In this document: positions 1 to 64,000 of the stretch, one piece after another
How positions within the stretch are numbered: the stretch's first letter is position 1
Layout: each line of letters opens with the position of its first letter
Origin: a bacterium
GTDB taxonomy: Bacteria; UBA10199; 2-02-FULL-50-16; JAJFLM01
DNA: 64,000 bases
Assembly (NCBI GenBank): GCA_965216315.1
Contig: CBDCFN010000015.1
Span: 1 to 64,000, forward strand
Reading direction: 5' to 3'
Notes under the pieces: model-generated
Seen by the model: only the letters and a program-made list of their open reading frames with translations
The model's database searches: none
Told to the model about the DNA's origin: nothing
Translations under genes and position numbers: made by a program

Positions 1-150
1 AAACACAATGACCTGCGCATCCGAAAGGTCGGGAATCGCATCTAGCGGGATGTTGTTAATCGCATAGAGGCTCCACACAACACCAAGCCCCGTGAACAGG
101 AAGGTAAAGAAGCGATTATGCGAACAGAACTCAATGATCTTAGTGATCAT
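1..150 (-). CDS. cusA: CusA/CzcA family heavy-metal RND permease, N-terminal part (runs off the window edge)
   Basis: Manual translation from ATG at 150: MITKIIEFCSHNRFFTFLFTGLGVVWSLYAINNIPLDAIPDLSDAQVIVF, containing the typical P-D-A-I-P-D-L-S-D-x-Q-V motif; overlaps the cusB stop. Confidence 0.9.
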   Translation of the reverse strand, partial: MITKIIEFCSHNRFFTFLFTGLGVVWSLYAINNIPLDAIPDLSDAQVIVF

Positions 151-1426
151 GTTGATGACCTCCGACTGCAGCTTTAAAAGCCCCGCGCAATTGGCTCTCG
201 GAATCGAGCAAGAAATTGGCGCTGGTCACCACGGTCTCCCCTTCTTTGAGCCCCGAGATGATTTGAATATCTTCGTCCGACTGATTGCCGAGTATGACCT
301 CACGTGGCTCAAAGACACCTTCGCCTTTGGCAACCAGGGCGATGTTGCGCAGGCCGGTCTGCAGGACCGCACTCTTGGGCACCGTTAATGTACGGCCCAA
401 GGGGATCTCGATAAAGACGTCAACGAACATGTCAGGTTGCAACATCCCGACCGGATCGTCGACGGCGCTACGCACACGTATCGTGCGGTTTTTGGGATCC
501 ACAACGGGAATAATCGAATCAACAGTACCTGCGTACTTCATCTGGGGATGACCGACCGTCTTAGCCTCTACCTTGAGGCCTTCGCGCAGGATCGGGCGTT
601 CGGATTCGTAGATGACGGAATAAATCCAAGCCTTGCCGGTTCCCTCCGTTAAGAACAAGGATTCATCAACCTTTCCTTTGCGCTCCAACTCGCCGATCTG
701 CTTTTGCGTCATGCCGAGCAACATCAGCTTGCGGCGTGCCGCATTGATAAAAGATGTCGCCCCCGACGCGCGACCGGTCTTAAGGGCTTCCAAAAATTCT
801 TTTTGCGCAACGTATAATTTGGGATCATAGGCCACCGTTCCAAACGTTCTTAACCTCCTAGTCAGATTTTGTCTGACTACCAGTGCTGTTTTGACACCGA
901 TCAACCACTGCTGCGTCGGGTTGATCTTGATCGTCGCAAATCCGGAAACTTTGGATTCCGGCAGGTCCTCTTGCGCCTTCATCAAAACAAGATCCATGTT
1001 ACAAATTGGACAACTACCCGGCCTATCCTCGCGAATTTGAGGATGCATGGGACAAGTATAAACGGCTTGTTCAGTTTGTACTCCCTCGCCCCTTTGGGGA
1101 GAGGGTTGGGGTGAGGGGGAGGCCTCTTCATGTTCATGCGGCGTCTCATGCAACCGCCATTTTTCCGCCTCGCTCGCCGTCGCCGGCACGAGGGCCATCT
1201 GGCAGATCGGACAGAGGCCCGGTTCGGGACGCTGGATTTGTGGGTGCATGGGACAGACGAACATTGATTCATCAGCACTCCCCCTCCCTTCATGGGAGGG
1301 GGCTGGGGGGAGAGTGGTCCCGGGGTCACCCCCACCCTGGCCCTCCCCCATCAAGGGGGAGGGAAAATTTACCAGGATGCCAGCACACAAAACCCCCATC
1401 AAAAATTTTGTTCGTTTCAACTTCAT
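140..1426 (-). CDS. cusB: CusB-like RND periplasmic adaptor with two heavy-metal-binding (CPMHP) domains
   Basis: FVCPMHPQI and YTCPMHPQI..CPIC motifs, C-terminal LLDSES; start moved to ATG 1426 (AAGGAGG RBS, ATGA overlap with the upstream gene). Confidence 0.9.
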   Translation of the reverse strand: MKLKRTKFLMGVLCAGILVNFPSPLMGEGQGGGDPGTTLPPAPSHEGRGSADESMFVCPMHPQIQRPEPGLCPICQMALVPATASEAEKWRLHETPHEHEEASPSPQPSPQRGEGVQTEQAVYTCPMHPQIREDRPGSCPICNMDLVLMKAQEDLPESKVSGFATIKINPTQQWLIGVKTALVVRQNLTRRLRTFGTVAYDPKLYVAQKEFLEALKTGRASGATSFINAARRKLMLLGMTQKQIGELERKGKVDESLFLTEGTGKAWIYSVIYESERPILREGLKVEAKTVGHPQMKYAGTVDSIIPVVDPKNRTIRVRSAVDDPVGMLQPDMFVDVFIEIPLGRTLTVPKSAVLQTGLRNIALVAKGEGVFEPREVILGNQSDEDIQIISGLKEGETVVTSANFLLDSESQLRGAFKAAVGGHQHDH

Positions 1427-2712
1427 CGCGACACCTCCTTTGTGTCGTTCCAGCCCAGCACCCATTTTAATTGTGCATGACTGATTTCATAATTGGCTTT
1501 GAGAACATAATACTCCCGCTCCATTTCATAACGGTCCCTGAGTGCCTCGATCGTCTCAAAAAACTTGGCCTGTCCGGATTCGTAGGCCGTGATCGATGAT
1601 TCATACGTTGCACGACTTTCTGGCAGAAGCCGGGTGCGATACAAATTCAATTGGCGATATTGGCGTCGCACCCGTTCATAGCTATCAGTTGCTTGATAAA
1701 CTGAGTCGTTATGAACCGCATTGCGTTGATGTGCGGCGGCCATCTTTTGTGCGGCCTGTTCTTGAACCTTTTTGCTCTGGCGCCAATAGGCCCATAGCGG
1801 GATGTTGAGATTGACGCCCCCAGAGATGAAGTCAGAGCCGCGCACCGGATCGCCCGGGGCGTTACCACGAATGCGATAGCCGACAGAAAAATCAAAGTCA
1901 GGAAGATAATCGTGTCTCGCGAGTCGTTCGCGCGTCTTGGCGGCATCGACTTGCGAATCAAAGGCCTTTAACAACGGCCGTTCATCAACGGCAGTCTCCC
2001 AATCGGCCCGGCGCGGCGGTCGATTCATACGAAAGCCATAACGCAGACGTAGCGGCGTCAATGCAGGACGATTGACCAAAGTGTTCATGCGCGCCGTAAG
2101 GGATTTTCGCTCTTGCCGGAGGGCCAGCAGGTCTTTTTCGAGTTGGGAGCGAAAAGTCTGGGCGCGAAACACGTCCGGCCCACTCGCCTCTCCCGCCGAG
2201 TAGCGCGTTTCGGCCGTCTTGGCGAGTTTATCTAATAGAGAAAGATTGTCGCGCACGACGCGCGTGACCTGATCCGTGCGATAGAGCTGGTAATAGGTTT
2301 CTGAAACCTGAAAGCGTAATTGGTTTTGCGATTCCGCGTATAAGGAAGAAGTCGCGGTTGCCATGGACTGCTCGGCTTTTTTCCGCAAACTCCTCTTGCC
2401 CGGAAAGGGAATCTTCTGCGCCAAGGTCAGGTCCAGTCCTGTCATCGGGGTATTGTTCAGGCCTAGGTTAGAGGTCGGAAAATTGGAAGCCCGAAACCCG
2501 ATGCGCGGATCTTCGAGGGAGCCCGCCTGCGGAATGCGCGCCTGCGCCGCCTCCGCCCGTGCCCCGTGCGCACGGACGCCGGGATTTTCATTGAGCGCCT
2601 CATTAATCAGACCATCCAATTCACGACCGGCATTTGCCTGATGCAGCGGCACAAGCAAAGCCAAGCTTATGAGCCCAACAACGGCAAAATATCTTTTTTT
2701 CATTAAGACCAT
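1423..2712 (-). CDS. TolC/CusC family outer-membrane efflux protein
   Basis: Signal peptide, Q-x-I-P-F-P-G-K and LPDF..NIPLW outer-membrane efflux repeats; operonic with cusB/cusA. Confidence 0.88.
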   Translation of the reverse strand: MVLMKKRYFAVVGLISLALLVPLHQANAGRELDGLINEALNENPGVRAHGARAEAAQARIPQAGSLEDPRIGFRASNFPTSNLGLNNTPMTGLDLTLAQKIPFPGKRSLRKKAEQSMATATSSLYAESQNQLRFQVSETYYQLYRTDQVTRVVRDNLSLLDKLAKTAETRYSAGEASGPDVFRAQTFRSQLEKDLLALRQERKSLTARMNTLVNRPALTPLRLRYGFRMNRPPRRADWETAVDERPLLKAFDSQVDAAKTRERLARHDYLPDFDFSVGYRIRGNAPGDPVRGSDFISGGVNLNIPLWAYWRQSKKVQEQAAQKMAAAHQRNAVHNDSVYQATDSYERVRRQYRQLNLYRTRLLPESRATYESSITAYESGQAKFFETIEALRDRYEMEREYYVLKANYEISHAQLKWVLGWNDTKEVSR

Positions 2713-2779
2713 CTCCCTTCACAGATGAAAAAACTGCACTTTCGCTATGCGAAAGACGCACTAATCCATTGAAGGGAAC

Positions 2780-3118
2780 TCAGATTAGAAAGGATTCTTT
2801 TTGCAAATAGAGGGAAGAGTCTTCCTGCGGGGCTTCATCCTGATCACTCGAAGGATGGCCGTCGCAGGCAAGTTCAATCGTCAGACTGTGCTGTTGATTC
2901 GGCTGGCTCACCGGTGTCATTTGAGAAACGTTCATAACCGCACCGGACTCGGCGGTCTGAGCCGGGCCCATGCAACAATCCATCTGCTGCAGCCCCTGCT
3001 CACAGCCTTGCCCCGAGCGGCAGCAGGGCATTTCGTCGCCCGTAAAAGCTAGCGCCATAGGGGCCCCTGAGGCCGTTAGGCCGATTATCAGGGCAAAAAT
3101 GAAGGCTGTGCGTTTCAT
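2780..3118 (-). CDS. Small Cys-rich exported protein heading the metal-efflux operon
   Basis: Signal peptide, PCC/DCC clusters, C-terminal LYL..SFLI; typical position upstream of cus/czc operons. Confidence 0.6.
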   Translation of the reverse strand: MKRTAFIFALIIGLTASGAPMALAFTGDEMPCCRSGQGCEQGLQQMDCCMGPAQTAESGAVMNVSQMTPVSQPNQQHSLTIELACDGHPSSDQDEAPQEDSSLYLQKESFLI

Positions 3119-3181
3119 GCCTAATAATGATAGGACGGAGAAACGAGGAAGTCAAACAACGAATAAAACAGAGGTGTATCT

Positions 3182-3367
3182 ATGGCAGCCTACATTGATG
3201 TGATCATCCCAGCCGTTATCGGCCTGATATTGCTAATCTGGCCGCAGTCGATGTTCTATGGGAGTCGAGCAACTCCGGACGAAAAAAAACTACGACTCTT
3301 GCGCGGCGCCGGCGGCCTGCTCTTGTTAATCGCCGCCCTGTTTCTCGCCCTCAAACTCGTCCCTTAG
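3182..3367 (+). CDS. Small two-TM membrane protein
   Basis: GAGG RBS, two hydrophobic segments. Confidence 0.55.
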   Translation: MAAYIDVIIPAVIGLILLIWPQSMFYGSRATPDEKKLRLLRGAGGLLLLIAALFLALKLVP

Positions 3368-4047
3368 GCCAGACCGCAACCGATGTTGGCGGGAACCGCC
3401 TCCATCATTTTCTTGGGATCAGGAAGGTCCAGATTATTCATCAGCTCAATAAAACTCTCCCGCGTCTGCCCTTTAAAGCGTGGGTTGAGTTCTTTTTCCT
3501 GCTGAATCGTCGAAACATGCTGATGTTTATAATCGTGCCCGGGAAACACCAATGTTTCCGCCGGAAGTTCAAAGAGTTTTCCCACGACCGAATCCCACAG
3601 CTGCCCCGCATCCCCTCCCTGAAAATCGGTGCGCCCACAACCATTGATAAAGAGGGCATCGCCGGTAAAAAGTCTATCCTCGATCTGATAGGCCGAGTGA
3701 CACGGCGTGTGCCCCGGCGTATGAATTGTTCGAATTTTATAGGGACCAAACGATAATTCCTCCCCGTCTTTCAAGCGAATATCGACGCACTCGGCCTGGG
3801 TCGTTTCATGCAGCGCGGTTTGGCACTGGGTCTTTTCCCGCAAGTCGCCCGCCCCGGTAATATGGTCCGCATGGACGTGAGTATCCAGACTATACTTCAA
3901 CTTGAGACCCAAGCGAGCCATTAAATCGATATACTCCGCGTCATGTTCTTTGACGGGATCAATCAATACGGCCTCTTTCGACTTGGGATCTGCCAGTAAG
4001 TAGGTATAGGTCGAAGATTCTTCATCAAAGAGTTGTCTAAATATCAT
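3364..4047 (-). CDS. Persulfide dioxygenase (ETHE1-like) metallo-beta-lactamase
   Basis: THVHADHITG, TPGHT, GCGRTDF, HDY and C-terminal PAN motifs. Confidence 0.9.
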   Translation of the reverse strand: MIFRQLFDEESSTYTYLLADPKSKEAVLIDPVKEHDAEYIDLMARLGLKLKYSLDTHVHADHITGAGDLREKTQCQTALHETTQAECVDIRLKDGEELSFGPYKIRTIHTPGHTPCHSAYQIEDRLFTGDALFINGCGRTDFQGGDAGQLWDSVVGKLFELPAETLVFPGHDYKHQHVSTIQQEKELNPRFKGQTRESFIELMNNLDLPDPKKMMEAVPANIGCGLA

Positions 4048-4097
4048 GACTTATTCTCCAATAACTGCCAAAGATAATAACAAGAAGGAGGCAGCGC

Positions 4098-4556
4098 ATG
4101 GAAGGAAATTCACCAACGACCGATGAGAAGCGTGTCGTTACCGTCCAGGGACCACGTAGTGGTTTTGCTCAGCAAATTCAGGTGGGCCCGCATGAACTTG
4201 CCGCCGATGAACCCACCTCGCTCGGTGGCACCGACACGGGACCGAATCCTTACGACCTCCTCCTCGCCGCGCTGGGAGCCTGCACGTCGATGACCTTAAG
4301 GATGTATGCCGACCGTAAGGAATGGCCGCTGGAAGGTATTCAGGTACAACTGAATCACGAAAAGATTCATGCGCAGGATTGTGCCGATTGTGAAACGGAG
4401 AAAGGCCGTGTCGACCGCATTGTACGGCATATCGAATTAACCGGTCCTTTAGATAAAGAGCAACGCGAGAAACTTCTCGAGATCGCCAACAAATGTCCGG
4501 TCCATCGCACGCTGCAATCGGAAATCAATATCATCAGCCGACTGACCGGAGTTTAA
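4098..4556 (+). CDS. OsmC family protein
   Basis: DEP..GG...[13 protein letters not shown] and KCPVHRTL motifs. Confidence 0.9.
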
Positions 4557-4687
4557 GAAAAAGGGTGCCACGAATATTCGTAATGACTAAGACAACCACC
4601 ACGTCCCGACCTTGATCATGTTCTGCTTGAAAATCGCATTTTAAAAGAGGAAAATAATATATAGTTGGCAATTGATCTTTTAATTCT

Positions 4688-4775
4688 CGGTTCATGAAAC
4701 GGCAAACCCGTCGCAAGGCGGGGACGCAAAGCTTCTGGTCCGTGGTAAGCGGATAGCAGGGCCGCCAAGGAATCA
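4688..4775 (+). ncRNA. Cyclic di-GMP-I (GEMM) riboswitch aptamer
   Basis: GGCAAACCCGTC-GCAA-GGCGGGGACGCAAAGC...GATAGCAGGGCCGCC matches the GEMM-I consensus (GNRA-capped P2, GACGCAAAGC junction); P1 GGTTC/GAATC. Confidence 0.88.
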
Positions 4776-4813
4776 ACTCGACTGACAGCCGTCAGCTGGA
4801 CTCTTTTCCGCAA

Positions 4814-4852
4814 CCCACCTATCCGCCGTACACGGTAGGTGGTTTTTATTTT
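4814..4852 (+). terminator. Intrinsic terminator, riboswitch expression platform
   Basis: CCACCTATCCG...CGGTAGGTGG hairpin followed by TTTTTATTTT, between the aptamer and the downstream start. Confidence 0.75.
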
Positions 4853-4874
4853 GGGTTTACCACGGAGGAGAGTC

Positions 4875-5501
4875 ATGGAAAAATTAATCGATAATTTATT
4901 TGGTGTATTCAAACGATTCGGATTGGTAGCGGTCGCCGCCCTATTGCTGGTAGTTCCAGGGCAGGAGGCCTTTGCCCGCAACACCCTTATCGCCTCGGGC
5001 GGCGGGAAATTAATGACAACTGATGATTCCCGAGGGAATTGTCCATTAAGTGAGTATACTTTTTCTTTAACCGTTTTTGAGGATGAAGATGGCGAACCGA
5101 GCGGATTTGTCCAGGCGAACTGTAAAAGGACTCGCCTTATTACGATATCTGAAATCGATTGTATGATACCAAGGCCGGACATCCGTGCTCTGACTCTTAC
5201 TGGACACGTTACTTTCTCCAGTGATACAGGCTCTGTTGATGAAGGTTGGCCTGTATTTTTTACGGTACGGGATTGGAACGATAATTCGCGTCCCGATGAA
5301 ATGATCGGAACTGGGCTTCGCTATATTCCTTTTCCCACTTTTCGTATTTGCTCTTATTTAATAAATAACGTTCCTTCTGGTGACCCATTGGAGTGCTCAG
5401 AAATTAACCCTATATTGGAGGCCGGTCCGATCGAGGCAGGTAACATAAAAGTTTTTACGGATTTGGGATCGGAGATGGACGTATGTACCAATGATCCCTA
5501 A
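4875..5501 (+). CDS. Hypothetical secreted Cys-containing protein under riboswitch control
   Basis: GGAGGAG RBS before ATG 4875; signal-peptide-like segment ending in AFA. Confidence 0.65.
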   Translation: MEKLIDNLFGVFKRFGLVAVAALLLVVPGQEAFARNTLIASGGGKLMTTDDSRGNCPLSEYTFSLTVFEDEDGEPSGFVQANCKRTRLITISEIDCMIPRPDIRALTLTGHVTFSSDTGSVDEGWPVFFTVRDWNDNSRPDEMIGTGLRYIPFPTFRICSYLINNVPSGDPLECSEINPILEAGPIEAGNIKVFTDLGSEMDVCTNDP

Positions 5502-5509
5502 TAATTATC

Positions 5510-5546
5510 AAACCGCCTTCCTTGAAAAGGGAAGGCGGCTTTTTTA
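5510..5546 (+). terminator. Intrinsic terminator
   Basis: CCGCCTTCC-TTGAAAAG-GGAAGGCGG followed by a T-run. Confidence 0.8.
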
Positions 5547-5713
5547 CCTATGGCTTTTATTTCTTTCGTCCTTCATCTCCAATCCCCCTCTGACAAAATA
5601 TGCCCTCCCAATATTTTCTCACAAGGAAAACTTAACGGTGTAAGACGAGTGCGAACTGCTAGAGTTTGTCGAACCTTCCAGGTTCTCATGTCGAGTTTGA
5701 TTCACTATTTGAA

Positions 5714-5789
5714 GGCGCGCCCACCAGGATTCGAACCTGGGACAACCGGCTTAGAAGGCCGGTGCTCTATCCAGCTGAGCTATGGGCGC
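5714..5789 (-). tRNA. tRNA-Arg (TCT)
   Basis: Reverse complement GCGCCCATAGCTCAGCTGGATAGAGCA-CCGGC-CTTCTAA-GCCGG...GGTTCGAATCC...GGGCGCG. Confidence 0.95.
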
Positions 5790-5956
5790 AAATGCTCGAT
5801 TTCTATAAAGGAAAATTGTAGTCTAGACAAGCTCCGCATCTCTAGGTACATATCGCGACCTCCGATCGAATTCACGATGGGGGGTTGTCAGGGGGGAGAG
5901 AGCCTTTCTCCCCAATGACTTTAAAGAGCCGGAAGCTGCGCTTTCGGCGAACGAAT

Positions 5957-6034
5957 GGTGTCCATAGTTCAGTTGGTTAGAACGCCGGATTGTGATTCCG
6001 GAGGTCGAGGGTTCGAGTCCCTCTGGACACCCCA
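5957..6034 (+). tRNA. tRNA-His (GTG)
   Basis: Cloverleaf with G-1, anticodon loop TTGTGAT, GGTTCGAGTCC, encoded CCA. Confidence 0.95.
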
Positions 6035-6113
6035 TCACTAGAGAAACCCACCGCCCGCCAGTCGGAGAAGCAGCAGACGGTGGGTCATTAGGTTGGATTG
6101 TTGGGTGTGTAAA

Positions 6114-6374
6114 TTACTTGGCGGTGCCCTCTAAATACACATCGCCGGCATCGGCTTCACGTTGGGGCGGGACCGGGGGCACGCCTATTTGACGCTCCCT
6201 TTTAGTCGCCTGCAAATCAAACGCCGCTTCGACAGGTTCCCCTGGGATTGCTTGCCTCCTGCGAGACTCGTCACCGGGACCCGCTTTCGGATACCCCTTG
6301 TTGAATTGCGATGCGCCCTTGGCGCTGTCATCCGGAATCCATAGGGGTTTGGTAATCGCGTGTACACTGGTCAT
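6114..6374 (-). CDS. Small low-complexity orphan protein (4th of a small-ORF array)
   Basis: AAGGAGG RBS before ATG 6374 (MTSVHAITK...). Confidence 0.6.
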   Translation of the reverse strand: MTSVHAITKPLWIPDDSAKGASQFNKGYPKAGPGDESRRRQAIPGEPVEAAFDLQATKRERQIGVPPVPPQREADAGDVYLEGTAK

Positions 6375-6423
6375 GTTTTTCCTCCTTTTCTCCCAACCCA
6401 TGACCCAAATTTATATTTCCCAT

Positions 6424-6520
6424 GCGACCGAGACCGCCCGCCCCTCGGAGACAGGGGCGGACGTATGGTCACGTGGCAGGACAGAGTCCTGAGTGTTATG
6501 TAGTTTACGACTGGACACGG
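6424..6520 (-). repeat. Structured intergenic repeat, copy 1
   Basis: Shares CGCCCGCCCC...GACAGGG.CGGACG and CAGGACAGAGTCCTGAG with 6851-6945. Confidence 0.85.
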
Positions 6521-6801
6521 GAACCGCCGCTATTATCCTTGTACGGTGATTTGTCGTATTGTTCCGGTTTTTTAGAGCCCCGTTCCTGATGGCCCTTCTC
6601 GAAGCTAATCAATTTCTGGTAATCCTGATAACCACGTCCGACCAACGTACTCATCGGCTCCGGTAAAGGATCCGTCGTATCACGCTCCTGCCCTATGCCG
6701 GGATCCGTCGTGATCGTCGTATATGTTTCCGGTTCTTCTGCCGGGGTCGGCGCCGAACGATCGGCCCGAGAATCTCTAGTAACTGATATTAGATCACTCA
6801 T
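6505..6801 (-). CDS. Small disordered orphan protein (3rd of array)
   Basis: AAGGAGG RBS; Thr/Pro/Asp/Glu-rich; ends SRVQS. Confidence 0.7.
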   Translation of the reverse strand: MSDLISVTRDSRADRSAPTPAEEPETYTTITTDPGIGQERDTTDPLPEPMSTLVGRGYQDYQKLISFEKGHQERGSKKPEQYDKSPYKDNSGGSRVQS

Positions 6802-6850
6802 GTTCTTTCCTCCTTTTTGTCTCTCTCAACCGGACCTAAAAAACTTTATC

Positions 6851-6945
6851 GCGACCACATCGCCCGCCCCTGGGGGACAGGGACGGACGATCGATCGCAT
6901 GACAGGACAGAGTCCTGAGCTTATGGTGTTTACTCTTGGACGCGC
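6851..6945 (-). repeat. Structured intergenic repeat, copy 2
   Basis: Homologous to 6424-6520, including the 3' end of the preceding ORF. Confidence 0.85.
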
Positions 6946-7199
6946 GCAACCACTTCGCTGCCGTCTTCCGCGTAATCCGTCGAGCCCTGGCCTTTAACCT
7001 GATGACCGCGCAGCATATTTGCGAGACGCGATGAAGCCGTACCACCCTCGGGATCCACTGAATCTTCAGTAGTTTGCAATTCGGATGTCGTCGCTGTCGC
7101 TTCGATCACTTCATCACTACGCGTGGAATCTTTTCCACCGTCAGGACTGGCAACAGGTCCAGCCTGAGCTATCGTTGAAACAATTGTCAGTTCACTCAT
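6930..7199 (-). CDS. Small disordered acidic orphan protein (2nd of array)
   Basis: GAGGAG RBS before ATG 7199 (MSELTIVST...); ends ARVQE. Confidence 0.7.
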   Translation of the reverse strand: MSELTIVSTIAQAGPVASPDGGKDSTRSDEVIEATATTSELQTTEDSVDPEGGTASSRLANMLRGHQVKGQGSTDYAEDGSEVVARVQE

Positions 7200-7291
7200 G
7201 TTCGTTTCTCCTCGTTCATTCGTTATTGATAATAGACTCCGGTTTTCAGCCGGCGCCAATCATCCCTCCCACTGTGACCACAGAGACAAAT

Positions 7292-7534
7292 TTATTCGCT
7301 TTTATATTGAGAAGCCGCACCCGTGATGAACGCTTCTAGCGCTACATCCGGTTTAGGCGTGCCTTCATATTGAGTCCGCGGACCTCCCTCAGAAGCCGAC
7401 GGTTCATACTGCGAAGGGCCGGCTGCAAAACTCGGATGCTCAAGTGAACGCGCATAGTCCTGATTTGCATGACTGGCGGTATCGGCTGCCGCTAACTCCG
7501 TGGCCACTTTGGTGGTAATTGCTTGTGTCTTCAT
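7292..7534 (-). CDS. Small disordered orphan protein (1st of array)
   Basis: AAGGAG RBS; directly downstream of a sigma54-like promoter. Confidence 0.7.
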   Translation of the reverse strand: MKTQAITTKVATELAAADTASHANQDYARSLEHPSFAAGPSQYEPSASEGGPRTQYEGTPKPDVALEAFITGAASQYKSE

Positions 7535-7599
7535 GTCTCACTCCTTCAAATTAAGTACTGGGCCTCAGACCATCCGGTGCCCGTGATACCCCTGTATAG

Positions 7600-7616
7600 A
7601 GCAAGGTTCTTGCCAA
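7600..7616 (-). promoter_or_regulatory. Sigma54 -24/-12 promoter
   Basis: TTGGCAAGAACCTTGCT with exact GG-N10-GC spacing; AT-rich tract upstream (7630-7790). Confidence 0.75.
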
Positions 7617-7854
7617 GCCTTGCGCTATCGATAAAATTCCAATAACATATTAATATTACTTACTTTTATCCCAATTCTTCGGGGTATATAGGGGAAGGGG
7701 CTGAGGTGATATTCTGTGCGGATCTGTCTTATTATCCAATAATATCTATAACTATATGTAATTTTTTACTTATTTTTTAACCCGTATCTGACCCGTTATG
7801 TCATCAAAACCGGGCCTATGGTCACAATAGACTGATCTTTAATGAAAATACTGC

Positions 7855-7882
7855 GCAACTCGGCGCAACTCCCTTCGATAAG
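7855..7882 (+). promoter_or_regulatory. CAAC-N16-CGAT alternative-sigma promoter motif
   Basis: GCAAC-tcggcgcaactccctt-CGATAAG. Confidence 0.6.
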
Positions 7883-7914
7883 ACATGCTGCGATAGAGAG
7901 AACAGGAGTCTCTC

Positions 7915-8754
7915 ATGGCAATCCCCATCTCAGCCCCATATCACCCGACGACTTTTCATGACACGCCCATCAAAGCCGCGATGGTTCCGGCGGCCGCCGT
8001 CTCGGACCCGAGTGACGCACTCTTTAGCGAGATACGCAGCCTCTTTAACAACGAAGCGGTCTACGCCGAATGGCTTGGCATGGTCAGCGGCAAAATTACC
8101 TTGGCGCAACTGCGACACTATCGCGATGCCCTGAAAAAAATTCGCGACTTCGTCGGAGCCGATGTCCTCGCGATCATTCTCACGACTCCCTTTGCGGGCA
8201 AGAAAAAGAACATCTCCGTCTTTACCACGAAACACCTCGGCACCGGACGGGGCGATTGGCCCGAGAGCAAGGCCTTTCATGGCTTTGTTCTCGACGATGC
8301 GTCGGCCGATAGTTTTAAAGGGGCCATCTGGGATCGTGGCAACGATTATGGAAAAGGTAAAATCGAAGCACCGTTCGTCAGTTGTTCCAAGGTCACACCA
8401 ATCACAGCGACGCGCGTACACCAGCAAATTGTTTTCGACATCCCCTGGCCCGCTTCCAACAAGATGACTTTAAACGACACGACCTTACAACGGCATGGCG
8501 GCATCGGGTGGGAGGTCAGTTGGACACTGATCAAAGACACTACAATTAAATGGGCCTGCCTCGACGCTGAAGGCACGACCTTTCTCTACAACAAAGGGCA
8601 CTGGCGTCTGTTGCCGATCGGCCCTAAGAAAACCCTGCTCTGGTACGCCACCGAGTCCGACGTCACCGGACTGGACGCTCCTTCTTGGGAAGCCACGAAG
8701 GCCCTGCGCGGCAACATCAAGGCCTTTTCCGAGGCCGCTCATGGGCGGCGATAG
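7915..8754 (+). CDS. Hypothetical protein with a C-terminal START/SRPBCC-like domain
   Basis: AGGAG RBS; NKGHWRLLPIGPKKTLLWY..ESD pattern typical of polyketide-cyclase/START folds. Confidence 0.6.
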   Translation: MAIPISAPYHPTTFHDTPIKAAMVPAAAVSDPSDALFSEIRSLFNNEAVYAEWLGMVSGKITLAQLRHYRDALKKIRDFVGADVLAIILTTPFAGKKKNISVFTTKHLGTGRGDWPESKAFHGFVLDDASADSFKGAIWDRGNDYGKGKIEAPFVSCSKVTPITATRVHQQIVFDIPWPASNKMTLNDTTLQRHGGIGWEVSWTLIKDTTIKWACLDAEGTTFLYNKGHWRLLPIGPKKTLLWYATESDVTGLDAPSWEATKALRGNIKAFSEAAHGRR

Positions 8755-8777
8755 TTGATATTTAAGGAGACACGACA

Positions 8778-10043
8778 ATGATCACAGCACTGACATTCAA
8801 TGCATCCACCTGTTTACTCGCCTCCGCCAAATTTTCGGCCCCGGATGCCGACTGGCTCCGCGAGGCCTATCAAGGCCGCTTTCCGGTCGCGAGCCCCGAC
8901 ACCTATTCCAGTGAAATCATCGAGTCCGTCCTCGGCACGCCGAGCCAGTTACCCAAGTTTCACTTAGCACTCCTGGAGGCGTTCGCCACGGCACCTGATC
9001 CGGGCAGCCGAAATCAATTTTTCAACGCCCATGCCATCCAACATGTCTTCACCGACAATGCACAAGCAAGAAGTTGGGGCGGGCTTGAAAACGTGCTCCT
9101 CCAAGGACTCATCGTCCTCGCCCTGACAGATTCGGCTCAGCCGCTTCAAGCCCTCCATAGTATCTTTGAAGCAATGCGCCATGGTTTGTCACAGGCCGCG
9201 CTGGCCAAGGTCATCGGTGACACGCCCTTTCTTGAGGAGATCCGCAACAAACGAGATGAGTTACCAACTTATCAATATCTCCAAAGATTAGCGCGCCACG
9301 GCTATGCCCATGAACAGCTCGCCAAACAGATCAACGGAACTCGATATACCGCTTATATTAATGACATGAGACTCGCCCGCAAGGTCGTCTCCGTCTGCGC
9401 TGATATGGAGTTGTGCATCAAAGAACCTCATCGACGTACTTGGGCCAGTAATCTCTTAGGTGATGCCATCAAGAAACTAGTGCGTTTGGAGCGCACCCTC
9501 GGCGTTGAGGAACTTTTTGTTCTCCTGCAAATTGTTCCCAATCCTCACATCCGAGCCATCCGAGAGAGCTGGCAAGAGCGTCAATTTAATATTGAAATCC
9601 TCAGTCCAACGGAATTCGACGCGCTTGTCGCCGGATGGGACGGCCCACCGGTTAAATACAGCCTCTTCATTCAAGGCGGCGTGACCCAACGCGACCGCAT
9701 CATCATCCGCCAACTTCCGCCGCTAAGCCTCGAAAGCTACGCGGCGGAGCAAGAAGCCTTTCAAGAAATAACGATGCGGCTAGTCGGACTTGTCCACGAA
9801 GCGGAACACTGGCGCCACACTTCAGGTCATTATCAGTGGGACGAAGCGGCATCGGAGCCGATCGATCTCGACGGCATCAGCTATCATGATCGCATGGTCT
9901 CGGAATTGATGGCGGACTTTGAAGAATATCGCTGGCGCGTGCGGCATCTCGACAACATGCCTTACGAATTGGCGCGACGCACGGGCCAAACGCTGGCCCT
10001 TCATTTTAGGGGACTGCATGAAATCGCTTACAGAGTCAGATGA
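8778..10043 (+). CDS. Hypothetical protein with an HExxH zincin-like motif
   Basis: AAGGAG RBS; LVHEAEHWRH followed by a distal SE..A..EE. Confidence 0.6.
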   Translation: MITALTFNASTCLLASAKFSAPDADWLREAYQGRFPVASPDTYSSEIIESVLGTPSQLPKFHLALLEAFATAPDPGSRNQFFNAHAIQHVFTDNAQARSWGGLENVLLQGLIVLALTDSAQPLQALHSIFEAMRHGLSQAALAKVIGDTPFLEEIRNKRDELPTYQYLQRLARHGYAHEQLAKQINGTRYTAYINDMRLARKVVSVCADMELCIKEPHRRTWASNLLGDAIKKLVRLERTLGVEELFVLLQIVPNPHIRAIRESWQERQFNIEILSPTEFDALVAGWDGPPVKYSLFIQGGVTQRDRIIIRQLPPLSLESYAAEQEAFQEITMRLVGLVHEAEHWRHTSGHYQWDEAASEPIDLDGISYHDRMVSELMADFEEYRWRVRHLDNMPYELARRTGQTLALHFRGLHEIAYRVR

Positions 10044-10074
10044 CGACCACTTTCTAGGTTCAAACTATTGATTA

Positions 10075-12060
10075 TCATTCGTCGGCAGAGCTCTTTTTCA
10101 ATGACTCCTGCAATGGAGGACGAATATTTCTGGTGGCTTCAAATGCTGACGGTTTTATGCGCGTTTCTATCTTCATAGGGTCGGTCCCGGCGCGCGCCGC
10201 CATCGCGAAAGGCGGCGCCTTTGGCCGCGATAACTTGGCCTTTTCGACTATAGCACGTGCATGAAGTTTGGGGCGGGCACCCGCTTTCGAATTTTGCAAG
10301 GCTTCGTATTTGGCCAAGACCGTCGTATATTTTGCGATACCCGCGTGCACGGCCACGTCGGCCAGGGTTCGTTCCCCGCTTTCAATCTTCCTAAGAAGAA
10401 CCTCGAGTCCAATGCGCGCCGCGTGAAAAGTACCCGCCGGAGAAGGAGACGCACCCTTACGGTAGGGACCCAAGCTGATTGGATTTTCCTCGGTGCCAAA
10501 TATGGCCATTTCGCTCGGTGTGGGAGCGTATTTTTCTGCCGGCATCGTATCGGCTTCACCAAAAACTCGCTCCGCCTCGCTTATCTTACCCCGACTCTTA
10601 TTCGTCGCAGCACTCAGTTTACCACCCAAGAGCGCATCGACTCCCTTGTGGGCGAGCGCAAAACGGACGTAGCCCAAGACATCATGGACCAAGGCCTCCT
10701 TTTCGCCGCCAACAGCCCCTTTGCTGAGTTCCAGCGCTTCACCGGCCTTACGACTCGCCACCATGCCGGTCAGAGCCGCGCCATGACCGGCCGCTCCTAT
10801 TAAAATTTTGCCGCCGGTCGTCACTCCTTTCTCGGTCGCCATGCCGAGACTTTTCGCAGCACTTCCCCCCAGCGCGCGGCCGATGCCACCGAAGCCTTTT
10901 AAAGCCCCGAGCATCATGGCCGTCGCCGCGTAGCTCTTCATCAAATTCTCTTCACTAAAAACTTTACTGACGTCACGACTCAAGGCTTCCTTACCGGTCG
11001 ATAAAGCCCACAGCGCCGTTGTTTCGGCACCAAATTCCGCTGCCAAGCTGAGACCGACCGTTGTCTTCGATCCGATGTGGCCCGCCTTCACGGCCTTACT
11101 CAAAGCTGTCAGTGTTTTCAGCCGCGCAAGACTCCCGAGTCCCGCGGATACAAACATCAAGCCGATGTCTGCCGGCAAACTCTCTCCTTCCGGCGACATC
11201 ATAAACTTGTAGGCGGCGCGCCCGACACTGCTGTCACCTTCGAGCGCCTTCTTACCTGTCTTCGCCGTGACACGAACGTCTTTGTCTTCGGCGACTTCTT
11301 TGACTAGAGAATAGAGAGCATAGGGGCTGTTCACGGCGTGATGATGGGCCTCAAAACGAAAACCTTGGTCCAACAAATTTTTGGCCTTTTCGTCGGAGGG
11401 TGAACTTTCGCTGGTGTAATCAATAAGTCGGACGATCGGAAACTCGTGGGGACCCGCTAAGGGCCGATCATCAGGAAACCACTTGGCCTCGCTTTTTTTT
11501 ACCCGATCCAGCTCGTCTAAATAGTAACGCGCACTTTTCTTGAGTGGAGCCGAACCATGTTTCTTGATATGACCGAGGGCCTCCTTGATTGTCTTGGCCT
11601 CACCGGCTTCGATGCGCTTCTTCAGTTTCGTGACCAGCAGACGTTCATCGGCCCAGTATTTCGCGTGGTCATCATGTAAAGTTTTTTCGTCGCTCCGATA
11701 TGCTGAATCGGCAAAGGCCTTGAGATGTCCGGTGACACTGGTTGCTTTGTCCTTTTCCAACGCGGCCGCTTCTTCGTTATAAACGGCCCAGACATCTAGA
11801 GCCGCGAGATTAACGGCACGGCGGCGTTCATCTGTCCGTATGGTAATGGCCTCAGCCTCTTTCGATACCGTGGTCAGGGCCTTGAGACCAAGGTGCTTTA
11901 AGTAACTCATTCCCGATGCCTCATCCGGACCCAGTTTGGGGAATGCCTTCGTCGCAGATCGCGTTGTTTCCATGGGAGTATCCGTGCCGACTTTGCTGAG
12001 CGAATCGATGGCTGGCACCATCGCATCCGCAGCCAGCAAGAGAGGACTCATGCGACTCAT
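10075..12060 (-). CDS. Large hypothetical protein with Gly/Ala-rich hydrophobic helices
   Basis: 661-aa ORF, ATGA overlap with the upstream ORF; several glycine-rich membrane-type helices in the middle region. Confidence 0.75.
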   Translation of the reverse strand: MSRMSPLLLAADAMVPAIDSLSKVGTDTPMETTRSATKAFPKLGPDEASGMSYLKHLGLKALTTVSKEAEAITIRTDERRRAVNLAALDVWAVYNEEAAALEKDKATSVTGHLKAFADSAYRSDEKTLHDDHAKYWADERLLVTKLKKRIEAGEAKTIKEALGHIKKHGSAPLKKSARYYLDELDRVKKSEAKWFPDDRPLAGPHEFPIVRLIDYTSESSPSDEKAKNLLDQGFRFEAHHHAVNSPYALYSLVKEVAEDKDVRVTAKTGKKALEGDSSVGRAAYKFMMSPEGESLPADIGLMFVSAGLGSLARLKTLTALSKAVKAGHIGSKTTVGLSLAAEFGAETTALWALSTGKEALSRDVSKVFSEENLMKSYAATAMMLGALKGFGGIGRALGGSAAKSLGMATEKGVTTGGKILIGAAGHGAALTGMVASRKAGEALELSKGAVGGEKEALVHDVLGYVRFALAHKGVDALLGGKLSAATNKSRGKISEAERVFGEADTMPAEKYAPTPSEMAIFGTEENPISLGPYRKGASPSPAGTFHAARIGLEVLLRKIESGERTLADVAVHAGIAKYTTVLAKYEALQNSKAGARPKLHARAIVEKAKLSRPKAPPFAMAARAGTDPMKIETRIKPSAFEATRNIRPPLQESLKKSSADE

Positions 12061-12284
12061 GACTCCATGCCCCTTTCTTTAGAGCAGAGACTCTCCACTT
12101 GAAGCGGCACCGCACCAAACCAGCGCGCCATCGGAAAATGCGGTGGCTCCGTTACGGTCAATTCTTTTTGGTCCACTTCTTCCGTTGAAACATCAGTCAT
12201 TGCGCGAGGACGCATCTTCTCCGTTGGCGCCTCGCACTGACATGGTGCTTTCGGTCTGACAATTTTTATTGTTGTCGTCATCAC
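12057..12284 (-). CDS. Small hypothetical protein
   Basis: GAAGGA RBS; translationally coupled to the 661-aa ORF. Confidence 0.5.
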   Translation of the reverse strand: MMTTTIKIVRPKAPCQCEAPTEKMRPRAMTDVSTEEVDQKELTVTEPPHFPMARWFGAVPLQVESLCSKERGMES

Positions 12285-12345
12285 GTGTCCTTCAACTTTG
12301 ATTCCCGTCCAGTAGTTCCTTCAAAAAATCCTCTTTCACTTGGGA

Positions 12346-12422
12346 GTCATCCTGAGCAGAGCGAAGGATCCCCTGGCATCAAATGATTTAGGGGGATTCT
12401 TCGGCTTCGCCTCAGAATGACA
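12346..12422. repeat. REP-like palindromic element (GTCATCCTGAG...CTCAGAATGAC family)
   Basis: GTCATCCTGAGCAGAGCGAAGGATCCC ... GGGATTCTTCGGCTTCGCCTCAGAATGAC inverted arms. Confidence 0.8.
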
Positions 12423-12557
12423 TCGAGTTTTGCAAGACCTTCCTTCATGATTAATAATTACCGCACCCCCGCGCGTCGTTAGACAACACGAGGGTGCGGT
12501 TTCGGTGCGATAGAGCTGGATGGAAAATACTGACCCGCACCGCCTACCCCTCACTAG

Positions 12558-12574
12558 AGCAAGAGCCCTGCCAA
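12558..12574 (-). promoter_or_regulatory. Sigma54 -24/-12 promoter
   Basis: TTGGCAGGGCTCTTGCT; divergent from the kinase/sigma54-activator operon. Confidence 0.75.
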
Positions 12575-12797
12575 GCGGGAACGGTTCCGCGCTTTCCCCT
12601 TAACCCCTTGAAATTCATTGGTATCTCTTGGCACTTTGGTCAAAAACGCCTCGAAATCTATCCGAGCCTTAGCTGTATTGAAGTGTCTAATTACTACGAA
12701 AGTCATATAGCTATTTGAAATTATTGGTTATTTTTGGCGGGCTTTAGCTGCGCGTGAATGTCTACTGCTGTGCGGTCATTTGTGAGATACTCAAAGG

Positions 12798-15680
12798 ATG
12801 GCCGACGAAGCATTCGGACGCTATCAATTAGTCCGCGAGCTGGGCCGCGGGGCGACGGCCGAGACCTGGCTCGCGCGTGACCAACAACGCGGACAAAAGC
12901 CCATAGCCCTGAAACGCTTCACTCGTGAATGGTCGGCGGAACAGGCGGATTGGGTCCACCACGAGTTGTCGCTCCTCTCCCAACTGTCGCACCCCTACAT
13001 CGCCGCTCTGCAAGACTACGGGAATGAAAACGAACAATTTTATTTATCTACGGAATATATCGAGGGCGAAGATTGGATCCATGCCACGAGAGGGGTGGAT
13101 CAAAATAAAATCATCTGGTTCGCCCTGCAATTACTCGAGGCCTTAGACTATCTCTATTTTCGTAACGTCATTCATCTCGATCTCCATCCCGGCAATGTGT
13201 TGATCGCAAAGGAGTCCGCAGAACAGTCGAGCTCCATCAAACTCATCGACTTCGGCCTCGCCTCCATCTCTCAACGCGCGCATCAATCGGCGGCGATCGG
13301 CACGCCACCCTTTACCGCACCGGAGTTTGCGCTGCGCCGCACCCTCGATACGCGCAGCGATCTCTACTCCGTCGGCATGCTGCTCTACTACGCGCTTAGT
13401 CCCGTCCCGCCTTTCAAGGCAGAAGACAGCGTCGAGGCCTTAAACCAGCAACTCTCCATCGACCCGCCGCTGCTCAACCAATTGAATCCGAATGTCGACA
13501 CTTCACTCGCAAACTACGTCGCGCGACTCATCGCACGCGATCCCAAACAACGCTATGAAAACCCCCGGGCCGCCTTACTCGGCTTACAGGAAGCCCTGCA
13601 CGAGACGGTTGCTAAAACGAGGCTCCACCCCATCCCTATTTTTGAAGATGTGCAGCTTTTTTTCCGAAACGATACGCCTGAACTTATCGACACCATCCTG
13701 CAGAACGCGGGGCAATGGGTCATTCGCGCCGAGAGTGGCATGGGCAAGACCTTTCTGGCGCAGGCCATGGAACGCTACGCATGGCAACAACAGCGCAAGG
13801 TACTCCGTTTCAAGGGGAGTGAATGCGTTTTAATGACACCCCAATCCGGTGACATCATCATCATTGACGACGCGGATGAAGGCCCCGTTCGTGCCTGGCT
13901 GGAAGCCCATCAACCCCAGCACTGCGTCCTGCTCGGCAAACAGCTAAAGTGGGCAACAAGTGAAAATGGATGGCAACCACACGAACTCGACGCACTCACA
14001 ATTCCCGAAATCACTCAGGCACTCCAAGCAATTTTTGAAAGCGCCGATGAGGTTCCATCGAAACAATGGCTTACCATAACTCATGGAATACCGCTTCACA
14101 TCGTGACTCACGCACGTAACTTGATAGGACAACATCAAATCACGTGGACGGGACAGCACTGGCAAATAAATCCAGATGTCACAATACCTAAGCCTGAACT
14201 TAAAGATCTGTTGGAACAGCGACTCCTCTCGTTACTGAAGCTAAGTCGTATCGCGCTGGATGCTGAAACCCTTGCGACATGGTTGGACGGTCCCAGTGTG
14301 ATGGAGGTCGAGGCCCTCCTTGACCGGCTCCACCATCGTGGGGAAATCCAACGTGACATCGAGTCCGGACAGATCACCTTTACCGGCACCGAAGATCGTG
14401 AAACCACAGGACCCGATGTGCTCCCCCTGACTGACCTCATGCCGCTCTTAGAAAAATGTTACGACGAAGGGCGTTACGAAGCCGGTCTCCAATTGTGTAA
14501 ACGCAATGAATCCAAGGAACTCCGGCTTATCCGGGCGCGCCTCCTCGTCGGAGCGGGACATTATGACGAACTCGACAGTCTGCTTGATGAGGCGTTTGCC
14601 GCAGCGCTTAATCCCGCCGAGCAAGCCCTCGTCTGGGAAACGCGTGCCAAATCAGCCTTGTTTCGTGGAGACTATGACGGCGCAGAACAATACTTAACGA
14701 CGGCCCTCGACTTGGCCCGCACGAGCGAAAGCCGGGCGACCGCGGTGCGCGTCCTTTTGCACCAGGGAATTTTATGGCAACGCCGTGGGGAACTGAAGCG
14801 CGCACAACAATGCTACGAGGAGGGCTTAAAAATGGCGCCGGATACCCAATACGCCGAACTCTTTCACGGTACGCTAACCCTCAACCTCGCCAACCTCGCC
14901 TATGACCAAAGTGATTTTAGTTCCGCGCAACCACTCTACGAAACGGCCTTGAGTTCACTCAAAAAGACCCGCCATTCAGCCGTCACGGCCCAGGCCACCC
15001 TTAATTACGCCAACCTTTGCTTTTATCTGGGGCAAGTAACTAAGGCCGATTACCTCACGCGTGAGGCACTCCACCTCGCGGTCCGTTATCGTTACTTTCT
15101 GACCCAGGGGCGCGCCCTTTTATTGTTGGCGATGATCGAATCGAAACACGGTAATCCGCGCCGCCAAGGCGAACGCATCGCGGAAGCCCTATCTCTCTTT
15201 GAAACCGCCGGTCTCGCCTTTGAAATGGCCCAAACCCGCATTCAAGCGGCCTACTATTACTTCGGCGCCGGTCAGCTCATGCGCGCCGAGGCGGAGGCCC
15301 AACAAGCCCTCGAATCCGCGGAAGACATCCAGGCCTCTGACCTCGCCGCCCAGGCCCGTTTGATCCTCGGTCGCGTTCTCCGCGCGGATCAAAGTCGCAA
15401 ACAAGAGGCGCACACCCATCTCGAGGCCGCCCGCCGACACTTAGCCTCCGGCAAGAATTCACAATTGCAATGGGAATGTGAATTCGAATGTGCGGAATTA
15501 GCACGTGAAGCCGGAGACTCGGAACAAGCCGTCCAACATTATCGCGCCAGTCTGCACACTATCGATAAAATTCTTAGCCGCTTGGATGCAGCGCAACAAA
15601 AAGCCTTTCTGCGGGATCATAAACGCGACAAGATCGAACAAGCTATCCACTTAGTCGAAGGAGCCCGTCATGACGCTTGA
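12798..15680 (+). CDS. Ser/Thr protein kinase with AAA-like P-loop and TPR repeats
   Basis: LGRGA, IALK, HLDLHPGN, DFG, GTPPFTAPE, SDLYS; AESGMGKT; C-terminal TPR-like helices. Confidence 0.88.
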   Translation: MADEAFGRYQLVRELGRGATAETWLARDQQRGQKPIALKRFTREWSAEQADWVHHELSLLSQLSHPYIAALQDYGNENEQFYLSTEYIEGEDWIHATRGVDQNKIIWFALQLLEALDYLYFRNVIHLDLHPGNVLIAKESAEQSSSIKLIDFGLASISQRAHQSAAIGTPPFTAPEFALRRTLDTRSDLYSVGMLLYYALSPVPPFKAEDSVEALNQQLSIDPPLLNQLNPNVDTSLANYVARLIARDPKQRYENPRAALLGLQEALHETVAKTRLHPIPIFEDVQLFFRNDTPELIDTILQNAGQWVIRAESGMGKTFLAQAMERYAWQQQRKVLRFKGSECVLMTPQSGDIIIIDDADEGPVRAWLEAHQPQHCVLLGKQLKWATSENGWQPHELDALTIPEITQALQAIFESADEVPSKQWLTITHGIPLHIVTHARNLIGQHQITWTGQHWQINPDVTIPKPELKDLLEQRLLSLLKLSRIALDAETLATWLDGPSVMEVEALLDRLHHRGEIQRDIESGQITFTGTEDRETTGPDVLPLTDLMPLLEKCYDEGRYEAGLQLCKRNESKELRLIRARLLVGAGHYDELDSLLDEAFAAALNPAEQALVWETRAKSALFRGDYDGAEQYLTTALDLARTSESRATAVRVLLHQGILWQRRGELKRAQQCYEEGLKMAPDTQYAELFHGTLTLNLANLAYDQSDFSSAQPLYETALSSLKKTRHSAVTAQATLNYANLCFYLGQVTKADYLTREALHLAVRYRYFLTQGRALLLLAMIESKHGNPRRQGERIAEALSLFETAGLAFEMAQTRIQAAYYYFGAGQLMRAEAEAQQALESAEDIQASDLAAQARLILGRVLRADQSRKQEAHTHLEAARRHLASGKNSQLQWECEFECAELAREAGDSEQAVQHYRASLHTIDKILSRLDAAQQKAFLRDHKRDKIEQAIHLVEGARHDA

Positions 15681-17400
15681 TACGGATATTCAGACGACAG
15701 ATCTACTGAATTTGTTGGAGAAAAATAAACAACTGATCACCAGCGGTGAGCGCAGCAAGCTCCTCAACTTCATTCTTGATGAAGCGATTCGCCTCAGTGG
15801 CGCGGAACGCGGTTTTATTATCTTAAAAGACGAGAAATCGCTCACACCTGTTGCCGCACGCAATATCGACAAAGAGGCCATCAAACAGGCCCAAAAGAAG
15901 TACAGCAAGACAGCGATTACCCAGGTGATGGAGACCGGCGAACCGCTTATCGTCATGGATGCCGCCCAGGATAAAAAATTGAAGCAGGCTAAAAGCGTGA
16001 TGGAAATGAAGCTTCGTTCGATCCTCTGCGTCCCCATGCATGTCAGTGATGAACCGTTAGGGGCTCTGTATCTCGACAACCGTTTTACGGAGGGGGCCTT
16101 TCAGGAAAAACAGGTCCGCATCGTGCACCTCTTTGCCGATCAAGCCGCCCTGGCCTTGAGCGCGCTCGATGCCCTCGATCAAAGCCGCAATCATGCGGCT
16201 GAATTGGATCGCCTGCAGCAGCAACTCGCTGCCTTTAATGAAGAGCTGCAAGACAAGGTCCAGTCGGCCGAACGCGAACGCGATGATGCAATAACGCGCC
16301 TGGGCCAAGAGCCGTTACACAAAGACTTCCCCGGCATCATCGGTCAGTCCAAGGCCCTGCGCCAAGTCCTTCGCACGATCCGCCAATTTAAAGACTCCGA
16401 AGTTCCCGTGTACATCCACGGTGAATCGGGTACGGGCAAAGAACTGATCGCCCGTGCCATCCATGCCAATTCGCCGCGGCGCGGGAAGAGCTTCTACGCG
16501 ATCAACTGTGCCGCCTTTTCGGAACAACTGCTCGACAGCGAGTTATTCGGTCACGTCCGTGGCGCCTTTACCGGCGCCGAACGCGATCACAAAGGCCTCT
16601 TTGAAGAAGCGGATGGCGGGACCTTCTTCTTGGACGAGGTCGGTGAAATGAGCCCCAGCATGCAGGGCAAACTCTTGCGTGCGATCCAGGAAAAAGAGAT
16701 CCGGCCGGTGGGTTCCAATCGCCCCAAGAAAGTCGATGTCCGGATCGTTTCCGCAAGTAATAAAGATCTTCAACAGATTATGAAAGAAGGCGCCTTTCGC
16801 GAGGACCTGTATTATCGACTCAACGTCGTGCGACTCGATTTACCTCCGTTGCGCGAACGCAAAGAGGATATTCCCGATCTCATTCGCCATTTTTTACGCA
16901 CCAACGATATCGGTATTCCACAAGATTTCTTAGGCATTGAAGAGGAGGCCATGCAGCTGCTCGCCAACTATAATTGGCCCGGTAATATTCGCGAGCTGCA
17001 AAACGAAATCCATCGGGCCCTCGCCCTCGGCAAGGGCGAAGTCACTGCCAAGCTCCTGTCCCCGGAAATTCGCGAGGCCCGTCACGACTGGGACAACGCC
17101 ACGAGTACACGGAAACTGGACCCGGCCCTCAAGGCCTTTGAGAAACATCTCATTCTTCGCGCCCTGGATAGTCACCAAGGCAACAAAAAGCAGGCCGCCG
17201 AACAGTTGGGCATCTCCCGCGCCCGCCTCTACCAAAAGATCAGCGAACATGGCCTCTCCGCCCAGCACGGCCGACTTACCATCCGCCAACTCCGCCAGGC
17301 CCTGCGAGAAGCGCGTGGCAACAAGGCCCTGGCCGCACGCCGGCTCGGAATCGGTCGTAGAACCCTCTACGACCGCCTGAAAAAGCTCGGCGAGATTTAA
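15670..17400 (+). CDS. Sigma54-dependent enhancer-binding protein (GAF-AAA+-two Fis HTH)
   Basis: GAF domain, GESGTGKE, GAFTGA, LDEV, WPGNIREL, two GNK..AA..LGI.R..LY HTH motifs. Confidence 0.93.
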   Translation: MTLDTDIQTTDLLNLLEKNKQLITSGERSKLLNFILDEAIRLSGAERGFIILKDEKSLTPVAARNIDKEAIKQAQKKYSKTAITQVMETGEPLIVMDAAQDKKLKQAKSVMEMKLRSILCVPMHVSDEPLGALYLDNRFTEGAFQEKQVRIVHLFADQAALALSALDALDQSRNHAAELDRLQQQLAAFNEELQDKVQSAERERDDAITRLGQEPLHKDFPGIIGQSKALRQVLRTIRQFKDSEVPVYIHGESGTGKELIARAIHANSPRRGKSFYAINCAAFSEQLLDSELFGHVRGAFTGAERDHKGLFEEADGGTFFLDEVGEMSPSMQGKLLRAIQEKEIRPVGSNRPKKVDVRIVSASNKDLQQIMKEGAFREDLYYRLNVVRLDLPPLRERKEDIPDLIRHFLRTNDIGIPQDFLGIEEEAMQLLANYNWPGNIRELQNEIHRALALGKGEVTAKLLSPEIREARHDWDNATSTRKLDPALKAFEKHLILRALDSHQGNKKQAAEQLGISRARLYQKISEHGLSAQHGRLTIRQLRQALREARGNKALAARRLGIGRRTLYDRLKKLGEI

Positions 17401-17465
17401 GAAACTCCTTTAACGTGCAGGCCGATAATAAGTAGTGTAGACTTAAGAGTGTTCATGGAGGCGCC

Positions 17466-18155
17466 TTGAAACTATTGAGAATCAGCAGCCTATTCCTGAC
17501 GATCCTGCTCCTGACCGGCCAGAGTCAGTGTGGCTCGAGTTCGGGACTGACCTCGGCTCCAGCCACGGAGACGGAAATATCTGACAGTGAAAGTAGCGAT
17601 ACTGTCAGCACGGTCGCTGATTCGGCCACGACACCCAATCCCGTTACCGAAGAAGTGAGCGCGGCGGATCCGAATCCGACCTGGAGTCCGTCGAGCGCGG
17701 GCAGCATCGGTTGCGCCGAAGCCACCTTGGTCGCATGGGTCTCACTCGACAATAATGCCACGCTAGAGCAGGAATTTTTCTCTTTCGAAGTCAGAGCTCG
17801 GGAGATCGGTGCCAAAAGTAAGTATCTCTTGCTCGAGACCCATGAGCTACAGACTCATAACCTCCGTTATACCCCGCTCGATGCAACGCTCTGGAAGGTA
17901 CAGATAGGGATCACTTCATCGACACCCTCACCGCCGCTCGTCGTTTCAATGGACGGCTCCTCTACCAATCCTCAAGAAGAATGGTGCGATGACCTTCATA
18001 CGACCATCGAGCAAAAAGAATTCATGCTCATTGGTCGCTATGTACGCCCTCGAATGTCTTGGGAAAAGAGAGCCGCTCCGCTTACCTTTGATGCAATCAC
18101 GGGTGAGAATAGTACCGTTGAAATCAATCCCTTTATCCTCGAAGCGCGGGAATAG
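17466..18155 (+). CDS. Hypothetical exported or lipoprotein-like protein
   Basis: GGAGG RBS, TTG start, hydrophobic leader ending ...GQSQC, Ser/Thr-rich linker. Confidence 0.6.
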   Translation: MKLLRISSLFLTILLLTGQSQCGSSSGLTSAPATETEISDSESSDTVSTVADSATTPNPVTEEVSAADPNPTWSPSSAGSIGCAEATLVAWVSLDNNATLEQEFFSFEVRAREIGAKSKYLLLETHELQTHNLRYTPLDATLWKVQIGITSSTPSPPLVVSMDGSSTNPQEEWCDDLHTTIEQKEFMLIGRYVRPRMSWEKRAAPLTFDAITGENSTVEINPFILEARE

Positions 18156-18164
18156 CAAACATTC

Positions 18165-19016
18165 TTAGCTTCGCCCCTTCTGGGCCATTTCGGCCCAGGT
18201 TTCGGGCGGGATTTTGGTGCCCCAATTAAACTCGCCACCGCTCTGCAACCATTCGCCGCCGTCAATCGTAATCACTTCACCGTTGATGTACTCGGAGAAG
18301 GGGCTGACCAGATAGGTTGCGAGATTGGCCAACTCATCGTGTTCACCGACGCGCTTTAACGGAACGCGCTCGGTCATCACCTCTTCAAAGCCCGGCGGGA
18401 CCAGGCGTTCCCACGCCCCGGGCGTCGGGAAAGGTCCCGGCGCGATCGCATTGCAACGAACGCCACGGCCACCCCATTCGACAGCGAGGGAACGGGTCAT
18501 TGCCAACACCCCGGCCTTGGCACACGCGGAAGGAACCACGAAGGCCGAACCAGTCCAGGCATAGGTCGTGACAATATTCAACATCATTCCCGACTGCTTG
18601 GCCTCCAACCAGCGCCGACCGATTGCCAACGAACAGTTAAAACTGCCCCGGAGAACAATCCCCTCAACGGCGTTAAAAGCATTGTATGAGAGTTTTTCAG
18701 TGGGGCTGATAAAGTTACCCGCGGCATTATTAATCAACCGCGTCGCTCCCGACGGAAAATTCTTCCAGACTTCGTCCGCCATCAACTCAACCTGTTCGGG
18801 ATCACGGACATCGCACGAAACGGTCAGGACCTCCGGAGCCCCTTTGGCCTTCATCTCTTCCGCGGCTTTATTCAACTTATCTTTATCGCGACTCGTCAGC
18901 ACAATGGATGCCCCTAATTCGGCAAAGCGCAGTCCCATCGAACGGCCCAGACCACTGCCGCCACCGGTGATGATGATCACTTGGTCTTTGAGCAAACCGG
19001 GTTGATAGAGTTCCAT
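18165..19016 (-). CDS. SDR family oxidoreductase (2,4-dienoyl-CoA reductase-like)
   Basis: TGGGSGLG, NNAAGNF, SACAKAG, IAPGP motifs. Confidence 0.88.
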   Translation of the reverse strand: MELYQPGLLKDQVIIITGGGSGLGRSMGLRFAELGASIVLTSRDKDKLNKAAEEMKAKGAPEVLTVSCDVRDPEQVELMADEVWKNFPSGATRLINNAAGNFISPTEKLSYNAFNAVEGIVLRGSFNCSLAIGRRWLEAKQSGMMLNIVTTYAWTGSAFVVPSACAKAGVLAMTRSLAVEWGGRGVRCNAIAPGPFPTPGAWERLVPPGFEEVMTERVPLKRVGEHDELANLATYLVSPFSEYINGEVITIDGGEWLQSGGEFNWGTKIPPETWAEMAQKGRS

Positions 19017-19032
19017 AATGAGTTTCCTTCCT

Positions 19033-19458
19033 TCAGAGTTGAGCTTTCTGCTTGCATGGGGGTTCGGGTAGTTGATCCATCGTCACTTTTGAAAGATATC
19101 CCTCAATGAGATCCTGGGTTTGTTGCCAGACAAATTTCATCCCGCATACCTCTTCGTGTTCGCAATCGCCAAAATCCTCTTCGAGGCAAGCATTAATAAG
19201 GAGGGGACCTTCGACCGCTTCGAGCACATTTAGAAACGAGATTTCCTCCGGCGCACGGGCGAGCCGATAGCCACCTTTAGAGCCGGGCAGACTGTTGATG
19301 AGCCCCTTCTTGACCAGTTTAAGCATGATACGTGCTAAAAACTTGGTGGGAATCTTTTGCTCACGCGAAACTTCGCCCGCTGAACAAATTCGGGGGTGAG
19401 AGGCGGCCAAATAGATCACGGCCCTGAGTGCATAATCTCCTTCGCGAGTCACCTGCAT
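19033..19458 (-). CDS. Rrf2 family transcriptional regulator with three Cys
   Basis: DYALRA, G..GGY.LA, VEGP..IN.C....C....C. Confidence 0.9.
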   Translation of the reverse strand: MQVTREGDYALRAVIYLAASHPRICSAGEVSREQKIPTKFLARIMLKLVKKGLINSLPGSKGGYRLARAPEEISFLNVLEAVEGPLLINACLEEDFGDCEHEEVCGMKFVWQQTQDLIEGYLSKVTMDQLPEPPCKQKAQL

Positions 19459-19592
19459 GATTGTGGGGAATCCTAGGAGTTATCCGGGGTATAGTCAAAT
19501 TCTACGGGGATTGACGGGAGATAGGCCCTCTGCTAGCCTAATTTTGAGATGAATCGAGGAAAACCGCATCAGAGTCAGTAAAAGGAGCAATT

Positions 19593-20810
19593 GTGGCCCA
19601 TCGAGATTTTTCAGACATGATCAAGGCCGTCAAGGCCGACATCACGGAAGTAACCGTAGACGATATCGAGGATAAGGTCGGGGACTCTAAGGTGAGCGTC
19701 GTTGACGTCCGCGAACCTGATGAATGGGAAGGCGGCATCATCCCCGGAGCCATCCCCCTGGCCCGCGGTTTCCTGGAGCTCAAGATCGAAGAACAGGTGC
19801 CCGACAAAGATCAGGAGGTCGTCATCTACTGTGCCGGCGGTGTCCGCTCGGCTCTTGCCGCACGAGCCATGCAGGAACTCGGTTACACGAATGTCAAATC
19901 ATTGATAGGCGGATTTAATGCCTGGAAACGGGCCGGCAAAGCCTTTGAAATGAAACAGAGCCTGACCAAAGATCAGGCGGGACGTTACCTGCGCCACACC
20001 ATGCTCCCCGAGGTTGGAGAAAAAGGCCAACTCAAACTACTCGATGCGAAGGTCTTGTTGATCGGCGCCGGGGGACTCGGGTGCCCGGCCGCTCTCTATC
20101 TCGCCGCGGCCGGTGTCGGCACCTTAGGACTCGTCGATTACGACGTCGTCGATGCCTCCAACTTGCAACGCCAAATCCTTCATACCGAGGATCGCGTCGG
20201 CGAACTTAAGACGGCCTCAGCCAAACAGACCATCGCCGGTCTCAACTCCGATGTCAAAGTCGTCGAACATCGTGAAAAGCTGACGCGCGATAACGTCATG
20301 GACATGATCAAAAACTACGACGTTGTCATCAATGGCTGTGACAACTTTCCTACCCGCTACCTTATTAACGATGCCTGTGTCCTCACCAAGACTCCCTTGA
20401 TAGACGGGTCTATCTTTCGTTTTGAAGGGCAGGTGACCGCTTACATCCCTGACGAAGCCCCGTGCTATCGATGCTTGTACCCGGAACCCCCGCCACCGGA
20501 AATGGCACCGTCCTGTGCCGAAGCGGGAGTTATCGGGGTGCTTCCCGGCATCATCGGATCATTGCAGGCCTTGGAAACGATCAAGTTGATCTTAGGCATC
20601 GGCCAGCCTTTGGTCGGACGGCTCATCCTCTATGATGCACTCAAACAAACCTTCCGCGAGATGAAAATCCGCCGCGATCCCGAGTGCCCGGTCTGCAGTG
20701 ACAAGGCGACCATTACCGAACTGATTGACTATGATTGGTTTTGCTCGGCCCAGCGAGATGAAGGGGATGAAGACAAAGGGTCTCCTCAGTTGCTAAAGAT
20801 AAGGCCTTAA
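19593..20810 (+). CDS. moeB: Rhodanese-ThiF fusion, MoeB/MoeZ-type adenylyltransferase
   Basis: DVRE..EW, CAGGVRS, GAGGLG, SNLQRQ, PCYRC, CPVC. Confidence 0.9.
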   Translation: MAHRDFSDMIKAVKADITEVTVDDIEDKVGDSKVSVVDVREPDEWEGGIIPGAIPLARGFLELKIEEQVPDKDQEVVIYCAGGVRSALAARAMQELGYTNVKSLIGGFNAWKRAGKAFEMKQSLTKDQAGRYLRHTMLPEVGEKGQLKLLDAKVLLIGAGGLGCPAALYLAAAGVGTLGLVDYDVVDASNLQRQILHTEDRVGELKTASAKQTIAGLNSDVKVVEHREKLTRDNVMDMIKNYDVVINGCDNFPTRYLINDACVLTKTPLIDGSIFRFEGQVTAYIPDEAPCYRCLYPEPPPPEMAPSCAEAGVIGVLPGIIGSLQALETIKLILGIGQPLVGRLILYDALKQTFREMKIRRDPECPVCSDKATITELIDYDWFCSAQRDEGDEDKGSPQLLKIRP

Positions 20811-21124
20811 GAGAGGCTCGCAAAAACCCACTTAAGATAAGACTCCGATCCATCGTCGATCGGCAAAAAGATCAACTCCGGTTCCGAGTAGGGATGCAAC
20901 GCCGGTAGGATGTGCTTGAGGGCATCGACTTTATCGGCGGTCGTCTTCATCGTCACCAGACATTCCTTTTCGTCACAGAGCTTACCCTGCCAATGATAAA
21001 AAGAACGCAGACCCGGAATGACATTGGCGCAGGCGACCAGGCGGCGTTCGACGAGTTTCTGGGCCACACGCGCGGCATCGGCTTCATTGGCCGTGGTGGT
21101 CATGGCGAAGTAGTAGTCGGTCAT
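20807..21124 (-). CDS. cutA: Divalent-cation tolerance protein CutA
   Basis: LVACAN, S.Y.WQG, KT, HPY..PE..; start ATG 21124. Confidence 0.9.
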   Translation of the reverse strand: MTDYYFAMTTTANEADAARVAQKLVERRLVACANVIPGLRSFYHWQGKLCDEKECLVTMKTTADKVDALKHILPALHPYSEPELIFLPIDDGSESYLKWVFASLS

Positions 21125-21130
21125 TAATAA

Positions 21131-21175
21131 AATCCCCCTCTGCCTGTCGGCAGGTCCCCCTTTACAAAGGGGGAG
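21131..21175. repeat. REP-like element (CCCTTTACAAAGGG family)
   Basis: AATCCCCCTC...CCCCCTTTACAAAGGGGG; a second copy lies at 57193-57229. Confidence 0.7.
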
Positions 21176-21197
21176 GTAGCGATTATCAAGGCCCTCT

Positions 21198-22280
21198 ATG
21201 GCACGCAGCATCTTAGACAGCGTCACCGCGAAGGTCAATGCCGGGGAGCGAATCAGCTTTGAGGAGGGAATCGCTCTTTTCCAGGAACCCGACCTCGTCG
21301 GGCTCGGTCGGCTGGCAGATCAAGTCTGCACGGCCAAGAATGGGAATCACGCCTATTACAATATTAACCATCACATTGATTACTCGAATATTTGCGTCTT
21401 AACCGACAAATGTAAGTTTTGTGCCTTCGCTAAATACGAAGACGATGAAGCGGCTTTTTTTCACCCACTCGAATATTACGCGGATCGCTTGAACGCGGCG
21501 CTTAAAGAAGGCGTCACCGAGGTTCATATCGTCGGCGGACTCCATCCCAAGCTGCCCTTTGATTATTACTTGGATATGCTGCGCTCGATCAAAGAACTCG
21601 CACCGCAAATTCACATCAAGGCCTTCACCGCCGTTGAAATCGATTTCTTCGCGCGTTTGGCACGCTTAAGCATTGAAGAAACTTTTAAAGCGTTGATTGA
21701 GGCGGGTCTCGATTCCATGCCGGGCGGCGGCGCCGAGATACTCGCTAAAGAAGTGCGCGATAAAATCTGCAAAGAAAAGATTGATGGAGAGCGTTGGCTT
21801 GAAATCCATAAGATCGCTCACGGCCTGGGGCTGCGTTCCAATGCGACAATGCTGTACGGACACGTCGAAACAATCGAAGATCGCGTTGACCACATGGAAC
21901 GACTGAGACAGTTGCAAGATGAAACCGGCGGCTTCATGTCTTTTATTCCGCTTGCTTTTAATCCGGAGAACAACCTGATGTCGGACCTCGGTTGGACCAA
22001 CGGGACGGATGACCTCAGGACGCTGGCCATTTCCCGGCTCTACTTAGACAACTTTCAACATATCAAAACCTATTGGATTACCTCCGGTGTCGGCATTGCC
22101 CAACTCGGACTCAATTTTGGCGCGGATGACATCCATGGCACCGTACGTGAAGAGAACATCACCCACATGGCAGGCTCCACGACACCCCAAGCCCTCACGG
22201 TCCCTATCCTCAAGCGCCTCATTACCGAAGCCGGGCGCGAACCGCATGAACGGGATTCGCTTTACAATATCGTCAATTAA
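21198..22280 (+). CDS. mqnE: Aminofutalosine synthase MqnE (radical SAM, CofH/MqnC family)
   Basis: EVHIVGGLHP, HIKAFTAVEI, MPGGGAEI, NATMLYGHVE, SRLYLDNF.HIK.YW motifs. Confidence 0.85.
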   Translation: MARSILDSVTAKVNAGERISFEEGIALFQEPDLVGLGRLADQVCTAKNGNHAYYNINHHIDYSNICVLTDKCKFCAFAKYEDDEAAFFHPLEYYADRLNAALKEGVTEVHIVGGLHPKLPFDYYLDMLRSIKELAPQIHIKAFTAVEIDFFARLARLSIEETFKALIEAGLDSMPGGGAEILAKEVRDKICKEKIDGERWLEIHKIAHGLGLRSNATMLYGHVETIEDRVDHMERLRQLQDETGGFMSFIPLAFNPENNLMSDLGWTNGTDDLRTLAISRLYLDNFQHIKTYWITSGVGIAQLGLNFGADDIHGTVREENITHMAGSTTPQALTVPILKRLITEAGREPHERDSLYNIVN

Positions 22281-22388
22281 TAACCCCGAATAACGTCTTG
22301 GTTGCGATTGAGAATGGGATTCGCTATATAATATTTTGATTTAGCGGCACGAGTTAACTTTCCGACTACGATTGAAAAAAGATAATAA

Positions 22389-22814
22389 ATGAAAAACACG
22401 TCGTCATTACGGCATATACTAAATAGATGCTGTTTAATTTTGTCCTTATTCATGTGTGTTCCCATCACAGTAGTTGAAGGACGTGTGAGATCTGCTAATG
22501 GTTTTAGCTGCTCAGTTGATAATCAACTTGTGTTCTGTAATGGGGTTTTTGATCGAATGAGTATGCCAACAGCTGTAACTTTTTGGGGCATTCGCACCGC
22601 AGGAATAAAAATTGTTGGCATTGATAAACAGACAAACCAACTCGCCAGCTTTGGCTACGATAGTAATACGGGTTGTATGCACATTTTTCAATGTGAAGAT
22701 GGATGCAAAACCTATAAATCGGGAATATCCATAGATGTATCAGGCAAAACTCATAAACTAAGAAGAAATAGAAATGGTCTTCTGAATATAGTTAAAGCTT
22801 GTCAGCCTGAGTAG
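22389..22814 (+). CDS. AT-rich Cys-rich hypothetical secreted protein
   Basis: Hydrophobic leader, six mature Cys; visibly AT-richer than flanks. Confidence 0.55.
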   Translation: MKNTSSLRHILNRCCLILSLFMCVPITVVEGRVRSANGFSCSVDNQLVFCNGVFDRMSMPTAVTFWGIRTAGIKIVGIDKQTNQLASFGYDSNTGCMHIFQCEDGCKTYKSGISIDVSGKTHKLRRNRNGLLNIVKACQPE

Positions 22815-22860
22815 AACTTAATTTAGCAAATCCAACTAAAACAAATAAACACTTGAGGAA

Positions 22861-22909
22861 AGTTAATTTCTACTATATTCTAATTTATACTATTTAATAG
22901 AAATTAACT
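22861..22909. promoter_or_regulatory. Perfect 12-bp inverted repeat, probable TA operator
   Basis: AGTTAATTTCTA (22861-72) and TAGAAATTAACT (22898-909) just upstream of ATG 22922. Confidence 0.75.
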
Positions 22910-22921
22910 ATTGCTAGAAAT

Positions 22922-23623
22922 ATGGCCCAGCAAGATACCGCAATCAATCCCTTCAAAGGCAAGGCTAGCCGCGTGCTGCGCGCCTTAATGCGCGATCCCA
23001 AGCGAGTCTGGCATGGCGTGGAGCTGGCTGAGGAGCTGCAACTTAGCCAGGCCTGGGTCAATCGAGTTCTAAAGACCCTGGAAAAAGAACGGATCGTTCA
23101 GCGTGGTGGCGCCGGTCGTTACGCCCGCGGCACGGAACTGCTGCGTCCCAAAGAACTGCTGCGTAAATGGGTCCAACACTACAATTTTAATCAGAATCTA
23201 ACCTATCTTTATCTCATTCAGAAAAAGGATCCAATAGCGCATTTCAAGCAGGTCTGCAAGAAAACAGGTGGCCGTTACGCTCTCACTGGCTATGCCGCCG
23301 CAAATATGATCCGGAAAATCGTCCATCATGCCCCGCCGATGGCATACTATTGGCCGGGAAGCGAACTATTTAAAAACACCCGGTCGATTTTTAAGTTGCT
23401 AGAGAATCAGCATGGTTTCATTCCGGTCCTGAAAGAAGCAAACTTGATTCTGGTTACTCCTTTACAGTTCGAGATTGTCTTCAATAGCCAAAGTATAAAA
23501 GGAATCAATATCGTTTCACCATTGCAATTGTTCCTCGATCTATACACCATGGACGCCGACAAATATGTCATCCGCCAATTAGCTGACTACTGGAATAAGC
23601 ATCAGATTCCCTATGAGCTATAA
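22922..23623 (+). CDS. AbiEi-like type IV TA antitoxin (wHTH + AbiEi domain)
   Basis: N-terminal HTH, LL..W...Y, YALTG.AAA, VSP.Q..LDL motifs. Confidence 0.75.
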   Translation: MAQQDTAINPFKGKASRVLRALMRDPKRVWHGVELAEELQLSQAWVNRVLKTLEKERIVQRGGAGRYARGTELLRPKELLRKWVQHYNFNQNLTYLYLIQKKDPIAHFKQVCKKTGGRYALTGYAAANMIRKIVHHAPPMAYYWPGSELFKNTRSIFKLLENQHGFIPVLKEANLILVTPLQFEIVFNSQSIKGINIVSPLQLFLDLYTMDADKYVIRQLADYWNKHQIPYEL

Positions 23624-24341
23624 ATACCCCTTCTTGAACGTCCTCGCGGCTCTCGGCAAAGACGCCAATAAACTGGTGCTCGTCGGTGGTTGGGTCCCGA
23701 CTGTTTACTTCGAATATCTGTGGCAGGGGCGCTACATCCTTGCAACTATGGATGTGGATCTTGGAATTGACGCCACACTCCACATGGATCCCCTCATCGA
23801 AGAACGCACTAAACAAGGTTTCAGTAAGAAACATCTAAAAATGGGGCATGAACGCCCGTACCAGTTGATTTATGAGGGTATTCCAATCGATTTCCTGGCC
23901 GATAAGAAGTCCATCAAAAAAGTTAAGGGTCAAGTATTAGGTGATGACATCATTCTTAATGCAAATGAAGGATATGAATATCTCCTCACGGACACCATCA
24001 ATATTACATGTGATTCCATTAAGGTAAGAACACCCTCGCCTATTCGATTTATTACTCATAAAATATTCGTTTACCTGAGCAATCCCCAGGAACGACAAAG
24101 GGATATTGCTATCGCCTATTATTGTCTCAGCCGTTCACCCGAACGAGATGAAATCATTCAAGCTATTAATAAACTCGGGCGCACTAAGGTCATGCAAACA
24201 ATCCGCGAGGAACTTCCTAAAATCATGCAAGATCCTAAGTCGGCTGCAATCCAGGATATACGCGCTATCTTACGGAGATCCGGCCGTGAAGAGCCTGCAG
24301 AGGATATTTTTGCAGAATTACAGGAACTTATCGCCAATTAG
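23613..24341 (+). CDS. AbiEii/GSU2403-like nucleotidyltransferase toxin
   Basis: LVGGW...ATMDVD, IDFL, HK...R..D motifs; overlaps the antitoxin. Confidence 0.75.
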   Translation: MSYKYPFLNVLAALGKDANKLVLVGGWVPTVYFEYLWQGRYILATMDVDLGIDATLHMDPLIEERTKQGFSKKHLKMGHERPYQLIYEGIPIDFLADKKSIKKVKGQVLGDDIILNANEGYEYLLTDTINITCDSIKVRTPSPIRFITHKIFVYLSNPQERQRDIAIAYYCLSRSPERDEIIQAINKLGRTKVMQTIREELPKIMQDPKSAAIQDIRAILRRSGREEPAEDIFAELQELIAN

Positions 24342-24348
24342 TACCCAC

Positions 24349-24376
24349 GAAACCTTTTGAACGCGTCGGCGATAAG
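24349..24376 (+). promoter_or_regulatory. AAAC-N16-CGAT promoter motif, leaderless
   Basis: GAAAC-cttttgaacgcgtcgg-CGATAAG; ATG 9 nt after CGAT, no SD. Confidence 0.65.
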
Positions 24377-24382
24377 CCCTCC

Positions 24383-25651
24383 ATGCTGGCCACTGCCCTG
24401 TCATCAAGCCTTACGGCGCCGCTGCTGCTCGCGAACGCGGTGGCGCCTCGTCTCAACCGAGAGCTCTGTTCCCCGGCCGAATTCCTAATGCCGGCCTTTG
24501 AACACTGGGCCCAGCGGCCTGGTCCGTTCATCAGCAGCCTCGAGGATGTCGCCCGCTTTTCGCAGGCCCGCCTCTTTCTCCAGGCCGCAGCGGACTTGCC
24601 CTACGTTGACCGATCTAAACAGGCGCAGTATCAGAGGAGTATCGCCAATATCCGTGAGCAGCTCTATCAGGATTGCGTCGACGTCGTCATGCAACCGGCA
24701 GCCTCCCCGTCTGCCGGACCGCTCCTCAATCTCGTTCATATCTGGCGCGACCGAGGTGTTGGGATCGAAGATGTCTACTTGGCGACCTATCAGGATAGCC
24801 GAGAATTCCGCCTGCCTCTGAATTCCAGTCGCCGCGCTATTCGAAAACTTGTTACTCAACTTCAGCAAGATAGCATCGTAAAAACGATCGCACATCGTGA
24901 TCCTCATCTCTTTGCGGCCTTCGACTTCAATGCTAAAATTATCGATCAACGCATCAAAGCACGCGAAACAACGAAAGACAAACAGGCACGTAGTTTTTCC
25001 GCTGGTGCCGGTGTCTCCATGATGTGGATGCCGCCCCTGCGTTGGTTACTATGGGACATGCTCAAAGACGCGGTCACCGGGCCGTTTCGCGCTAAACCCC
25101 CGTTCACGGCGGAAACCGCTCCGGCATCGCGTTTGGCCGAAGCCATCAATGCCCTCTCCTATCGAGCGAGCCGACCCTGGCTGGATCTTCACTTCGGCGT
25201 GCGGGTGGATTTATCTGCGTTGGCAACCCGTCTGTCAGGTAACTTATTGTTCGACGTGGATCTCAGAACAAACACAAAGGTAGCGCGGCGATCTGCCAAT
25301 ACCGCCTCGCTGTTATTCCCGCCCCTCGTTGCCAAGGACATCAAAGACCCGACGCTCAACGCGGTTAAGAGCATGTTACACTCTCTCCAAAAGGGAGGCA
25401 TGGGTGTCATCGTCTCGGAAAATCCCACGACGATTCAAAGCGCCATCACTTATCTAGAATCCAAGCCGCGGCAGGTCGCACGCATTCGTTATAGCCGGGT
25501 CCCTTTATCCGGTACTCAACTGGATGCCCGCGGCATTCACCCCCCCATGCTGACCCGCGGGGCCCTATCCCTCTATCCCGACGACTACCAGAGTCGACTC
25601 CCCTATGGGACCTTTCAATGGGGCTACCCGCTCCTCTTCGAGCGGCGCTAG
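24383..25651 (+). CDS. Orphan protein with a degenerate class I methyltransferase-like C-terminus
   Basis: C-terminal SLLFPP...LQKGGMGVIV..YL resembles 58716-59657; motif I degenerate (WLDLHFG). Confidence 0.6.
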   Translation: MLATALSSSLTAPLLLANAVAPRLNRELCSPAEFLMPAFEHWAQRPGPFISSLEDVARFSQARLFLQAAADLPYVDRSKQAQYQRSIANIREQLYQDCVDVVMQPAASPSAGPLLNLVHIWRDRGVGIEDVYLATYQDSREFRLPLNSSRRAIRKLVTQLQQDSIVKTIAHRDPHLFAAFDFNAKIIDQRIKARETTKDKQARSFSAGAGVSMMWMPPLRWLLWDMLKDAVTGPFRAKPPFTAETAPASRLAEAINALSYRASRPWLDLHFGVRVDLSALATRLSGNLLFDVDLRTNTKVARRSANTASLLFPPLVAKDIKDPTLNAVKSMLHSLQKGGMGVIVSENPTTIQSAITYLESKPRQVARIRYSRVPLSGTQLDARGIHPPMLTRGALSLYPDDYQSRLPYGTFQWGYPLLFERR

Positions 25652-25786
25652 CCAATTCTCAACTAAGAATAAAGCTGTCTCCGTAACAGTGTTCATAATG
25701 AATAATTCTATTTTGTTACGTAGTAAAAAAATAGCCAGATCCAGCATAACCCTATGAAATCATTTCGTTAATAATTCTTCTCTCCC

Positions 25787-25803
25787 TTGGCACGCTTCCT
25801 GCA
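25787..25803 (+). promoter_or_regulatory. Sigma54 -24/-12 promoter
   Basis: TTGGCACGCTTCCTGCA, near consensus; AT-rich upstream tract. Confidence 0.8.
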
Positions 25804-25854
25804 ATAGCTAGAGCCTAGAGTGCGTTTTTTCTGAAATACAAACAGGAGCGAGAG

Positions 25855-26640
25855 ATGAAAACAATTCGTTCGAAAAAGTCTCAGGTATTTGTCGCCACCA
25901 TACTGGCCTTCACCTTCATCACGAATGTGGTCTTGGCGCGATCGGTGACCGTCGACAACACGGGCAAAGATGAAACGGTCATTACAGTGGAGATTGAGCT
26001 CTGTCCCGATCCTGCCGACGACCCGAAGACCGAAAAGAAGGAAGGTCCCACAAAAGAAGAACTTGAGGAGTTTGCTAAAAAGCACGAAAAAGAAGTGGAA
26101 AATATCTGGAACGCCTGCAGTTCCAAACTGCGCATCAAGCGAGGCGATCCCCGCAAGCAAATTCGCTTTGATTTCAAGTTTACCGTCATCGACGATTGCG
26201 AGAAGAAGAGAGACCCCAACAAACATCGCTTTAAAGTTCACCCGGGTGCTCCACCGAGCGATCAAGACTACAACGCCAATACGACGAATCTTTGGATGGA
26301 AAACACGTCGCGCACCATCGCTCATGAGTTGGGGCACGTCATGGGACTCGACGAAGATTACCGCAAGAAAGGCAAGACCCGCAAAACATTAATGGGGCGC
26401 GGTAGTTACACGAAACTGAAGGTCTACATGCTGATGACGATCCTGTTCATTAATCACGGCGATCCCGATGACAAAGAAGCAAAGAGACGTCGGCTAATGA
26501 AGACCTTACTGCGGATGAAGGATCAGGAATTGGCTCGCAGAATCGCCGTCGATAACGACATAACTAAAGCTCAATATGACGCGTACAAAGATCAATTCGA
26601 CGTCAACGGAACCACGGTTCAACCGGATCTACCCAAATAA
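25855..26640 (+). CDS. Secreted metzincin-like metallopeptidase
   Basis: Signal peptide; AHELGHVMGLDEDY plus TLMG Met-turn. Confidence 0.7.
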   Translation: MKTIRSKKSQVFVATILAFTFITNVVLARSVTVDNTGKDETVITVEIELCPDPADDPKTEKKEGPTKEELEEFAKKHEKEVENIWNACSSKLRIKRGDPRKQIRFDFKFTVIDDCEKKRDPNKHRFKVHPGAPPSDQDYNANTTNLWMENTSRTIAHELGHVMGLDEDYRKKGKTRKTLMGRGSYTKLKVYMLMTILFINHGDPDDKEAKRRRLMKTLLRMKDQELARRIAVDNDITKAQYDAYKDQFDVNGTTVQPDLPK

Positions 26641-26655
26641 AGAGAGGATAAGACG

Positions 26656-27375
26656 ATGAAAAACACAATCATAGCATTACTGCTTTCACTCACTCTGTTG
26701 GGATCCGCTTGCGGAGGATCCTCGGACGATTCCTCCACTGCTTCCTCAAACAATGAGGACTGGATGAAACTCCAATACGACGTCACGGCTGGCATGACCC
26801 TCAATCAGGTCCTGTCAGAGTTGGCCGTTCTTACTTCGCGAAACTTTGAAATCGATTCCGAGTTACAGGAAATCCTCGATGAGCTGGGAGTGGATCTTCC
26901 CATCCTGTTAGATCTCACGGTCGAGCAGGTCCTCTCGATCTTACAGGATGTGATGCCGCCTAAACTCGCTTTCGATTACGAAGAGAGAGCCGATGGAACC
27001 ATTCTGTTGCGCCCGCGCTTCTTGGAAACGGAAGACTACGAAGCAGCGGATTATGCAATCATCGACTTCGAAATGGAATCGACTGAACTCGCGGCCTTTG
27101 TCGCCGATCCCTTTGACGAAGAGGACTGCGACGACCCTGATGCCGCTTATGACTACTGGGACGACACCGCCGACGAAGCTTATTTAGACTACGGTGAGGA
27201 AGAAGAAGGGCAAGTTCAACTCGGCGACGGCAGCGAGGCGGAAGAACCTGAGGGGCAGACGCAACTCGGTGAAGGCGGACGCTCCGAGGTCGATAGCGAG
27301 CTGAGCGGGACCCTGCATGACGGGATCGAAGAGGAGGGGCTCCCCGGCGGCCAAGTGACCTACTCGGTCCAGTAA
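26656..27375 (+). CDS. Highly acidic lipoprotein, possible STN-like domain
   Basis: Lipobox LGSAC; Asp/Glu-rich C-terminus. Confidence 0.7.
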   Translation: MKNTIIALLLSLTLLGSACGGSSDDSSTASSNNEDWMKLQYDVTAGMTLNQVLSELAVLTSRNFEIDSELQEILDELGVDLPILLDLTVEQVLSILQDVMPPKLAFDYEERADGTILLRPRFLETEDYEAADYAIIDFEMESTELAAFVADPFDEEDCDDPDAAYDYWDDTADEAYLDYGEEEEGQVQLGDGSEAEEPEGQTQLGEGGRSEVDSELSGTLHDGIEEEGLPGGQVTYSVQ

Positions 27376-27591
27376 GCATTCTCATTGACGAGGCTCACCG
27401 GCTCACTTATGCTCCTGAGCGCTATTTGCGGAGGAAAATTTGCTGCCGCAAATGCGATTATCCTGGTTGTGAGCGAGGATCGAATTGAACATAACCATCG
27501 TTCCGAGAAAGCTCTGCTTATCGAGGAACGGGGGGCATGGGGGTCATGTGAGCCTTCGCCGAAGGCGAAGCGTAGCGGACCCCCATTATAA

Positions 27592-27665
27592 CGGGGAGTA
27601 GCTCAGTCTGGTAGAGTACCTGCTTTGGGAGCAGGGTGTCGCAGGTTCGAATCCTGTCTCCCCGA
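27592..27665 (+). tRNA. tRNA-Pro (TGG)
   Basis: CGGGGAGTAGCTCAG...CCTGC-TTTGGGA-GCAGG...GGTTCGAATCC...CTCCCCGA. Confidence 0.95.
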
Positions 27666-27687
27666 CACACTATTCAGTATTTACGTG

Positions 27688-28938
27688 TTAGTGGATAGCT
27701 AACTTTTCAACTTTCACCCGCGTGACGCGGATGCCGGAAACATCGAGCACTTTGAGGCGATAATTTTCCACATCGATCGAATCACCTTTTTTGGGCGCCC
27801 GGCCGAGTTCATTGAAGACTAATCCGCTTAAAGTATCGCCGCGCTCTGAGGTCAGGTGCCACCCGGTTTGCTTATTGAAATCGGCCACTCGAATCCGGGC
27901 AAGCGCCTTATAGTTTCCGTCGGAAGTTTGCTGAACCGACAGAAGCTCTTCGCGATCGAATTCATCGCGAATCTCGCCGACGATTTCTTCAAGAATATCT
28001 TCTTGGGTTACCAGCCCTAGAGTCACGCCAAACTCATCTTTGACAATGGCCATATGGATCAAGGCCTGCTGCATATTCGCCAGCAAATCCAAAATCGGCT
28101 TTCGCTCCGGAACTTGAATAATCGGCTTGATAACATTCCGAATATTTGATTTTTCCTGACGCACCAGTCGAACGAGTTCTTTTAAATGAACCGTCCCCAA
28201 GATATTATCAACCGACCCCTCAAAGATGGGAAGTCTTGTGTAACGTTCATCGATCACTTTATCCAAGAGATCGGAAGCTGGAATGTCGGCGGGGAACGCC
28301 GTGATCTCAGTGCGCGGGATCATCACATCTGAGACCGTCATGCCGGCAGCCGCTGCGGCCCCGGAAATAATGGCAACCGGTCCCTTCGTCTTTTTCAACG
28401 GTGGGCCCGTGCGCGCAATAGCGAGAATTTCGTCGACTTTATTGAATTCCGCCTCCGTTCGTCCCTTCGAGATACGCCGGACCAGCGGTTCGATCACTTT
28501 ATCAAAAATATAGTGAATCGGGCGCAAGAGCTGATGAAACAAGTAAAGCGGCATCCCTACCAAGTAGGCCACACCTTTCGCGTTACGGGCAGAGATCGCC
28601 TTGGGCAATATCTCAGCAAAAATAAGGACAATGATCGTCATTGCCACAGAAGCAACAACAATACCTTCCTTTTCGCCGAAAAAATAAATGGCCAAGGCAG
28701 AGGCGCAGGACGCCCCGACGATATTCACCAAATTATTACCGAGCAGGATCGTTACCAAAAGCCGCGGCGTTGAGTGCAATAAGTTACGGACGGCCACGGC
28801 CGACGGCCCTTTCGCCTCCTGGATGTCCTTTTCCAGGTGCTCTTTACGAAGCCGCATTAAAGCCGTTTCACTGCCGGAGAAAAAAGCGGACAGGAGGACA
28901 CAAGCGAAGATGATTATCCCAAAAGCCAGTTGACCCAT
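27688..28938 (-). CDS. CNNM/DUF21-CBS-CorC hemolysin-family membrane protein
   Basis: SAFFSGSETA, TILLGNN, EILPK, MIPR, DEFG...EDILEEIVGEI.DE.D. Confidence 0.9.
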   Translation of the reverse strand: MGQLAFGIIIFACVLLSAFFSGSETALMRLRKEHLEKDIQEAKGPSAVAVRNLLHSTPRLLVTILLGNNLVNIVGASCASALAIYFFGEKEGIVVASVAMTIIVLIFAEILPKAISARNAKGVAYLVGMPLYLFHQLLRPIHYIFDKVIEPLVRRISKGRTEAEFNKVDEILAIARTGPPLKKTKGPVAIISGAAAAAGMTVSDVMIPRTEITAFPADIPASDLLDKVIDERYTRLPIFEGSVDNILGTVHLKELVRLVRQEKSNIRNVIKPIIQVPERKPILDLLANMQQALIHMAIVKDEFGVTLGLVTQEDILEEIVGEIRDEFDREELLSVQQTSDGNYKALARIRVADFNKQTGWHLTSERGDTLSGLVFNELGRAPKKGDSIDVENYRLKVLDVSGIRVTRVKVEKLAIH

Positions 28939-29139
28939 TCAGACTACGCAGTCTCGCTCTACGGCGACAAAAAAACAAGCTTAAAGTTTGTCTGTGGGGG
29001 GAGATAACCTATCATAATTAATAAGATAATTTGGACTTTGCAACGCGCATAACAGGTCTTACGCGAGAGCTTGAGCGTTTATTTCGCCGTTTTAGCTGGA
29101 ATACCCTCAGAGCTCTGGTACAGTATTGCACTAGTGAAA

Positions 29140-29937
29140 ATGGAAACAAAACTTTGGCAGATTACTCGCGGAGAAGGACCCCTACTCGCAACATCCATTC
29201 ATAGTGGACATGAACTCCGTCCCGAACTGGCCTCCCTCTGTGCCCTCGATGAAGCAACACAACTGAGGGAAGAAGATCCTTATACGGATTTCTTAACCAC
29301 CGTCGCACCTAATCGCGTAGTCCCGCACCGTTCGCGCTTTGAAGTCGATTTAAATCGTTCACGCGATCAAGCCGTCTACCGCCGTCCGGAGGATGCCTGG
29401 GGCTTACAGGTCTGGAAACAGGATCTTACCGAAGAAACCGCCCAACGTTCCCTGGCTTACTATGATAGCTTCTATCAGGAGCTGGAAAAGATCCTGTCGG
29501 AGCTAAATACTCGTTATTCAAAATTTGTTGTGTTCGATCTCCATTCCTACAATCATCGGCGGGGAGGCCCTGATGCAGCGCCTGAAGAACCGGCCAAAAA
29601 TCCGGAAATCAATGTGGGAACCGGGACAATGAACCGAACCTACTGGGCGCCGCTTGTGGATCGTTTTATCTCCGAACTTCGAGACTATAATTTTTTGGGA
29701 CGACACTTGGATGTCCGTGAAAATGTTAAATTTCGAGGGCGCCAACTGGCCCAATGGACACACGAAAATTTCCCTACCTCCGGCTGTTGCCTCGCCCTCG
29801 AATTTAAAAAATTCTGGATGGATGAATGGACAGGAGAACCCGATCAAGCGCAATTGGAAGCACTGCATGCAGCATTACTCCAAACAGTGCCAGGGATTCT
29901 GGAAGAGCTCGGTTGCAATGAAACCAATAAATCTTGA
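29140..29937 (+). CDS. N-formylglutamate amidohydrolase family protein
   Basis: SIHSGH, REEDPYTD, SRF.VDLNR, DLHSYN, EFKK; start placed at ATG 29140. Confidence 0.88.
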   Translation: METKLWQITRGEGPLLATSIHSGHELRPELASLCALDEATQLREEDPYTDFLTTVAPNRVVPHRSRFEVDLNRSRDQAVYRRPEDAWGLQVWKQDLTEETAQRSLAYYDSFYQELEKILSELNTRYSKFVVFDLHSYNHRRGGPDAAPEEPAKNPEINVGTGTMNRTYWAPLVDRFISELRDYNFLGRHLDVRENVKFRGRQLAQWTHENFPTSGCCLALEFKKFWMDEWTGEPDQAQLEALHAALLQTVPGILEELGCNETNKS

Positions 29938-31834
29938 AAAGGGCGACTTAATTTCACAACAATTTATTGAGAACGTTTGTGAACAGCTGGCTCAAGACAA
30001 GCGAATTATAAGTTCTTTTATGGGTGGTCGTTTGAGCATTGATCGCCAGCTGCCCTTCCTATGTCTTTATCGCCAACCGGAGACCTATTCGGATGCAGGT
30101 ACCGAGCGACTCGTGATGAGCGAAGCAGCCTATTTAGTGGCGTCGGGCAAGCGCAAATTTCACCGCAGCCTACGCCAGCTCGTCACTCGTATTTCTGCAC
30201 TCCTATCCGAAATCTTTGGGGCCTTTCTCATCATAGAGATATGGTCTTCTCCAGAATATGCATTTTTAGAAACAGGCAAAATTGGAGCTTCCAAACCCGC
30301 CTTTAAAATTGCTGCATCCAACGACTACCGCCTCACCTCAACGACGGAAGCCCTCCAAGCAGCTCTTCAAAAAACGCATATTCTCAAACGAACACCGAAA
30401 GTGGAAATAATGCCCGGTACATGTGCCCCCGAAGGCTTGCGCCCAATATTGCTTCAGAGAGAAGCAGAGCAATGGAATTGCCACTGGCTTGGACTTGAAG
30501 TTCGTCCCATTCATCTGAGCGTGGACCGGCAAGAAGAGTTCCCTTTAGTACGTCGTTCGTTGGTTCGAAGCCTTTCTCGAGCGTTGCAACGGGCTTTCTA
30601 TGAATTCACGCGCACTCAAACTGCCCGCCGCCCTCCAAACTACCAATCATTAGGTAAGCGTGCGTTTGTAAAAGCGGTTTGGCATACAGATCAGCAACTG
30701 GCAGCGATTAGCGACGCCTTCGATTTATTGATTCATCTGAACCCTGTTAATCTAAGTAGGTCCTGGTCTGAGTTTCGTCGTAGCAAATTCGAAAAGACAC
30801 CAAGTTTTCTTTATCCACGCTTACCAATCGAACCGGCCTCATTGAAAAGAAATCTCTATATGGTTCCGATGGAGCATATTGAAGATCCCGCCATTGAAGA
30901 GATCTTCCGTGACAAACGCGATGAGCTGGATCGCCAACTTACACTCCTGACCGATCGCGGCACGCCCCGCTTCATTTATGGCAGTATTCAACTTTATGGC
31001 GGCGTTGATGAGGTTTTATTCAAGTCGGCAAAAGATCTGTTAATGAAAATTCCTTCCCGCACGCGTGATGATTCTTCAGGTGGCAAAGTGACGGCCGATG
31101 AATTTGCATACTATGCTAAGAACGAAATAAGTCGGTATAAAGCGGAGTTGCCAAATTTCACTGGCACATGGCAGGTCTACGATGGACCTGCGAGCCTTAT
31201 GGTATCCCGAGGACATCTTCTGATTGGGAGCCGGATCAGTATCCCGCGCCGTCGCATTGATGCGTTGATACAGCATGAAATAGGAACCCATATGGTTACT
31301 TACTATAATGCCATGACACAACCTTTTCGCATGCTGCATGCCGGCCTGGCCGGGTATGATGAATTGCAAGAAGGCTTGGCAGTTTTAGCCGAATATATTT
31401 GCGGTGGGTTAAGCCGGCCACGCCTCAGGCTTCTAGCTGCCCGGGTTGTTGCGGTAAGGCAGATGATTGAAGGAGCCTCCTTTGTGGATGTCTTTCGTGA
31501 ACTGGACCGCTTCTACGATTTTGGACAAAAAACCGCCTTTACGATCACGCTTAGAGTTTTTCGTGGGGGTGGTCTGACAAAAGACGCGGCTTACCTACGT
31601 GGCCTAATCGCGTTGCTGAAGTACTTCAAGGAAGGCGGAGTAATAGAACCTTTATTTGTCGGTAAGTTTGCTTTAAAACATCTCCCTATTATCAAAGAAT
31701 TGATGGCAAGGAAGGTTTTGCATAAACCGCCGCTCTTGCCTTATTATCTGCGCGGCAAAGACACGGCAAAAGCCCTGGAGCTTTTGCGTTCTGGCCTTTC
31801 AGTGACAGATCTGGTAGGAGGAAGAAGACGATGA
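29918..31834 (+). CDS. DUF1704 / QEGLA-motif (MATCAP-like) metallocarboxypeptidase
   Basis: HEIGTH, QEGLAV.AE, R..RGGG.TKD..YL.G; start ATG 29918 overlapping the upstream gene. Confidence 0.85.
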   Translation: MKPINLEKGDLISQQFIENVCEQLAQDKRIISSFMGGRLSIDRQLPFLCLYRQPETYSDAGTERLVMSEAAYLVASGKRKFHRSLRQLVTRISALLSEIFGAFLIIEIWSSPEYAFLETGKIGASKPAFKIAASNDYRLTSTTEALQAALQKTHILKRTPKVEIMPGTCAPEGLRPILLQREAEQWNCHWLGLEVRPIHLSVDRQEEFPLVRRSLVRSLSRALQRAFYEFTRTQTARRPPNYQSLGKRAFVKAVWHTDQQLAAISDAFDLLIHLNPVNLSRSWSEFRRSKFEKTPSFLYPRLPIEPASLKRNLYMVPMEHIEDPAIEEIFRDKRDELDRQLTLLTDRGTPRFIYGSIQLYGGVDEVLFKSAKDLLMKIPSRTRDDSSGGKVTADEFAYYAKNEISRYKAELPNFTGTWQVYDGPASLMVSRGHLLIGSRISIPRRRIDALIQHEIGTHMVTYYNAMTQPFRMLHAGLAGYDELQEGLAVLAEYICGGLSRPRLRLLAARVVAVRQMIEGASFVDVFRELDRFYDFGQKTAFTITLRVFRGGGLTKDAAYLRGLIALLKYFKEGGVIEPLFVGKFALKHLPIIKELMARKVLHKPPLLPYYLRGKDTAKALELLRSGLSVTDLVGGRRR

Positions 31835-32877
31835 AACTGGGGCTTTTTGTAAATGATGTAATGACGGAGGAGGCCGGTTACACGACAACGCGGCTTGCCA
31901 TTGCCGCGCTGAAGATGGGACATCAGGTCTGGCATATTGGTGCGAAAGATTTTGCCTATGATCCGGATGATAAAGTCTACGCACGGGCCCATGCGGTCGG
32001 TAAAACAAAATACAAATCTGGCGAAACATTCTTAACTGATTTACAGGGAAGAAATTCGGTGCGTGGCAGAATCTGCGTCGATGAATTGGATGTTCTAGTC
32101 CTGCGCAATGATCCTTCTACGGATGCACTCAACCGCCCCTGGGCAACGACTGTAGGACTCGACTTTGGCCGCATGGCACTTCGACACGGTGTGATCGTCC
32201 TCAATGATCCCAATGGCCTCGCCAAGGCCATGAATAAGATGTATTTTCAGCTCTACCCGCAGGAGATTCGGCCCCAAACCCTGATTACGAGAGATCGCGA
32301 AGAGATCAAATCATTTGCGAAACATATTGGGGGCACGATCGTATTAAAGCCACTGCAAGGATCCGGCGGGGCCAATGTTTTCCTAGTTCGGCCCGATGAT
32401 ATCCCCAATATCAATCAGATGATCGATGCGATCATCCGAGATGGTTATGTGATCGCGCAAGAATATTTACCAGCAGCTGCGGAGGGGGACACGCGCTTAT
32501 TTATAATGAACGGCCAACCTTTGCGTTATAAAGGCAAATATGCCGCGTTTCGTCGCGTCAGGCAGGGGGGGGATATGCGAAGCAATGTACACGCAGGCGG
32601 TAAACTTGCAGCCGCAGAGATCAATGATTCCGTCTTAAGAATTGCTGAAATTGTACGGCCCAAACTGGTCCAAGACGGTATGTTCTTAGTCGGTCTCGAT
32701 ATTGTGGGCGACAAACTCATGGAGATAAACGTCTTTAGTCCCGGCGGCCTCGGAAGTGCCCAAAAGTTCGAAGGCGTTAACTTTAACTACGAGGTGGTTA
32801 GAGCACTCGAACGCAAGGTCCAATACATGCATGATTATGGTCGCAAATTCGACAATGTGGATTTAGCGACACTCTAG
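31831..32877 (+). CDS. Glutathione synthetase-like ATP-grasp ligase
   Basis: LRNDPS, NK.Y, KPL.G.GG..V, GD.R, RSN.H.GG, GLD.VG...EINVFSPGG. Confidence 0.88.
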   Translation: MKLGLFVNDVMTEEAGYTTTRLAIAALKMGHQVWHIGAKDFAYDPDDKVYARAHAVGKTKYKSGETFLTDLQGRNSVRGRICVDELDVLVLRNDPSTDALNRPWATTVGLDFGRMALRHGVIVLNDPNGLAKAMNKMYFQLYPQEIRPQTLITRDREEIKSFAKHIGGTIVLKPLQGSGGANVFLVRPDDIPNINQMIDAIIRDGYVIAQEYLPAAAEGDTRLFIMNGQPLRYKGKYAAFRRVRQGGDMRSNVHAGGKLAAAEINDSVLRIAEIVRPKLVQDGMFLVGLDIVGDKLMEINVFSPGGLGSAQKFEGVNFNYEVVRALERKVQYMHDYGRKFDNVDLATL

Positions 32878-32881
32878 GTGC

Positions 32882-34222
32882 TTGTCATCATTATCTTCAA
32901 AGCTCATGCTCCGTTACTCGACGATAAAACTCAGTGAAACACTTTCAGGGTTGGTTCGAGGTCGCTTATGGCTGAAAGTCATCATCGGGATGATTTTAGG
33001 AATATCCACCGGAATTATGCTGGGGCCATCAGTGGGGTGGGTTTCGGATCCAACAAGGATAATGGTCGGCAACTGGCTCGCCCTGCCTGGTCAATTATTT
33101 CTATTACTGATTCAAATGATCGTCATTCCGCTTGTCTTTGCCTCCGTGATTCATGGACTGGCCGCGAGCGAAAGCTTCGAACAGTTAAAAAAAATGGGCC
33201 TGGGTGTCGTCGGTTATTTCATCGTGACCACCGTCATTGCCGTTGTCATTGGTTTTGCAGTGTCGTTTCTGATCAAGCCCGGAGAATTTGTAAACAGTTC
33301 ACTGGTTCAGCAGGCCTTGGGCACAAGCCCCCAAATAACCCCACAGACGGCGGGAGAAATTCCCAGCGTTAGCGAATTACCCCAGAAACTGCTGACCATA
33401 CTTCCCCAAAATCCTCTCAATGCAATGGTCGAAGGCCAAATGCTTCAAGTCGTGCTGTTCGCTATTATCGTCGGGATAGCCTTGTTGTTGATCCCACGCA
33501 AACAGGCCCAGCCCTTGCTTGATGTCTTAGGTTCCTTGCAAGCCGTCTGCATGACCGTTGTTAAATGGGCGATGTGGTTGGCCCCTTTTGCGGTTTATGG
33601 CTTGCTAACGCAACTGACATCTAAAATCGGCTTTGAAGCCCTGATCGGAATGGCGGTCTACGTCGGCACTGTCCTGCTCGGCCTGCTTATCTTGCTTCTT
33701 TTCTATCTCTTTTTAGTCTTCGTCTTTGCACGCCTGTCGCCACTGAAATTTCTATTTAAGGTGCAGGACGTTCTGCTCTTGGCCTTTTCGACTTCCAGTT
33801 CCGCAGCGGTCATGCCGTTGTCCATGAAAACAGCTGAAGAAAAGTTGGGGGTTCGTTCCGCCGTCTCACAATTTGTCATCCCATTGGGAGCCACGATTAA
33901 TATGAATGGAACGGCTCTTTATCAGGCCGTCGCCACGATTTTTTTGGCACAAGTTTTTGGAATTTCCATCGGCATGATAGGTCTTTTATTGATCGTAGTC
34001 ACCGCGGTCGGTGCGTCCATCGGTTCTCCGGCAACCCCCGGCGTGGGCATCGTGGTCTTGGCGTTAGTACTCGATAGCGTCGGTGTGCCCACAAGTGGGA
34101 TTGCCTTGATCATGGGCGTCGACCGCATCCTTGATATGGGACGGACATCTATTAACGTCTGTGGAGATATCGTTGCCTGCAAGCTAACCGATCGATGGTT
34201 CTATAACGAAAATAAGCCATGA
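32882..34222 (+). CDS. Dicarboxylate/amino acid:cation symporter (GltP/DAACS)
   Basis: AFSTSSSAA, PLGATINMNG, DRILDMGRTS.NV.GD. Confidence 0.92.
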   Translation: MSSLSSKLMLRYSTIKLSETLSGLVRGRLWLKVIIGMILGISTGIMLGPSVGWVSDPTRIMVGNWLALPGQLFLLLIQMIVIPLVFASVIHGLAASESFEQLKKMGLGVVGYFIVTTVIAVVIGFAVSFLIKPGEFVNSSLVQQALGTSPQITPQTAGEIPSVSELPQKLLTILPQNPLNAMVEGQMLQVVLFAIIVGIALLLIPRKQAQPLLDVLGSLQAVCMTVVKWAMWLAPFAVYGLLTQLTSKIGFEALIGMAVYVGTVLLGLLILLLFYLFLVFVFARLSPLKFLFKVQDVLLLAFSTSSSAAVMPLSMKTAEEKLGVRSAVSQFVIPLGATINMNGTALYQAVATIFLAQVFGISIGMIGLLLIVVTAVGASIGSPATPGVGIVVLALVLDSVGVPTSGIALIMGVDRILDMGRTSINVCGDIVACKLTDRWFYNENKP

Positions 34223-34695
34223 AAAAAATTCTACCGCTATTAATAGTTGCCTTGTTCTTACCAAGCATTTCTATTGCCGATCAGCATCGCAAACTGCGCA
34301 TCGGTCGCATAGAGAAGATTACTTTGCCGAAACATAACATTTCCTTTGAAGGGCGTATTGATACCGGAGCCCATACCTGCTCTATACATGTAACCAACGC
34401 AAAAATAACCAAAGTCGGAAAAATTAAATATATTGAATTCGATACCGAAGACCGCAATGGGAATAAATATCACATCAAAACTAAGGTTCATAAAGAATCT
34501 CACATCAAGAAAACAGATGGTGAAGCTGACGCACGCTATGTGATACGTGAACTCGTTCAGCTTGGGAATATTACCAAAGAAGTTAATATTAATTTGAATG
34601 ATAGAAGCAAACTGAAGTATAACTTTTTGGTAGGACGTAATTTCTTGCGGGGCGATTTTGTCGTCGATGTTTCTCTCTCTCATACCGTAGAATAA
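34219..34695 (+). CDS. RimK-associated retropepsin-like protease (putative ATP-dependent zinc protease family)
   Basis: Signal peptide, IG..E, IDTGA..S, R.......L.GR.FL. Confidence 0.85.
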   Translation: MKKILPLLIVALFLPSISIADQHRKLRIGRIEKITLPKHNISFEGRIDTGAHTCSIHVTNAKITKVGKIKYIEFDTEDRNGNKYHIKTKVHKESHIKKTDGEADARYVIRELVQLGNITKEVNINLNDRSKLKYNFLVGRNFLRGDFVVDVSLSHTVE

Positions 34696-34708
34696 GAAAG
34701 ATATCACG

Positions 34709-36280
34709 ATGAACTGGAAATATTTTCTGCTTGTAACGGGTCTCTTGCTAGCAACGGCAATTCCGATTTCTTACAAGACATTCATATTAGGTATGGACTT
34801 TTTCCCTTCTGTTAAAAAAGATACGTGGGCCATTGAGTTTATGGCGAAGGTCAAGGGAAGCCCAAAAAGCCAAAAGATCGTTTTCCCCATACCCAAGGCA
34901 AGCGATCGCATCCAAATTCTTGAGACACAATTCGAAGGTCAAAATTTGGCATTAGCGATTAAAACCACATTGGCAGGGGCTCACGCCAGCCTAACCGGCA
35001 TTAGCAGACAAAACATCAAGGTTTTTTATCGAGTCAATCTTAAGGGCTTTCAAAAAAAATATAAGATGCCTGTCTCAAATGAATGGCAAAGCTATCCAAA
35101 AAAAGTGGCTGCGTTTTTAGATCCCCCTCCGCTGAGTCCGTCTGTAGAGCAAGCTATAGAAAGATTGGAATATGAATTGTTTAGTGTCAAAATGACACGC
35201 CTCAACCGGATTAAGACTCTTTTTTATTTTCTGCATGAAGAAATCCTAAAGGGAAAGAAACACCAGGGGATTGAACAGGCATTATTGAAATCAAAGGGCT
35301 CTTCACGCGATAAAGCCGAACTATTTACGATCCTTGCTCGCCGTCAGGGAATACCGGCACGTACGATAATGGGAATAACGCTCACAGAGAAAGAAAATAT
35401 TAAACGAACCGCCTGGCATTGGAATGAGGTTTATTTAGGACAACAATGGATTCCCGTCCTGTTAAAAGAGGGCTATTTGGGTGAAATACCGGCTGAGTAT
35501 CTCCCATTAGCCACAAGCACGAAACTACGTCCCAAGTGGCCTAATGATGGCTTTCACTTAACTGTCAATGCGGAACGGCTCAGCTCCGAGCAATTTAATG
35601 CGCTTGAATATCGAAAACAACTTACCGCCAAGAAATCGCTTATTTTGAGCTTTTCACCTTACACGTTGCCGCTCTCGGAGCAGCCGGCATTTAAGCTGCT
35701 TCTCTTATTTGCATTCGGAACTCTCGTCCTAGCGTTTTGTCGCAATATTATTGGAATGAAGAGTTTTGGCATCTTCTTTCCGGTTTTATTAGCGTTGTTT
35801 TTCAAAGACACATCTTTATGGTTTGGAATGGGTTTTTTTGGCTTTATTATTATTATGGGGACATTAGAACGTCGTTTGCTAACCGCTATGCACCTCTTAG
35901 CCGTACCACGATTTTCAATAATTTTGGTCCTCTTGGTGATAACTCTGTTGCTATTCGCGATACTCAATAATCAGTATCAGTTTTCGCAGTATAACCCGGC
36001 AATTCTTCCTATTATCATTACAACGATGTTTATCGAACGCTTTAGCATTAAATGGGAAGAAGAAGGCACATTAAATACGGGGCAGGCTTTGCTAGGAACT
36101 TTTTTCATATCGATTGTGGCCTATAGCCTTTTCTCATGGGAGCTGTTGGAAAGGCTGCTTTACACCCATCCGGAGACTCTATTTACCATTATTGCCTTTT
36201 TGATCATGATTGGCCGTTACACAGGATATCGCGTTTCAGAGATCATCCGTTTTCGTGAGTTTCTGAGGCAAAGAGCATGA
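34709..36280 (+). CDS. Inactive transglutaminase fused to a 7TM domain
   Basis: GIPAR.I.G and W.EV motifs with the catalytic Cys absent; R..IG.K.FG.F.P.L, P.II.T..IER, GRYTGYR.SE..RF. Confidence 0.85.
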   Translation: MNWKYFLLVTGLLLATAIPISYKTFILGMDFFPSVKKDTWAIEFMAKVKGSPKSQKIVFPIPKASDRIQILETQFEGQNLALAIKTTLAGAHASLTGISRQNIKVFYRVNLKGFQKKYKMPVSNEWQSYPKKVAAFLDPPPLSPSVEQAIERLEYELFSVKMTRLNRIKTLFYFLHEEILKGKKHQGIEQALLKSKGSSRDKAELFTILARRQGIPARTIMGITLTEKENIKRTAWHWNEVYLGQQWIPVLLKEGYLGEIPAEYLPLATSTKLRPKWPNDGFHLTVNAERLSSEQFNALEYRKQLTAKKSLILSFSPYTLPLSEQPAFKLLLLFAFGTLVLAFCRNIIGMKSFGIFFPVLLALFFKDTSLWFGMGFFGFIIIMGTLERRLLTAMHLLAVPRFSIILVLLVITLLLFAILNNQYQFSQYNPAILPIIITTMFIERFSIKWEEEGTLNTGQALLGTFFISIVAYSLFSWELLERLLYTHPETLFTIIAFLIMIGRYTGYRVSEIIRFREFLRQRA

Positions 36281-37212
36281 CCTTTGGCGCACTCCATTCA
36301 CTTGGCGTTCTCGGCATCAATGCCCGCATCGGGCACTACATGAATCGCTACAATCCAAGAAAATATTATCCGTTTGTTGATGACAAAATCAAAACAAGCG
36401 CATTGGCTGAACAGCACGAAATCAAAATTCCGAAAACTTACCATATTTTTGATTCTTACGGGGAATTACGCAACCTGAGTGAAATTCTCAAACCCTATGA
36501 AGCCTTCGTGATCAAACCTGCTAAAGGCGCCATGGGACATGGAATCGTTGTCATCGACAGAGTCGATAAGGAACTATTTATCAAACCAAGTGGCAAACAA
36601 ATGACGCTTCAACAGCTTCGCGATCATATCTCACAAATTATGAGCGGATTATACTCATTAAGTGGCACACCCGATGAGGCTATCATCCAATATAAAGTCA
36701 AACTTCATCCAGCCTTTCACTCGTATACGTATCAGGGAATTCCGGATGTTCGCGTGATTGTTTACCGAGGATATCCGGTAATGGCGATGACGCGGCTACC
36801 CACTCGAGAGTCCGATGGTCGCGCAAACCTGCATCAAGGTTCCATCGGCGCAGGGCTAAACATGACTAGCGGTAAAGTAACTTATGCTATTCACCACAAT
36901 CATTTTATTCATCACCACCCTGATACCAGCCACACGCTAGATGGGCTTGAGATCCCCTACTGGCAGGAAATCCTCATTACAGCGGCGCGTTGTTACGACA
37001 TAGTCCACATGGGCTACTTGGGTGTCGATATTGTCGTTGATGAAATTTATGGTTCATTAATGCTCGAAATGAATGCGCGCCCGGGCCTGTCCATTCAGGT
37101 AGCCAACCGTAAGGGACTTAAAAAAATATTGAATAACTTTGAGAAAATGATCACCCGGCAACTACCGGCGGAAGAACGGGTTAAACTTGCATTGTCACAA
37201 TTTCAGGGCTAA
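36277..37212 (+). CDS. Alpha-L-glutamate ligase-like ATP-grasp protein
   Basis: LG.N.R...Y..RYN.R..YP.VDDK, KPA.G..G.GI, SDGRANLHQG, LE.NARPGL.IQ.AN. Confidence 0.9.
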   Translation: MTFGALHSLGVLGINARIGHYMNRYNPRKYYPFVDDKIKTSALAEQHEIKIPKTYHIFDSYGELRNLSEILKPYEAFVIKPAKGAMGHGIVVIDRVDKELFIKPSGKQMTLQQLRDHISQIMSGLYSLSGTPDEAIIQYKVKLHPAFHSYTYQGIPDVRVIVYRGYPVMAMTRLPTRESDGRANLHQGSIGAGLNMTSGKVTYAIHHNHFIHHHPDTSHTLDGLEIPYWQEILITAARCYDIVHMGYLGVDIVVDEIYGSLMLEMNARPGLSIQVANRKGLKKILNNFEKMITRQLPAEERVKLALSQFQG

Positions 37213-37274
37213 TCCATCTAAAATTAGACAGCTATTTGATACTATGCTATGGGAAGTCCTCGCATATCAGATTA

Positions 37275-38153
37275 ATGGAACAATTCACCCTAGAAAAAAT
37301 TTTAGAATGGGTTAATTTCCCGCTTATCAAGATCGGTCAGGTCCAGATCACATTGGGCGGGCTCGGCACTGCTTTTCTCACGCTTGTCGTCTTCATTTTT
37401 CTGGCTGCTTTCCTTCAAAAGTCACTATCTAAACGACTTACCAAACGGCTCAAATTAAATTCGGGAACAGCCTATGCGCTCAGCCGGATTTTACAATATT
37501 TCATTATCATTCTCGGATTGATTTTAGCCGCTCAGATCGTCGGATTTAATCTGGGCAGTCTCGCTGTTGTCTTTGGCTTTTTAAGTGTCGGGGTTGGATT
37601 TGGACTTCAGAATATAACCTCTAATTTCATATCAGGTCTGATCTTATTATTTGAACGACCGATTGCCGTCGGCGATTTTGTTAATGTTGAAGGGCAGATA
37701 GGGAAAGTCATCAAGATCAGCATGCGAGCAACATTGATCAGAACATTCGATAACGTGACTATTATCGTGCCCAACAGCAAATTTATCGAGAACCAGGTTA
37801 TCAACTGGTCACACGGTGACCCCAAAATACGTCTCCATTGCTCCGTCGGCGTTGCCTATGGCTCAAATACAACCCTGGTCCATGAAACTCTGCTTAAAGT
37901 CGCGCGGGATCACGAGTCAATTCTGCAGCAACCGACTCCGGAAGTGCGTTTTTTGGAGTTCGGAGATTCGTCTCTCAACTTTGAATTGCTCGCCTGGACC
38001 GCGGTTCCGGAAAGTCAACTACAGGTCATCAGTCAACTTAATTTCGCTATCGATCAAGCGTTCCGCGATGCGGGCATTCAAATTCCGTTCCCACAACGGG
38101 ACTTGCACTTGCAGATGACGCCAGCCGTTGAACAAATTGCCGGACGGAAATGA
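37275..38153 (+). CDS. mscS: Small-conductance mechanosensitive channel
   Basis: GVGFGLQN..SNF.SG, VPNS, VGVAY, I.IPFPQRDLH. Confidence 0.9.
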   Translation: MEQFTLEKILEWVNFPLIKIGQVQITLGGLGTAFLTLVVFIFLAAFLQKSLSKRLTKRLKLNSGTAYALSRILQYFIIILGLILAAQIVGFNLGSLAVVFGFLSVGVGFGLQNITSNFISGLILLFERPIAVGDFVNVEGQIGKVIKISMRATLIRTFDNVTIIVPNSKFIENQVINWSHGDPKIRLHCSVGVAYGSNTTLVHETLLKVARDHESILQQPTPEVRFLEFGDSSLNFELLAWTAVPESQLQVISQLNFAIDQAFRDAGIQIPFPQRDLHLQMTPAVEQIAGRK

Positions 38154-38172
38154 TGTCCTCTATACAGTGCCT

Positions 38173-39471
38173 CTAGATGAGACTCCCTAAGAGAGTCGCT
38201 AACCCGAGAAAACTAAAGAAACCGACCACATCCGTTACGGTGGTTAGAATAATCGAGGAAGAGGTCGCAGGATCCTGTCCAAATGCAGACAGAACCAACG
38301 GGATGCTCGCACCCGCTAGCCCTGCCGCGAGCATGGAAATGACCATCGCCAAACCGATGATGAGACTGAGTCCGTACGAATGGCTCCAAAGAAAAACCGC
38401 AATGGCCGTGACAATCGCAATAGCAATGCCATTGATTAGGGCTACGCGACCTTCCTTCCACAGGGCCTTGGGCCACTGACGTAAGCGCACTTCGCGCAGC
38501 GCGAGACCGCGCATGATGACGGCCAAGGCCTGCGCCCCGGTATTGCCGGATTGTCCCGCCACGACCGGCATCAAAACAGCAAGAGCCGTATATTTGGCGA
38601 TTGTTCCCTCGAAAAGACCGACGACTGCTGAGGCGAGAAAAGCGGTCAGCAAATTAATGTGCAACCAGGGTAATCGCTTCTTAATAGCAAAGCTCGCCTT
38701 AGAAAAAGCACGCTCTTCTTTGCTGACACCAACCATCGCCTGGATATCCGCACTGGCTTCCTGTTCGGCTGCCTGCATGATGGCGTGTTGTCGAATCACG
38801 CCCAAGAGGCGATTATCATAGTCCAAAACCGGCAAAGTGCTCAGTCGACCGCGTTCAAACAACTCGACGGCTTCATCCCGAGAAGACACGGCTTGAATGG
38901 TTACCGGTGGCCGGACGACCAAACTTTGGAGCACTTCGTCATGCTTGGCAAGAATGGCATCCTGCAGGGGGACGACACCCGTAAGATGGCCGGTATCATC
39001 AACTAAGAATAAATCCAGTATCCTCTTTCGCTGCAGTTGACGCATTCGTTTCATCGCATCCTTGACGGTCGCTTGTGGATGCAACGTAACAACTCGGGTA
39101 TCCATGTAGTAACCGGCCGTATCTGCCGTATAAGATAACAGTTGCGTGAGTTCTTGAGCTGTCTGCGCATCAAGCCAGCTGAGCCGCTTGGAGCGCTCCG
39201 TTTCATCCATTTGCGACAGGAGCAGTGCCACCCGGTGCAGGTCCATTCCCGCTAAAACAGCCACGAAAGTTGCTTTATCCAACGCAGCAAAGGCAGACGC
39301 CGCCATCGAGGGAGTCAGGCGGTGCAATAAGGTCATTAAATGCTGTACATCCTGTTTCTTAAGAAATGAAATGACATCGGAACCGGAACGCGTCTCCAAA
39401 TGTCGGGCTACCTCTTCCGGGTATTGTTCCAGAAAAGCCCGATTTAATTTTTGGACCGCCTGCGACGTCAT
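38173..39471 (-). CDS. mgtE: MgtE family magnesium transporter
   Basis: MgtE-N plus CBS pair plus RLPWL..NL, GNTG.Q, DPA..S...TT.TD..G. Confidence 0.9.
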   Translation of the reverse strand: MTSQAVQKLNRAFLEQYPEEVARHLETRSGSDVISFLKKQDVQHLMTLLHRLTPSMAASAFAALDKATFVAVLAGMDLHRVALLLSQMDETERSKRLSWLDAQTAQELTQLLSYTADTAGYYMDTRVVTLHPQATVKDAMKRMRQLQRKRILDLFLVDDTGHLTGVVPLQDAILAKHDEVLQSLVVRPPVTIQAVSSRDEAVELFERGRLSTLPVLDYDNRLLGVIRQHAIMQAAEQEASADIQAMVGVSKEERAFSKASFAIKKRLPWLHINLLTAFLASAVVGLFEGTIAKYTALAVLMPVVAGQSGNTGAQALAVIMRGLALREVRLRQWPKALWKEGRVALINGIAIAIVTAIAVFLWSHSYGLSLIIGLAMVISMLAAGLAGASIPLVLSAFGQDPATSSSIILTTVTDVVGFFSFLGLATLLGSLI

Positions 39472-40305
39472 CTAAGACTCCTGCTTCGGCTGATTGCTTG
39501 TAACCGTAATAAGGCTATCCCACACCGCTGTCATTCCGACCCAGCACAGCTCACCGAGTGATAAAGCAACATGGACCGGACTATGGGACTCGGTACTCAT
39601 CTGTGCTTCCAAGCGGCGAAAAGTGCGATAACGCAAGACTCCTAAAAAACGTCCGCCGTCATCCGTCACCGGAAGGGCGTGATAGTCACGCCAACCCGGG
39701 TGGACCACAATGCTCTCTAAGGACGCATCAGCCACTAAATGCGCGGTGGGTGGATTCATGAGCGATGAAAGTCGGGCTTCATCATCCACACCAATTAATT
39801 CCTGATAACCAAGCACACCCACTAATTTCTTAGCGTCATCAATCACGTACAAATACGAAACTGTTTGTTGCGCTGCCCGTTGAATCTGCTCAAGGCAAAC
39901 GGATACGCGCATGTCATGCGGCCAGGCCACGACTTGCGGATCCATCAGAGCTCCGGCACTCTGACGTGGATATTCAAGCAATAGCCGTATGGCCTCCGCT
40001 GTTTTTGAGGCCGATAGCTTCAGTAATTTGTTTCTTTCGTCAGGAGGTAATGACCTTAATAAAATAGCCGCCGTGTCAAGCGGAAGAATAGACAAAATCT
40101 GCTGAACCGACTCGGGCTTTAATTTTGACAAGCATAATCCCGCCGTCGCCGTTATCATTTGACTCAATACTGCCGCGGCTGCCGGAGCCGTTAATCCTTG
40201 GAAATACTCAATGCTCTCCGGCAAAGAGAGCTCCTCTAAAATTCGCGCGGCTTCTTTGGGATGAGTGGCGACATAGGCATCCGCCAAGTCGCTCGCACAT
40301 TTCAT
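39472..40305 (-). CDS. MgtE N-terminal/CBS-domain protein lacking the transporter core
   Basis: YP..SAG.LM, CBS pair; no MgtE membrane domain. Confidence 0.8.
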   Translation of the reverse strand: MKCASDLADAYVATHPKEAARILEELSLPESIEYFQGLTAPAAAAVLSQMITATAGLCLSKLKPESVQQILSILPLDTAAILLRSLPPDERNKLLKLSASKTAEAIRLLLEYPRQSAGALMDPQVVAWPHDMRVSVCLEQIQRAAQQTVSYLYVIDDAKKLVGVLGYQELIGVDDEARLSSLMNPPTAHLVADASLESIVVHPGWRDYHALPVTDDGGRFLGVLRYRTFRRLEAQMSTESHSPVHVALSLGELCWVGMTAVWDSLITVTSNQPKQES

Positions 40306-40306
40306 G

Positions 40307-41134
40307 TCAGGACTCCTCTTTCAGAATAAGAGTCATTTCCTGGCTAAAACGATGTGCCGGAATATACATGCGACCTTCATTTGTTTCTACGCAGACGGAA
40401 GTAAGCGTCAATTCGATAATGCGCCCCTGTATCTCCCCGACACGCACCGTCTGACCGAGACTGTAATTTTTTGTCACATAATGCGAAGCAATGATGTCGC
40501 GCACGGCCGTTTTGGCCCCTAAAGCAAATGCGAGAGCTATGCCACCACTAATGGCAGACGCAATAATCGCAATAATAATGATCAGTAAATTGATATCGAT
40601 GCCGAGTTGATCGATAGCAATCAGAACGCTCGTAATGATAATGGAAAGGCGCCCTAATTGTCCGATCAGCTCACCGTGAGCAACTTCAGAAGATTTTGTG
40701 AAACGGGTGACCACCGCCCTAATGATATTGCCTGTAAAGAGCCCCAGAAAAATGATAAGCAGCGCGGCAAGAATATTTGGCATGTATTTGGCGATCGACT
40801 TAAGCCAACCTGAAATAACGGGTTGACCTAAGTGCTCTAATGAAACCGCCAAGAAAAATAACAGGACCAACCAGAAAACAATTCGACTAACAATTTGGAT
40901 GACATGCGTACTGACACCCGTTTCCGTCAGTCCACGCGCCCGCGCCCGCCGCCGTACCAGATGATTAAGACCTTTTAGGAATCCGCGAATCCAAGCACGC
41001 AGAATAAATGCGACGATAAGACCGAATAACAACAAGATAAGCGCGCCCAGCAGGTTAGGTAATATCGCGGTAAGATTATCCTTCAACTGCTGAAAAGCTT
41101 GACTAAGCGGCTCGAGCCAGCTGGAAGAAAACAC
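40307..41134 (-). CDS. TM-helix/MscS-like (CmpX-type) membrane protein
   Basis: P.L.GAL repeats, ALAFALG, G..V..G...G.I. Confidence 0.8.
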   Translation of the reverse strand: MFSSSWLEPLSQAFQQLKDNLTAILPNLLGALILLLFGLIVAFILRAWIRGFLKGLNHLVRRRARARGLTETGVSTHVIQIVSRIVFWLVLLFFLAVSLEHLGQPVISGWLKSIAKYMPNILAALLIIFLGLFTGNIIRAVVTRFTKSSEVAHGELIGQLGRLSIIITSVLIAIDQLGIDINLLIIIIAIIASAISGGIALAFALGAKTAVRDIIASHYVTKNYSLGQTVRVGEIQGRIIELTLTSVCVETNEGRMYIPAHRFSQEMTLILKEES

Positions 41135-41341
41135 GTCAGTGCTATAACAAATACGCTTTGGGAGGTCTAGAAATGTTCTTGACTACGCCATGATTACAAA
41201 CATGGCTGTTAAATGACTAAGCGCCGGCCCACATGACCCTCAGTTACCTTTTTATTTCAATAAGTTATGCATCATCACCCCTTAAGAACCCGCAGAATCT
41301 TAGTTTTTGGTTGTCGCCGCATTCTATGCTACAATTCTTGT

Positions 41342-41515
41342 ATGGCTATTCGTAGAGATGATAAGAAAATCAAGCGTCCGCCGGCAGCCGGAGGGGCGGC
41401 AAACGCCCTGAAAAAATTTGAATCCAAGTTGTTGCGTAAAAAGTTATCGAAAAATACGCACCTGAAGTTAAGCCCCAATCCTCGGAAACTGTTTAGCTTC
41501 AACGCAAAGTTTTAG
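41342..41515 (+). CDS. Small basic peptide (57 aa) abutting the ABC exporter
   Basis: ATG 41342; stop ends one base before the ABC start; Lys/Arg-rich. Confidence 0.45.
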   Translation: MAIRRDDKKIKRPPAAGGAANALKKFESKLLRKKLSKNTHLKLSPNPRKLFSFNAKF

Positions 41516-43678
41516 ATGTCCGTCGCAACATTCGACCTTCTCAAGGGACATTATCGCTATTTCTCCAAGGAACGTCTACGCGTTTTCGGGCTCCTCATTC
41601 TAGACAGTCTTAGTGCGGGGCTTGAAATGATTCCGCCGCTGTTTTCCATTCTCGTCTTTGATTATGCCTTTCCTCAGAAAAGTTTAAATTGGCTACTCAT
41701 CGCCTTAGGCGGGGGGTTTCTCGCCTACCTCTTACACTTTGCGTTCTCGTCTTGGGGCGATTACCTCAATGAAAAACTCGACAACCAAATGAACACGACA
41801 CTTTCAACGCGTTTGTTTCAACGAATCGCCAACTCACCGCTGCGTCGTTGTCAAAACCTCAAGACGGGTGACATGACTGTCCGTCTCGTTGAAGACACGG
41901 ACATTATTACGGGGCTTCTGTTAAATCTTCCGTCCCACTTACTCATCGCTGTCGTCCAACTCATTATCTTTTTCACGATTGCGATGATCCTGGATCCTTG
42001 GGTCACAATTCTAGGCATTATTGCGGTTCCTCTCTATATTATAGAAACCCACTACTACTCGCATCGGCTTGAAGCCGTCCAAGAAGACCTTCAATACAGT
42101 GATGACAACCTTCACCAAGGTCTCCAGGAAAAACTGGGCAACGTCCGTACGATCAAAGCTTTTAATCAACAAATGTCAGAACGTGGCCGCGTCAAAGAAC
42201 TCTTTCAAAAACGAGCCCGCTTATCGATACGCTATAAGCTCTTAAGCCTTTATCAACATTTCGCCAATTCATTGACGTTGCAAATTTGGACCGTCGTCGT
42301 AACGGGCTACTTAGGCTTTGAGGTCATCCGCGGCGTCCTCACGATTGGTGAAATGATCAGCCTCGGTATTTATCTACCACTCATCCAAGAACCGATCAGT
42401 GAACTTGCTCACCTCTGGACACAAACAAAAATTGGCTCCGTCTCGCTACGACGCGTTAATGAACTTGAAAAACTGCCACAGGAAGAAATCAGTTCCGAGG
42501 TCGTTTCCGCGGTGGAGCCGCTCAAAGGAGACATTACCTTCAAGAATGTCAGTTTTGCGTATTCTGAACAAAGGCCCATCCTCGAAAATCTTGATATGAG
42601 AATTCCCGAAAATCAGATGACCGCCATCGTCGGGCCAAGTGGGATCGGCAAATCAACGCTGGCACACCTACTCTTAAATATGTATCAGCCTGATTCCGGT
42701 GAAATATACTATGGAGACAAGTCCATCCACGATGTTGAGGTTCATGATCTCCGCCAACAGGTGAGTGTCGTGTTTCAAGAAGCAGCTATTTTTGCAGGGA
42801 CGATACGTGACAATATCCGCTACAGTCACCCGCAGGCCTCCGAACAAGACATTATCGAGGCCGCCCGGCAGGCCAATGCACACAATTTCATTACGGAGCT
42901 ATTTCAAGGCTATGACACGGTATTGTTGCCCTGGGGCAAAAACCTCTCTGTCGGCCAGCGTCAGCGGATTGCATTGGCGCGCGCCCTTCTCTTGCGCCCC
43001 AAAGCCCTTATCCTCGACGAAGTGACATCCTCGCTCGATGCAGAGGCCGAATTTCAGATTGGTGAGGCCTTGGAAAGATTGCGAAATGAGATTACTATAG
43101 TGCTGATTACGCACCAGCTATCGTCCGCAAAAAAGGCCAATCAAATTTTCTTTCTTGATTCCGGACATATTGTCGAGCAAGGAACTTTTCAGGAACTCAT
43201 GCAGGCCAAGGGACGATTTTTTGATCTGTACAATATTCAGACCGGTGGATTCCAGGAATTCAGACGTCGCCTGGAGATAGAAATCGAACGGCACGTCCGT
43301 TATAGTGAACCTCTCGCCCTTGCTGTCATTGAACCGGCTCATTTTTATAAATGGGAAGAAAGTGAGCCTCCGGAACTGCTCCCCCAACTCATGGAGTCTA
43401 TTACCCAAGAGATTCGGCGCCACCTGAGGGTAATGGATTTTGCTTCTATCTTTACCGAAAAGCGTATCGCAATTGCCCTACCGCAAACCGATGTGGAAAG
43501 CGCTATTACCGCCGTAAGCCGGCTCGTCCTTTCGTTGGAGAAAACCTCCTATCTCATCAATAAGCGTTCTTTTGAAACGCCTTTTTTATTTGGAGTGGCC
43601 GCCTGCAGTGCCGATGAGTGGACCTATAGTGAGCACCTCTTTCTCCAAGCCGAAGAAAACTTAGGAGAAAAAAAATAG
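41516..43678 (+). CDS. ABC exporter (TMD+NBD) fused to a degenerate GGDEF domain
   Basis: GPSGIGKS, LSVGQRQR, LILDE, ITH; C-terminal F...LE.E.ER..RY..PL.L...LRVMD...IALPQTD..FGVA. Confidence 0.85.
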   Translation: MSVATFDLLKGHYRYFSKERLRVFGLLILDSLSAGLEMIPPLFSILVFDYAFPQKSLNWLLIALGGGFLAYLLHFAFSSWGDYLNEKLDNQMNTTLSTRLFQRIANSPLRRCQNLKTGDMTVRLVEDTDIITGLLLNLPSHLLIAVVQLIIFFTIAMILDPWVTILGIIAVPLYIIETHYYSHRLEAVQEDLQYSDDNLHQGLQEKLGNVRTIKAFNQQMSERGRVKELFQKRARLSIRYKLLSLYQHFANSLTLQIWTVVVTGYLGFEVIRGVLTIGEMISLGIYLPLIQEPISELAHLWTQTKIGSVSLRRVNELEKLPQEEISSEVVSAVEPLKGDITFKNVSFAYSEQRPILENLDMRIPENQMTAIVGPSGIGKSTLAHLLLNMYQPDSGEIYYGDKSIHDVEVHDLRQQVSVVFQEAAIFAGTIRDNIRYSHPQASEQDIIEAARQANAHNFITELFQGYDTVLLPWGKNLSVGQRQRIALARALLLRPKALILDEVTSSLDAEAEFQIGEALERLRNEITIVLITHQLSSAKKANQIFFLDSGHIVEQGTFQELMQAKGRFFDLYNIQTGGFQEFRRRLEIEIERHVRYSEPLALAVIEPAHFYKWEESEPPELLPQLMESITQEIRRHLRVMDFASIFTEKRIAIALPQTDVESAITAVSRLVLSLEKTSYLINKRSFETPFLFGVAACSADEWTYSEHLFLQAEENLGEKK

Positions 43679-43680
43679 CC

Positions 43681-43720
43681 AGCCCCATGGGATAGTGGCT
43701 TCGTTTATCCCACGGGGCTT
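43681..43720. terminator. Hairpin between convergent genes
   Basis: AGCCCCATGGGATA...TATCCCACGGGGCT. Confidence 0.65.
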
Positions 43721-43735
43721 AGCGGTGACCTTCGC

Positions 43736-44782
43736 TTAGTTGAGTAGTTTCAGTTCCGAAGGGATCGTAAACGTGAGGTTGTATTTGGTTTCCAGCTGAT
43801 TGCCGGCCACATCCCGTGCCGCCCGTTCTTGAATTCCACTACCGGTATTTCCTCCATTTGAAAACTTGAGCCCGAGTACATTCAAGGTATAGGTCGTCCC
43901 AGGCTTAAGCGGATCCTTTACCGCAAAGAAAATACGCTTGGGATACTTTTCGCCGTTATTCCAAACGCCGATCGTTGCCGCGATAGGAAAGGGCCACGGC
44001 ACAGCATGTAGCTGAATCGATTTCTCACGTTGGATAAAATCGAGGTCCATCGGCTCGCTGAATTCCACCGCAAAAAGCCGGTAATCGGGGGTATGATCCA
44101 CCTTCACGACTTTCGGCGCGCTGTTATCAATGGCCTTTACCGTAAAGACAAAATCATCTTTCATCTGCTGGCTACGGTCCATATTCTCGGTCCCTGCCAG
44201 GACTCGGATTTCATACTGACAATCGTGTCGGCGTGGAGACACGTTAAACCACACGAAAGACCCCAGGCCAAGGTAGCGATCCAGGGAATCGATGCTCACT
44301 TGATGCGAACAATCAAGCGCCTTAACTTGGATCTGTCCTTCGAGCGCCCTCACGTCGACGTGCTCTGAGAACTTGAGAATGACTCGATCGGATACCCAAC
44401 TTTCACTCACTTTTGGGTAGTCTCTCTCAACACTAAACGGTTTGACTTCTTCAATATCGGCCGGCTCCTCCGTCTCTTCTTCAAGCGTATGTTCTTCAGC
44501 AATGGGCCGTTCCGACTGCTTCTCTTTTTCAAGTTCCTCAGCAAGCGCCTTCTTTTCTTCTTCCAGCACCTTGAGTTCCTCTTCCATTTTTTTGATTTTT
44601 TCCAGAGTACTTTCGTCAAACTGACTTCCGGAATCAGAAGTCGGATCTTCGATAGGGATCTCTGAAACAATATCTGGAGATTCAGGAATTGTCTGATCGA
44701 TTGAACCACCCTGTTCACAGCCAAAACTGACTAAAGCCATCGCGAACAGTGCGGTTAAAGAAATGATACGTTGCTTAAACAT
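43736..44782 (-). CDS. Lipoprotein with coiled coil and Ig-like (SbsA/Big_5) domains
   Basis: Lipobox SFGC; FSE.MD, L.PGT.Y.L, D.AGN.L motifs; AAGGAGG RBS. Confidence 0.75.
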   Translation of the reverse strand: MFKQRIISLTALFAMALVSFGCEQGGSIDQTIPESPDIVSEIPIEDPTSDSGSQFDESTLEKIKKMEEELKVLEEEKKALAEELEKEKQSERPIAEEHTLEEETEEPADIEEVKPFSVERDYPKVSESWVSDRVILKFSEHVDVRALEGQIQVKALDCSHQVSIDSLDRYLGLGSFVWFNVSPRRHDCQYEIRVLAGTENMDRSQQMKDDFVFTVKAIDNSAPKVVKVDHTPDYRLFAVEFSEPMDLDFIQREKSIQLHAVPWPFPIAATIGVWNNGEKYPKRIFFAVKDPLKPGTTYTLNVLGLKFSNGGNTGSGIQERAARDVAGNQLETKYNLTFTIPSELKLLN

Positions 44783-44952
44783 GGTCCGTGCCTCCTTCCC
44801 ACCAAGGGGATACAAATGACTCTATATAGGCGCGAGAAATCACTCGCGCTAAAACTGTGGGGGGCTACACAGAACAGTTTAGATTAGCTTATGGGGAGTT
44901 ATCGGAGGCGCCGCGCCAACAAGTTGCGTGTTCAGTTAAATTGCAACATTTT

Positions 44953-45708
44953 TTATTTAAGCACGATGCCGACGGGACAGTGGTCGGAACCCATGATCTG
45001 CGGATAAATCGCAGCCTCTTTTAGACGCGGACGCAAGGCCCGTGAAATACAAAAATAATCAATTCTCCACCCGACATTCCGTTCACGGGCCCGCATACGA
45101 TAGGACCACCAGGTATAGTTATCCGGTTCTTTATTAAACTCGCGGAAACTATCTAAAAACCCCGCCTTAACAAGTTTGTCAAAGCCGGCCCGCTCTTCAT
45201 CGGTAAAACCGGCATTAAAATGATTGTTGGCAGGGCGCGCCAAATCAATCTCCTGGTGGGCAACATTCAGGTCCCCACAGACAATAACCGGTTTGGTTTT
45301 ATCCAGTTTCTTGAGATATTTCAGAAAGGCTTTATCCCAGTCCTGTCGATAGGCAAGCCGCTTGAGGCCTTCTCCCGAATTGGGAGTATAAACATTGACC
45401 AGGAAAAATTTTGGGAACTCAAGGCGAATAACCCTTCCCTCCGTATCGTGTTTGGCAACACCAATACCGTAACTGACGTCTTTTGGTTTGACGCGTGAGA
45501 AAACCGCCGTACCTGAATAGCCCTTTTTCTCCGCCGCATTCCAAAAATGATGCGGATAGTCTGCAAAGATCTCATCGACTTGATCTGGGTGCGCCTTGGT
45601 CTCTTGGAGACAGAGGACATCCGGATCCAACCCGCGCACATCCTCCAAAAAATGATCTTTTTTGAGCATGGCGCGGATGCCGTTCACATTCCAGGAGATT
45701 AACTTCAT
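44953..45708 (-). CDS. xth: Exodeoxyribonuclease III
   Basis: SWNVNG, LQETK, GD.NVAH, GWRIDY, SDHCP. Confidence 0.95.
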   Translation of the reverse strand: MKLISWNVNGIRAMLKKDHFLEDVRGLDPDVLCLQETKAHPDQVDEIFADYPHHFWNAAEKKGYSGTAVFSRVKPKDVSYGIGVAKHDTEGRVIRLEFPKFFLVNVYTPNSGEGLKRLAYRQDWDKAFLKYLKKLDKTKPVIVCGDLNVAHQEIDLARPANNHFNAGFTDEERAGFDKLVKAGFLDSFREFNKEPDNYTWWSYRMRARERNVGWRIDYFCISRALRPRLKEAAIYPQIMGSDHCPVGIVLK

Positions 45709-45751
45709 GGGAGGGGTTATGACTCAAGGCCTCACACAGGTCAATCAACGA

Positions 45752-48013
45752 TCACCCACTATTTTTGGACTTGTACTCGTCGATCAAGAGACGCAGTTTG
45801 CCGGCAAGATCATCGATTCTCCAAGGCTTGACTAGAAATCCCGTCTGCTTATCCTCGGCCAAGGTAAAGTTGGAATCACCTGTCTGAAGAATCACGGGCA
45901 GGGTGGGGTGCATTTCTCGAAGAGTCCTGATTAAGGCATCACCACTCAGACGTGGCATCGTCCGATCCGTAATGACAGCAGCTAAATCCTGTCCCCGCTG
46001 CTCAATGATTTCAAGTGCTTCCTGCCCATCTTTTGCAAGCAGCACTTCGGTATATTTATACTCTTTTAAGGCCATTTCTATGCCCATCCGATTAATCGCA
46101 TCATCATCGACAACCAGCACGCTTTCCTTTCCCGGACTATCGAATACAAACGAAGCCTCTCCCATTATCGGTAAATAGATATCAAAACGGACCCCGCGGT
46201 CCGGTAGATTATGAGCCTCAACGAAACCATTGCGATCTGCAACTATTTGAGCAACCGTATGCAAACCGACTCCCCGCCCGACTTTCCCTTTCTTGGTCGA
46301 GTTATTTTTTTCAAAAATACTGTGGAGCATATGGTCAGGTATATGCGGTCCGTTGTTGGCAATACTCAAGCGCATGTAAGGTCCCGGTTTCACGGTATGC
46401 GGTAAATAACGGCCTTGACGCAATTGTCTCGTTGTCAACCAAACGTTATTCGTTTGAACATTAATGGTGCGGTCAGCAAGAGACATTTCCGCCATCGCCT
46501 CGACCGCATTGTTTAATAGAACACTGATAATTTGCGTGATGGGAAAGCGGGGCCCCTCCACCGACAAACGTGCCGCCGCAAAGCGCACTTTCAATTGTGC
46601 TTCGCGACCAAACAGCATGCTTAAGCGTCTGGGATTAAAGAGCGGATAGGGATCAATCGGCCCCCGCACGACTGTATCCGAGGCCCCCCTAAAATAATTG
46701 ATCGCCTCTTTCATTTCGTCCATGATTTCCATGACGAGTTCGATTGCACTGCGCGACTTTCCATAGAGACTATTGCCTCGCAACATGAGGCCCAAATAGC
46801 CCATCACTCCGGTTAGTTGATTGTTCAAATCATGGGCAATTCCACCCGCCAGCCGCCGTCGCACGGCATCTTCAGTCCTTTGCACCCGTTGCGCGGTTAA
46901 TTCATAGACAACAATTGCATACGTTTTACCGTTAATGGTACTGGCGCGGGCACTAATATCAATATGCGTTTCTGTTCCATCGGCCCGTTTCATCGGTGCA
47001 TCGAGCCATTCCAACTCGCCGGTATTCAAAAATAACTTAATATGTTGCTGCAATTCATGGTGATGCTTCTCATCGATGACATCAAGCACGCCTATCTCGC
47101 GCATACCATCGCCATCTGTAGGATAGCCCAGCATCTTGGCAAAAGCGGAACTACTTAGCACTCGCTCGGTACTTCCGTCTTTGTGCACCTCGATAACACT
47201 CAACGGAATACCTGAAATTCTAAACATCGTCTCAAGATCTTGAGTCAGTTGTTGCGCTAAAACCCGCTGGGTCACGTTAATTAATTCATAGTAAATGTAG
47301 GGACTTCTCTCTATCCTGCCAACTTCAACATCGACCCACATGTAATACTCATGTCCGTATTTAATCTTGACCGGAGCACTTTCATTTACTTTGAGACGAA
47401 CTCCTTTGAGAAAACCTTTTCCTGTCGAAACAACGCTCTGAATCAATTCACCGAATTTCAGCACATCGTCGGGATGATAGTTGTCCGCAAAATTTATTGT
47501 CAGGAGATGCGTCCGTGAAAAACCGGACACAGTTTCATTCGCCGTATTTAATAAGAGAAGGTTCAAACCTCCTCCGTCCATCTTAATAATACCAGCCGGA
47601 TTCGTGAAAGATTCAATCATGCCATTATAATGAACGAGTGCCGGATCTTCGCCGACCAAAGACAAACCGGCCGGCAGATAGTCAGGCGATAGCGGAGATA
47701 ATTGTCGCTCGGCCCAAGTTAACTTCTGGTTCAATATCGGATCAAGATCTGGCTTGATGCTGCGAAGTTCATGAATGCAATCCAGTAATGCTCGAGATAC
47801 TTCAATACGTTCTACGGACTCGGCATGTGAGCGGACTTGAAGGGCTTGGATGGGGGCAATGATGCGTTGGAGTTCAAGGCTCTCTATTTGGGTAAGGCGG
47901 GGAGCCATAAAATCGGCCAGCACATGCTGCGGCGCGACATTCGCCTGAAGACCCGCCGTAGACGATACGACTGTCCCGACCAATTGTGAAAACTGCAACG
48001 CGTAAGTCACCAT
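45752..48013 (-). CDS. Hybrid PAS-histidine kinase-receiver with an orphan N-terminal extension
   Basis: Two PAS-like segments, AHDLNN H-box, NNAVEAM N-box, GRGVGL, REC with D..MP and KP. Confidence 0.85.
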   Translation of the reverse strand: MVTYALQFSQLVGTVVSSTAGLQANVAPQHVLADFMAPRLTQIESLELQRIIAPIQALQVRSHAESVERIEVSRALLDCIHELRSIKPDLDPILNQKLTWAERQLSPLSPDYLPAGLSLVGEDPALVHYNGMIESFTNPAGIIKMDGGGLNLLLLNTANETVSGFSRTHLLTINFADNYHPDDVLKFGELIQSVVSTGKGFLKGVRLKVNESAPVKIKYGHEYYMWVDVEVGRIERSPYIYYELINVTQRVLAQQLTQDLETMFRISGIPLSVIEVHKDGSTERVLSSSAFAKMLGYPTDGDGMREIGVLDVIDEKHHHELQQHIKLFLNTGELEWLDAPMKRADGTETHIDISARASTINGKTYAIVVYELTAQRVQRTEDAVRRRLAGGIAHDLNNQLTGVMGYLGLMLRGNSLYGKSRSAIELVMEIMDEMKEAINYFRGASDTVVRGPIDPYPLFNPRRLSMLFGREAQLKVRFAAARLSVEGPRFPITQIISVLLNNAVEAMAEMSLADRTINVQTNNVWLTTRQLRQGRYLPHTVKPGPYMRLSIANNGPHIPDHMLHSIFEKNNSTKKGKVGRGVGLHTVAQIVADRNGFVEAHNLPDRGVRFDIYLPIMGEASFVFDSPGKESVLVVDDDAINRMGIEMALKEYKYTEVLLAKDGQEALEIIEQRGQDLAAVITDRTMPRLSGDALIRTLREMHPTLPVILQTGDSNFTLAEDKQTGFLVKPWRIDDLAGKLRLLIDEYKSKNSG

Positions 48014-48034
48014 ACCAGTAGCCCTGTGATGGGG

Positions 48035-48063
48035 TTCATCGCCACTTAGCGCGTAATGTTGTG
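48035..48063 (-). promoter_or_regulatory. CAAC-N16-CGAT promoter motif
   Basis: ACAAC-attacgcgctaagtgg-CGATGAA on the minus strand. Confidence 0.65.
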
Positions 48064-48076
48064 TAAAAAAGGTGGG

Positions 48077-48886
48077 TTATCCGGCGTAAGCCTGGCGAAG
48101 AATCATCATCAAGCGCAGATGCTGGGCTATTTCCCTTCCAAGAATGGGCTTCATCACCCTCCAGGTCTGATGATCTTCCGGAACAATATTTTCTTCCCGG
48201 CCAGTAATAACCAGGATAGGGAGATCCGGGCGCCGTTGGCGAAGCTCCCTGACTAATTCATCGCCACTCATAAGTGGCATATTGAAGTCGGTAATAATGG
48301 CCGTTAAGCGATCTAAGTTTGATTCGGCCAACTGTAATCCTTCTTGACCATTCGACGCTGTCATAATTTCCTCAAACTTAAAGGGACTCATGCCTCGGAT
48401 AATAGCCCGATGAAGTATGGCCATGTCATCGACATACATGAGAACTTCGCCACCGGGACTCTGCGGATCGACAACCTTGACGACGGATTCCGCTAAGTGG
48501 CTTGTCATCTTGAAGTGAATCCCGGCATCCCATAAGAGTCGAATCGATTCTTTGATGGCCGTCGCCCCCGCCTCACCGTAGTCTTCCGCAAAAGATGATC
48601 CTTGAAAGACAGTAAGAACACTGCACAGCACGTTGATAACCGACGACTCGATAGCCAGCTTCGCTTCCAACAACCGAACCTGGGCTACTGGCTTAGCAAA
48701 AAGTTGAAGCAGGGACCCGACATCATTGCGAAGTGGCTCCTCCAGTTGAGACAACCCTAGAGCCGATTGAAATTGATGCACGGCCGGAGCGATATTCTTC
48801 TGAGAGATTGGTGGTACTTGCAAGGCGGCCGCAGCCGTATTGAGGCCGAGGGCGACCTGTTGAAAAAGCGTAGCATTGACCGTCAT
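48077..48886 (-). CDS. Receiver-domain protein with an orphan N-terminal extension
   Basis: VDD, ITDFNMP..SG, ITG, KP; start ATG 48886 (longer ORF overlaps tadA). Confidence 0.8.
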   Translation of the reverse strand: MTVNATLFQQVALGLNTAAAALQVPPISQKNIAPAVHQFQSALGLSQLEEPLRNDVGSLLQLFAKPVAQVRLLEAKLAIESSVINVLCSVLTVFQGSSFAEDYGEAGATAIKESIRLLWDAGIHFKMTSHLAESVVKVVDPQSPGGEVLMYVDDMAILHRAIIRGMSPFKFEEIMTASNGQEGLQLAESNLDRLTAIITDFNMPLMSGDELVRELRQRRPDLPILVITGREENIVPEDHQTWRVMKPILGREIAQHLRLMMILRQAYAG

Positions 48887-48893
48887 GCCCTCC

Positions 48894-48921
48894 CTTCTCG
48901 CCCTTGAGCCCCAATAGTTGC
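48894..48921 (-). promoter_or_regulatory. CAAC-N16-CGAG promoter motif
   Basis: GCAAC-tattggggctcaaggg-CGAGAAG; ATG 10 nt after CGAG. Confidence 0.6.
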
Positions 48922-48994
48922 CTAAAAATTTATCCAACCTAACCGGGATCGCTTGGGCCTTGTGAGATCCGCAACGGGCCGCTATAAGGCCGAG

Positions 48995-49447
48995 ATGATG
49001 CCTAATCATGAGTATTACATGCGCATGGCCCTCCAGGAAGCCGCTCAAGCCGCTCGGGAGGAAGAGGTCCCCGTCGGGGCGCTCGGCGTCTATCACGAAG
49101 AAATCATTGCCCAGGCCCACAATGTCCGGGAACGCGACCAGGACCCCCTTGCCCACGCTGAAATCGCCGTCATCAGCCAGGCCGCAAAGCAGTTGAACAG
49201 CTGGCGCCTCGAGGAACTCATCGTCTACGTCACGCTCGAACCCTGCCCGATGTGCATGGGAGCCCTGCTCCAGGCGCGGGTCCCCAAACTAGTTTATGGG
49301 GCGATGGATCCCAAGGCCGGAGCCTGCGGGTCTTTATATGATTTGTCTAATGACGACCGGCTCAACCACCGCATCGACGTGACGCGCGGTGTTTTAGCGG
49401 AAGAATGTGGTCAGGTCTTGAAAGATTTTTTTCGGAGTAAGCGATAA
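48995..49447 (+). CDS. tadA: tRNA adenosine(34) deaminase
   Basis: EVPVGA, HAE, TLEPCPMC, D.K.GA.GS, LNH, L..FF. Confidence 0.95.
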   Translation: MMPNHEYYMRMALQEAAQAAREEEVPVGALGVYHEEIIAQAHNVRERDQDPLAHAEIAVISQAAKQLNSWRLEELIVYVTLEPCPMCMGALLQARVPKLVYGAMDPKAGACGSLYDLSNDDRLNHRIDVTRGVLAEECGQVLKDFFRSKR

Positions 49448-49762
49448 TTAGGCTTCGACTAACTTCTGCAACTCGCCACGCTGAAATAATTCCAATACGA
49501 TATCACAACCGCCTACAAACTCGCCGTTGACAAAAACCTGTGGAATCGTCGGCCAATCGGAATAAGTTTTGATCCCGGCACGAATAGATGGATCCGAAAG
49601 CACATCAATCGCCTTGTATTGAATGTTGAGTTCATTAAGGACTTGGACGGTCTTAGCCGAAAAACCACATTGGGGCGCTTCGGGAATACCCTTCATAAAA
49701 ATGACTACTTTATTGCCTTTGACTTCATCATCAATAATTTTTTGGACGGCTTCTTCTGACAT
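49448..49762 (-). CDS. grxD: Monothiol glutaredoxin
   Basis: CGFS, WPTIPQ, GGCD. Confidence 0.95.
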   Translation of the reverse strand: MSEEAVQKIIDDEVKGNKVVIFMKGIPEAPQCGFSAKTVQVLNELNIQYKAIDVLSDPSIRAGIKTYSDWPTIPQVFVNGEFVGGCDIVLELFQRGELQKLVEA

Positions 49763-49777
49763 GATTCTATTTCCTTC

Positions 49778-50038
49778 TTATGCGGTGTTCTTATTGCGCC
49801 ATTCTTCGGGAGTATAGGTATTCAAGGTCAACGCATGAATTGCCCCTCCCTTGTCCTCGAAACAATCAGCCATGATCTCATAGATCATGCGATGCTGTTT
49901 GAGCATCATGAGTCCCTCAAACTGCGGAGCAATGACGGTCATACTGAACTTATTCCGACTGCACGAGATATCGTCCATTAAGACTTCAGCCCCCGGCAAT
50001 TCACTTTGTAAGCGTTTAACGATGTCCGCCGGCGCCAT
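49778..50038 (-). CDS. bolA: BolA/IbaG family protein
   Basis: F.G...LKQHR.IY, IHAL; adjacent to grxD; start uncertain (50038 or 50089). Confidence 0.88.
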   Translation of the reverse strand: MAPADIVKRLQSELPGAEVLMDDISCSRNKFSMTVIAPQFEGLMMLKQHRMIYEIMADCFEDKGGAIHALTLNTYTPEEWRNKNTA

Positions 50039-50159
50039 CTCGCGCCCCTTCGTTCCACAATTGTATTTTTCTTTCGGCTCTGCATTCATAGTAGACAATC
50101 ACTGACCAATATTGTCATACATTGCAAGCAAAATGTGAACCCCTATCGACGGAGGAACG

Positions 50160-50621
50160 ATGGCAAAGCTCAAAGCAGGCGATAAGGCCCCCGCATTCAG
50201 CCTCAAGGCCGATGATGGCAACAAATACACCCTTTCCAAGCTCAAAGGCCAAAAGGTCATCCTGTATTTTTACCCCAAGGACAACACCCCCGGCTGCACG
50301 ATTCAGGCCTGCGAGTACACTGCCATGCAAAAAGATTTCAAAAAGCAGGGTGCGATCGTCCTCGGCGTCAGCAAAGACTCGTTAGAGAGCCATGAGAAGT
50401 TCCGCAAGGACCACAAGCTCAAGATCCCGCTCCTTTCCGATCCCGACCTTAAAGTCCACAAGGCCTATGGCGCTTATGGCAAAAAGGTCCTCTACGGCAA
50501 AGAAAGTATTGGCGTGATTCGCACGACAGCCGTAATCGACGAGAAAGGCAAGATTATTTCGATTGGCAAAGTCCGTGCCAAAGGAAACGCCGAAAAATCA
50601 CTACAGATCATTACCGATTAA
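50160..50621 (+). CDS. bcp: Thioredoxin-dependent peroxiredoxin BCP
   Basis: YFYPKDNTPGCTIQAC, GVS.D..SH.KF. Confidence 0.93.
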   Translation: MAKLKAGDKAPAFSLKADDGNKYTLSKLKGQKVILYFYPKDNTPGCTIQACEYTAMQKDFKKQGAIVLGVSKDSLESHEKFRKDHKLKIPLLSDPDLKVHKAYGAYGKKVLYGKESIGVIRTTAVIDEKGKIISIGKVRAKGNAEKSLQIITD

Positions 50622-50695
50622 TCTCGTGTTGCCGCACATCCCGCCATGCTATACACTCCGTCACCTTATTATGAATTGGAAATAGGAGGTAACTA

Positions 50696-50902
50696 ATGGC
50701 TATTGTCAAAGTGATCGAAGTTTTAGCTCAAGGGAACACCTTGGAGGCCGCGACAGAAGCAGCGCTTACAGAAGCATCCGAAACGGTGAATAATATTAAA
50801 CATATTTACATCAAGGAAATGCAGGCCATCGTCGAGAACAATAAGATTACCAACTACCGGGTCAATGCTAAGATCTCATTCCTGGTTGGAAAGGGAGTCT
50901 AA
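50696..50902 (+). CDS. Dodecin family protein
   Basis: KVIEV, A..EAS.T..NI, YRVN.KISF; AGGAGG RBS. Confidence 0.9.
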   Translation: MAIVKVIEVLAQGNTLEAATEAALTEASETVNNIKHIYIKEMQAIVENNKITNYRVNAKISFLVGKGV

Positions 50903-50924
50903 CAGCTTCTTTGGAATCGTTTTT

Positions 50925-50952
50925 GTAGGGGCGTAGCACGCTACGCCCCTAC
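50925..50952. repeat. GTAG-family REP palindrome
   Basis: GTAGGGGCGTAGC-AC-GCTACGCCCCTAC. Confidence 0.8.
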
Positions 50953-51002
50953 TTAAGTGTTGACTCGCGTTAACAGATAACATGCTTTAAAAAATTCTGA
51001 AT

Positions 51003-51030
51003 GCAACTCAGCTATGCTGTAACCGATAAG
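51003..51030 (+). promoter_or_regulatory. CAAC-N16-CGAT promoter motif, leaderless
   Basis: GCAAC-tcagctatgctgtaac-CGATAAG; ATG 51037 lies 9 nt after CGAT. Confidence 0.7.
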
Positions 51031-51036
51031 GCCAGC

Positions 51037-51888
51037 ATGGTAATGAATCCTTGTCTATATTCAGCTACTTTGTTGCCCGCTTGTACGGCACTCAGTTCCC
51101 AAGTCACAGTATCTTGTTTGAGTGACACTGGTATCACTTCTGCAAATAGTAACCACCTCAGCTTGTCGCGAAATGCTGCACAGGAACTGATCGACTATTC
51201 ACATCGCATTATTGCAGGACCTTTCCCCCGACTTAACTCCGTAAAACTGCTTAACGATTTAAATAAAATCGGTGAATCACGGGACTATGATGCCGGTTTT
51301 GTTGGCGCATTGATGTATCTCTGCAGTCCTGAAGCCATCAACAAGCTGACCTTATTGGGAAGCACACTCGTAGCCCACCAGGACCTCTACGCTGATACTA
51401 CTGTTCAAGAGCTGCGCCATCGCGCGATTCGACAAATCTTAGTCCGCGCGCCCACAGCTGGAAGCTTTATATTTGTAAAGTTATCTGATTCATTAGACCG
51501 TGAAACGTACGCCCATCAGCAGGCGCATGAATTTGCGAAGAGATCTCTCGAGCAATTCCCTATTGGTCTCGACGACGTTGAAGACCCAATTATCGTCATG
51601 ACACCAGACATCCAAACCGTCATAATCGGGAGAAGCCCTGACACGGACCTAACGCTTTCAAACCTTCACGTTTCGAGTGTTCACGCCCGGATCGATCAAG
51701 ACGAAGTCGGCAACTACTACTTAATCGATATGGGCTCGGCGAACGGAACATACTTCAAAGGTCATCGACTGGCGACAAATGAAGGGGTAAAAATCAAACC
51801 TGGAGAGTTTTTTCATATTGCCAATGTTCGTGTTCAATTCACTGAAGCGACTACCCCACCTCATCATACGGCCTCAATCGAAACTTAA
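51037..51888 (+). CDS. FHA-domain protein with an orphan N-terminal region
   Basis: IGR, VSS.HA, D.GS.NGT FHA motifs. Confidence 0.8.
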   Translation: MVMNPCLYSATLLPACTALSSQVTVSCLSDTGITSANSNHLSLSRNAAQELIDYSHRIIAGPFPRLNSVKLLNDLNKIGESRDYDAGFVGALMYLCSPEAINKLTLLGSTLVAHQDLYADTTVQELRHRAIRQILVRAPTAGSFIFVKLSDSLDRETYAHQQAHEFAKRSLEQFPIGLDDVEDPIIVMTPDIQTVIIGRSPDTDLTLSNLHVSSVHARIDQDEVGNYYLIDMGSANGTYFKGHRLATNEGVKIKPGEFFHIANVRVQFTEATTPPHHTASIET

Positions 51889-53233
51889 CCCCCAATTCGT
51901 CTTCGGCAATTTCACGACAGGTCTCGATGTCAAGATTGGGCACGCCCACGACGGATGCGGTCACGTCAAGGATATGTCGTTTCGCTTCTTTGATGAACTC
52001 TTTAACGTGCTCATAAGCATCCTCGCCGTACTTGGAAGGACAGAGTTTGGCATAAGTCTTGGCATCGGGCGCATTGAGTGAAATTGAAATAGAGTCGATC
52101 AAGCCAGCGAGCTCCGGTAGGATGTTGCGGCCATGGACGAGGTTGGCAAGCCCCTCCGTGTCGAGTCGGATGTGTGAAGCCCCGCGCGCGCGCAATTGCT
52201 TGGCAACACTCTCGAGTAAATCAATACGCAAAGTCGATTCGCCAAAACCACAAAAGACAACTTCTTGATATAGCGACGGATCCCCAACCGCCTCGAGTAT
52301 CTCCTCCTCTGTCGGTTCGTGGTCGAGCTGGAGATAATGGCCCTTGACGATCCAATCGTCAAACTTAGGGCAGAAACGACACGCTAAGGTACATTGGTTC
52401 GTGATATTGAGATACAGGTTATTGCGGATCTTATACGCGATCTTGGCCGCATCATCAGGTAAATCTATCGACAAACCGAAGAGTTCTTTGGTATTGCGCG
52501 CGGAGATGCGCTCAATATCTTCGACACTGACACCTTTCAACTCTGCAACTTTTTCCGCGACATGTCTGACAAAGGCCGGCTCATTCCGTTTTCCGCGTTT
52601 CGGAACCGGCGCCAAATAGGGAGAGTCCGTTTCAATGAGAAAACGATCCCGCGGAATATTTCGCGCGACATTTTGTAGTTCTTCCGCCTTCTTAAAACTC
52701 ACGATCCCGGAAAACGAAACGTACCAACCCTTGCGCACAACCCGTTTGGCCGTCTCCAGGTCGCCGGTATAACAATGAAAGACGCCGCCGCCCTTCCAAC
52801 CATCAGTCTCGTCGAGGATGCGGAAACAATCCTCAAACGCATCTCGGCAGTGGATGACGATGGGCAATTTGACTTCTTTCGCCAGCTGGATCTGTTCGCG
52901 AAAGATCTGCTGCTGAACCTCGGGAGGTGAATGCTTGTAATAATAATCCAGTCCGATTTCACCAATCGCGACGACTTTTTCGTCGGCTGCCATCGTTTGA
53001 ATCGTGGCTAAATCACCTTCCTGAACGGTCGCTGCCTCATGGGGATGAAAACCGACGGCGGCGTAGATGAAAGGATACTCGTGTGCCAACTTCACACACT
53101 CTTGGCTGGTCGCAATATCGGTGCCGACATTGATCAGGCAGCCGACGCCGGCTTCTTGGAGACGCGTAATGACCTCAGGCAGTTCGTCCTTAAAATCATC
53201 AAAATGAATATGGGCGTGGGAGTCGATTAGCAT
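51851..53233 (-). CDS. tatD: TatD nuclease fused to a TatD-associated radical SAM domain
   Basis: IDSHAH, GEIGLDY, H.R, ETD.PYL; then YLNITN.C...C.FC, EVVFCG.GE; start ATG 53233. Confidence 0.92.
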   Translation of the reverse strand: MLIDSHAHIHFDDFKDELPEVITRLQEAGVGCLINVGTDIATSQECVKLAHEYPFIYAAVGFHPHEAATVQEGDLATIQTMAADEKVVAIGEIGLDYYYKHSPPEVQQQIFREQIQLAKEVKLPIVIHCRDAFEDCFRILDETDGWKGGGVFHCYTGDLETAKRVVRKGWYVSFSGIVSFKKAEELQNVARNIPRDRFLIETDSPYLAPVPKRGKRNEPAFVRHVAEKVAELKGVSVEDIERISARNTKELFGLSIDLPDDAAKIAYKIRNNLYLNITNQCTLACRFCPKFDDWIVKGHYLQLDHEPTEEEILEAVGDPSLYQEVVFCGFGESTLRIDLLESVAKQLRARGASHIRLDTEGLANLVHGRNILPELAGLIDSISISLNAPDAKTYAKLCPSKYGEDAYEHVKEFIKEAKRHILDVTASVVGVPNLDIETCREIAEDELGVKFRLRPYDEVG

Positions 53234-53264
53234 TCTGTAGACATAAGCACTTTTTTTATGGCAA

Positions 53265-53840
53265 TTGCAACGGGACATGTTTGCCACGCACCCCTTCGAT
53301 CGCCTCTCCACGCATAACCTCTGGATGACTTTTTGCGTCGCTATCATCGGCACACTGGCCTTGGGTGCGCTCTTCTCGATTTGGGGACGCGTCCTCATCC
53401 ACGAAGACGCCCCGCTCGGCATTCTCTCATTTGAGTTCATGTGGAACCAAGCCGGCGTCGAACGAGTCATGGGACCTTGGAGCGACACCGTGCGCCGCGC
53501 CATGTTGTACATCAACCTCGTCGATTTCATCTACATGATCACTTACAGCACGACACTCGCCACCGCCGCCTTATTGATTCGCCGCAAGGCCGGCGCACTC
53601 GGCTTAAAACAACTCGCCAAGCTCGGCATCATGGTCGCGTGGTTCGCATGGTTTGCCGCCGGTTTTGACGTCATCGAAAACCTCGTCGGCTTCCCCATCT
53701 TGTTAGGTCACGCGGCCATGCCCTGGGCCGCCATCATGGGCATGGCCGCCGGGATTAAATTTTTGATCTTGCTCGATATCCTGCTGTATATTGTCTTCAT
53801 CTCATTCTTTCTCTTGGTCATAGGAATGAAAAAACAATGA
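53265..53840 (+). CDS. Membrane protein of unknown function
   Basis: Four or more hydrophobic segments, D..EN and KF motifs; overlaps the panE start. Confidence 0.7.
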   Translation: MQRDMFATHPFDRLSTHNLWMTFCVAIIGTLALGALFSIWGRVLIHEDAPLGILSFEFMWNQAGVERVMGPWSDTVRRAMLYINLVDFIYMITYSTTLATAALLIRRKAGALGLKQLAKLGIMVAWFAWFAAGFDVIENLVGFPILLGHAAMPWAAIMGMAAGIKFLILLDILLYIVFISFFLLVIGMKKQ

Positions 53841-54748
53841 AAATCTTAATGGCGGGGGCCGGTGCGGTCGGCGGTTATTATGGGGCGATGCTGGCGCGTA
53901 GTGGACAAGACGTCACGCTCCTCGCGCGTGGCAAGACTCTCGAAGTTTTGCGCTCCAACAAGTTACGCGTGAACAGTTACGAAGGGGATTTTGAAATCCA
54001 GCTCAAGGTCGTCGAATCAATCGATGAGATGGATGCGGCCGACCTGATTATCATTACGACAAAAACTTATGACACCGACACCATCCTCCAACAGATAAAG
54101 CCCCTCGTCGGCGAAAACACGCTCTTACTATCCCTACAAAACGGCGTCGAAACCGAACTCAAAATGGTCGCGTATTTTGATAAACACAATGTCCTCGGTG
54201 GCATTTGTTATATCGGCGCCGAGGTCACGGAACCGGGCACTATTGTCCACAGTGCCGACGGCCAAATTGCGATCGGTGAACTAAGCGGTGAACAATCGGA
54301 ACGGGTACAGGCCATCGCAACGATCTTCGGCAAAGCCGGCATCCGTACGACCCTCTCCACCGATATTCAGCGTCTGCTCTGGAAAAAACTCCTGTGGAAC
54401 GCGCCCTTCAATCAGGTCTGCGCCATCGCTCGCTCCTCGGTAGGAGACATCCTCGATTCACCGGAGATGTGGGATTTGTTACGAGCTGTAGGTCATGAAG
54501 TCGTGACGCTCGCCCAGGCCAATGATGTTCCGTTAACGGAAGAAGATATCGAGGAGCACCTGACTTTCTCAGACGAAAAACTCCGCAGCGTGCGTCCGTC
54601 TCTCCTCCAGGACCTCGAACGCGGCAAGCGCCTGGAACACGAGACCTTTGGCGGCTACCTGGTCCGCGAGGGCCGGCGACTGAACATTCCGACGCCGGTC
54701 AATGAAACACTGTATCAGTTGCTTTGTTTCTTAGATACGGCCAGATAA
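53837..54748 (+). CDS. panE: 2-dehydropantoate 2-reductase
   Basis: GAGAVG, K.YD, LQNG, W.KL.WN, S.LQD...G..LE. Confidence 0.9.
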   Translation: MKILMAGAGAVGGYYGAMLARSGQDVTLLARGKTLEVLRSNKLRVNSYEGDFEIQLKVVESIDEMDAADLIIITTKTYDTDTILQQIKPLVGENTLLLSLQNGVETELKMVAYFDKHNVLGGICYIGAEVTEPGTIVHSADGQIAIGELSGEQSERVQAIATIFGKAGIRTTLSTDIQRLLWKKLLWNAPFNQVCAIARSSVGDILDSPEMWDLLRAVGHEVVTLAQANDVPLTEEDIEEHLTFSDEKLRSVRPSLLQDLERGKRLEHETFGGYLVREGRRLNIPTPVNETLYQLLCFLDTAR

Positions 54749-54794
54749 AAGTATTGTACTTCCATCCGAATTAAGTAAATAAACTCTCCCTTAC

Positions 54795-54881
54795 GGAGAG
54801 GTGGCCGAGTGGTTGAAGGCGCCGGTCTCGAAAACCGGTGTGCCCTTCGGGGTACCGAGGGTTCGAATCCCTCCCTCTCCG
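54795..54881 (+). tRNA. tRNA-Ser (CGA)
   Basis: GGAGAGGTGGCCGAGTGG...CCGGT-CTCGAAA-ACCGG, long variable arm, GGTTCGAATCC. Confidence 0.95.
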
Positions 54882-54906
54882 CAGTTATTGTCGTAAATTT
54901 TGAGAA

Positions 54907-54934
54907 GCAACTTCTGGGAATGCGCGCCGATGAA
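54907..54934 (+). promoter_or_regulatory. CAAC-N16-CGAT promoter motif, leaderless
   Basis: GCAAC-ttctgggaatgcgcgc-CGATGAAG; ATG 54941 lies 9 nt after CGAT. Confidence 0.7.
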
Positions 54935-54940
54935 GGGCCC

Positions 54941-55855
54941 ATGTTAGGTGCTGTGTCCTCCACTCAATTACTGAGTACCGCTTTGCCCGCAATGGTTCTG
55001 GCCTCCGGTCCGTCTACGTTAGGACCCTTTGATGGCTTTGCACCGGTCCAATTAGGCCAGGCCTTTCAACCAGCACAGGGCTCAACGCGGCTCTTCGAAT
55101 CACAGCCCGCGGCACAAGTATCTTTTCAAGGCCCGGAGCCGACAACCCAAACCGACGTCGCCTCTGCAGGCTTAGGCCTTGGTCTCGCATTGATTGTCGG
55201 CGGTGCCTTAACGGCCGCCTACTTAGTCACTCGTTTCCTCAAAGCAGATCCTCAACCCGCTGAAAAGACCTTGAGCGCGGCGGAAACCCTCGATAAATTT
55301 TTTAAGCTCATGGAAGGAAAGCATCAAGGGGAGCCCATCCGCATGCACATTGACTCCAAAGAAATAGGACTCGAAGCCCTCCGCATCTGGGCGGCCTGCG
55401 CGGGGGTAATGCCAGAAGAGGAACAATATGCAATCACCCTTGGAGCCCTCCAGCTCTTTGAGATGCCACCTGAATATTATCTCATGGCCAACCGGCCGGA
55501 TAAGAGCCGGTACTACGCTCATATCGCACGCAGTCAGATACAAACAGATGATGTCGCCGATCTGTTCCCCGACGTAATCGACTTGATTGAAATTAATTTT
55601 CGCAACGCCAACATGGTCCCTGCTGGAACCCAGATCATCAGTCCTCAAGGAGTCGCGACGGCCGATGTTCGTGATGACCGCTTTGTCATCCGCTTTGAAC
55701 CGCGCTCCAACGTTAAGATTAATATCCACGAGATGATCGACCGTTTACGCGAAAACTATGGACGTATCACCCCGTCCCGGTACCACTTAGATATCTATTT
55801 CGAATATGCATCAGGTGAAATGATTAAGATTTTCGATGCTAATCGGGTGGCTTGA
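54941..55855 (+). CDS. Orphan protein with one internal TM helix
   Basis: Start ATG 54941 (longer ORF overlaps tRNA-Ser); GLGLGLALIVGGAL helix. Confidence 0.7.
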   Translation: MLGAVSSTQLLSTALPAMVLASGPSTLGPFDGFAPVQLGQAFQPAQGSTRLFESQPAAQVSFQGPEPTTQTDVASAGLGLGLALIVGGALTAAYLVTRFLKADPQPAEKTLSAAETLDKFFKLMEGKHQGEPIRMHIDSKEIGLEALRIWAACAGVMPEEEQYAITLGALQLFEMPPEYYLMANRPDKSRYYAHIARSQIQTDDVADLFPDVIDLIEINFRNANMVPAGTQIISPQGVATADVRDDRFVIRFEPRSNVKINIHEMIDRLRENYGRITPSRYHLDIYFEYASGEMIKIFDANRVA

Positions 55856-55891
55856 CGCAGTCGCTCAACGAAAATTCGCAAGCAATACCCC

Positions 55892-55917
55892 ACAACTTAA
55901 GCCCTCAAGAACCGAAG
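55892..55917 (+). promoter_or_regulatory. CAAC-N16-CGAA promoter motif variant
   Basis: ACAAC-ttaagccctcaagaac-CGAAG. Confidence 0.45.
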
Positions 55918-55957
55918 CATAATTCAGTGCGCATAGAGAGAAAGTGAGGATAACCTC

Positions 55958-56452
55958 ATGGGAGAAGGCGCACGTATTGAGGGTGTTCACCTTAACGCCG
56001 GAATCGGCGCGGGATACACCTTAAGGCCTGGACTAAGCGGTGAAGAAAATCGATTGAGCCTGGATGGAGCCGTCGTCGCCAACTTTGACACCTATGTGTC
56101 TGACTGGCGCAGCTTTCGTTGGATCGCCGGAGTCACCGGCGGTTATGAATATCAACCGCAATCAGGACCGGGTTTTGATGAAGGATCCGGGGACGCATTC
56201 CACATCGGTGGCATGCTTGGAACCTATTTTGGCGCATACGGCCCTGTGTTCTATCTCGGCGGAGATATCAATCCAAGAGCTACCTGGTTTACCGGCAATG
56301 ATTCCCCCCAGTTTGAGCTAGGGCTCAATTTGCGAGCCATCGCCACACTAGGCAACTTTAATGCTAGTTTGAGTGTTGGCGCTATTCTGAACACGGCGGA
56401 CGCAAGTCGCAGCGGTTTTCAGGCCAGTCTCGCCGCCCTGCTCTACTTGTAG
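55958..56452 (+). CDS. Beta-strand-rich (beta-barrel-like) protein without a Sec signal
   Basis: GAGGA RBS; alternating Gly/aromatic strands; ends LLYL. Confidence 0.6.
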   Translation: MGEGARIEGVHLNAGIGAGYTLRPGLSGEENRLSLDGAVVANFDTYVSDWRSFRWIAGVTGGYEYQPQSGPGFDEGSGDAFHIGGMLGTYFGAYGPVFYLGGDINPRATWFTGNDSPQFELGLNLRAIATLGNFNASLSVGAILNTADASRSGFQASLAALLYL

Positions 56453-56464
56453 TGAGGAGGCCCA

Positions 56465-57184
56465 ATGGGCGATGCGGACCGCGATCGACTACTATTCGCG
56501 GCCGGCGGCTGCGCTTCCGGTTTTTTATGGAGCGTCCTCGCCGGTGAAGCGGATCTAGGTACAGGCGAAGGCTGGGGCCGCGCATTGATGGGATGCGCGG
56601 GCAGCGCTGCCAATGCCTTCACCTTGCATTGGATTACCGACCAGTTCACGACCAACGACGACATACCTAACATCGTCGCCGGGAGCTGGCTGGGAGCACA
56701 ATCCCTCGCCAGTATGACCAACTGGATCGGCCACGAACAAGGCTGGGAACGTGAACCGGCCTTTAATGCCGTCGCCATCCCGCTCAATTTCGCGGCCGCC
56801 CCTGCGTTTTCCAGCCTCGGACTCGTGTGGGCCGGTATCGGTGAAATTGCGACCGGATTTACCGGCGACGTGTCCGCTTTCGGAGGCATGTTGATCTTTG
56901 ATCACAACCTCTGTTTGAGTGCGATGAATACCGGCGCCATTGGCCATTGCTTTAATGCCAGTAGTGACTATTTACCAAGACACGAACAGGGTCACCAGGT
57001 TCAGTTTTCCATCATGGGCGATGTCGGCATGCTGACAATCGGAACCACTGATTTCTTAGTCGGGACAATTGGAACCCTCCCTTCGACCTACGGCGCCTAT
57101 ATCTTTGTCGCGGGTCCCGGTGCGTTGACGCTCGAGCCTTGGGCCAACGATTATGCCGGGACATTTAATTTAAGCAGTCCCTAA
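56465..57184 (+). CDS. Hydrophobic hypothetical protein with an HExGH motif
   Basis: GAGGAGG RBS; RHEQGHQVQ....G and E.WA pattern of zincin-like domains. Confidence 0.6.
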   Translation: MGDADRDRLLFAAGGCASGFLWSVLAGEADLGTGEGWGRALMGCAGSAANAFTLHWITDQFTTNDDIPNIVAGSWLGAQSLASMTNWIGHEQGWEREPAFNAVAIPLNFAAAPAFSSLGLVWAGIGEIATGFTGDVSAFGGMLIFDHNLCLSAMNTGAIGHCFNASSDYLPRHEQGHQVQFSIMGDVGMLTIGTTDFLVGTIGTLPSTYGAYIFVAGPGALTLEPWANDYAGTFNLSSP

Positions 57185-57192
57185 TAATCATT

Positions 57193-57229
57193 AAATCCCT
57201 CCTAGCCTCCCTTTACAAAGGGGGATTTT
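57193..57229. repeat. REP-like element (CCCTTTACAAAGGG family)
   Basis: AAATCCCTCCTAGCCTCCCTTTACAAAGGGGGATTT; similar to 21131-21175. Confidence 0.7.
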
Positions 57230-57255
57230 TCGGAATTTTTCGAAAGGATGGCCTC

Positions 57256-57283
57256 ACAACGAAGCCCGAAAAACCGCGATAAG
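57256..57283 (+). promoter_or_regulatory. CAAC-N16-CGAT promoter motif, leaderless
   Basis: ACAAC-gaagcccgaaaaaccg-CGATAAG; ATG 57289 lies 8 nt after CGAT. Confidence 0.7.
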
Positions 57284-57288
57284 CGGGC

Positions 57289-58713
57289 ATGATCCCTCTT
57301 CAGGCCACATCTGCCCTAAGTCCGACGCTACTGGCAGCAAGTTCATTGATCCCCTACGCGGGCCTTGCGGACACCGCGCGCCTCGTGGCGAACCCACAAC
57401 GCGAACGAGACTTACCCGTCGCGGCATCTTTGACCGCGCACGTTGTGTCGCGGGGCCTGAATGCGGCCCTGCCCACGGTCATTCGCGGGGCTCGACGCTT
57501 CCTCAGGGCGCGGGAAACGACAATCCATCCATCACAGCAGGTCGTTTTACTCAGTGGGAGTCAAACAAGAGCCAGCGCGCAGCTGCGCCGTGAGCTCTCA
57601 CAAAACTATCCGCGCGCACAGTTTACCAACCCCTTGATTCAACAAGCCCTTGACCTGGTTGCGTCCGGACGTCTGGGAGAATTATTCAGCTTGGTCGCTC
57701 AACAACGCCCTTACCTCATTGATTTCCAGCGGCCCATGCTCAGCAAGATTCTCCAGCATGTTGCCACTCACTTTCCTGAGGTATCCGGTCGCGAGGTCCT
57801 CGCACCTAATTTTCTCAGTAGCGACAAAGCAATGCGAGCCGAAGATATCTTCCGCCCCGACATGTTCGATAAAGTCAATTCGCGCGGGTTGGTCGCGTGC
57901 AGTGAACATTTATTTGAACGCGAACCGGCCCACAAGTTTGGTGTCGCGATACAGCCCGAAGACACGACGCTCTGGCGTATGATTGGCCGTCTTCCCCAAG
58001 GAGCCGTTGTCGCCGACTGGGGCGGCGGCATTGGAATCGCCGCGTTGCTCGCCAAGCTCATGCGTCCGGATTTAGAGGTCTACGTCAATGACCTCCACGC
58101 CCCCGAGGTCCTCATGGCACATGCGATGGCACTGGCGGCCACACGTGCTGAGTTGAGTCAGATCACCCGCTACACCGTCGGTGATCCCGATGTTGCCTTG
58201 GACCGAAATGGCCGACTGCAGCATGCCTTTGAGTTTCCGCTTACGGCCGCGCAGTTACACTCAAAATTGCACTACCTGACGGGAGATGCCGGTCGCATCA
58301 GGCTACCTGAGGGTAAGCAAGCCAACCTGATGATTTCGGCCTCGTTAAGCCCGTACGTTCCCAATCCACTGGGGCTGTTTCTCCACATGTATGATCAGTT
58401 AGCTCCGGGCGGCATCGTCGCCAGCACGGTAACGACCGAAATTCTTAATGCGAGCCAAGACTGGACGACGGATAAATCCGTGATCAGTGAATTTTCCGCG
58501 GAACTGGCGCGTCAGGGAATCCCCGTCGAAATGACCCCCAATAAAATGACACTCGTTGTCCAACGACCCGATGCAAGTCGGCTGCGTTTGACGGCGGAAT
58601 TTCTTGAGTCTTCGCTCGGTTCGGTTCGCCTCCCTATGTCTCCTTTCATGAATCGCTACACGAGTTTTTACCGCCCAAACGAAGGGCAACGGCGCTGGGT
58701 GGAACGGGAGTAA
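57289..58713 (+). CDS. Class I SAM-dependent methyltransferase with an orphan N-terminal half
   Basis: VADWGGGIG, YLTGDA, YVPNP...L.PGG. Confidence 0.75.
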   Translation: MIPLQATSALSPTLLAASSLIPYAGLADTARLVANPQRERDLPVAASLTAHVVSRGLNAALPTVIRGARRFLRARETTIHPSQQVVLLSGSQTRASAQLRRELSQNYPRAQFTNPLIQQALDLVASGRLGELFSLVAQQRPYLIDFQRPMLSKILQHVATHFPEVSGREVLAPNFLSSDKAMRAEDIFRPDMFDKVNSRGLVACSEHLFEREPAHKFGVAIQPEDTTLWRMIGRLPQGAVVADWGGGIGIAALLAKLMRPDLEVYVNDLHAPEVLMAHAMALAATRAELSQITRYTVGDPDVALDRNGRLQHAFEFPLTAAQLHSKLHYLTGDAGRIRLPEGKQANLMISASLSPYVPNPLGLFLHMYDQLAPGGIVASTVTTEILNASQDWTTDKSVISEFSAELARQGIPVEMTPNKMTLVVQRPDASRLRLTAEFLESSLGSVRLPMSPFMNRYTSFYRPNEGQRRWVERE

Positions 58714-58715
58714 TT

Positions 58716-59657
58716 ATGTTAATAGGCACCACAACTCTATTTTCTGCGAGCTCTAGCATCGCTGTGCTTGCAGCCGGACAATCCTCTAACCAAAGCGGTT
58801 CCTTATTGGGCTCGTTATCTCGCTTTGCCTTTGACCTAGGCAGACGTGAGCTCAATGATGTAGTTCTTCCTCGCGTGCACCGAAGCGTCAATACGCTGCT
58901 CTATCGCGTCCCGGTCACAGAGCTTTCAACAGAGGCCATATTATCAAAATGGGAAGCTCTATCCGTAAATATAGGAGAAAGTTGGATCGACATCGGCAGC
59001 GGTAACGCTGATTCATTGGGTCGTCTGGCTGCTCGTCATGATGGGCAGTTTATTGGCATCGAAAAAGAAAACTCACTGCCACTTTTTTTGGAATTAAAAG
59101 ACGGGGCGCCTCATGTGGAAGCCTTACCAAACAACGTGCATTATTACGTACTCACGATGAATAAGCCAGGTCGGGAGGCCCTTAAGCATAAACGACTTGA
59201 ACAAGTCCGCGTTGAACGTATGCAGCCCGGCGATGAAGTTGCCGATGTCACGTATAGAACAACCCTAGACTTGATCGGTCGCGGTACCGCTTCGGTCGTC
59301 TCACTTATCTTTCCCTACACCGAACCGGCAAAAATGAATCCATTTGGTCGTATCTGGCGAGGGGCGGCACCCAAGCCGCTCCATTATCAACTCAGAACCG
59401 CACTTGATTTGTTGAAATCTGGTGGCACGGGCGTCGCTATTCTAGAAGCTGGTCCTACAGCGGAGCAATTACGTGTCTTAGAACGGACCTTGAATTACTT
59501 ACGTTCACAAGCCGATGTGGCCTCAGTACAATACAACGCCACCGCACTCGACGTCGAACATCTCGACATTGCTGCCTATGCCCCTCAAAAAGACGGCGAA
59601 GCCATGGACACAGAAGCGCTGACCACAGGAACGCTTGTTTTCTTCCGCCGTAAGTAG
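58716..59657 (+). CDS. Class I methyltransferase-like protein with an N-terminal extension
   Basis: WIDIGSG, FIGIE, SLIFP, LLKSGG. Confidence 0.7.
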   Translation: MLIGTTTLFSASSSIAVLAAGQSSNQSGSLLGSLSRFAFDLGRRELNDVVLPRVHRSVNTLLYRVPVTELSTEAILSKWEALSVNIGESWIDIGSGNADSLGRLAARHDGQFIGIEKENSLPLFLELKDGAPHVEALPNNVHYYVLTMNKPGREALKHKRLEQVRVERMQPGDEVADVTYRTTLDLIGRGTASVVSLIFPYTEPAKMNPFGRIWRGAAPKPLHYQLRTALDLLKSGGTGVAILEAGPTAEQLRVLERTLNYLRSQADVASVQYNATALDVEHLDIAAYAPQKDGEAMDTEALTTGTLVFFRRK

Positions 59658-59662
59658 TCGCT

Positions 59663-60103
59663 CTACTTCACCGTAATCGTAATTTTCTCTGACATCACCG
59701 CGGGATCATGCGGCACATGCACTAAATCCCCCAAGACTAACTGCAGAGTATGTTTACCCGGCGTCAATTCGATCGTGGTCTCCGTTTGTCCGCCCCCAAA
59801 GTGGACATGATTTTTGTCGTTGGGCAGCGGCGCATCTAAGGGCGGGAGTTTTTCGACGTCAATCAAGAGATGGTGGTGGCCGGTATTTTCTTTAAATAGG
59901 CCGGCCGGGGCGACCCCCATTCCTTTTAAACCAAAAACAACCGTCACCGGGCTCGTGACTGTCGCCCCATTTTGGGGCGAAATAATATAGGTCTTAGCCC
60001 CCGCCGGCGATTTTTTCCGGACAACTTTTTCAGCTTCAGCATGGACTGGAAGTGCAATCGCCACGCTCAACACAAATAACAAAAAAATAGAGAAACGTTT
60101 CAT
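59663..60103 (-). CDS. DUF4399 periplasmic His-rich protein
   Basis: TGHHHLLID, HFG.GQTE, PG.HTLQL..GD..H. Confidence 0.9.
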   Translation of the reverse strand: MKRFSIFLLFVLSVAIALPVHAEAEKVVRKKSPAGAKTYIISPQNGATVTSPVTVVFGLKGMGVAPAGLFKENTGHHHLLIDVEKLPPLDAPLPNDKNHVHFGGGQTETTIELTPGKHTLQLVLGDLVHVPHDPAVMSEKITITVK

Positions 60104-60128
60104 AGTGACCCTCTCACAAATAATATAA

Positions 60129-60416
60129 TTACTGATTATCACCTTCATCTTTGGACTCAAGACCCAAAGCCTTACGCACCCACCAGACCACGCCCGTAAT
60201 CAGATGAATCGGATTCGAGAAAAAAGCCGGTGCCTTTCCTTCAAACAGATGGCCAATGAATTGCAGGATCCAGCCAAAAGTAAACAACCCCAAGGCCCAC
60301 CGCCAATCCCAAAAAAAGAGTGGCAGTGAAATAACAATCAGCGGAATTCCGACTGAATGGAGTGCCCGGTTGATTGGATGTTGATGCTTTTCCCGATAAA
60401 CTTCGACAAAGCCCAT
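60129..60416 (-). CDS. DUF962/Mpo1-like membrane protein
   Basis: Y...H..P.NR.LH..G, QF.GH..EG..PAF. Confidence 0.88.
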   Translation of the reverse strand: MGFVEVYREKHQHPINRALHSVGIPLIVISLPLFFWDWRWALGLFTFGWILQFIGHLFEGKAPAFFSNPIHLITGVVWWVRKALGLESKDEGDNQ

Positions 60417-60461
60417 ACCGAACCGTCTATATCAGGATTTCACTAGAGTCTCAACAGAGAT

Positions 60462-61193
60462 TCAGATCAGCGACTGGCCGCCGTCAACGACGAAATAACT
60501 GCCTGTGGCGTAGTTCTGTTCGGCCAAATAAAGCACCTGTTTCACAATGTCAGCGGTAGAACCCCAACGCTTGAGCAGGGTCTTTTCAGCCACGGTTTCT
60601 TGCTCCTCCGCTTCCATGCCCAGGGGTGCCAAGATAGGCCCGGGACAGACGGCATTGACGAGAATTTCCGGCGCCAACTCTTTAGCCAGACTCTTCGTGA
60701 GCGCCAGCAATGCCGCCTTTGACGTACAATAGGCAACGTAGTTTTTCATCGGCCGCAAGCCCGTCCAATCGACCATGTTAATGATACATCCTCTTGATTT
60801 GCGTTTCATCGCCGGACTGAACTGTTGAGCTAAAAAGAAAGGCGCTTTGACGTGGACGGCAAAAAAATCATCCCAGTGTTCATCATTAGTCGTTTTATAA
60901 GGAGTGGGATAAAAACTCGATGCATTATTAATCAGGACATCCACCATCTCATAGTCGCGAATTATCTGTCGCGCCATTGCCTGAATCTCATCATGCCTCC
61001 GCAGATCCGCCTGAAAGGCCTCGGACTTGACGCCCTTGCCTTGAAGTTCCGTCACCAATTCCAAGGCCTCTTTTTCAGACTTATTGTAATGAATGAGTAC
61101 GTGGGCCCCTTTATCTGCAAAAGCATGCGCCATTTCTCGCCCAATGCGTCGCGCGGCCCCGGTAATCAGAATGGTTTTCTCTCGAAGTTCCAT
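60462..61193 (-). CDS. SDR oxidoreductase, pteridine reductase/FolM-like
   Basis: TGAARRIG, HY..S, NNASSF, Y..SK, LAPE..VN.V.PG. Confidence 0.85.
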   Translation of the reverse strand: MELREKTILITGAARRIGREMAHAFADKGAHVLIHYNKSEKEALELVTELQGKGVKSEAFQADLRRHDEIQAMARQIIRDYEMVDVLINNASSFYPTPYKTTNDEHWDDFFAVHVKAPFFLAQQFSPAMKRKSRGCIINMVDWTGLRPMKNYVAYCTSKAALLALTKSLAKELAPEILVNAVCPGPILAPLGMEAEEQETVAEKTLLKRWGSTADIVKQVLYLAEQNYATGSYFVVDGGQSLI

Positions 61194-61568
61194 TTATGCA
61201 TGCCTCACCACGGCCACTAGCCATAGGAGCCAACCGGCCAAAAAGGCCAACCCGCCGATAGGCGTCACCGCGCCAAACCCTTTGATGCCGCTTAAGACCA
61301 GGACATAGAGGCTTCCAGAGAAGAACACAATCCCAAGTGTAAAGCTCCAATAAACGAAAGGAGCCGCCAGGCTGTTTTGTTTCAACCAGAGACCGACTCC
61401 AATGAGTGCTAACGCGTGAAAAAACTGATAGGTCACCCCCGTCTGCCATGCCGTCAGCATCTCTGGGGCAACATGATTTTTGAGGCCATGTGCTCCGAAG
61501 GCGCCCAACGCTACGGATAGAAACCCATTTATAATCCCTGTGATCAGTGCGATTTTTTCCATACCCAT
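61194..61568 (-). CDS. DUF423 membrane protein
   Basis: GAFGAHGL, YQ..H, FSGSLY, TP.GG. Confidence 0.92.
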   Translation of the reverse strand: MGMEKIALITGIINGFLSVALGAFGAHGLKNHVAPEMLTAWQTGVTYQFFHALALIGVGLWLKQNSLAAPFVYWSFTLGIVFFSGSLYVLVLSGIKGFGAVTPIGGLAFLAGWLLWLVAVVRHA

Positions 61569-62009
61569 TTATCCAAAATGCAGTGACAGCCACAGTGCCA
61601 ACTGCTCTACGTCATTATAGTAATGCTCCACGATGAGCCCCACGATGAACCAAACCGGAGCATGGGCCAATTGGATCTGCCCCTGAAAATTATATTTTCC
61701 CGTGTACTGCCAGATGTGCGCTCCGGTCAGCTTGGTAAGCAAGGCTCCGGTCACATACTCAACAATATAAATCGCAATCATATAAATAAAACCGCGGGCC
61801 ACCCAGGACATATGGTCAATGGCCTGATTGACGGGATCGAACAGGAAGGCCAGCAGCCCATAAATTGGGAACATCCAGATATAGGATTCTCCATTCAGGC
61901 GCCACTTGCGCGTCTTGATCAGGCCGGCCACGGCCGTAAAAATCACCTCGCCAAAGATGCCGAGGACGCCGAAGAGGATAAAAAGCCAAATTTTGGGAGA
62001 AATCACCAT
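61569..62009 (-). CDS. Putative ABC-transporter-permease-like (DUF1113/TMEM229-type) membrane protein
   Basis: S.IWMFPIYG, EY.TG, W.Y....N..G.I. Confidence 0.75.
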   Translation of the reverse strand: MVISPKIWLFILFGVLGIFGEVIFTAVAGLIKTRKWRLNGESYIWMFPIYGLLAFLFDPVNQAIDHMSWVARGFIYMIAIYIVEYVTGALLTKLTGAHIWQYTGKYNFQGQIQLAHAPVWFIVGLIVEHYYNDVEQLALWLSLHFG

Positions 62010-62065
62010 CTTGACAACTCATAGATCCTGCTTAGCTTTTGTTCAAGGCTGAAAATGAACATTAA

Positions 62066-62560
62066 ATGGAGGATAAAATAATGGTCGTTCGTCATTTAAC
62101 GCCCTTTAGGGGTCGTCGGCATCGGGCCGTCTTGGATCCACTACGGATGCTCGATGATTTCTTTGAGGATATCGGTAACAATTCGGAACTGGCTCCGCGG
62201 ACATGGACCTCCGCGGACGCGGATTTCATTCCACACCTGGACGTCATCAACGGCGAAAAAGAGATCCAGGTCCAGGCGGAATTGCCGGGACTTACGGAAA
62301 AAGACATCGATGTCTCCATTGAAAACGATGTCCTCACGATTAAGGGCGAGAAAAAACAGGAAAAAGAGGAAAAGAGTGAGGGCTATTATCGAATGGAACG
62401 CAGCTATGGTACGTTTCACCGCGAAGTCCTTCTCCCCGCAGATACGGTAGAAACGGACCACGTTAACGCCTCGTTCAAGAACGGCGTGCTGACGGTCCGA
62501 GTTCCCAAAAAAGCGGTGAAGGAGAAGAGCACGAAGAAGATCGATATCAAAGCCGAATAA
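62066..62560 (+). CDS. Hsp20/alpha-crystallin small heat-shock protein
   Basis: P.LD, AELPG, L.I.GEK, ER.YG.F.R, A.F.NGVL...PK. Confidence 0.93.
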   Translation: MEDKIMVVRHLTPFRGRRHRAVLDPLRMLDDFFEDIGNNSELAPRTWTSADADFIPHLDVINGEKEIQVQAELPGLTEKDIDVSIENDVLTIKGEKKQEKEEKSEGYYRMERSYGTFHREVLLPADTVETDHVNASFKNGVLTVRVPKKAVKEKSTKKIDIKAE

Positions 62561-62779
62561 CGACGAGGCGTCCATCAGCTTTGGGAGGGCGGGCAAAGCC
62601 CGTCACTCCCTCGCTCCTCGTTGACCCTATTTACTAATCTCTTTAAATATGGTTAGTGACCCACATTGCCAGTGGGCGGGTCCTGCCGCATACGCAATCC
62701 TTTTGCTGCGTCTAAAAACGACGTTCAAAAGGATCGCTCGCGTCACCCGCCTAGAGTACATCAAGTGAGGAGAAACAAC

Positions 62780-63496
62780 ATGCAGCCTATGCAACAACCC
62801 CAATATAATTTGCCGCAAACCGAAACCGCGGCCACCGCCGCCATCTCAGCCTTCTTCAGCAGGGTCTATACCTGGATGGCCTTGGGGCTGGCCCTTACCG
62901 GTGCCATCGCGGCCTACGTCTCCTCGCGTCCCGATCTAGTCGCGCTCTTGCTCGGCAAGCAATTGAATTTCTTTCTCTTGATCGGCGCCACCCTCGGTCT
63001 CGTGATGGCCATCTCCTGGGGGATCAATAAGATCAGTGCGCCGGTCGCGACCGGACTCTTTCTGCTCTATGCGGCGCTCAATGGCATTTTATTTTCATCA
63101 ATCTTTCTCGTCTACACCGGCGAGTCGATCGCCAAGGTCTTCTTTATCACCGGCGGCACCTTCGGCGTGATGAGCATTTATGGTTTTATCACGAAGACCG
63201 ACCTCACCCGCGTCGGGCAAATCGCCTTTATGGGCTTGATCGGCGTCATCATCGCCTCGATCGCCAACTGGTTTTTCAAGAGCTCGACCTTGAGCTATAT
63301 TATTTCCTACGTCGGTGTTGCCGTGTTCGTTGCCCTGACGGCCTATGATACGCAAAAACTCAAACACATTGCTCTCCAGGTTCGGGAGGGAAGTGAAGGC
63401 TTTGCGAAGGCGTCCATCATCGGCGCCTTGACGCTCTACCTTGATTTCATCAATTTGTTTCTGCTGCTGCTACGCCTCTTCGGGAGGCGGCGCTAG
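62780..63496 (+). CDS. Bax inhibitor-1/YccA family protein
   Basis: VY.WM..GL..T, TAYDTQK, GAL.LYLDFINLF; GAGGAG RBS before ATG 62780. Confidence 0.92.
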   Translation: MQPMQQPQYNLPQTETAATAAISAFFSRVYTWMALGLALTGAIAAYVSSRPDLVALLLGKQLNFFLLIGATLGLVMAISWGINKISAPVATGLFLLYAALNGILFSSIFLVYTGESIAKVFFITGGTFGVMSIYGFITKTDLTRVGQIAFMGLIGVIIASIANWFFKSSTLSYIISYVGVAVFVALTAYDTQKLKHIALQVREGSEGFAKASIIGALTLYLDFINLFLLLLRLFGRRR

Positions 63497-64000
63497 CTCG
63501 GCTACGATGTGTGCCGCTTGTTGATAGGCGCGGGTGGCGGAGACTGAATCCTGGAACGGACGTCGATAGATGTGAATGACATGATGGGGCTCCATCGGCA
63601 CCAGGGCGTGGACCGGAGTAAATCCTAAGGCTCGCAAGACAAAATCTTCCAATGCGCCACCGGAATAAGGAAAATCCGAAACGGCAATCAAGCCGCCCCG
63701 CCTGACCGTACGGGCCAATTGCAAGGTCCCCAGTACCGTCAATGGACCCGGTTCGGGGGCCAGGTAACGCAGGGCATAGAGGGCAAGTGAAAAATCGGCC
63801 CAGCCGGCGGATCCCTGGTAAAATAAAAGGTCTCCAGCTTCCGCGGTCAAGCGCCGCGCCATTTCAACGGGATAGTTCAGTTGCAATAAGGGAATAAAAC
63901 CGGTGTCATCCGGCGAATGCCTCTTGAAGTGAACCCCACCACGCTTGATCTCTTTCATGGCCCAATCGACATCAACATGATTGAAGTAGGTTAATAGCTT
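63470..64000 (-). CDS. Partial gene, C-terminus resembles a class I methyltransferase
   Basis: Frame stays open to the window edge; D.SLA..AL.YL...LAR.VRRGG.I..SD. Confidence 0.5.
   Translation of the reverse strand, partial: KLLTYFNHVDVDWAMKEIKRGGVHFKRHSPDDTGFIPLLQLNYPVEMARRLTAEAGDLLFYQGSAGWADFSLALYALRYLAPEPGPLTVLGTLQLARTVRRGGLIAVSDFPYSGGALEDFVLRALGFTPVHALVPMEPHHVIHIYRRPFQDSVSATRAYQQAAHIVAELAPPPEEA

Follow-up and report, generated by a model that had tools for sequence, protein, structure and literature searches.

Genes and promoters of the window

The stretch of DNA analysed here (the window, 64,000 nucleotides) belongs to the 2.96 Mb, 98% complete genome of an uncultured bacterium and carries repeated copies of a two-box motif ahead of dispersed genes (Table 1). 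All eight copies with an exact 16-nt spacer listed in a preliminary description of this DNA are present, at most 1-2 nt from where they had been placed, and the two looser copies with longer spacers are genuine as well, with good half-site matrix scores. The five ATG codons reported to follow the downstream box closely (24383, 48886, 51037, 54941 and 57289) lie 6-8 nt past the -10 hexamer.

Table 1. Motif promoters of the window with their downstream genes, and the FliA-like sigma gene. CAAC or AAAC begins at the first promoter coordinate on the + strand and at the second on the - strand.
Feature	Position	Strand	Remarks
Promoter CAAC-N16-CGATAA	7856..7881	+	18.4 bits
Gene, 279 aa	7915-8754	+	No Pfam; driven by 7856 promoter via 33-nt leader
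Gene	8778-10043	+	Probably second gene behind 7856 promoter; LLASA-type uncharged N-terminus
Promoter variant AAAC-N17-CGATAA	17402..17428	+	19.0 bits (half-site matrix, spacer 17)
Gene, 229 aa	17466-18155	+	No Pfam; hydrophobic signal-peptide-like N-terminus; driven by 17402 promoter
Promoter AAAC-N16-CGATAA	24350..24375	+	21.9 bits; 7 nt between hexamer and ATG
Orphan gene, 422 aa, probably leaderless	24383..25651	+	No Pfam; uncharged N-terminus, first charge at residue 23
Gene	43736-44815	-	No Pfam; driven by 44926 promoter; internal Met starts lipoprotein-like signal
Promoter variant CAAC-N18-CGATAA	44899..44926	-	23.2 bits (half-site matrix, spacer 18)
Hybrid histidine kinase/receiver, 753 aa	45752-48013	-	Pfam HisKA, HATPase_c, Response_reg; uncharged N-terminus; 22-nt leader from 48061 promoter
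Promoter CAAC-N16-CGATGA	48036..48061	-	23.9 bits
Gene, 269 aa, probably leaderless	48077..48886	-	Pfam Response_reg (residues 151-233); uncharged N-terminus, first charged residue 30
Promoter CAAC-N16-CGAGAA	48895..48920	-	23.6 bits; 8 nt ahead of ATG 48886
Promoter CAAC-N16-CGATAA	51004..51029	+	14.4 bits; 7 nt ahead of ATG 51037
Gene, 283 aa, probably leaderless	51037..51888	+	Uncharged N-terminus; C-terminal Pfam FHA (residues 195-261)
Promoter CAAC-N16-CGATGA	54908..54933	+	26.6 bits, strongest in window; 7 nt ahead of ATG; directly after tRNA-Ser gene at 54795
Orphan gene, 304 aa	54941..55855	+	No Pfam; N-terminus MLGAVSSTQLLSTALPAMVLASG
Promoter CAAC-N16-CGAAGC	55893..55918	+	15.0 bits; weaker -10; 39-nt leader
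Gene, 164 aa	55958-56452	+	No Pfam family; downstream of 55893 promoter
Gene	56465-57184	+	No Pfam family; probably also downstream of 55893 promoter
Promoter CAAC-N16-CGATAA	57257..57282	+	15.8 bits; 6 nt ahead of ATG 57289
Gene, 474 aa, probably leaderless	57289..58713	+	Disordered uncharged N-terminus, helical domain, SAM-methyltransferase-like fold
Gene	58716-59657	+	Next after 57289..58713; uncharged N-terminus too
FliA-like sigma gene	C16:350580-351410		Contig C16, middle of non-flagellar T3SS cluster

The genes downstream of these sites are orphans or orphan fusions in all ten cases, as had been proposed. Seven have no Pfam family, and in the other three the only recognisable part is a receiver, a histidine kinase with receiver, or an FHA domain, following a novel N-terminus. 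A search of 5.8 billion proteins returned for the 422-aa protein only itself. The 304-aa protein likewise matches only the window's own protein, recorded in a 348-residue form that fits a longer ORF starting at GTG 54809 and spanning the 54908 promoter. For the 474-aa protein, 20 distant relatives were found among 1.84 billion representatives. Its AlphaFold model has a pLDDT of 84 (below 50 for residues 1-16), and the PDB matches listed are all methyltransferases or methyltransferase-fold enzymes, most of them with SAM or SAH, at E-values of about 1e-7 and TM scores of 0.2-0.3.

A genome-wide promoter motif

Within the window, the excess of the motif over shuffled sequence is weak when the degenerate pattern is used as originally worded (27 matches, the expectation being 17.5 +/- 4.0, and at least as many in 2 of 100 shuffles); genome-wide, the signal is decisive. 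The pattern CAAC-Nx-CGATAA, for x from 10 to 23, occurs 8, 16, 9, 7, 14, 7, 90, 31, 30, 16, 12, 7, 17 and 12 times, with a peak of 90 copies at N16, shoulders of 31 and 30 at N17 and N18, and 7-17 copies at spacers of 10-15 and 19-23. By a crude gene call, which leaves 7% of the genome between genes, 60 of the 90 N16 copies are intergenic, compared with 1/9 at N12, 1/14 at N14 and 0/12 at N20. A weight matrix finds 342 sites at 14 bits against 29 in a reversed-genome control, which sets the expected share of false sites at about 8%, and 264 against 9 at 16 bits; with variable spacers at 15 bits, N16, N17 and N18 yield 294, 77 and 63 sites (control 18, 28 and 24). Some of the matrix sites fall inside genes, as truncated Pfam matches indicate. 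The regulon is not small: it comprises about 300-350 promoters, and CAAC-N16-18-CGA is present in 191 of 1025 upstream regions, roughly one in five.

The consensus reads (C/A)(G/A)CAAC-TTTT-N10-(G)(C)CGA(T)(A)(A), with A/T-rich sequence 5' of the -35 box. Matrix frequencies are C.88, A 1.00, A.95 and C.98 in the -35 core, and (G.55)(C.43)C.94 G.99 A.99 T.67 A.59 A.67 in the -10 element. Two such boxes could also be accounted for as an operator bound by a regulatory protein or as a piece of a dispersed repeat. This is hardly credible, given that conservation is limited to the boxes and their distance and does not extend to the spacer and flanks, that the sites point toward genes with start codons fixed 5-11 nt behind them and a pyrimidine before the A, and that the boxes have the -35/-10 geometry of sigma-28 promoters, kept across 93 genomes. 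Judged on these sequence statistics, the two-box motif is a genuine promoter.

A start codon (of an ORF of at least 80 aa) stands 5-11 nt past the hexamer at 112 of the 342 sites. It is ATG in 89 cases against about 8 expected from the 20,779 such ATGs in 5.93 Mb (both strands), and a pyrimidine precedes it at 38/42 sites with 6-7 nt and 22/29 sites with 9-10 nt. These start codons fit leaderless mRNAs, in which transcription would begin at the A of ATG. Only about a third of the sites look leaderless.

Could the motif simply be the housekeeping RpoD promoter of the lineage? It is the most conspicuous promoter-like signal of the genome, and strict TTGACA/TATAAT dyads show no genome-wide enrichment. 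However, TTGAC-N18-TAnnnT forms a separate peak upstream of genes (25 against 2-8), both promoter types occur together in only 4 regions, and TTGACA and TATAAT are each enriched 3.2-3.6-fold 5' of genes. Furthermore, rpoH has a perfect sigma-70 promoter (TTGACA-N17-TATAAT), none of the 45 tRNA genes carries the motif, and conserved families are strongly depleted among the targets. An RpoD promoter is therefore very unlikely. The enrichment in orphans expected from the window extends to the genome: only 51 of 170 targets have a Pfam match, compared with 50 of 70 control genes (Fisher p=4e-9), so that 70% and 29%, respectively, are without one.

The sigma factor probably reading the motif

The sigma inventory of the genome consists of RpoD, RpoH, two ECF sigmas, one FliA-like sigma and RpoN; the search for FliA and ECF genes called for at the outset thus found both kinds. 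We consider it likely that the motif is the promoter of a single sigma-28 (FliA/WhiG)-class sigma, read by the FliA-like protein encoded within the T3SS cluster. The assignment to this gene, made by exclusion and analogy, is the most likely one. Its best NCBIfam model is FliA_WhiG (TIGR02479), with 133.1 bits against a curated cut-off of 189.6, and the protein is therefore a divergent member of the family. A profile built from 35 orthologs hits first the structures 6pfv/6pfj, named just 'RNA polymerase sigma factor', and then FliA (9wsm, 6pmi, 1rp3) and WhiG (7lq4), ahead of other named sigma classes.

The sigma-28 promoter consensus is TAAAGTTT-N11-GCCGATAA. The -10 element GCCGATAA is recovered by the matrix and is plain in relatives, and the distance between the boxes agrees, CAAC-N16-CGATAA being equivalent to RCAACTTT-N11-(G)(C)CGATAA. 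The -35 core TAAA is not found; the core here is CAAC, sharing just AA and the following TTT. The classical function of sigma-28 is also absent, since this 98%-complete genome has no flagellin, and the family's role in flagellar filament and chemotaxis genes does not apply. Flagellin occurs in only 12 of the 93 genomes of the phylum, most members being without it, and flagellated relatives have a second FliA-like gene at 29-41% identity. Candidate phylum members are labelled 'Deltaproteobacteria' or UBA10199.

The resemblance to ECF promoters noted initially rests on general ECF geometry, with AAC in the -35 box, CG in the -10 box and 16 nt between. The motif fits this, the genome holds two ECF genes, and one of them has GCAACTTTT upstream; but that box ends in TCTAA, not CGATAA, and the extended -10 (G)CCGATAA is a sigma-28 signature. 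ECF sigmas are, moreover, patchy (a match at E<=1e-10 was obtained in only 53 of the 93 genomes), and genomes without an ECF match retain the motif. Eight genomes at least 95% complete have merely 2-3 sigma-70-family genes and keep 26-80 copies against 0-3 in the control. An ECF sigma as reader is very improbable and was rejected, since the motif is kept where ECF sigmas are absent; of the two likenesses first suggested, only that to sigma-28 holds.

The FliA-like sigma is found in 91 of the 93 genomes and in all 63 high-quality ones, with 56-84% identity; all 93 show enrichment of the motif (20-107 copies against 0-12 in the control). A motif promoter also stands upstream of the sigma gene itself, which suggests positive autoregulation. 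In 23 of 33 loci of relatives, a same-strand copy lies 0.9-1.6 kb 5' of the sigma gene, and 21 of these 23 copies have an N18 spacer. Among the small ORFs neighbouring the gene, no FlgM-like or RsiG-type anti-sigma was recognised by Pfam or NCBIfam matches; a 162-aa ORF overlapping the sigma stop codon keeps its place in 42 of 47 loci.

A type III secretion cluster around the sigma gene

The sigma gene lies between SctJ and SctL/N/O/P/Q/R/S/T. The cluster encodes FHIPEP, YscJ_FliF, FliH/SctL, T3SS ATPase, YscO-like and FliK/HpaP proteins, together with FliM-like, FliP, FliQ/SctS, Bac_export_1 and FHA+YscD_cpl proteins. With a SctU homolog 450 kb away (C16:805026), the core apparatus and sorting platform of a non-flagellar T3SS are present (SctV, J, L, N, O, P, Q, R, S, T, U, D). 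No secretin (SctC) was found within the cluster, and two secretin-family genes lie elsewhere in the genome. The five large ORFs past sctT and the small ORFs have no family match. Motif promoters precede six uncharacterised genes of the cluster, and a SycD/LcrH-like chaperone (75.6 bits, below the cut-off of 104.8) adjoins these promoter-bearing genes. Of the 93 genomes, 91 have an FHIPEP (SctV-type) gene; in 24, this one among them, it lies about 10-20 kb from the sigma gene on the same contig. Sigma, T3SS and motif are conserved phylum-wide.

An uncharged N-terminus shared by many targets

More than 120 targets begin with a common uncharged N-terminus rich in Ser, Thr, Ala and Leu, frequently closing with LLAS(S/G). 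No charge occurs in residues 2-16 of 75/106 leaderless and 45/166 leadered targets, against 88/2226 non-targets. Once the first 35 residues are removed, 126 carriers fall into 106 clusters, and their unrelated bodies include Ser/Thr kinase, GGDEF, RelA/SpoT, patatin, PFK, malic enzyme, glutamate dehydrogenase, RtcB, acetyl-CoA carboxylase and the SAM-methyltransferase fold.

This N-terminus may be an export signal of the sigma-linked T3SS, and its carriers candidate substrates, a tentative reading whose chances we put close to even. Secretion of type III effectors is directed by their first 15-25 residues; the N-terminus here is weakly hydrophobic as well as uncharged, is disordered in the single model built, and recurs on unrelated bodies. 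Somewhat unlikely, in our view, is a case in which the promoter and sigma assignment hold but the N-terminus does not serve the T3SS. It might then be a side effect of leaderless translation, through pyrimidine-rich second codon positions, or act as an export signal of another kind, such as an atypical Sec-type one, or as a mark for turnover or localisation within the cell. Such explanations are favoured by the distribution of the promoter-linked signature, which, unlike the phylum-wide T3SS, is limited to the window's own family (signal-like starts at 39/77 promoter-linked genes on contig C15 of this genome, 0/48 in G012 and 0/21 in G055). The LLAS(S/G)/LASG ending also looks like the small residues with which cleaved signal peptides end, or like a lipobox lacking its Cys, and codon second positions after the ATG are C/T-rich. 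Leaderless translation alone is nevertheless insufficient, because the leadered targets carry the signature far more often than the 4% of other genes. As to a Sec-type signal, the carrier N-termini are far less hydrophobic than the local Sec-type ones (best 10-mer, median 1.60 against 2.88), only 4% of them reach a membrane-helix score, and a periplasmic destination is argued against because the fused enzymes named above, patatin apart, need cytoplasmic cofactors. One carrier, furthermore, stands directly after sctT in the T3SS cluster.

Proposed regulon and known systems

In the model proposed, the FliA-like sigma would drive about 300-350 promoters in this genome, its targets being the uncharacterised genes of the T3SS cluster and hundreds of scattered, mostly orphan genes, probably co-expressed. 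Spacing, location, orientation and start-codon statistics, all sequence-derived, support the original proposal that one alternative sigma co-expresses dispersed lineage-specific genes. If the N-terminus is a T3SS export signal, the regulon would be a 'late' set of substrate genes expressed in connection with the secretion apparatus, in the manner of flagellar class 3 genes.

In the class 3 system of E. coli and Salmonella (FliA/FlgM), the sigma is encoded with the type III export apparatus and drives the genes of late substrates. The sigma family, the GCCGATAA-type -10 element, the location beside an export apparatus and possibly the late substrates are shared, whereas flagellin and a recognisable FlgM are lacking here, and the targets number hundreds instead of a few dozen. 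HrpL of Pseudomonas syringae and other plant pathogens is an ECF sigma recognising the box GGAACC-N-CCACNNA; encoded with the T3SS, it drives apparatus genes and scattered effectors that can be found through their common promoter box. The present system is similar in joining a T3SS-encoded alternative sigma to apparatus genes and a scattered repertoire, here of candidate effectors only, and differs in that its sigma is FliA/WhiG-like, an ECF reader having been rejected.

The chlamydial sigma-28 regulon is small, whereas the one described here is large. Chlamydia, which is non-flagellated and has a T3SS, has kept sigma-28 to serve a set of developmental genes; its effector genes rely on an alternative sigma and are tied to sigma-54 (PMC7482065, PMC12282069). 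The retention of sigma-28 by a non-flagellated T3SS bacterium is thus common to both, while a leaderless class and a consensus N-terminal signature are not described for the chlamydial system in these sources.

A close parallel is the FliA attack-phase regulon of Bdellovibrio bacteriovorus, in which TTAAG-N16-CCGATA was found at 92 of 140 mapped attack-phase promoters (Karunker et al. 2013, PMC3627812). There, the sigma-28-type promoter has spread far past flagellar genes, many targets being uncharacterised, surface or secreted proteins (PMC3627812). A third of the sites here look leaderless, a word absent from the main text of PMC3627812. The two systems have an identical -10 box, spacing within 1 nt and a 'deltaproteobacterial' lineage in common; in the present genome, which has no flagellin, the -35 core reads CAAC, the sigma gene is a distinct paralog set within a non-flagellar T3SS cluster, and the targets have a common N-terminal peptide signature.

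The two-box element in the window and in the genome

The eight copies of a CAAC-N16-CGATAA-type element proposed in the preliminary description of the window are all present, as are two looser copies, each to within 1-2 nt of its given position, and five of them are followed after 6-8 nt by the ATG of a long frame. As first written, the degenerate pattern is only slightly in excess in the window (27 matches where 17.5 +/- 4 are expected, a count reached by 2 of 100 shuffles), so the window by itself is unable to settle the reality of the motif. Four further weight-matrix matches of 14-15 bits, absent from the first list, are probably due to chance since they lie in or against coding sequence, with no convincing downstream gene.

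In the whole assembly (2.96 Mb, 16 contigs, 98% complete), whose contig C15 begins with the window, CAAC-Nx-CGATAA occurs 8, 16, 9, 7, 14, 7, 90, 31, 30, 16, 12, 7, 17 and 12 times for x = 10 to 23. By a crude ORF-based gene call, 60 of the 90 N16 copies are intergenic, in a space amounting to 7% of the genome, and intergenic copies at other spacings are 1/9 for N12, 1/14 for N14 and 0/12 for N20. Iteration of a weight matrix gave the consensus (C/A)(G/A)CAAC-TTTT-N10-(G)(C)CGA(T)(A)(A), preceded on its 5' side by A/T-rich sequence. Against the reversed, non-complemented genome, the matrix finds 342 sites versus 29 at 14 bits and 264 versus 9 at 16 bits. With half-site matrices and free spacing (15 bits), N16, N17 and N18 yield 294, 77 and 63 sites versus 18, 28 and 24 in the control, the remaining spacings staying near control values. 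Of the 1025 intergenic regions that lie upstream of genes and measure 70 nt or more, 191 contain CAAC-N16-18-CGA. A reading of the motif as an operator or a dispersed repeat was rejected.

Positions of the features discussed (C15, window coordinates; C16, another contig of the same genome)
Feature	Contig	Position
Starts of the five targets with a close motif copy	C15	24383, 48886, 51037, 54941, 57289
Additional matrix matches	C15	27738, 39144, 44944, 63274
MATCAP-family gene and following genes	C15	29654-37212
Putative island	C15	54795-59657
tRNA-Ser gene	C15	54795
ORF from upstream GTG, across the promoter	C15	54809-55855
Strongest window promoter	C15	54908
Five no-Pfam genes after this promoter	C15	54941, 55958, 56465, 57289, 58716
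FliA-like sigma gene	C16	350580-351410
162-aa ORF	C16	351407-351895
Adjacent ORFs of 149 and 171 aa	C16	686582-688186
Acetyl-CoA carboxylase gene	C16	1632121-1639887
Upstream region of second ECF sigma gene	C16	2109800-2109921

An alternative promoter with predicted leaderless starts

Such a widespread element could be the housekeeping sigma-70 promoter. TTGACA and TATAAT are themselves enriched 3.2-3.6-fold upstream of genes, and rpoH is preceded by a perfect TTGACA-N17-TATAAT. Strict TTGACA/TATAAT dyads counted over the whole genome display no peak; once the search is restricted to upstream regions, TTGAC-N18-TAnnnT forms a separate spacing peak (25 versus 2-8), and the two promoter types coincide in just 4 regions. 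No motif site of at least 12 bits lies within 150 nt upstream of any of the 45 tRNA genes. The housekeeping reading was rejected because of this distinct sigma-70-type peak and the tRNA genes; the motif is an alternative promoter.

At 112 of the 342 sites, the first start codon of an ORF of at least 80 codons falls 5-11 nt past the -10 hexamer CGATAA, and 89 of these 112 are ATG, when about 8 would be expected from the 20,779 such ATGs on 5.93 Mb (both strands). G-rich sequence separates the box from the ATG, and a pyrimidine precedes the ATG at 38/42 sites with a distance of 6-7 nt and at 22/29 sites with 9-10 nt, as is usual where transcription starts at a purine. The motif would thus act as a promoter whose transcripts, judging from these distances, would often be leaderless. 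The earlier proposal of many leaderless genes would hold for about a third of the sites. A search of sequencing runs for window positions 48000-57900 yielded four DNA runs, all of one study, and no RNA run.

Conservation across the phylum and the presumed sigma factor

The genome encodes RpoD, a true RpoH (317 bits on TIGR02392 and above the PRK06596 cut-off), two ECF sigmas, one FliA-like sigma and RpoN. Upstream of the second ECF sigma gene stands an RpoE-like GCAACTTTT-N-TCTAA, with its -35 half in common with the motif. Sigma-28 promoters have the consensus TAAAGTTT-N11-GCCGATAA. The -10 box of the motif is the sigma-28 box, and CAAC-N16-CGATAA recast as RCAACTTT-N11-(G)(C)CGATAA has the same geometry as that consensus. 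The presumed reader is the FliA-like sigma, encoded within a non-flagellar type III secretion (T3SS) cluster. Among NCBIfam models it scores highest with FliA_WhiG (133 bits, short of the cut-off of 189.6). A profile of 35 orthologs first matches 6pfv/6pfj, named merely 'RNA polymerase sigma factor', followed by FliA and WhiG structures ahead of other named sigma classes.

The comparison covered 93 genomes from 24 families, all assigned to the same phylum. Each of them shows an excess of CAAC-N16-CGATAA, with 20-107 copies versus 0-12 for the reversed pattern. The FliA-like sigma is present in 91/93 genomes, including 63/63 high-quality ones, with 56-84% identity, and the two genomes with no match are 73% and 78% complete. 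A likeness of the motif to both sigma-28 and ECF promoters had been noted at the outset. Only the sigma-28 side stood, as ECF sigmas are patchy (a match in 53/93 genomes) whereas the motif is enriched in all 93. Indeed, among the 51 genomes at least 95% complete, eight (G001, G008, G013, G026, G043, G046, G076 and G077) possess just 2-3 sigma-70-family genes and retain 26-80 motif copies, which excludes an ECF sigma as the reader.

In this genome, an N18 copy precedes a 151-aa ORF heading the same-strand gene run that holds the sigma gene, and the arrangement, N18 included, recurs in the relative G055. Among the 33 relatives' loci with 3 kb of upstream sequence, 23 have a copy 0.9-1.6 kb before the sigma match, spaced N18 in 21/23, compared with 16 matches on the opposite strands of all 33 loci pooled. 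We read this retained copy as probable conserved positive autoregulation. A 162-aa ORF overlapping the sigma stop codon is in place in 42/47 relatives' loci (21-52% identity). It has no family match and may encode an anti-sigma or a component of the T3SS; complex prediction of its product with the sigma scored 0.00 in both runs, making no call either way.

The type III secretion cluster

The sigma gene is surrounded by genes for FHIPEP/SctV, two FHA+YscD-type proteins, TPR chaperones, SctJ, SctL, an ATPase, a YscO-like protein, a FliK/HpaP-type ruler, a FliM-like protein, FliO, FliP, FliQ/SctS and SctT. A SycD/LcrH-like chaperone is encoded further along from the core, and a SctU homolog outside the cluster. 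No secretin is found within the cluster, two secretin-family genes being located elsewhere in the genome. Six uncharacterised cluster genes (183, 151, 717, 491, 601 and 298 aa) stand behind the promoter with N16-N18 spacers. For the 717-aa protein, the ESM Atlas neighbours are all sub-threshold, at 0.85, and include clusters of the T3SS effectors NleC and HopF2, a lead at most. FHIPEP and the sigma share a contig, at a distance of about 10-20 kb, in 24 genomes, of which this is one.

No flagellin is found in this genome. Flagellin occurs in 12/93 genomes of the phylum and FHIPEP in 91/93. A second, weaker FliA-like match (29-30% identity) is found in two flagellated relatives (G082 and G083), on the contig of the flagellin genes, and a second match (31-41%) also in the three non-flagellated members G084-G086. 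Upstream of flagellin genes in 11 flagellated relatives (loci L173-L185), 8/12 genes display AAG(T/C)TT-N-CCGT(T/C) and not CAAC...CGATAA, and one displays TAAA...GCCGATTA. As these boxes differ from the motif, each of the two sigma-28 paralogs in flagellated members may recognise a box of its own.

Target genes

The promoter precedes 293 distinct called genes, of which the 170 within the 40 twenty-kb tiles richest in targets were scanned with Pfam. A match (E<=1e-5) was obtained for 51/170 targets versus 50/70 non-targets (the first 70 of 140 drawn at random from the same tiles; Fisher p=4e-9), which bears out the association with orphan-type genes first proposed from the window. The 54941 and 24383 proteins have only self-matches among 5.8 billion proteins, and the former no usable match in the ESM Atlas. 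The 57289 protein has 20 distant relatives among 1.84 billion representatives, and its model (pLDDT 84) combines a helical domain with a SAM-methyltransferase-like fold, residues 1-16 being disordered. Two DUF4423 genes belong to the target set.

The strongest window promoter is directly preceded by a tRNA-Ser gene and followed by five genes lacking a Pfam match, in a segment that may be an island inserted at this tRNA gene. The sole database record for 54941 is the window's own protein, whose 348 aa fit an ORF starting at a GTG and running across the promoter. The ATG (304 aa) better fits the genome-wide pattern, so automated starts of such genes may often be too long, and likely mis-called starts of this kind are flagged by the motif. 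Elsewhere, two adjacent promoter-bearing ORFs with internal repeats share their first 24 residues, which suggests a recent tandem duplication. The window also includes a MATCAP-family gene (microtubule-associated tyrosine carboxypeptidase, PF08014, 297 bits), followed by genes for a glutathione-synthetase/RimK-type ATP-grasp protein, a transporter, a zinc protease, a 7TM-transglutaminase and a second ATP-grasp protein.

A shared uncharged N-terminus

Residues 2-16 include no charged residue in 75/106 leaderless targets, 45/166 leadered targets and 88/2226 other genes. Ser, Thr, Ala and Leu abound in this stretch, a charge first appears at median residue 29, and an LLAS(S/G)-like pentamer near residue 15 is found in 62/126 targets with this N-terminus (carriers) versus 93/2226 other genes. 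Over every in-frame ATG of the genome, a promoter stands 5-120 nt upstream of 155/463 signal-like starts versus 442/20,316 other starts; 122 distinct ORFs combine both features.

Common descent of the carriers could explain such a likeness. Grouping the 126 carriers by similarity after removal of residues 1-35, however, gives 106 clusters, of which 96 are singletons; paralogy was thus rejected and the N-terminus is taken as a module. Its best 10-mer hydrophobicity (median 1.60) is below that of the genome's Sec-type signals (2.88), and only 4% of carriers reach a membrane-helix score. The bodies of the 24 carriers with a Pfam match include histidine kinases, receivers, FHA, patatin, diacylglycerol kinase, PFK, RelA/SpoT, a helicase with sigma region 4, GGDEF, Ser/Thr kinase, nucleotide cyclase, glycosyltransferase, malic enzyme, RtcB, acyltransferase and a 2588-aa acetyl-CoA carboxylase. 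The last, a multidomain protein with a central region typical of eukaryotic enzymes and a biotin-ligase domain, has both the uncharged N-terminus and the promoter. Since most carrier enzymes require ATP, GTP, NAD(P) or SAM, a periplasmic fate is argued against; these needs fit delivery into the cytoplasm of another cell or function inside the producing cell. The modular N-terminus, its weak hydrophobicity, the cofactor-dependent bodies and a carrier directly 3' of sctT favour a T3SS export signal, a candidate role that we rate at slightly under even chances.

Among the genomes compared, the signature with promoter is confined to the window's own family, where two relatives (G025 and G024) have similar N-termini and the leaderless pattern (42 versus 5 and 24 versus 0). 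Neither the sister family within the order (G023) nor 400-kb samples of two other families (G012 and G055) yielded it; the two samples nonetheless contain the promoter (35 versus 4 and 32 versus 7 sites). Promoter-bearing signal-like starts are 0/48 in G012 and 0/21 in G055, versus 39/77 on C15. The module of sigma, T3SS and promoter is thus old, and the predicted leaderless, signal-bearing orphan set is a recent expansion at family level.

Significance and comparison with known systems

One box marks several hundred genes, probably co-activated with the T3SS, and provides a readable regulatory code for a poorly known phylum, in which a sigma-28 paralog uncoupled from flagella is kept alongside a non-flagellar T3SS. 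The outcome is a testable list of candidate secreted proteins, the majority of no known family, and an unusually clean predicted case of an alternative-sigma promoter yielding leaderless mRNAs. Should the N-terminal signature serve for export, it would be rare among type III signals in having a consensus that can be recognised. Taken together, this bacterium and its two family relatives may possess more than 120 candidate T3SS substrates, mostly leaderless, driven by the T3SS sigma and marked by an uncharged signal recognisable by eye and often ending in LLAS(S/G), with kinases, nucleotide cyclases, a phospholipase and metabolic enzymes among them. This joint reading is tentative and, in our judgement, rather less probable than its contrary. 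If true, it would point to a predatory, parasitic or symbiotic lifestyle in which enzymes are injected into another cell, and an ancient T3SS-plus-sigma module as organising regulator of the whole candidate phylum.

An effector regulon defined by a promoter box is familiar from HrpL. In the parts of the literature consulted, no description of the present system was found; at least 20 of the 27 publications mentioning UBA10199 are metagenomic surveys or devoted to other subjects. A sigma-28 regulon grown beyond flagella is described in Bdellovibrio, whose attack-phase consensus TTAAG-N16-CCGATA (PMC3627812) agrees in spacing with the present motif within 1 nt, and chlamydiae are reported to express late genes and T3SS effectors through alternative sigmas (PMC7482065, PMC12282069). 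New relative to these systems are the fixation of a sigma-28 paralog within a non-flagellar T3SS cluster across a phylum whose members mostly lack flagella, the -35 core CAAC, the large predicted leaderless class and the consensus N-terminus.

Follow-up and report, generated by a model that had tools for sequence, protein, structure and literature searches.

In the HrpL regulon, the genes of type III substrates are co-regulated by an alternative sigma factor tied to the T3SS (type III secretion system) cluster, and a similar arrangement may exist in the genome described here, which belongs to the phylum UBA10199. The export signals read by type III systems are noted for lacking a consensus. 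Here, about 100 otherwise unrelated proteins (98, in 82 families) begin with the same short uncharged tag, which carries an anchored motif, M-x(10-20)-[LVAI]-[LC]-A-[SA]. This motif was overlooked in the first-pass annotation of the window, that is, the whole stretch of 64,000 nucleotides that was analysed.

According to PMC3338616, the effector signals of P. syringae resemble the tag in lying at the extreme N-terminus, being Ser-rich, having an aliphatic residue or Pro at position 3 or 4 and lacking acidic residues in the first 12 positions. The tag differs from them in that 82 unrelated families share a conserved, anchored motif, and in the absence of basic residues too. Moreover, in contrast to that system, the sigma factor here is FliA-like, leaderless transcripts are predicted for about half of the genes, and a bacterial cytoplasm seems to be where the cargo is meant to act. 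The early flagellar signal of FlgD is also similar, with small non-polar residues at positions 2-5 and a second short hydrophobic motif. However, as excerpted from PMC8983047, its two parts are at least 19-24 residues apart and its gate motif lies at least 30 residues in, whereas the anchor of the tag is mostly at 15-20; furthermore, no flagellum or flagellin was found in this genome. Dual-signal membrane effectors of T3SS and T4SS likewise have their export signal placed before a hydrophobic segment destined for the recipient (PMC6110835, in part), but the second signal in the present case is that of a bacterial lipoprotein, complete with lipobox.

Regarding regulation, the attack-phase FliA regulon of Bdellovibrio bacteriovorus shares a sigma-28 factor repurposed as global regulator, an N16 spacer and a CCGATA -10 box. 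It differs in its -35 box (TTAAG versus (G/A)CAAC here) and in belonging to a flagellated organism, and its description, in the passages of PMC3627812, gives no common N-terminal tag. A similar machinery is the T3SS* of Myxococcus xanthus, also a secretin-less non-flagellar system, which is equipped with SctDJLNQRSTUV and LcrH-like chaperones and belongs to a delta-type lineage. Excerpts of PMC12075869, PMC10433427 and PMC3459982 describe it as needle-less and as functioning together with the Tad-like Kil pilus; it acts on bacterial prey, and its effectors, like the substrates of secretin-less systems of this type, are stated to be unknown (PMC10433427, in part). Unlike Myxococcus, the present genome has no Tad/T4P ATPase, and it has a type II secretion system (T2SS), a cluster-borne sigma-28 and a probable needle subunit with E/G-like neighbours. 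No such tag was found in the open literature searched, supplements aside, which does not establish its absence from print; nor was any work found that joins UBA10199 with type III secretion, the passages on this phylum holding nothing on secretion, or that treats T3SS signals in uncultured delta-type bacteria.

Tagged and tag-like proteins of the window

Eight nearly uncharged N-termini had been singled out in the first-pass annotation. All of them translate exactly and in frame at the coordinates and strands of Table 1, with the first charged residue at position 18-36. The proposed link to a promoter also holds: six genes lie directly behind the motif (24383, 54941, 57289, 48886, 48013 and 51037; 14.96-26.8 bits), and the remaining two (8778 and 58716) come after a promoter-led gene. 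On the other hand, the idea of one tag shared by all eight stands for the five that pass a cross-validated model (8778, 24383, 54941, 57289 and 58716), whereas 48886, 48013 and 51037 fail (full-model scores of 0.4, 3.0 and 0.0) and are a looser, uncharged variant without the anchored motif.

Table 1. Promoters and N-termini of the window (positions within the 64,000 nucleotides).
Feature	Position	Strand	Remarks
Promoter CAAC-N16-CGATAA, 19.2 bits	7856..7881	+	Precedes untagged ORF 7915-8754; 8778 next, same strand
Tag, residues 1-17, anchor L-L-A-S	8778..8828	+	421-aa orphan with HExxH, gene 8778-10043; cross-validated score 9.5
Promoter AAAC-N16-CGATAA, 22.0 bits	24350..24375	+	mRNA predicted to be leaderless, with ATG 7 nt downstream
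Tag, residues 1-22	24383..24448	+	422-aa orphan, possible methyltransferase, gene 24383-25651; score 13.8
Promoter, 22.3 bits	48036..48061	-	Of hybrid histidine kinase 48013-45752
Uncharged N-terminus, variant without anchored motif	47945..48013	-	Hybrid PAS-HisKA-HATPase-REC kinase
Promoter CAAC-N16-CGAGAA, 22.2 bits	48895..48920	-	ATG 8 nt downstream
Uncharged N-terminus, variant without anchored motif	48818..48886	-	REC-domain protein 48886-48077
Promoter, 15.0 bits	51004..51029	+	ATG 7 nt downstream
Uncharged N-terminus, variant without anchored motif	51037..51102	+	FHA protein 51037-51888
Promoter, 26.8 bits	54908..54933	+	Immediately follows a tRNA gene; 7 nt from here to ATG
Tag, residues 1-23, anchor V-L-A-S	54941..55009	+	304-aa orphan, hydrophobic segment 78-96; score 24.9
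Weaker promoter, 14.3 bits	55893..55918	+	Of untagged gene 55958-56452
Promoter, 15.9 bits	57257..57282	+	ATG 6 nt downstream
Tag, residues 1-19, anchor L-L-A-A	57289..57345	+	SAM-methyltransferase-family protein 57289-58713; score 17.6
Tag, residues 1-21, anchor V-L-A-A	58716..58778	+	313-aa orphan 58716-59657, directly downstream of 57289; score 17.8

Concerning the domains, HK/REC in 48013, REC in 48886 and FHA in 51037 were confirmed. The methyltransferase assignment is borne out for 57289, from a family of 19 of which 12 match Methyltransf_23; for 24383 it is a weak lead (Atlas score of 0.80), and for 58716 it goes back to a motif seen by eye, family and PDB searches giving no match. The HExxH behind the zincin claim for 8778 is present, but no family was matched and 59 of 2482 proteins have HExxH. 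The one hydrophobic segment of 54941 means that not every cargo is purely soluble. The structure model of 57289 (mean pLDDT of 84) shows its first 16 residues as low-confidence coil; a single-sequence model was uninformative (pLDDT of 40), a word-index sequence search returned 57289 itself as the sole match, and a PDB sequence search with it gave none. Neither 24383 nor 8778 had an Atlas match that reached 0.9.

Genome-wide occurrence of the tag and the promoter

The tag is genuine and genome-wide, which confirms the earlier observation. Its association with a common sigma-28-like promoter (CAAC-N16-CGATAA) is strong, as had been proposed: the cross-validated model finds it in 78 of 239 promoter-led genes versus 26 of 2219 others, and a composition rule in 84/239 versus 36/2219 (p=1e-62; 79/232 versus 35/2162 with the window excluded). 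Genes downstream in operons are also tagged (13/158 versus 13/2061 of the rest). Among 149 promoter-led N-termini that are uncharged, 64 have the motif, whereas 2000 shuffles gave 7.3 +/- 2.7 (maximum 17), and the anchor, measured at its Ala, lies at 15-20 in 73/98 tagged proteins. In 2201 control genes, the median first charged residue is at position 4.

That all this is an artefact of start-codon choice or composition bias is extremely improbable and largely refuted already. Although the custom gene caller mis-started at least 48886, control genes that could use any upstream ATG seldom passed the composition rule or the model, shuffled N-termini had the motif far less often, and 2 of 4208 internal-Met controls exceeded the model threshold. 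Mis-called starts, which the first-pass annotation had named as a danger, are not borne out, 97/98 tagged genes having an ATG start that often follows the -10 box by 5-14 nt. Furthermore, the two remaining genomes of the same family have the tag as well, and it is found on orthologues in two other genera. The tag is an addition that is absent from housekeeping homologues: HutH is extended by 29 residues relative to PDB and to 29/29 fetched homologues of the phylum, the carboxylase relative to 116/116 other homologues with 5 or fewer residues, and tagged enzymes by 31-210 residues relative to housekeeping paralogues.

The motif codons vary synonymously and match genome usage; the tag is a protein-level motif. 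This also bears on whether it works inside the cell in a sigma-28 phase, for protease recognition, scaffold binding or as a translation-start element. Such a role, quite unlikely here, would suit the many tagged genes predicted to be leaderless (42/80 with a direct promoter) and a cargo of cytoplasmic enzymes in which HutH is single-copy. However, leadered promoter-led genes (38/142) carry the tag as often as leaderless ones (40/97), and it occurs on operon-internal genes. An amphipathic helix, as in microcompartment peptides, was rejected, the moment at 100 degrees being 0.48 versus 0.57 in shuffled tags, and a degradation tag would be lost wherever a cleavable lipoprotein signal follows it.

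Promoter-plus-signal modules are reportedly joined to new domains by terminal reassortment of effectors. Here, evidence for recent shuffling of promoter-tag modules is thin: one case of 34 identical nucleotides and one of 35 nt at 91% match between leaders of unrelated genes. The pair C15:358136/360504 was dropped as a module common to unrelated bodies, being distant paralogues.

The regulon comprises about a tenth of the genes, and the FliA-like sigma factor of the T3SS cluster, the only one in the genome, presumably reads its promoters. Of the 239 promoter-led genes, 161 carry no tag, and 19 resemble ordinary Sec substrates, so the regulon is not simply a list of T3SS substrates. The promoter with a close ATG is found in 92/93 genomes of the phylum (0-1 per genome in reversed-pattern controls), and SctN passes the cut-off in 83/93. 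Outside the family, the anchored tag was found in 0 of 64 sampled leaderless genes in six other genomes, and one carboxylase of another family scores 9.2 on the tag model. As the T3SS is phylum-wide and the anchored tag family-level, there is no T3SS-less control.

Comparison with known export signals, and the putative cargo

The resemblance to type III signals drawn in the first-pass annotation is partial, since the tag, with its conserved anchor, is not unstructured and motif-free like typical ones. The P. syringae substrate rules (PMC3338616, in part) hold singly for 63/98 tagged proteins (Ser-rich), 60/98 (aliphatic or Pro at 3-4) and 98/98 (no acid in the first 12), and together for 38/98 versus 57/2201 controls, a partly circular test, as the rules overlap with the definition of the tag.

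An unusual Sec leader without positive charge, cleaved by signal peptidase I after [LVAI]-L-A, with the cargo leaving by the T2SS, is very unlikely. The anchor Ala followed by Ser/Ala does look like a -1/+1 site, a T2SS is present, and two lipoprotein paralogues open with an uncharged stretch that runs into the lipobox. However, the tag has no basic n-region (K/R within the first ten residues in 1%, versus 100% of the lipoprotein signals of the same genome) and no hydrophobic h-region (peak of 1.59 versus 2.77 in 45 such signals). The would-be site has Ala at -1 in 94/98, but Leu/Ile at -3 in 53/98 and Leu at -2 in 84/98, in place of small residues at -3/-1 and the -2 position that is free in 33 putative Sec cleavage sites of this genome. 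Moreover, five paralogues carry a second, complete lipoprotein signal with lipobox behind the tag, which argues that the tag is not itself a Sec signal; there is a single SecA and no SecA2, and the cargo is cofactor-dependent and Cys-poor (half the content of other proteins). Hence ordinary Sec signals, anticipated as a possible refutation, are not what our comparison found. The internal signals reach KD values of about 2.0-2.4 and the cell's own SRP/Sec might catch them, an observation that counts against the type III reading (principle in PMC6110835).

The 98 cargoes include kinases, cyclases, a methyltransferase, HK/REC proteins and second copies of PFK, GDH, a carboxylase-biotin-ligase and a fatty-acid synthase; 69 have no Pfam match. 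An untagged housekeeping copy exists for PFK, GDH, malic enzyme, cysteine desulfurase, biotin carboxylase and biotin ligase. The cargo enzymes require ATP, NAD(P)H, CoA or PLP, and some are degenerate at catalytic motifs, which counts against the type III reading. None of the 98 is a multi-spanning membrane protein, versus 273/2201 controls. A tagged 98-aa ORF beside the fatty-acid synthase resembles an acyl carrier protein by eye, but this reading was rejected, the ORF having no match to the genome's own ACP. HutH is tagged and single-copy, no urocanase was found in the genome, and a family relative has a HutH without the tag; both HutH observations count against the type III reading.

Type III machinery and the proposed destination of the tagged proteins

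A search for secretion machinery, advised in the first-pass annotation, revealed a non-flagellar T3SS with a FliA-like sigma factor. The cluster (G000:C16:339-372 kb) holds sctV, J, L, N, O, Q, R, S and T, a D-like FHA protein, TPR chaperones and the FliA/WhiG-like sigma factor, and sctU is alone elsewhere. The set SctRSTUV, SctN/L/O, SctQ, SctJ and SctD is that of a canonical injectisome, with SctT assigned by position and by eye and SctD a weak match below the cut-off (E=4e-10). No flagellin, sheath or TssC/T6SS, and no second T2SS/T4P/Tad/VirB11-type ATPase, was found in the genome.

A conserved gene between the sctD-like gene and a CdsG-like TPR gene probably encodes the needle subunit SctF, or perhaps SctI, as its best PDB profile matches are T3SS needle-complex chains (7y6c_F, E=0.003; PrgI, 0.024; MxiH, 0.35). 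This call is weak and biased, since the homologues were chosen with a needle-like end motif and C/EBP coiled coils score near MxiH; singly, 1/17 members matched, at E 0.04-0.07, and needle family models gave no match over the cut-off in 93 genomes. The cluster also encodes four paralogous helical-tailed proteins, behind sctT, whose common tail has no match in PDB, and two SycD-like chaperones; the proteins beside these chaperones have no hydrophobic segment above KD 1.5 of the kind expected of translocators. For class I chaperones, no YbjN was found in the genome, and a CesT search was blank, as it was in every control. The T3SS secretin SctC was not found; apart from one weak partial match, the only secretin is the GspD of a complete T2SS cluster, which leaves the outer-membrane channel unexplained.

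The tag is probably a family-specific type III export signal. The core apparatus genes have no such promoter and the genes right behind them do, which suggests that the cluster sigma would read the promoters once the apparatus is built; directly 3' of sctT lies a promoter-led gene, and a family relative has a tagged counterpart of that gene. The anchor would then be bound by some reader, a chaperone or the export gate, and the cargo would pass out through a needle-like filament with its N-terminus leading. In this respect the earlier proposal of delivered effectors stands as to the machinery and the tag-promoter association, whereas export itself, the outer-membrane route and the recipient cell are still conjecture.

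Delivery by a type III signal into the producer's own envelope or a compartment (periplasm, vesicles passed by the T2SS, or a sigma-28 daughter or resting cell) is unlikely. It would be in keeping with the missing secretin, the complete T2SS and the breadth of the regulon, and passages of PMC3459982 argue that secretin-less Myxo systems may not reach outside. On the other side stand the cytoplasmic cofactors that the cargo requires, the probable needle subunit, the helical-tailed paralogues and the SycD-like chaperones.

We infer that the recipient is another bacterium, from the lipoprotein signals behind the tag, the HK/REC cargo and the lack of ankyrin repeats and nucleotide translocase (Ank_2 and TLC) in this genome. 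With the same export step, a protist or alga as recipient is rather improbable. Every proven injectisome targets eukaryotes (PMC3459982, in part), and the cargo has a single-chain carboxylase, which carries a biotin ligase of its own as fusion partner, and a type I fatty-acid synthase of the fungal/mycobacterial type. However, the nearest named homologues of the carboxylase are bacterial, and no ankyrin, LRR, F-box or similar family occurs among the 98 cargoes. Moreover, the processing of lipoprotein signals requires bacterial Lgt/LspA.

If the tagged proteins do reach a bacterial recipient, the enzymes among them would divert its carbon and amino-acid flow into fatty acids and lipids, its signalling would be rewired by kinases, cyclases and response regulators, and the Sec/Lgt/LspA of the recipient itself would complete those cargoes that bear a second, classical lipoprotein signal. 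A further-reaching reading, less likely than not, is that a needle-bearing, secretin-less T3SS injects about 100 motif-tagged proteins into another bacterium as portable metabolism (the carboxylase with its biotin ligase, the type I fatty-acid synthase, PFK and enzymes of amino-acid catabolism), signalling enzymes and lipoproteins whose second signal would serve the host's own Sec machinery.

With a motif conserved across 82 unrelated families, what a T3SS recognises could be tested directly by point mutation, and the tag would yield a list of about 100 candidate substrates, hinting at the lifestyle of an uncultured, small-genome phylum. The second copies of central enzymes and the tandem tag-lipoprotein signals point to a takeover of metabolism and envelope, not to simple lysis. 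If injection into another bacterium is true, an interbacterial T3SS would for the first time have a readable effector repertoire, and UBA10199 would be defined as a phylum that lives as a parasite of bacteria.

Promoter linkage and peptide-level constraint of the tag

The genome under study, G000 (2.96 Mb, 98% complete), in which the window corresponds to C15:1-64000, was analyzed with 2482 genes from a home-made caller, in which at least one start (48886) is wrong, so that the promoter counts are slightly low. Exact sites of the sigma-28-like promoter CAAC-N16-CGAT(A/G)A numbered 128 at spacer 16 versus 18-50 at spacers 12-21, and a weight matrix (>13 bits) gave 328 promoter sites versus 59-124 with shifted spacers. 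The promoter precedes 239 genes, in 97 of which the ATG lies 5-14 nt past the -10 box, and the promoter with a close ATG is present in 92/93 genomes of phylum UBA10199. Compared with the Bdellovibrio FliA consensus, as far as the accessible part of PMC3627812 gives it, the -10 box and the spacer agree, whereas the -35 box differs.

The first-pass annotation had described eight N-termini, named here by gene start, as one shared tag, a candidate export signal, associated with this promoter. The translation agrees for all eight, and the association holds: a composition rule taken from its description (S/T/A/L-rich, residues 2-20 free of D/E/K/R) is met by 84/239 promoter-led versus 36/2219 other genes, and by 79/232 versus 35/2162 when the window is excluded. 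The unity of the eight stood only in part. With [LVAI]-[LC]-A-[SA] as its anchor, a model cross-validated five-fold passes five of them (8778, 24383, 54941, 57289 and 58716), whereas 48886, 48013 and 51037 do not pass and fall in a looser uncharged class that comprises 71 further promoter-led genes.

The model passes 78/239 promoter-led versus 26/2219 other genes; the 106 passing genes comprise 78 with a direct promoter, 2 with a weak one, 13 operon-downstream and 13 with none. An artefact is very unlikely: internal Met positions, used as control, pass the model in 2 of 4208 cases, and the anchored motif is found beyond composition in 64/149 (7.3 ± 2.7 expected). Moreover, the anchor codons vary like genome usage, and genes with and without a leader carry the tag alike, which indicates that the constraint acts on the peptide. 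No description of the tag was found in the literature searched on UBA10199 and T3SS signals.

The range across the phylum was counted on the fetched share of the listed matches to promoter plus close ATG. Among these, the anchored tag occurs in 22/44 genes of G000 and in 7/16 and 10/17 of two other genomes of the family (G024 and G025), and in 0/64 genes from six genomes of other families. Some of the other-family genomes nonetheless often have starts that are low in charge and rich in Ser, Pro and Leu (10/15 in G054), and one carboxylase from another family scores 9.2 for the tag.

The tag as an addition to known proteins

The alignment of the tagged HutH to solved HutH begins at its residue 39 versus their residue 10. 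All 29 HutH homologues fetched from the phylum begin at the domain and have no promoter, and that of G024 is untagged. The divergent PFK of G000 has orthologues in G024 (49% identical) and G025 (52%), both tagged; regarding housekeeping PFK, 26 of 30 loci were negative for the tag and 4 could not be scored. In single-chain carboxylases of the phylum, the first domain was seen in 12/15 fetched regions; all 12 carry an N-terminal extension of 82-1294 residues, 9 being promoter-led, and the extension is ≤5 residues in 116/116 other homologues. Homologues of 57289 have N-termini that are all variable and signal-less.

Once 8 of the 106 passing genes were left out (low score, no promoter context), 98 tagged proteins remained, grouped in 82 families (71 singletons), with a Pfam match in 29 and none in 69. 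The matches are PFK, glutamate dehydrogenase, malic enzyme, HutH, cysteine desulfurase and dioxygenase, AMP-binding enzyme, a single-chain carboxylase fused to biotin ligase, an acyltransferase, a DAG-kinase family protein and a type I fatty-acid-synthase-like chain of 3854 aa. To these come two cyclase-AAA-TPR proteins, three kinases, one hybrid histidine kinase, GT28, Macro, HAD, helicase and four LamG. Untagged housekeeping copies exist for several of the tagged enzymes. An intracellular role of the tag is a less likely reading. One hydrophobic segment occurs in 14 tagged proteins, and more than one in none.

Proposed export route and recipient

Peak hydrophobicity of the tag is 1.59 versus 2.77 for 45 lipoprotein signals of G000, and K/R occurs within the first ten residues in 1% versus 100%. 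The earlier view that the leaders are not ordinary Sec signals is thus borne out, and the tag was not placed among Sec signals; nor does it belong with early flagellar signals, as these appear in the available portion of PMC8983047. An odd Sec signal is an unlikely reading, and G000 has one SecA copy. In five LamG paralogues (C16:445-456 kb) the tag (passing in four, loose in one) is followed, after a spacer, by a complete lipoprotein signal whose Cys lies at 81-92; in four of these paralogues no alternative ATG precedes that signal. The same strict search found internal lipoboxes in 2/2201 control genes, and a relaxed one gave 2 tagged versus 3 control matches, which leaves the LamG family and C16:1698553 as the main basis for the tandem layout.

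Export machinery, which the first-pass annotation had suggested looking for, was found as a T3SS cluster with a FliA/WhiG-like sigma. One SctV comes first, followed by FHA/SctD-like, TPR, SctJ, the sigma and FliG-like; the cluster also holds SctL, N, O, Q, FliO-like, R, S and T, and SctU is elsewhere in G000. SctN is above the cut-off in 83/93 genomes. No flagellin, sheath or TssC was found in G000, nor were a T3SS secretin or translocator-like hydrophobic segments; its one T2SS-type ATPase and one secretin are both in a gsp cluster. Having no secretin of its own, the system was not classed as a canonical injectisome. It resembles the Myxococcus T3SS*, as portrayed in the accessible parts of PMC12075869, PMC10433427 and PMC3459982.

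The promoter is absent before the core apparatus genes and present before two genes behind sctT, which fits late substrates. C16:347385 is flanked by a small ORF and a CdsG-like TPR gene, and its C-terminus is conserved. The top PDB matches of its profile of 17 sequences (its own plus 16/19 homologues recovered from 32 loci, selected by an end motif resembling that of needle subunits) are T3SS needle-complex chains, though the match is weak. The three-gene arrangement suggests that this T3SS has a needle.

Features observed in the window and elsewhere in G000 (contigs C15 and C16)
Location	Feature	Assignment
Window 4692-4770	c-di-GMP-I-GGC riboswitch (Rfam RF03167), upstream of exported orphan 4839-5501	
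Window 22922-24341	Winged-helix and nucleotidyltransferase pair, immediately upstream of tagged 24383	Resembles a type IV toxin-antitoxin pair in domain content
Window 29071-37212	N-formylglutamate amidohydrolase, MATCAP-like peptidase, glutathione-synthetase-like ATP-grasp, inactive transglutaminase-7TM, ATP-grasp_ST	Likely peptide-modification locus
Window 45752-49156; C16:1565434, 859346, 1656414	Hybrid kinases and REC proteins of one family, all promoter-led; common uncharged N-termini	Gln/Leu-rich variant without the anchored motif
C15:336243, 349978, 352245; C16:1698553	Promoter-led genes with a common 30-34-nt leader before the ribosome-binding site; two have unrelated bodies	Possible RNA element or shuffled module
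C16:347020-348459 (L003:7020-8459)	Small helical ORF, needle-like subunit with long Gly-rich N-terminus, CdsG-like TPR gene, in order; behind SctD-like FHA protein, conserved phylum-wide	
C16:350010-350369	Fast-evolving 119-aa ORF immediately before the cluster sigma; unmatched in 47 related loci	Possible anti-sigma factor, by position only
C16:362938-371710 (L099)	Behind sctT: four paralogues with common helical C-terminus, first promoter-led; then two SycD-like TPR chaperones flanking a fifth helical protein	Candidate filament, tip or translocon subunits; no PDB match
C16:1632121-1639887 (L082)	Single-chain acyl-CoA carboxylase with C-terminal biotin ligase; ligase family in only 3 other top-listed homologues	
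C16:2159-2200 kb	Tandem promoter-led genes with Cys-containing N-termini, e.g. M-x-C-[DE]-L-Y-G-A-S in five paralogues	Second leader class, separate from the tag

Concerning the recipient, a eukaryote is a less likely reading, which shares its export step with the one preferred here; no eukaryote-like repeat families appear among the cargo matches, and G000 has neither Ank_2 nor TLC. Delivery within the producer's own envelope is another less likely reading. On balance, we consider it probable that the tag is a type III export signal, with a probably bacterial recipient. The tag would then work like the injectisome signal, as outlined in the accessible part of PMC3338616. The cluster sigma would pair with the promoters of the tag genes, and the tagged proteins would be exported, via a reader of the tag, into a recipient cell.
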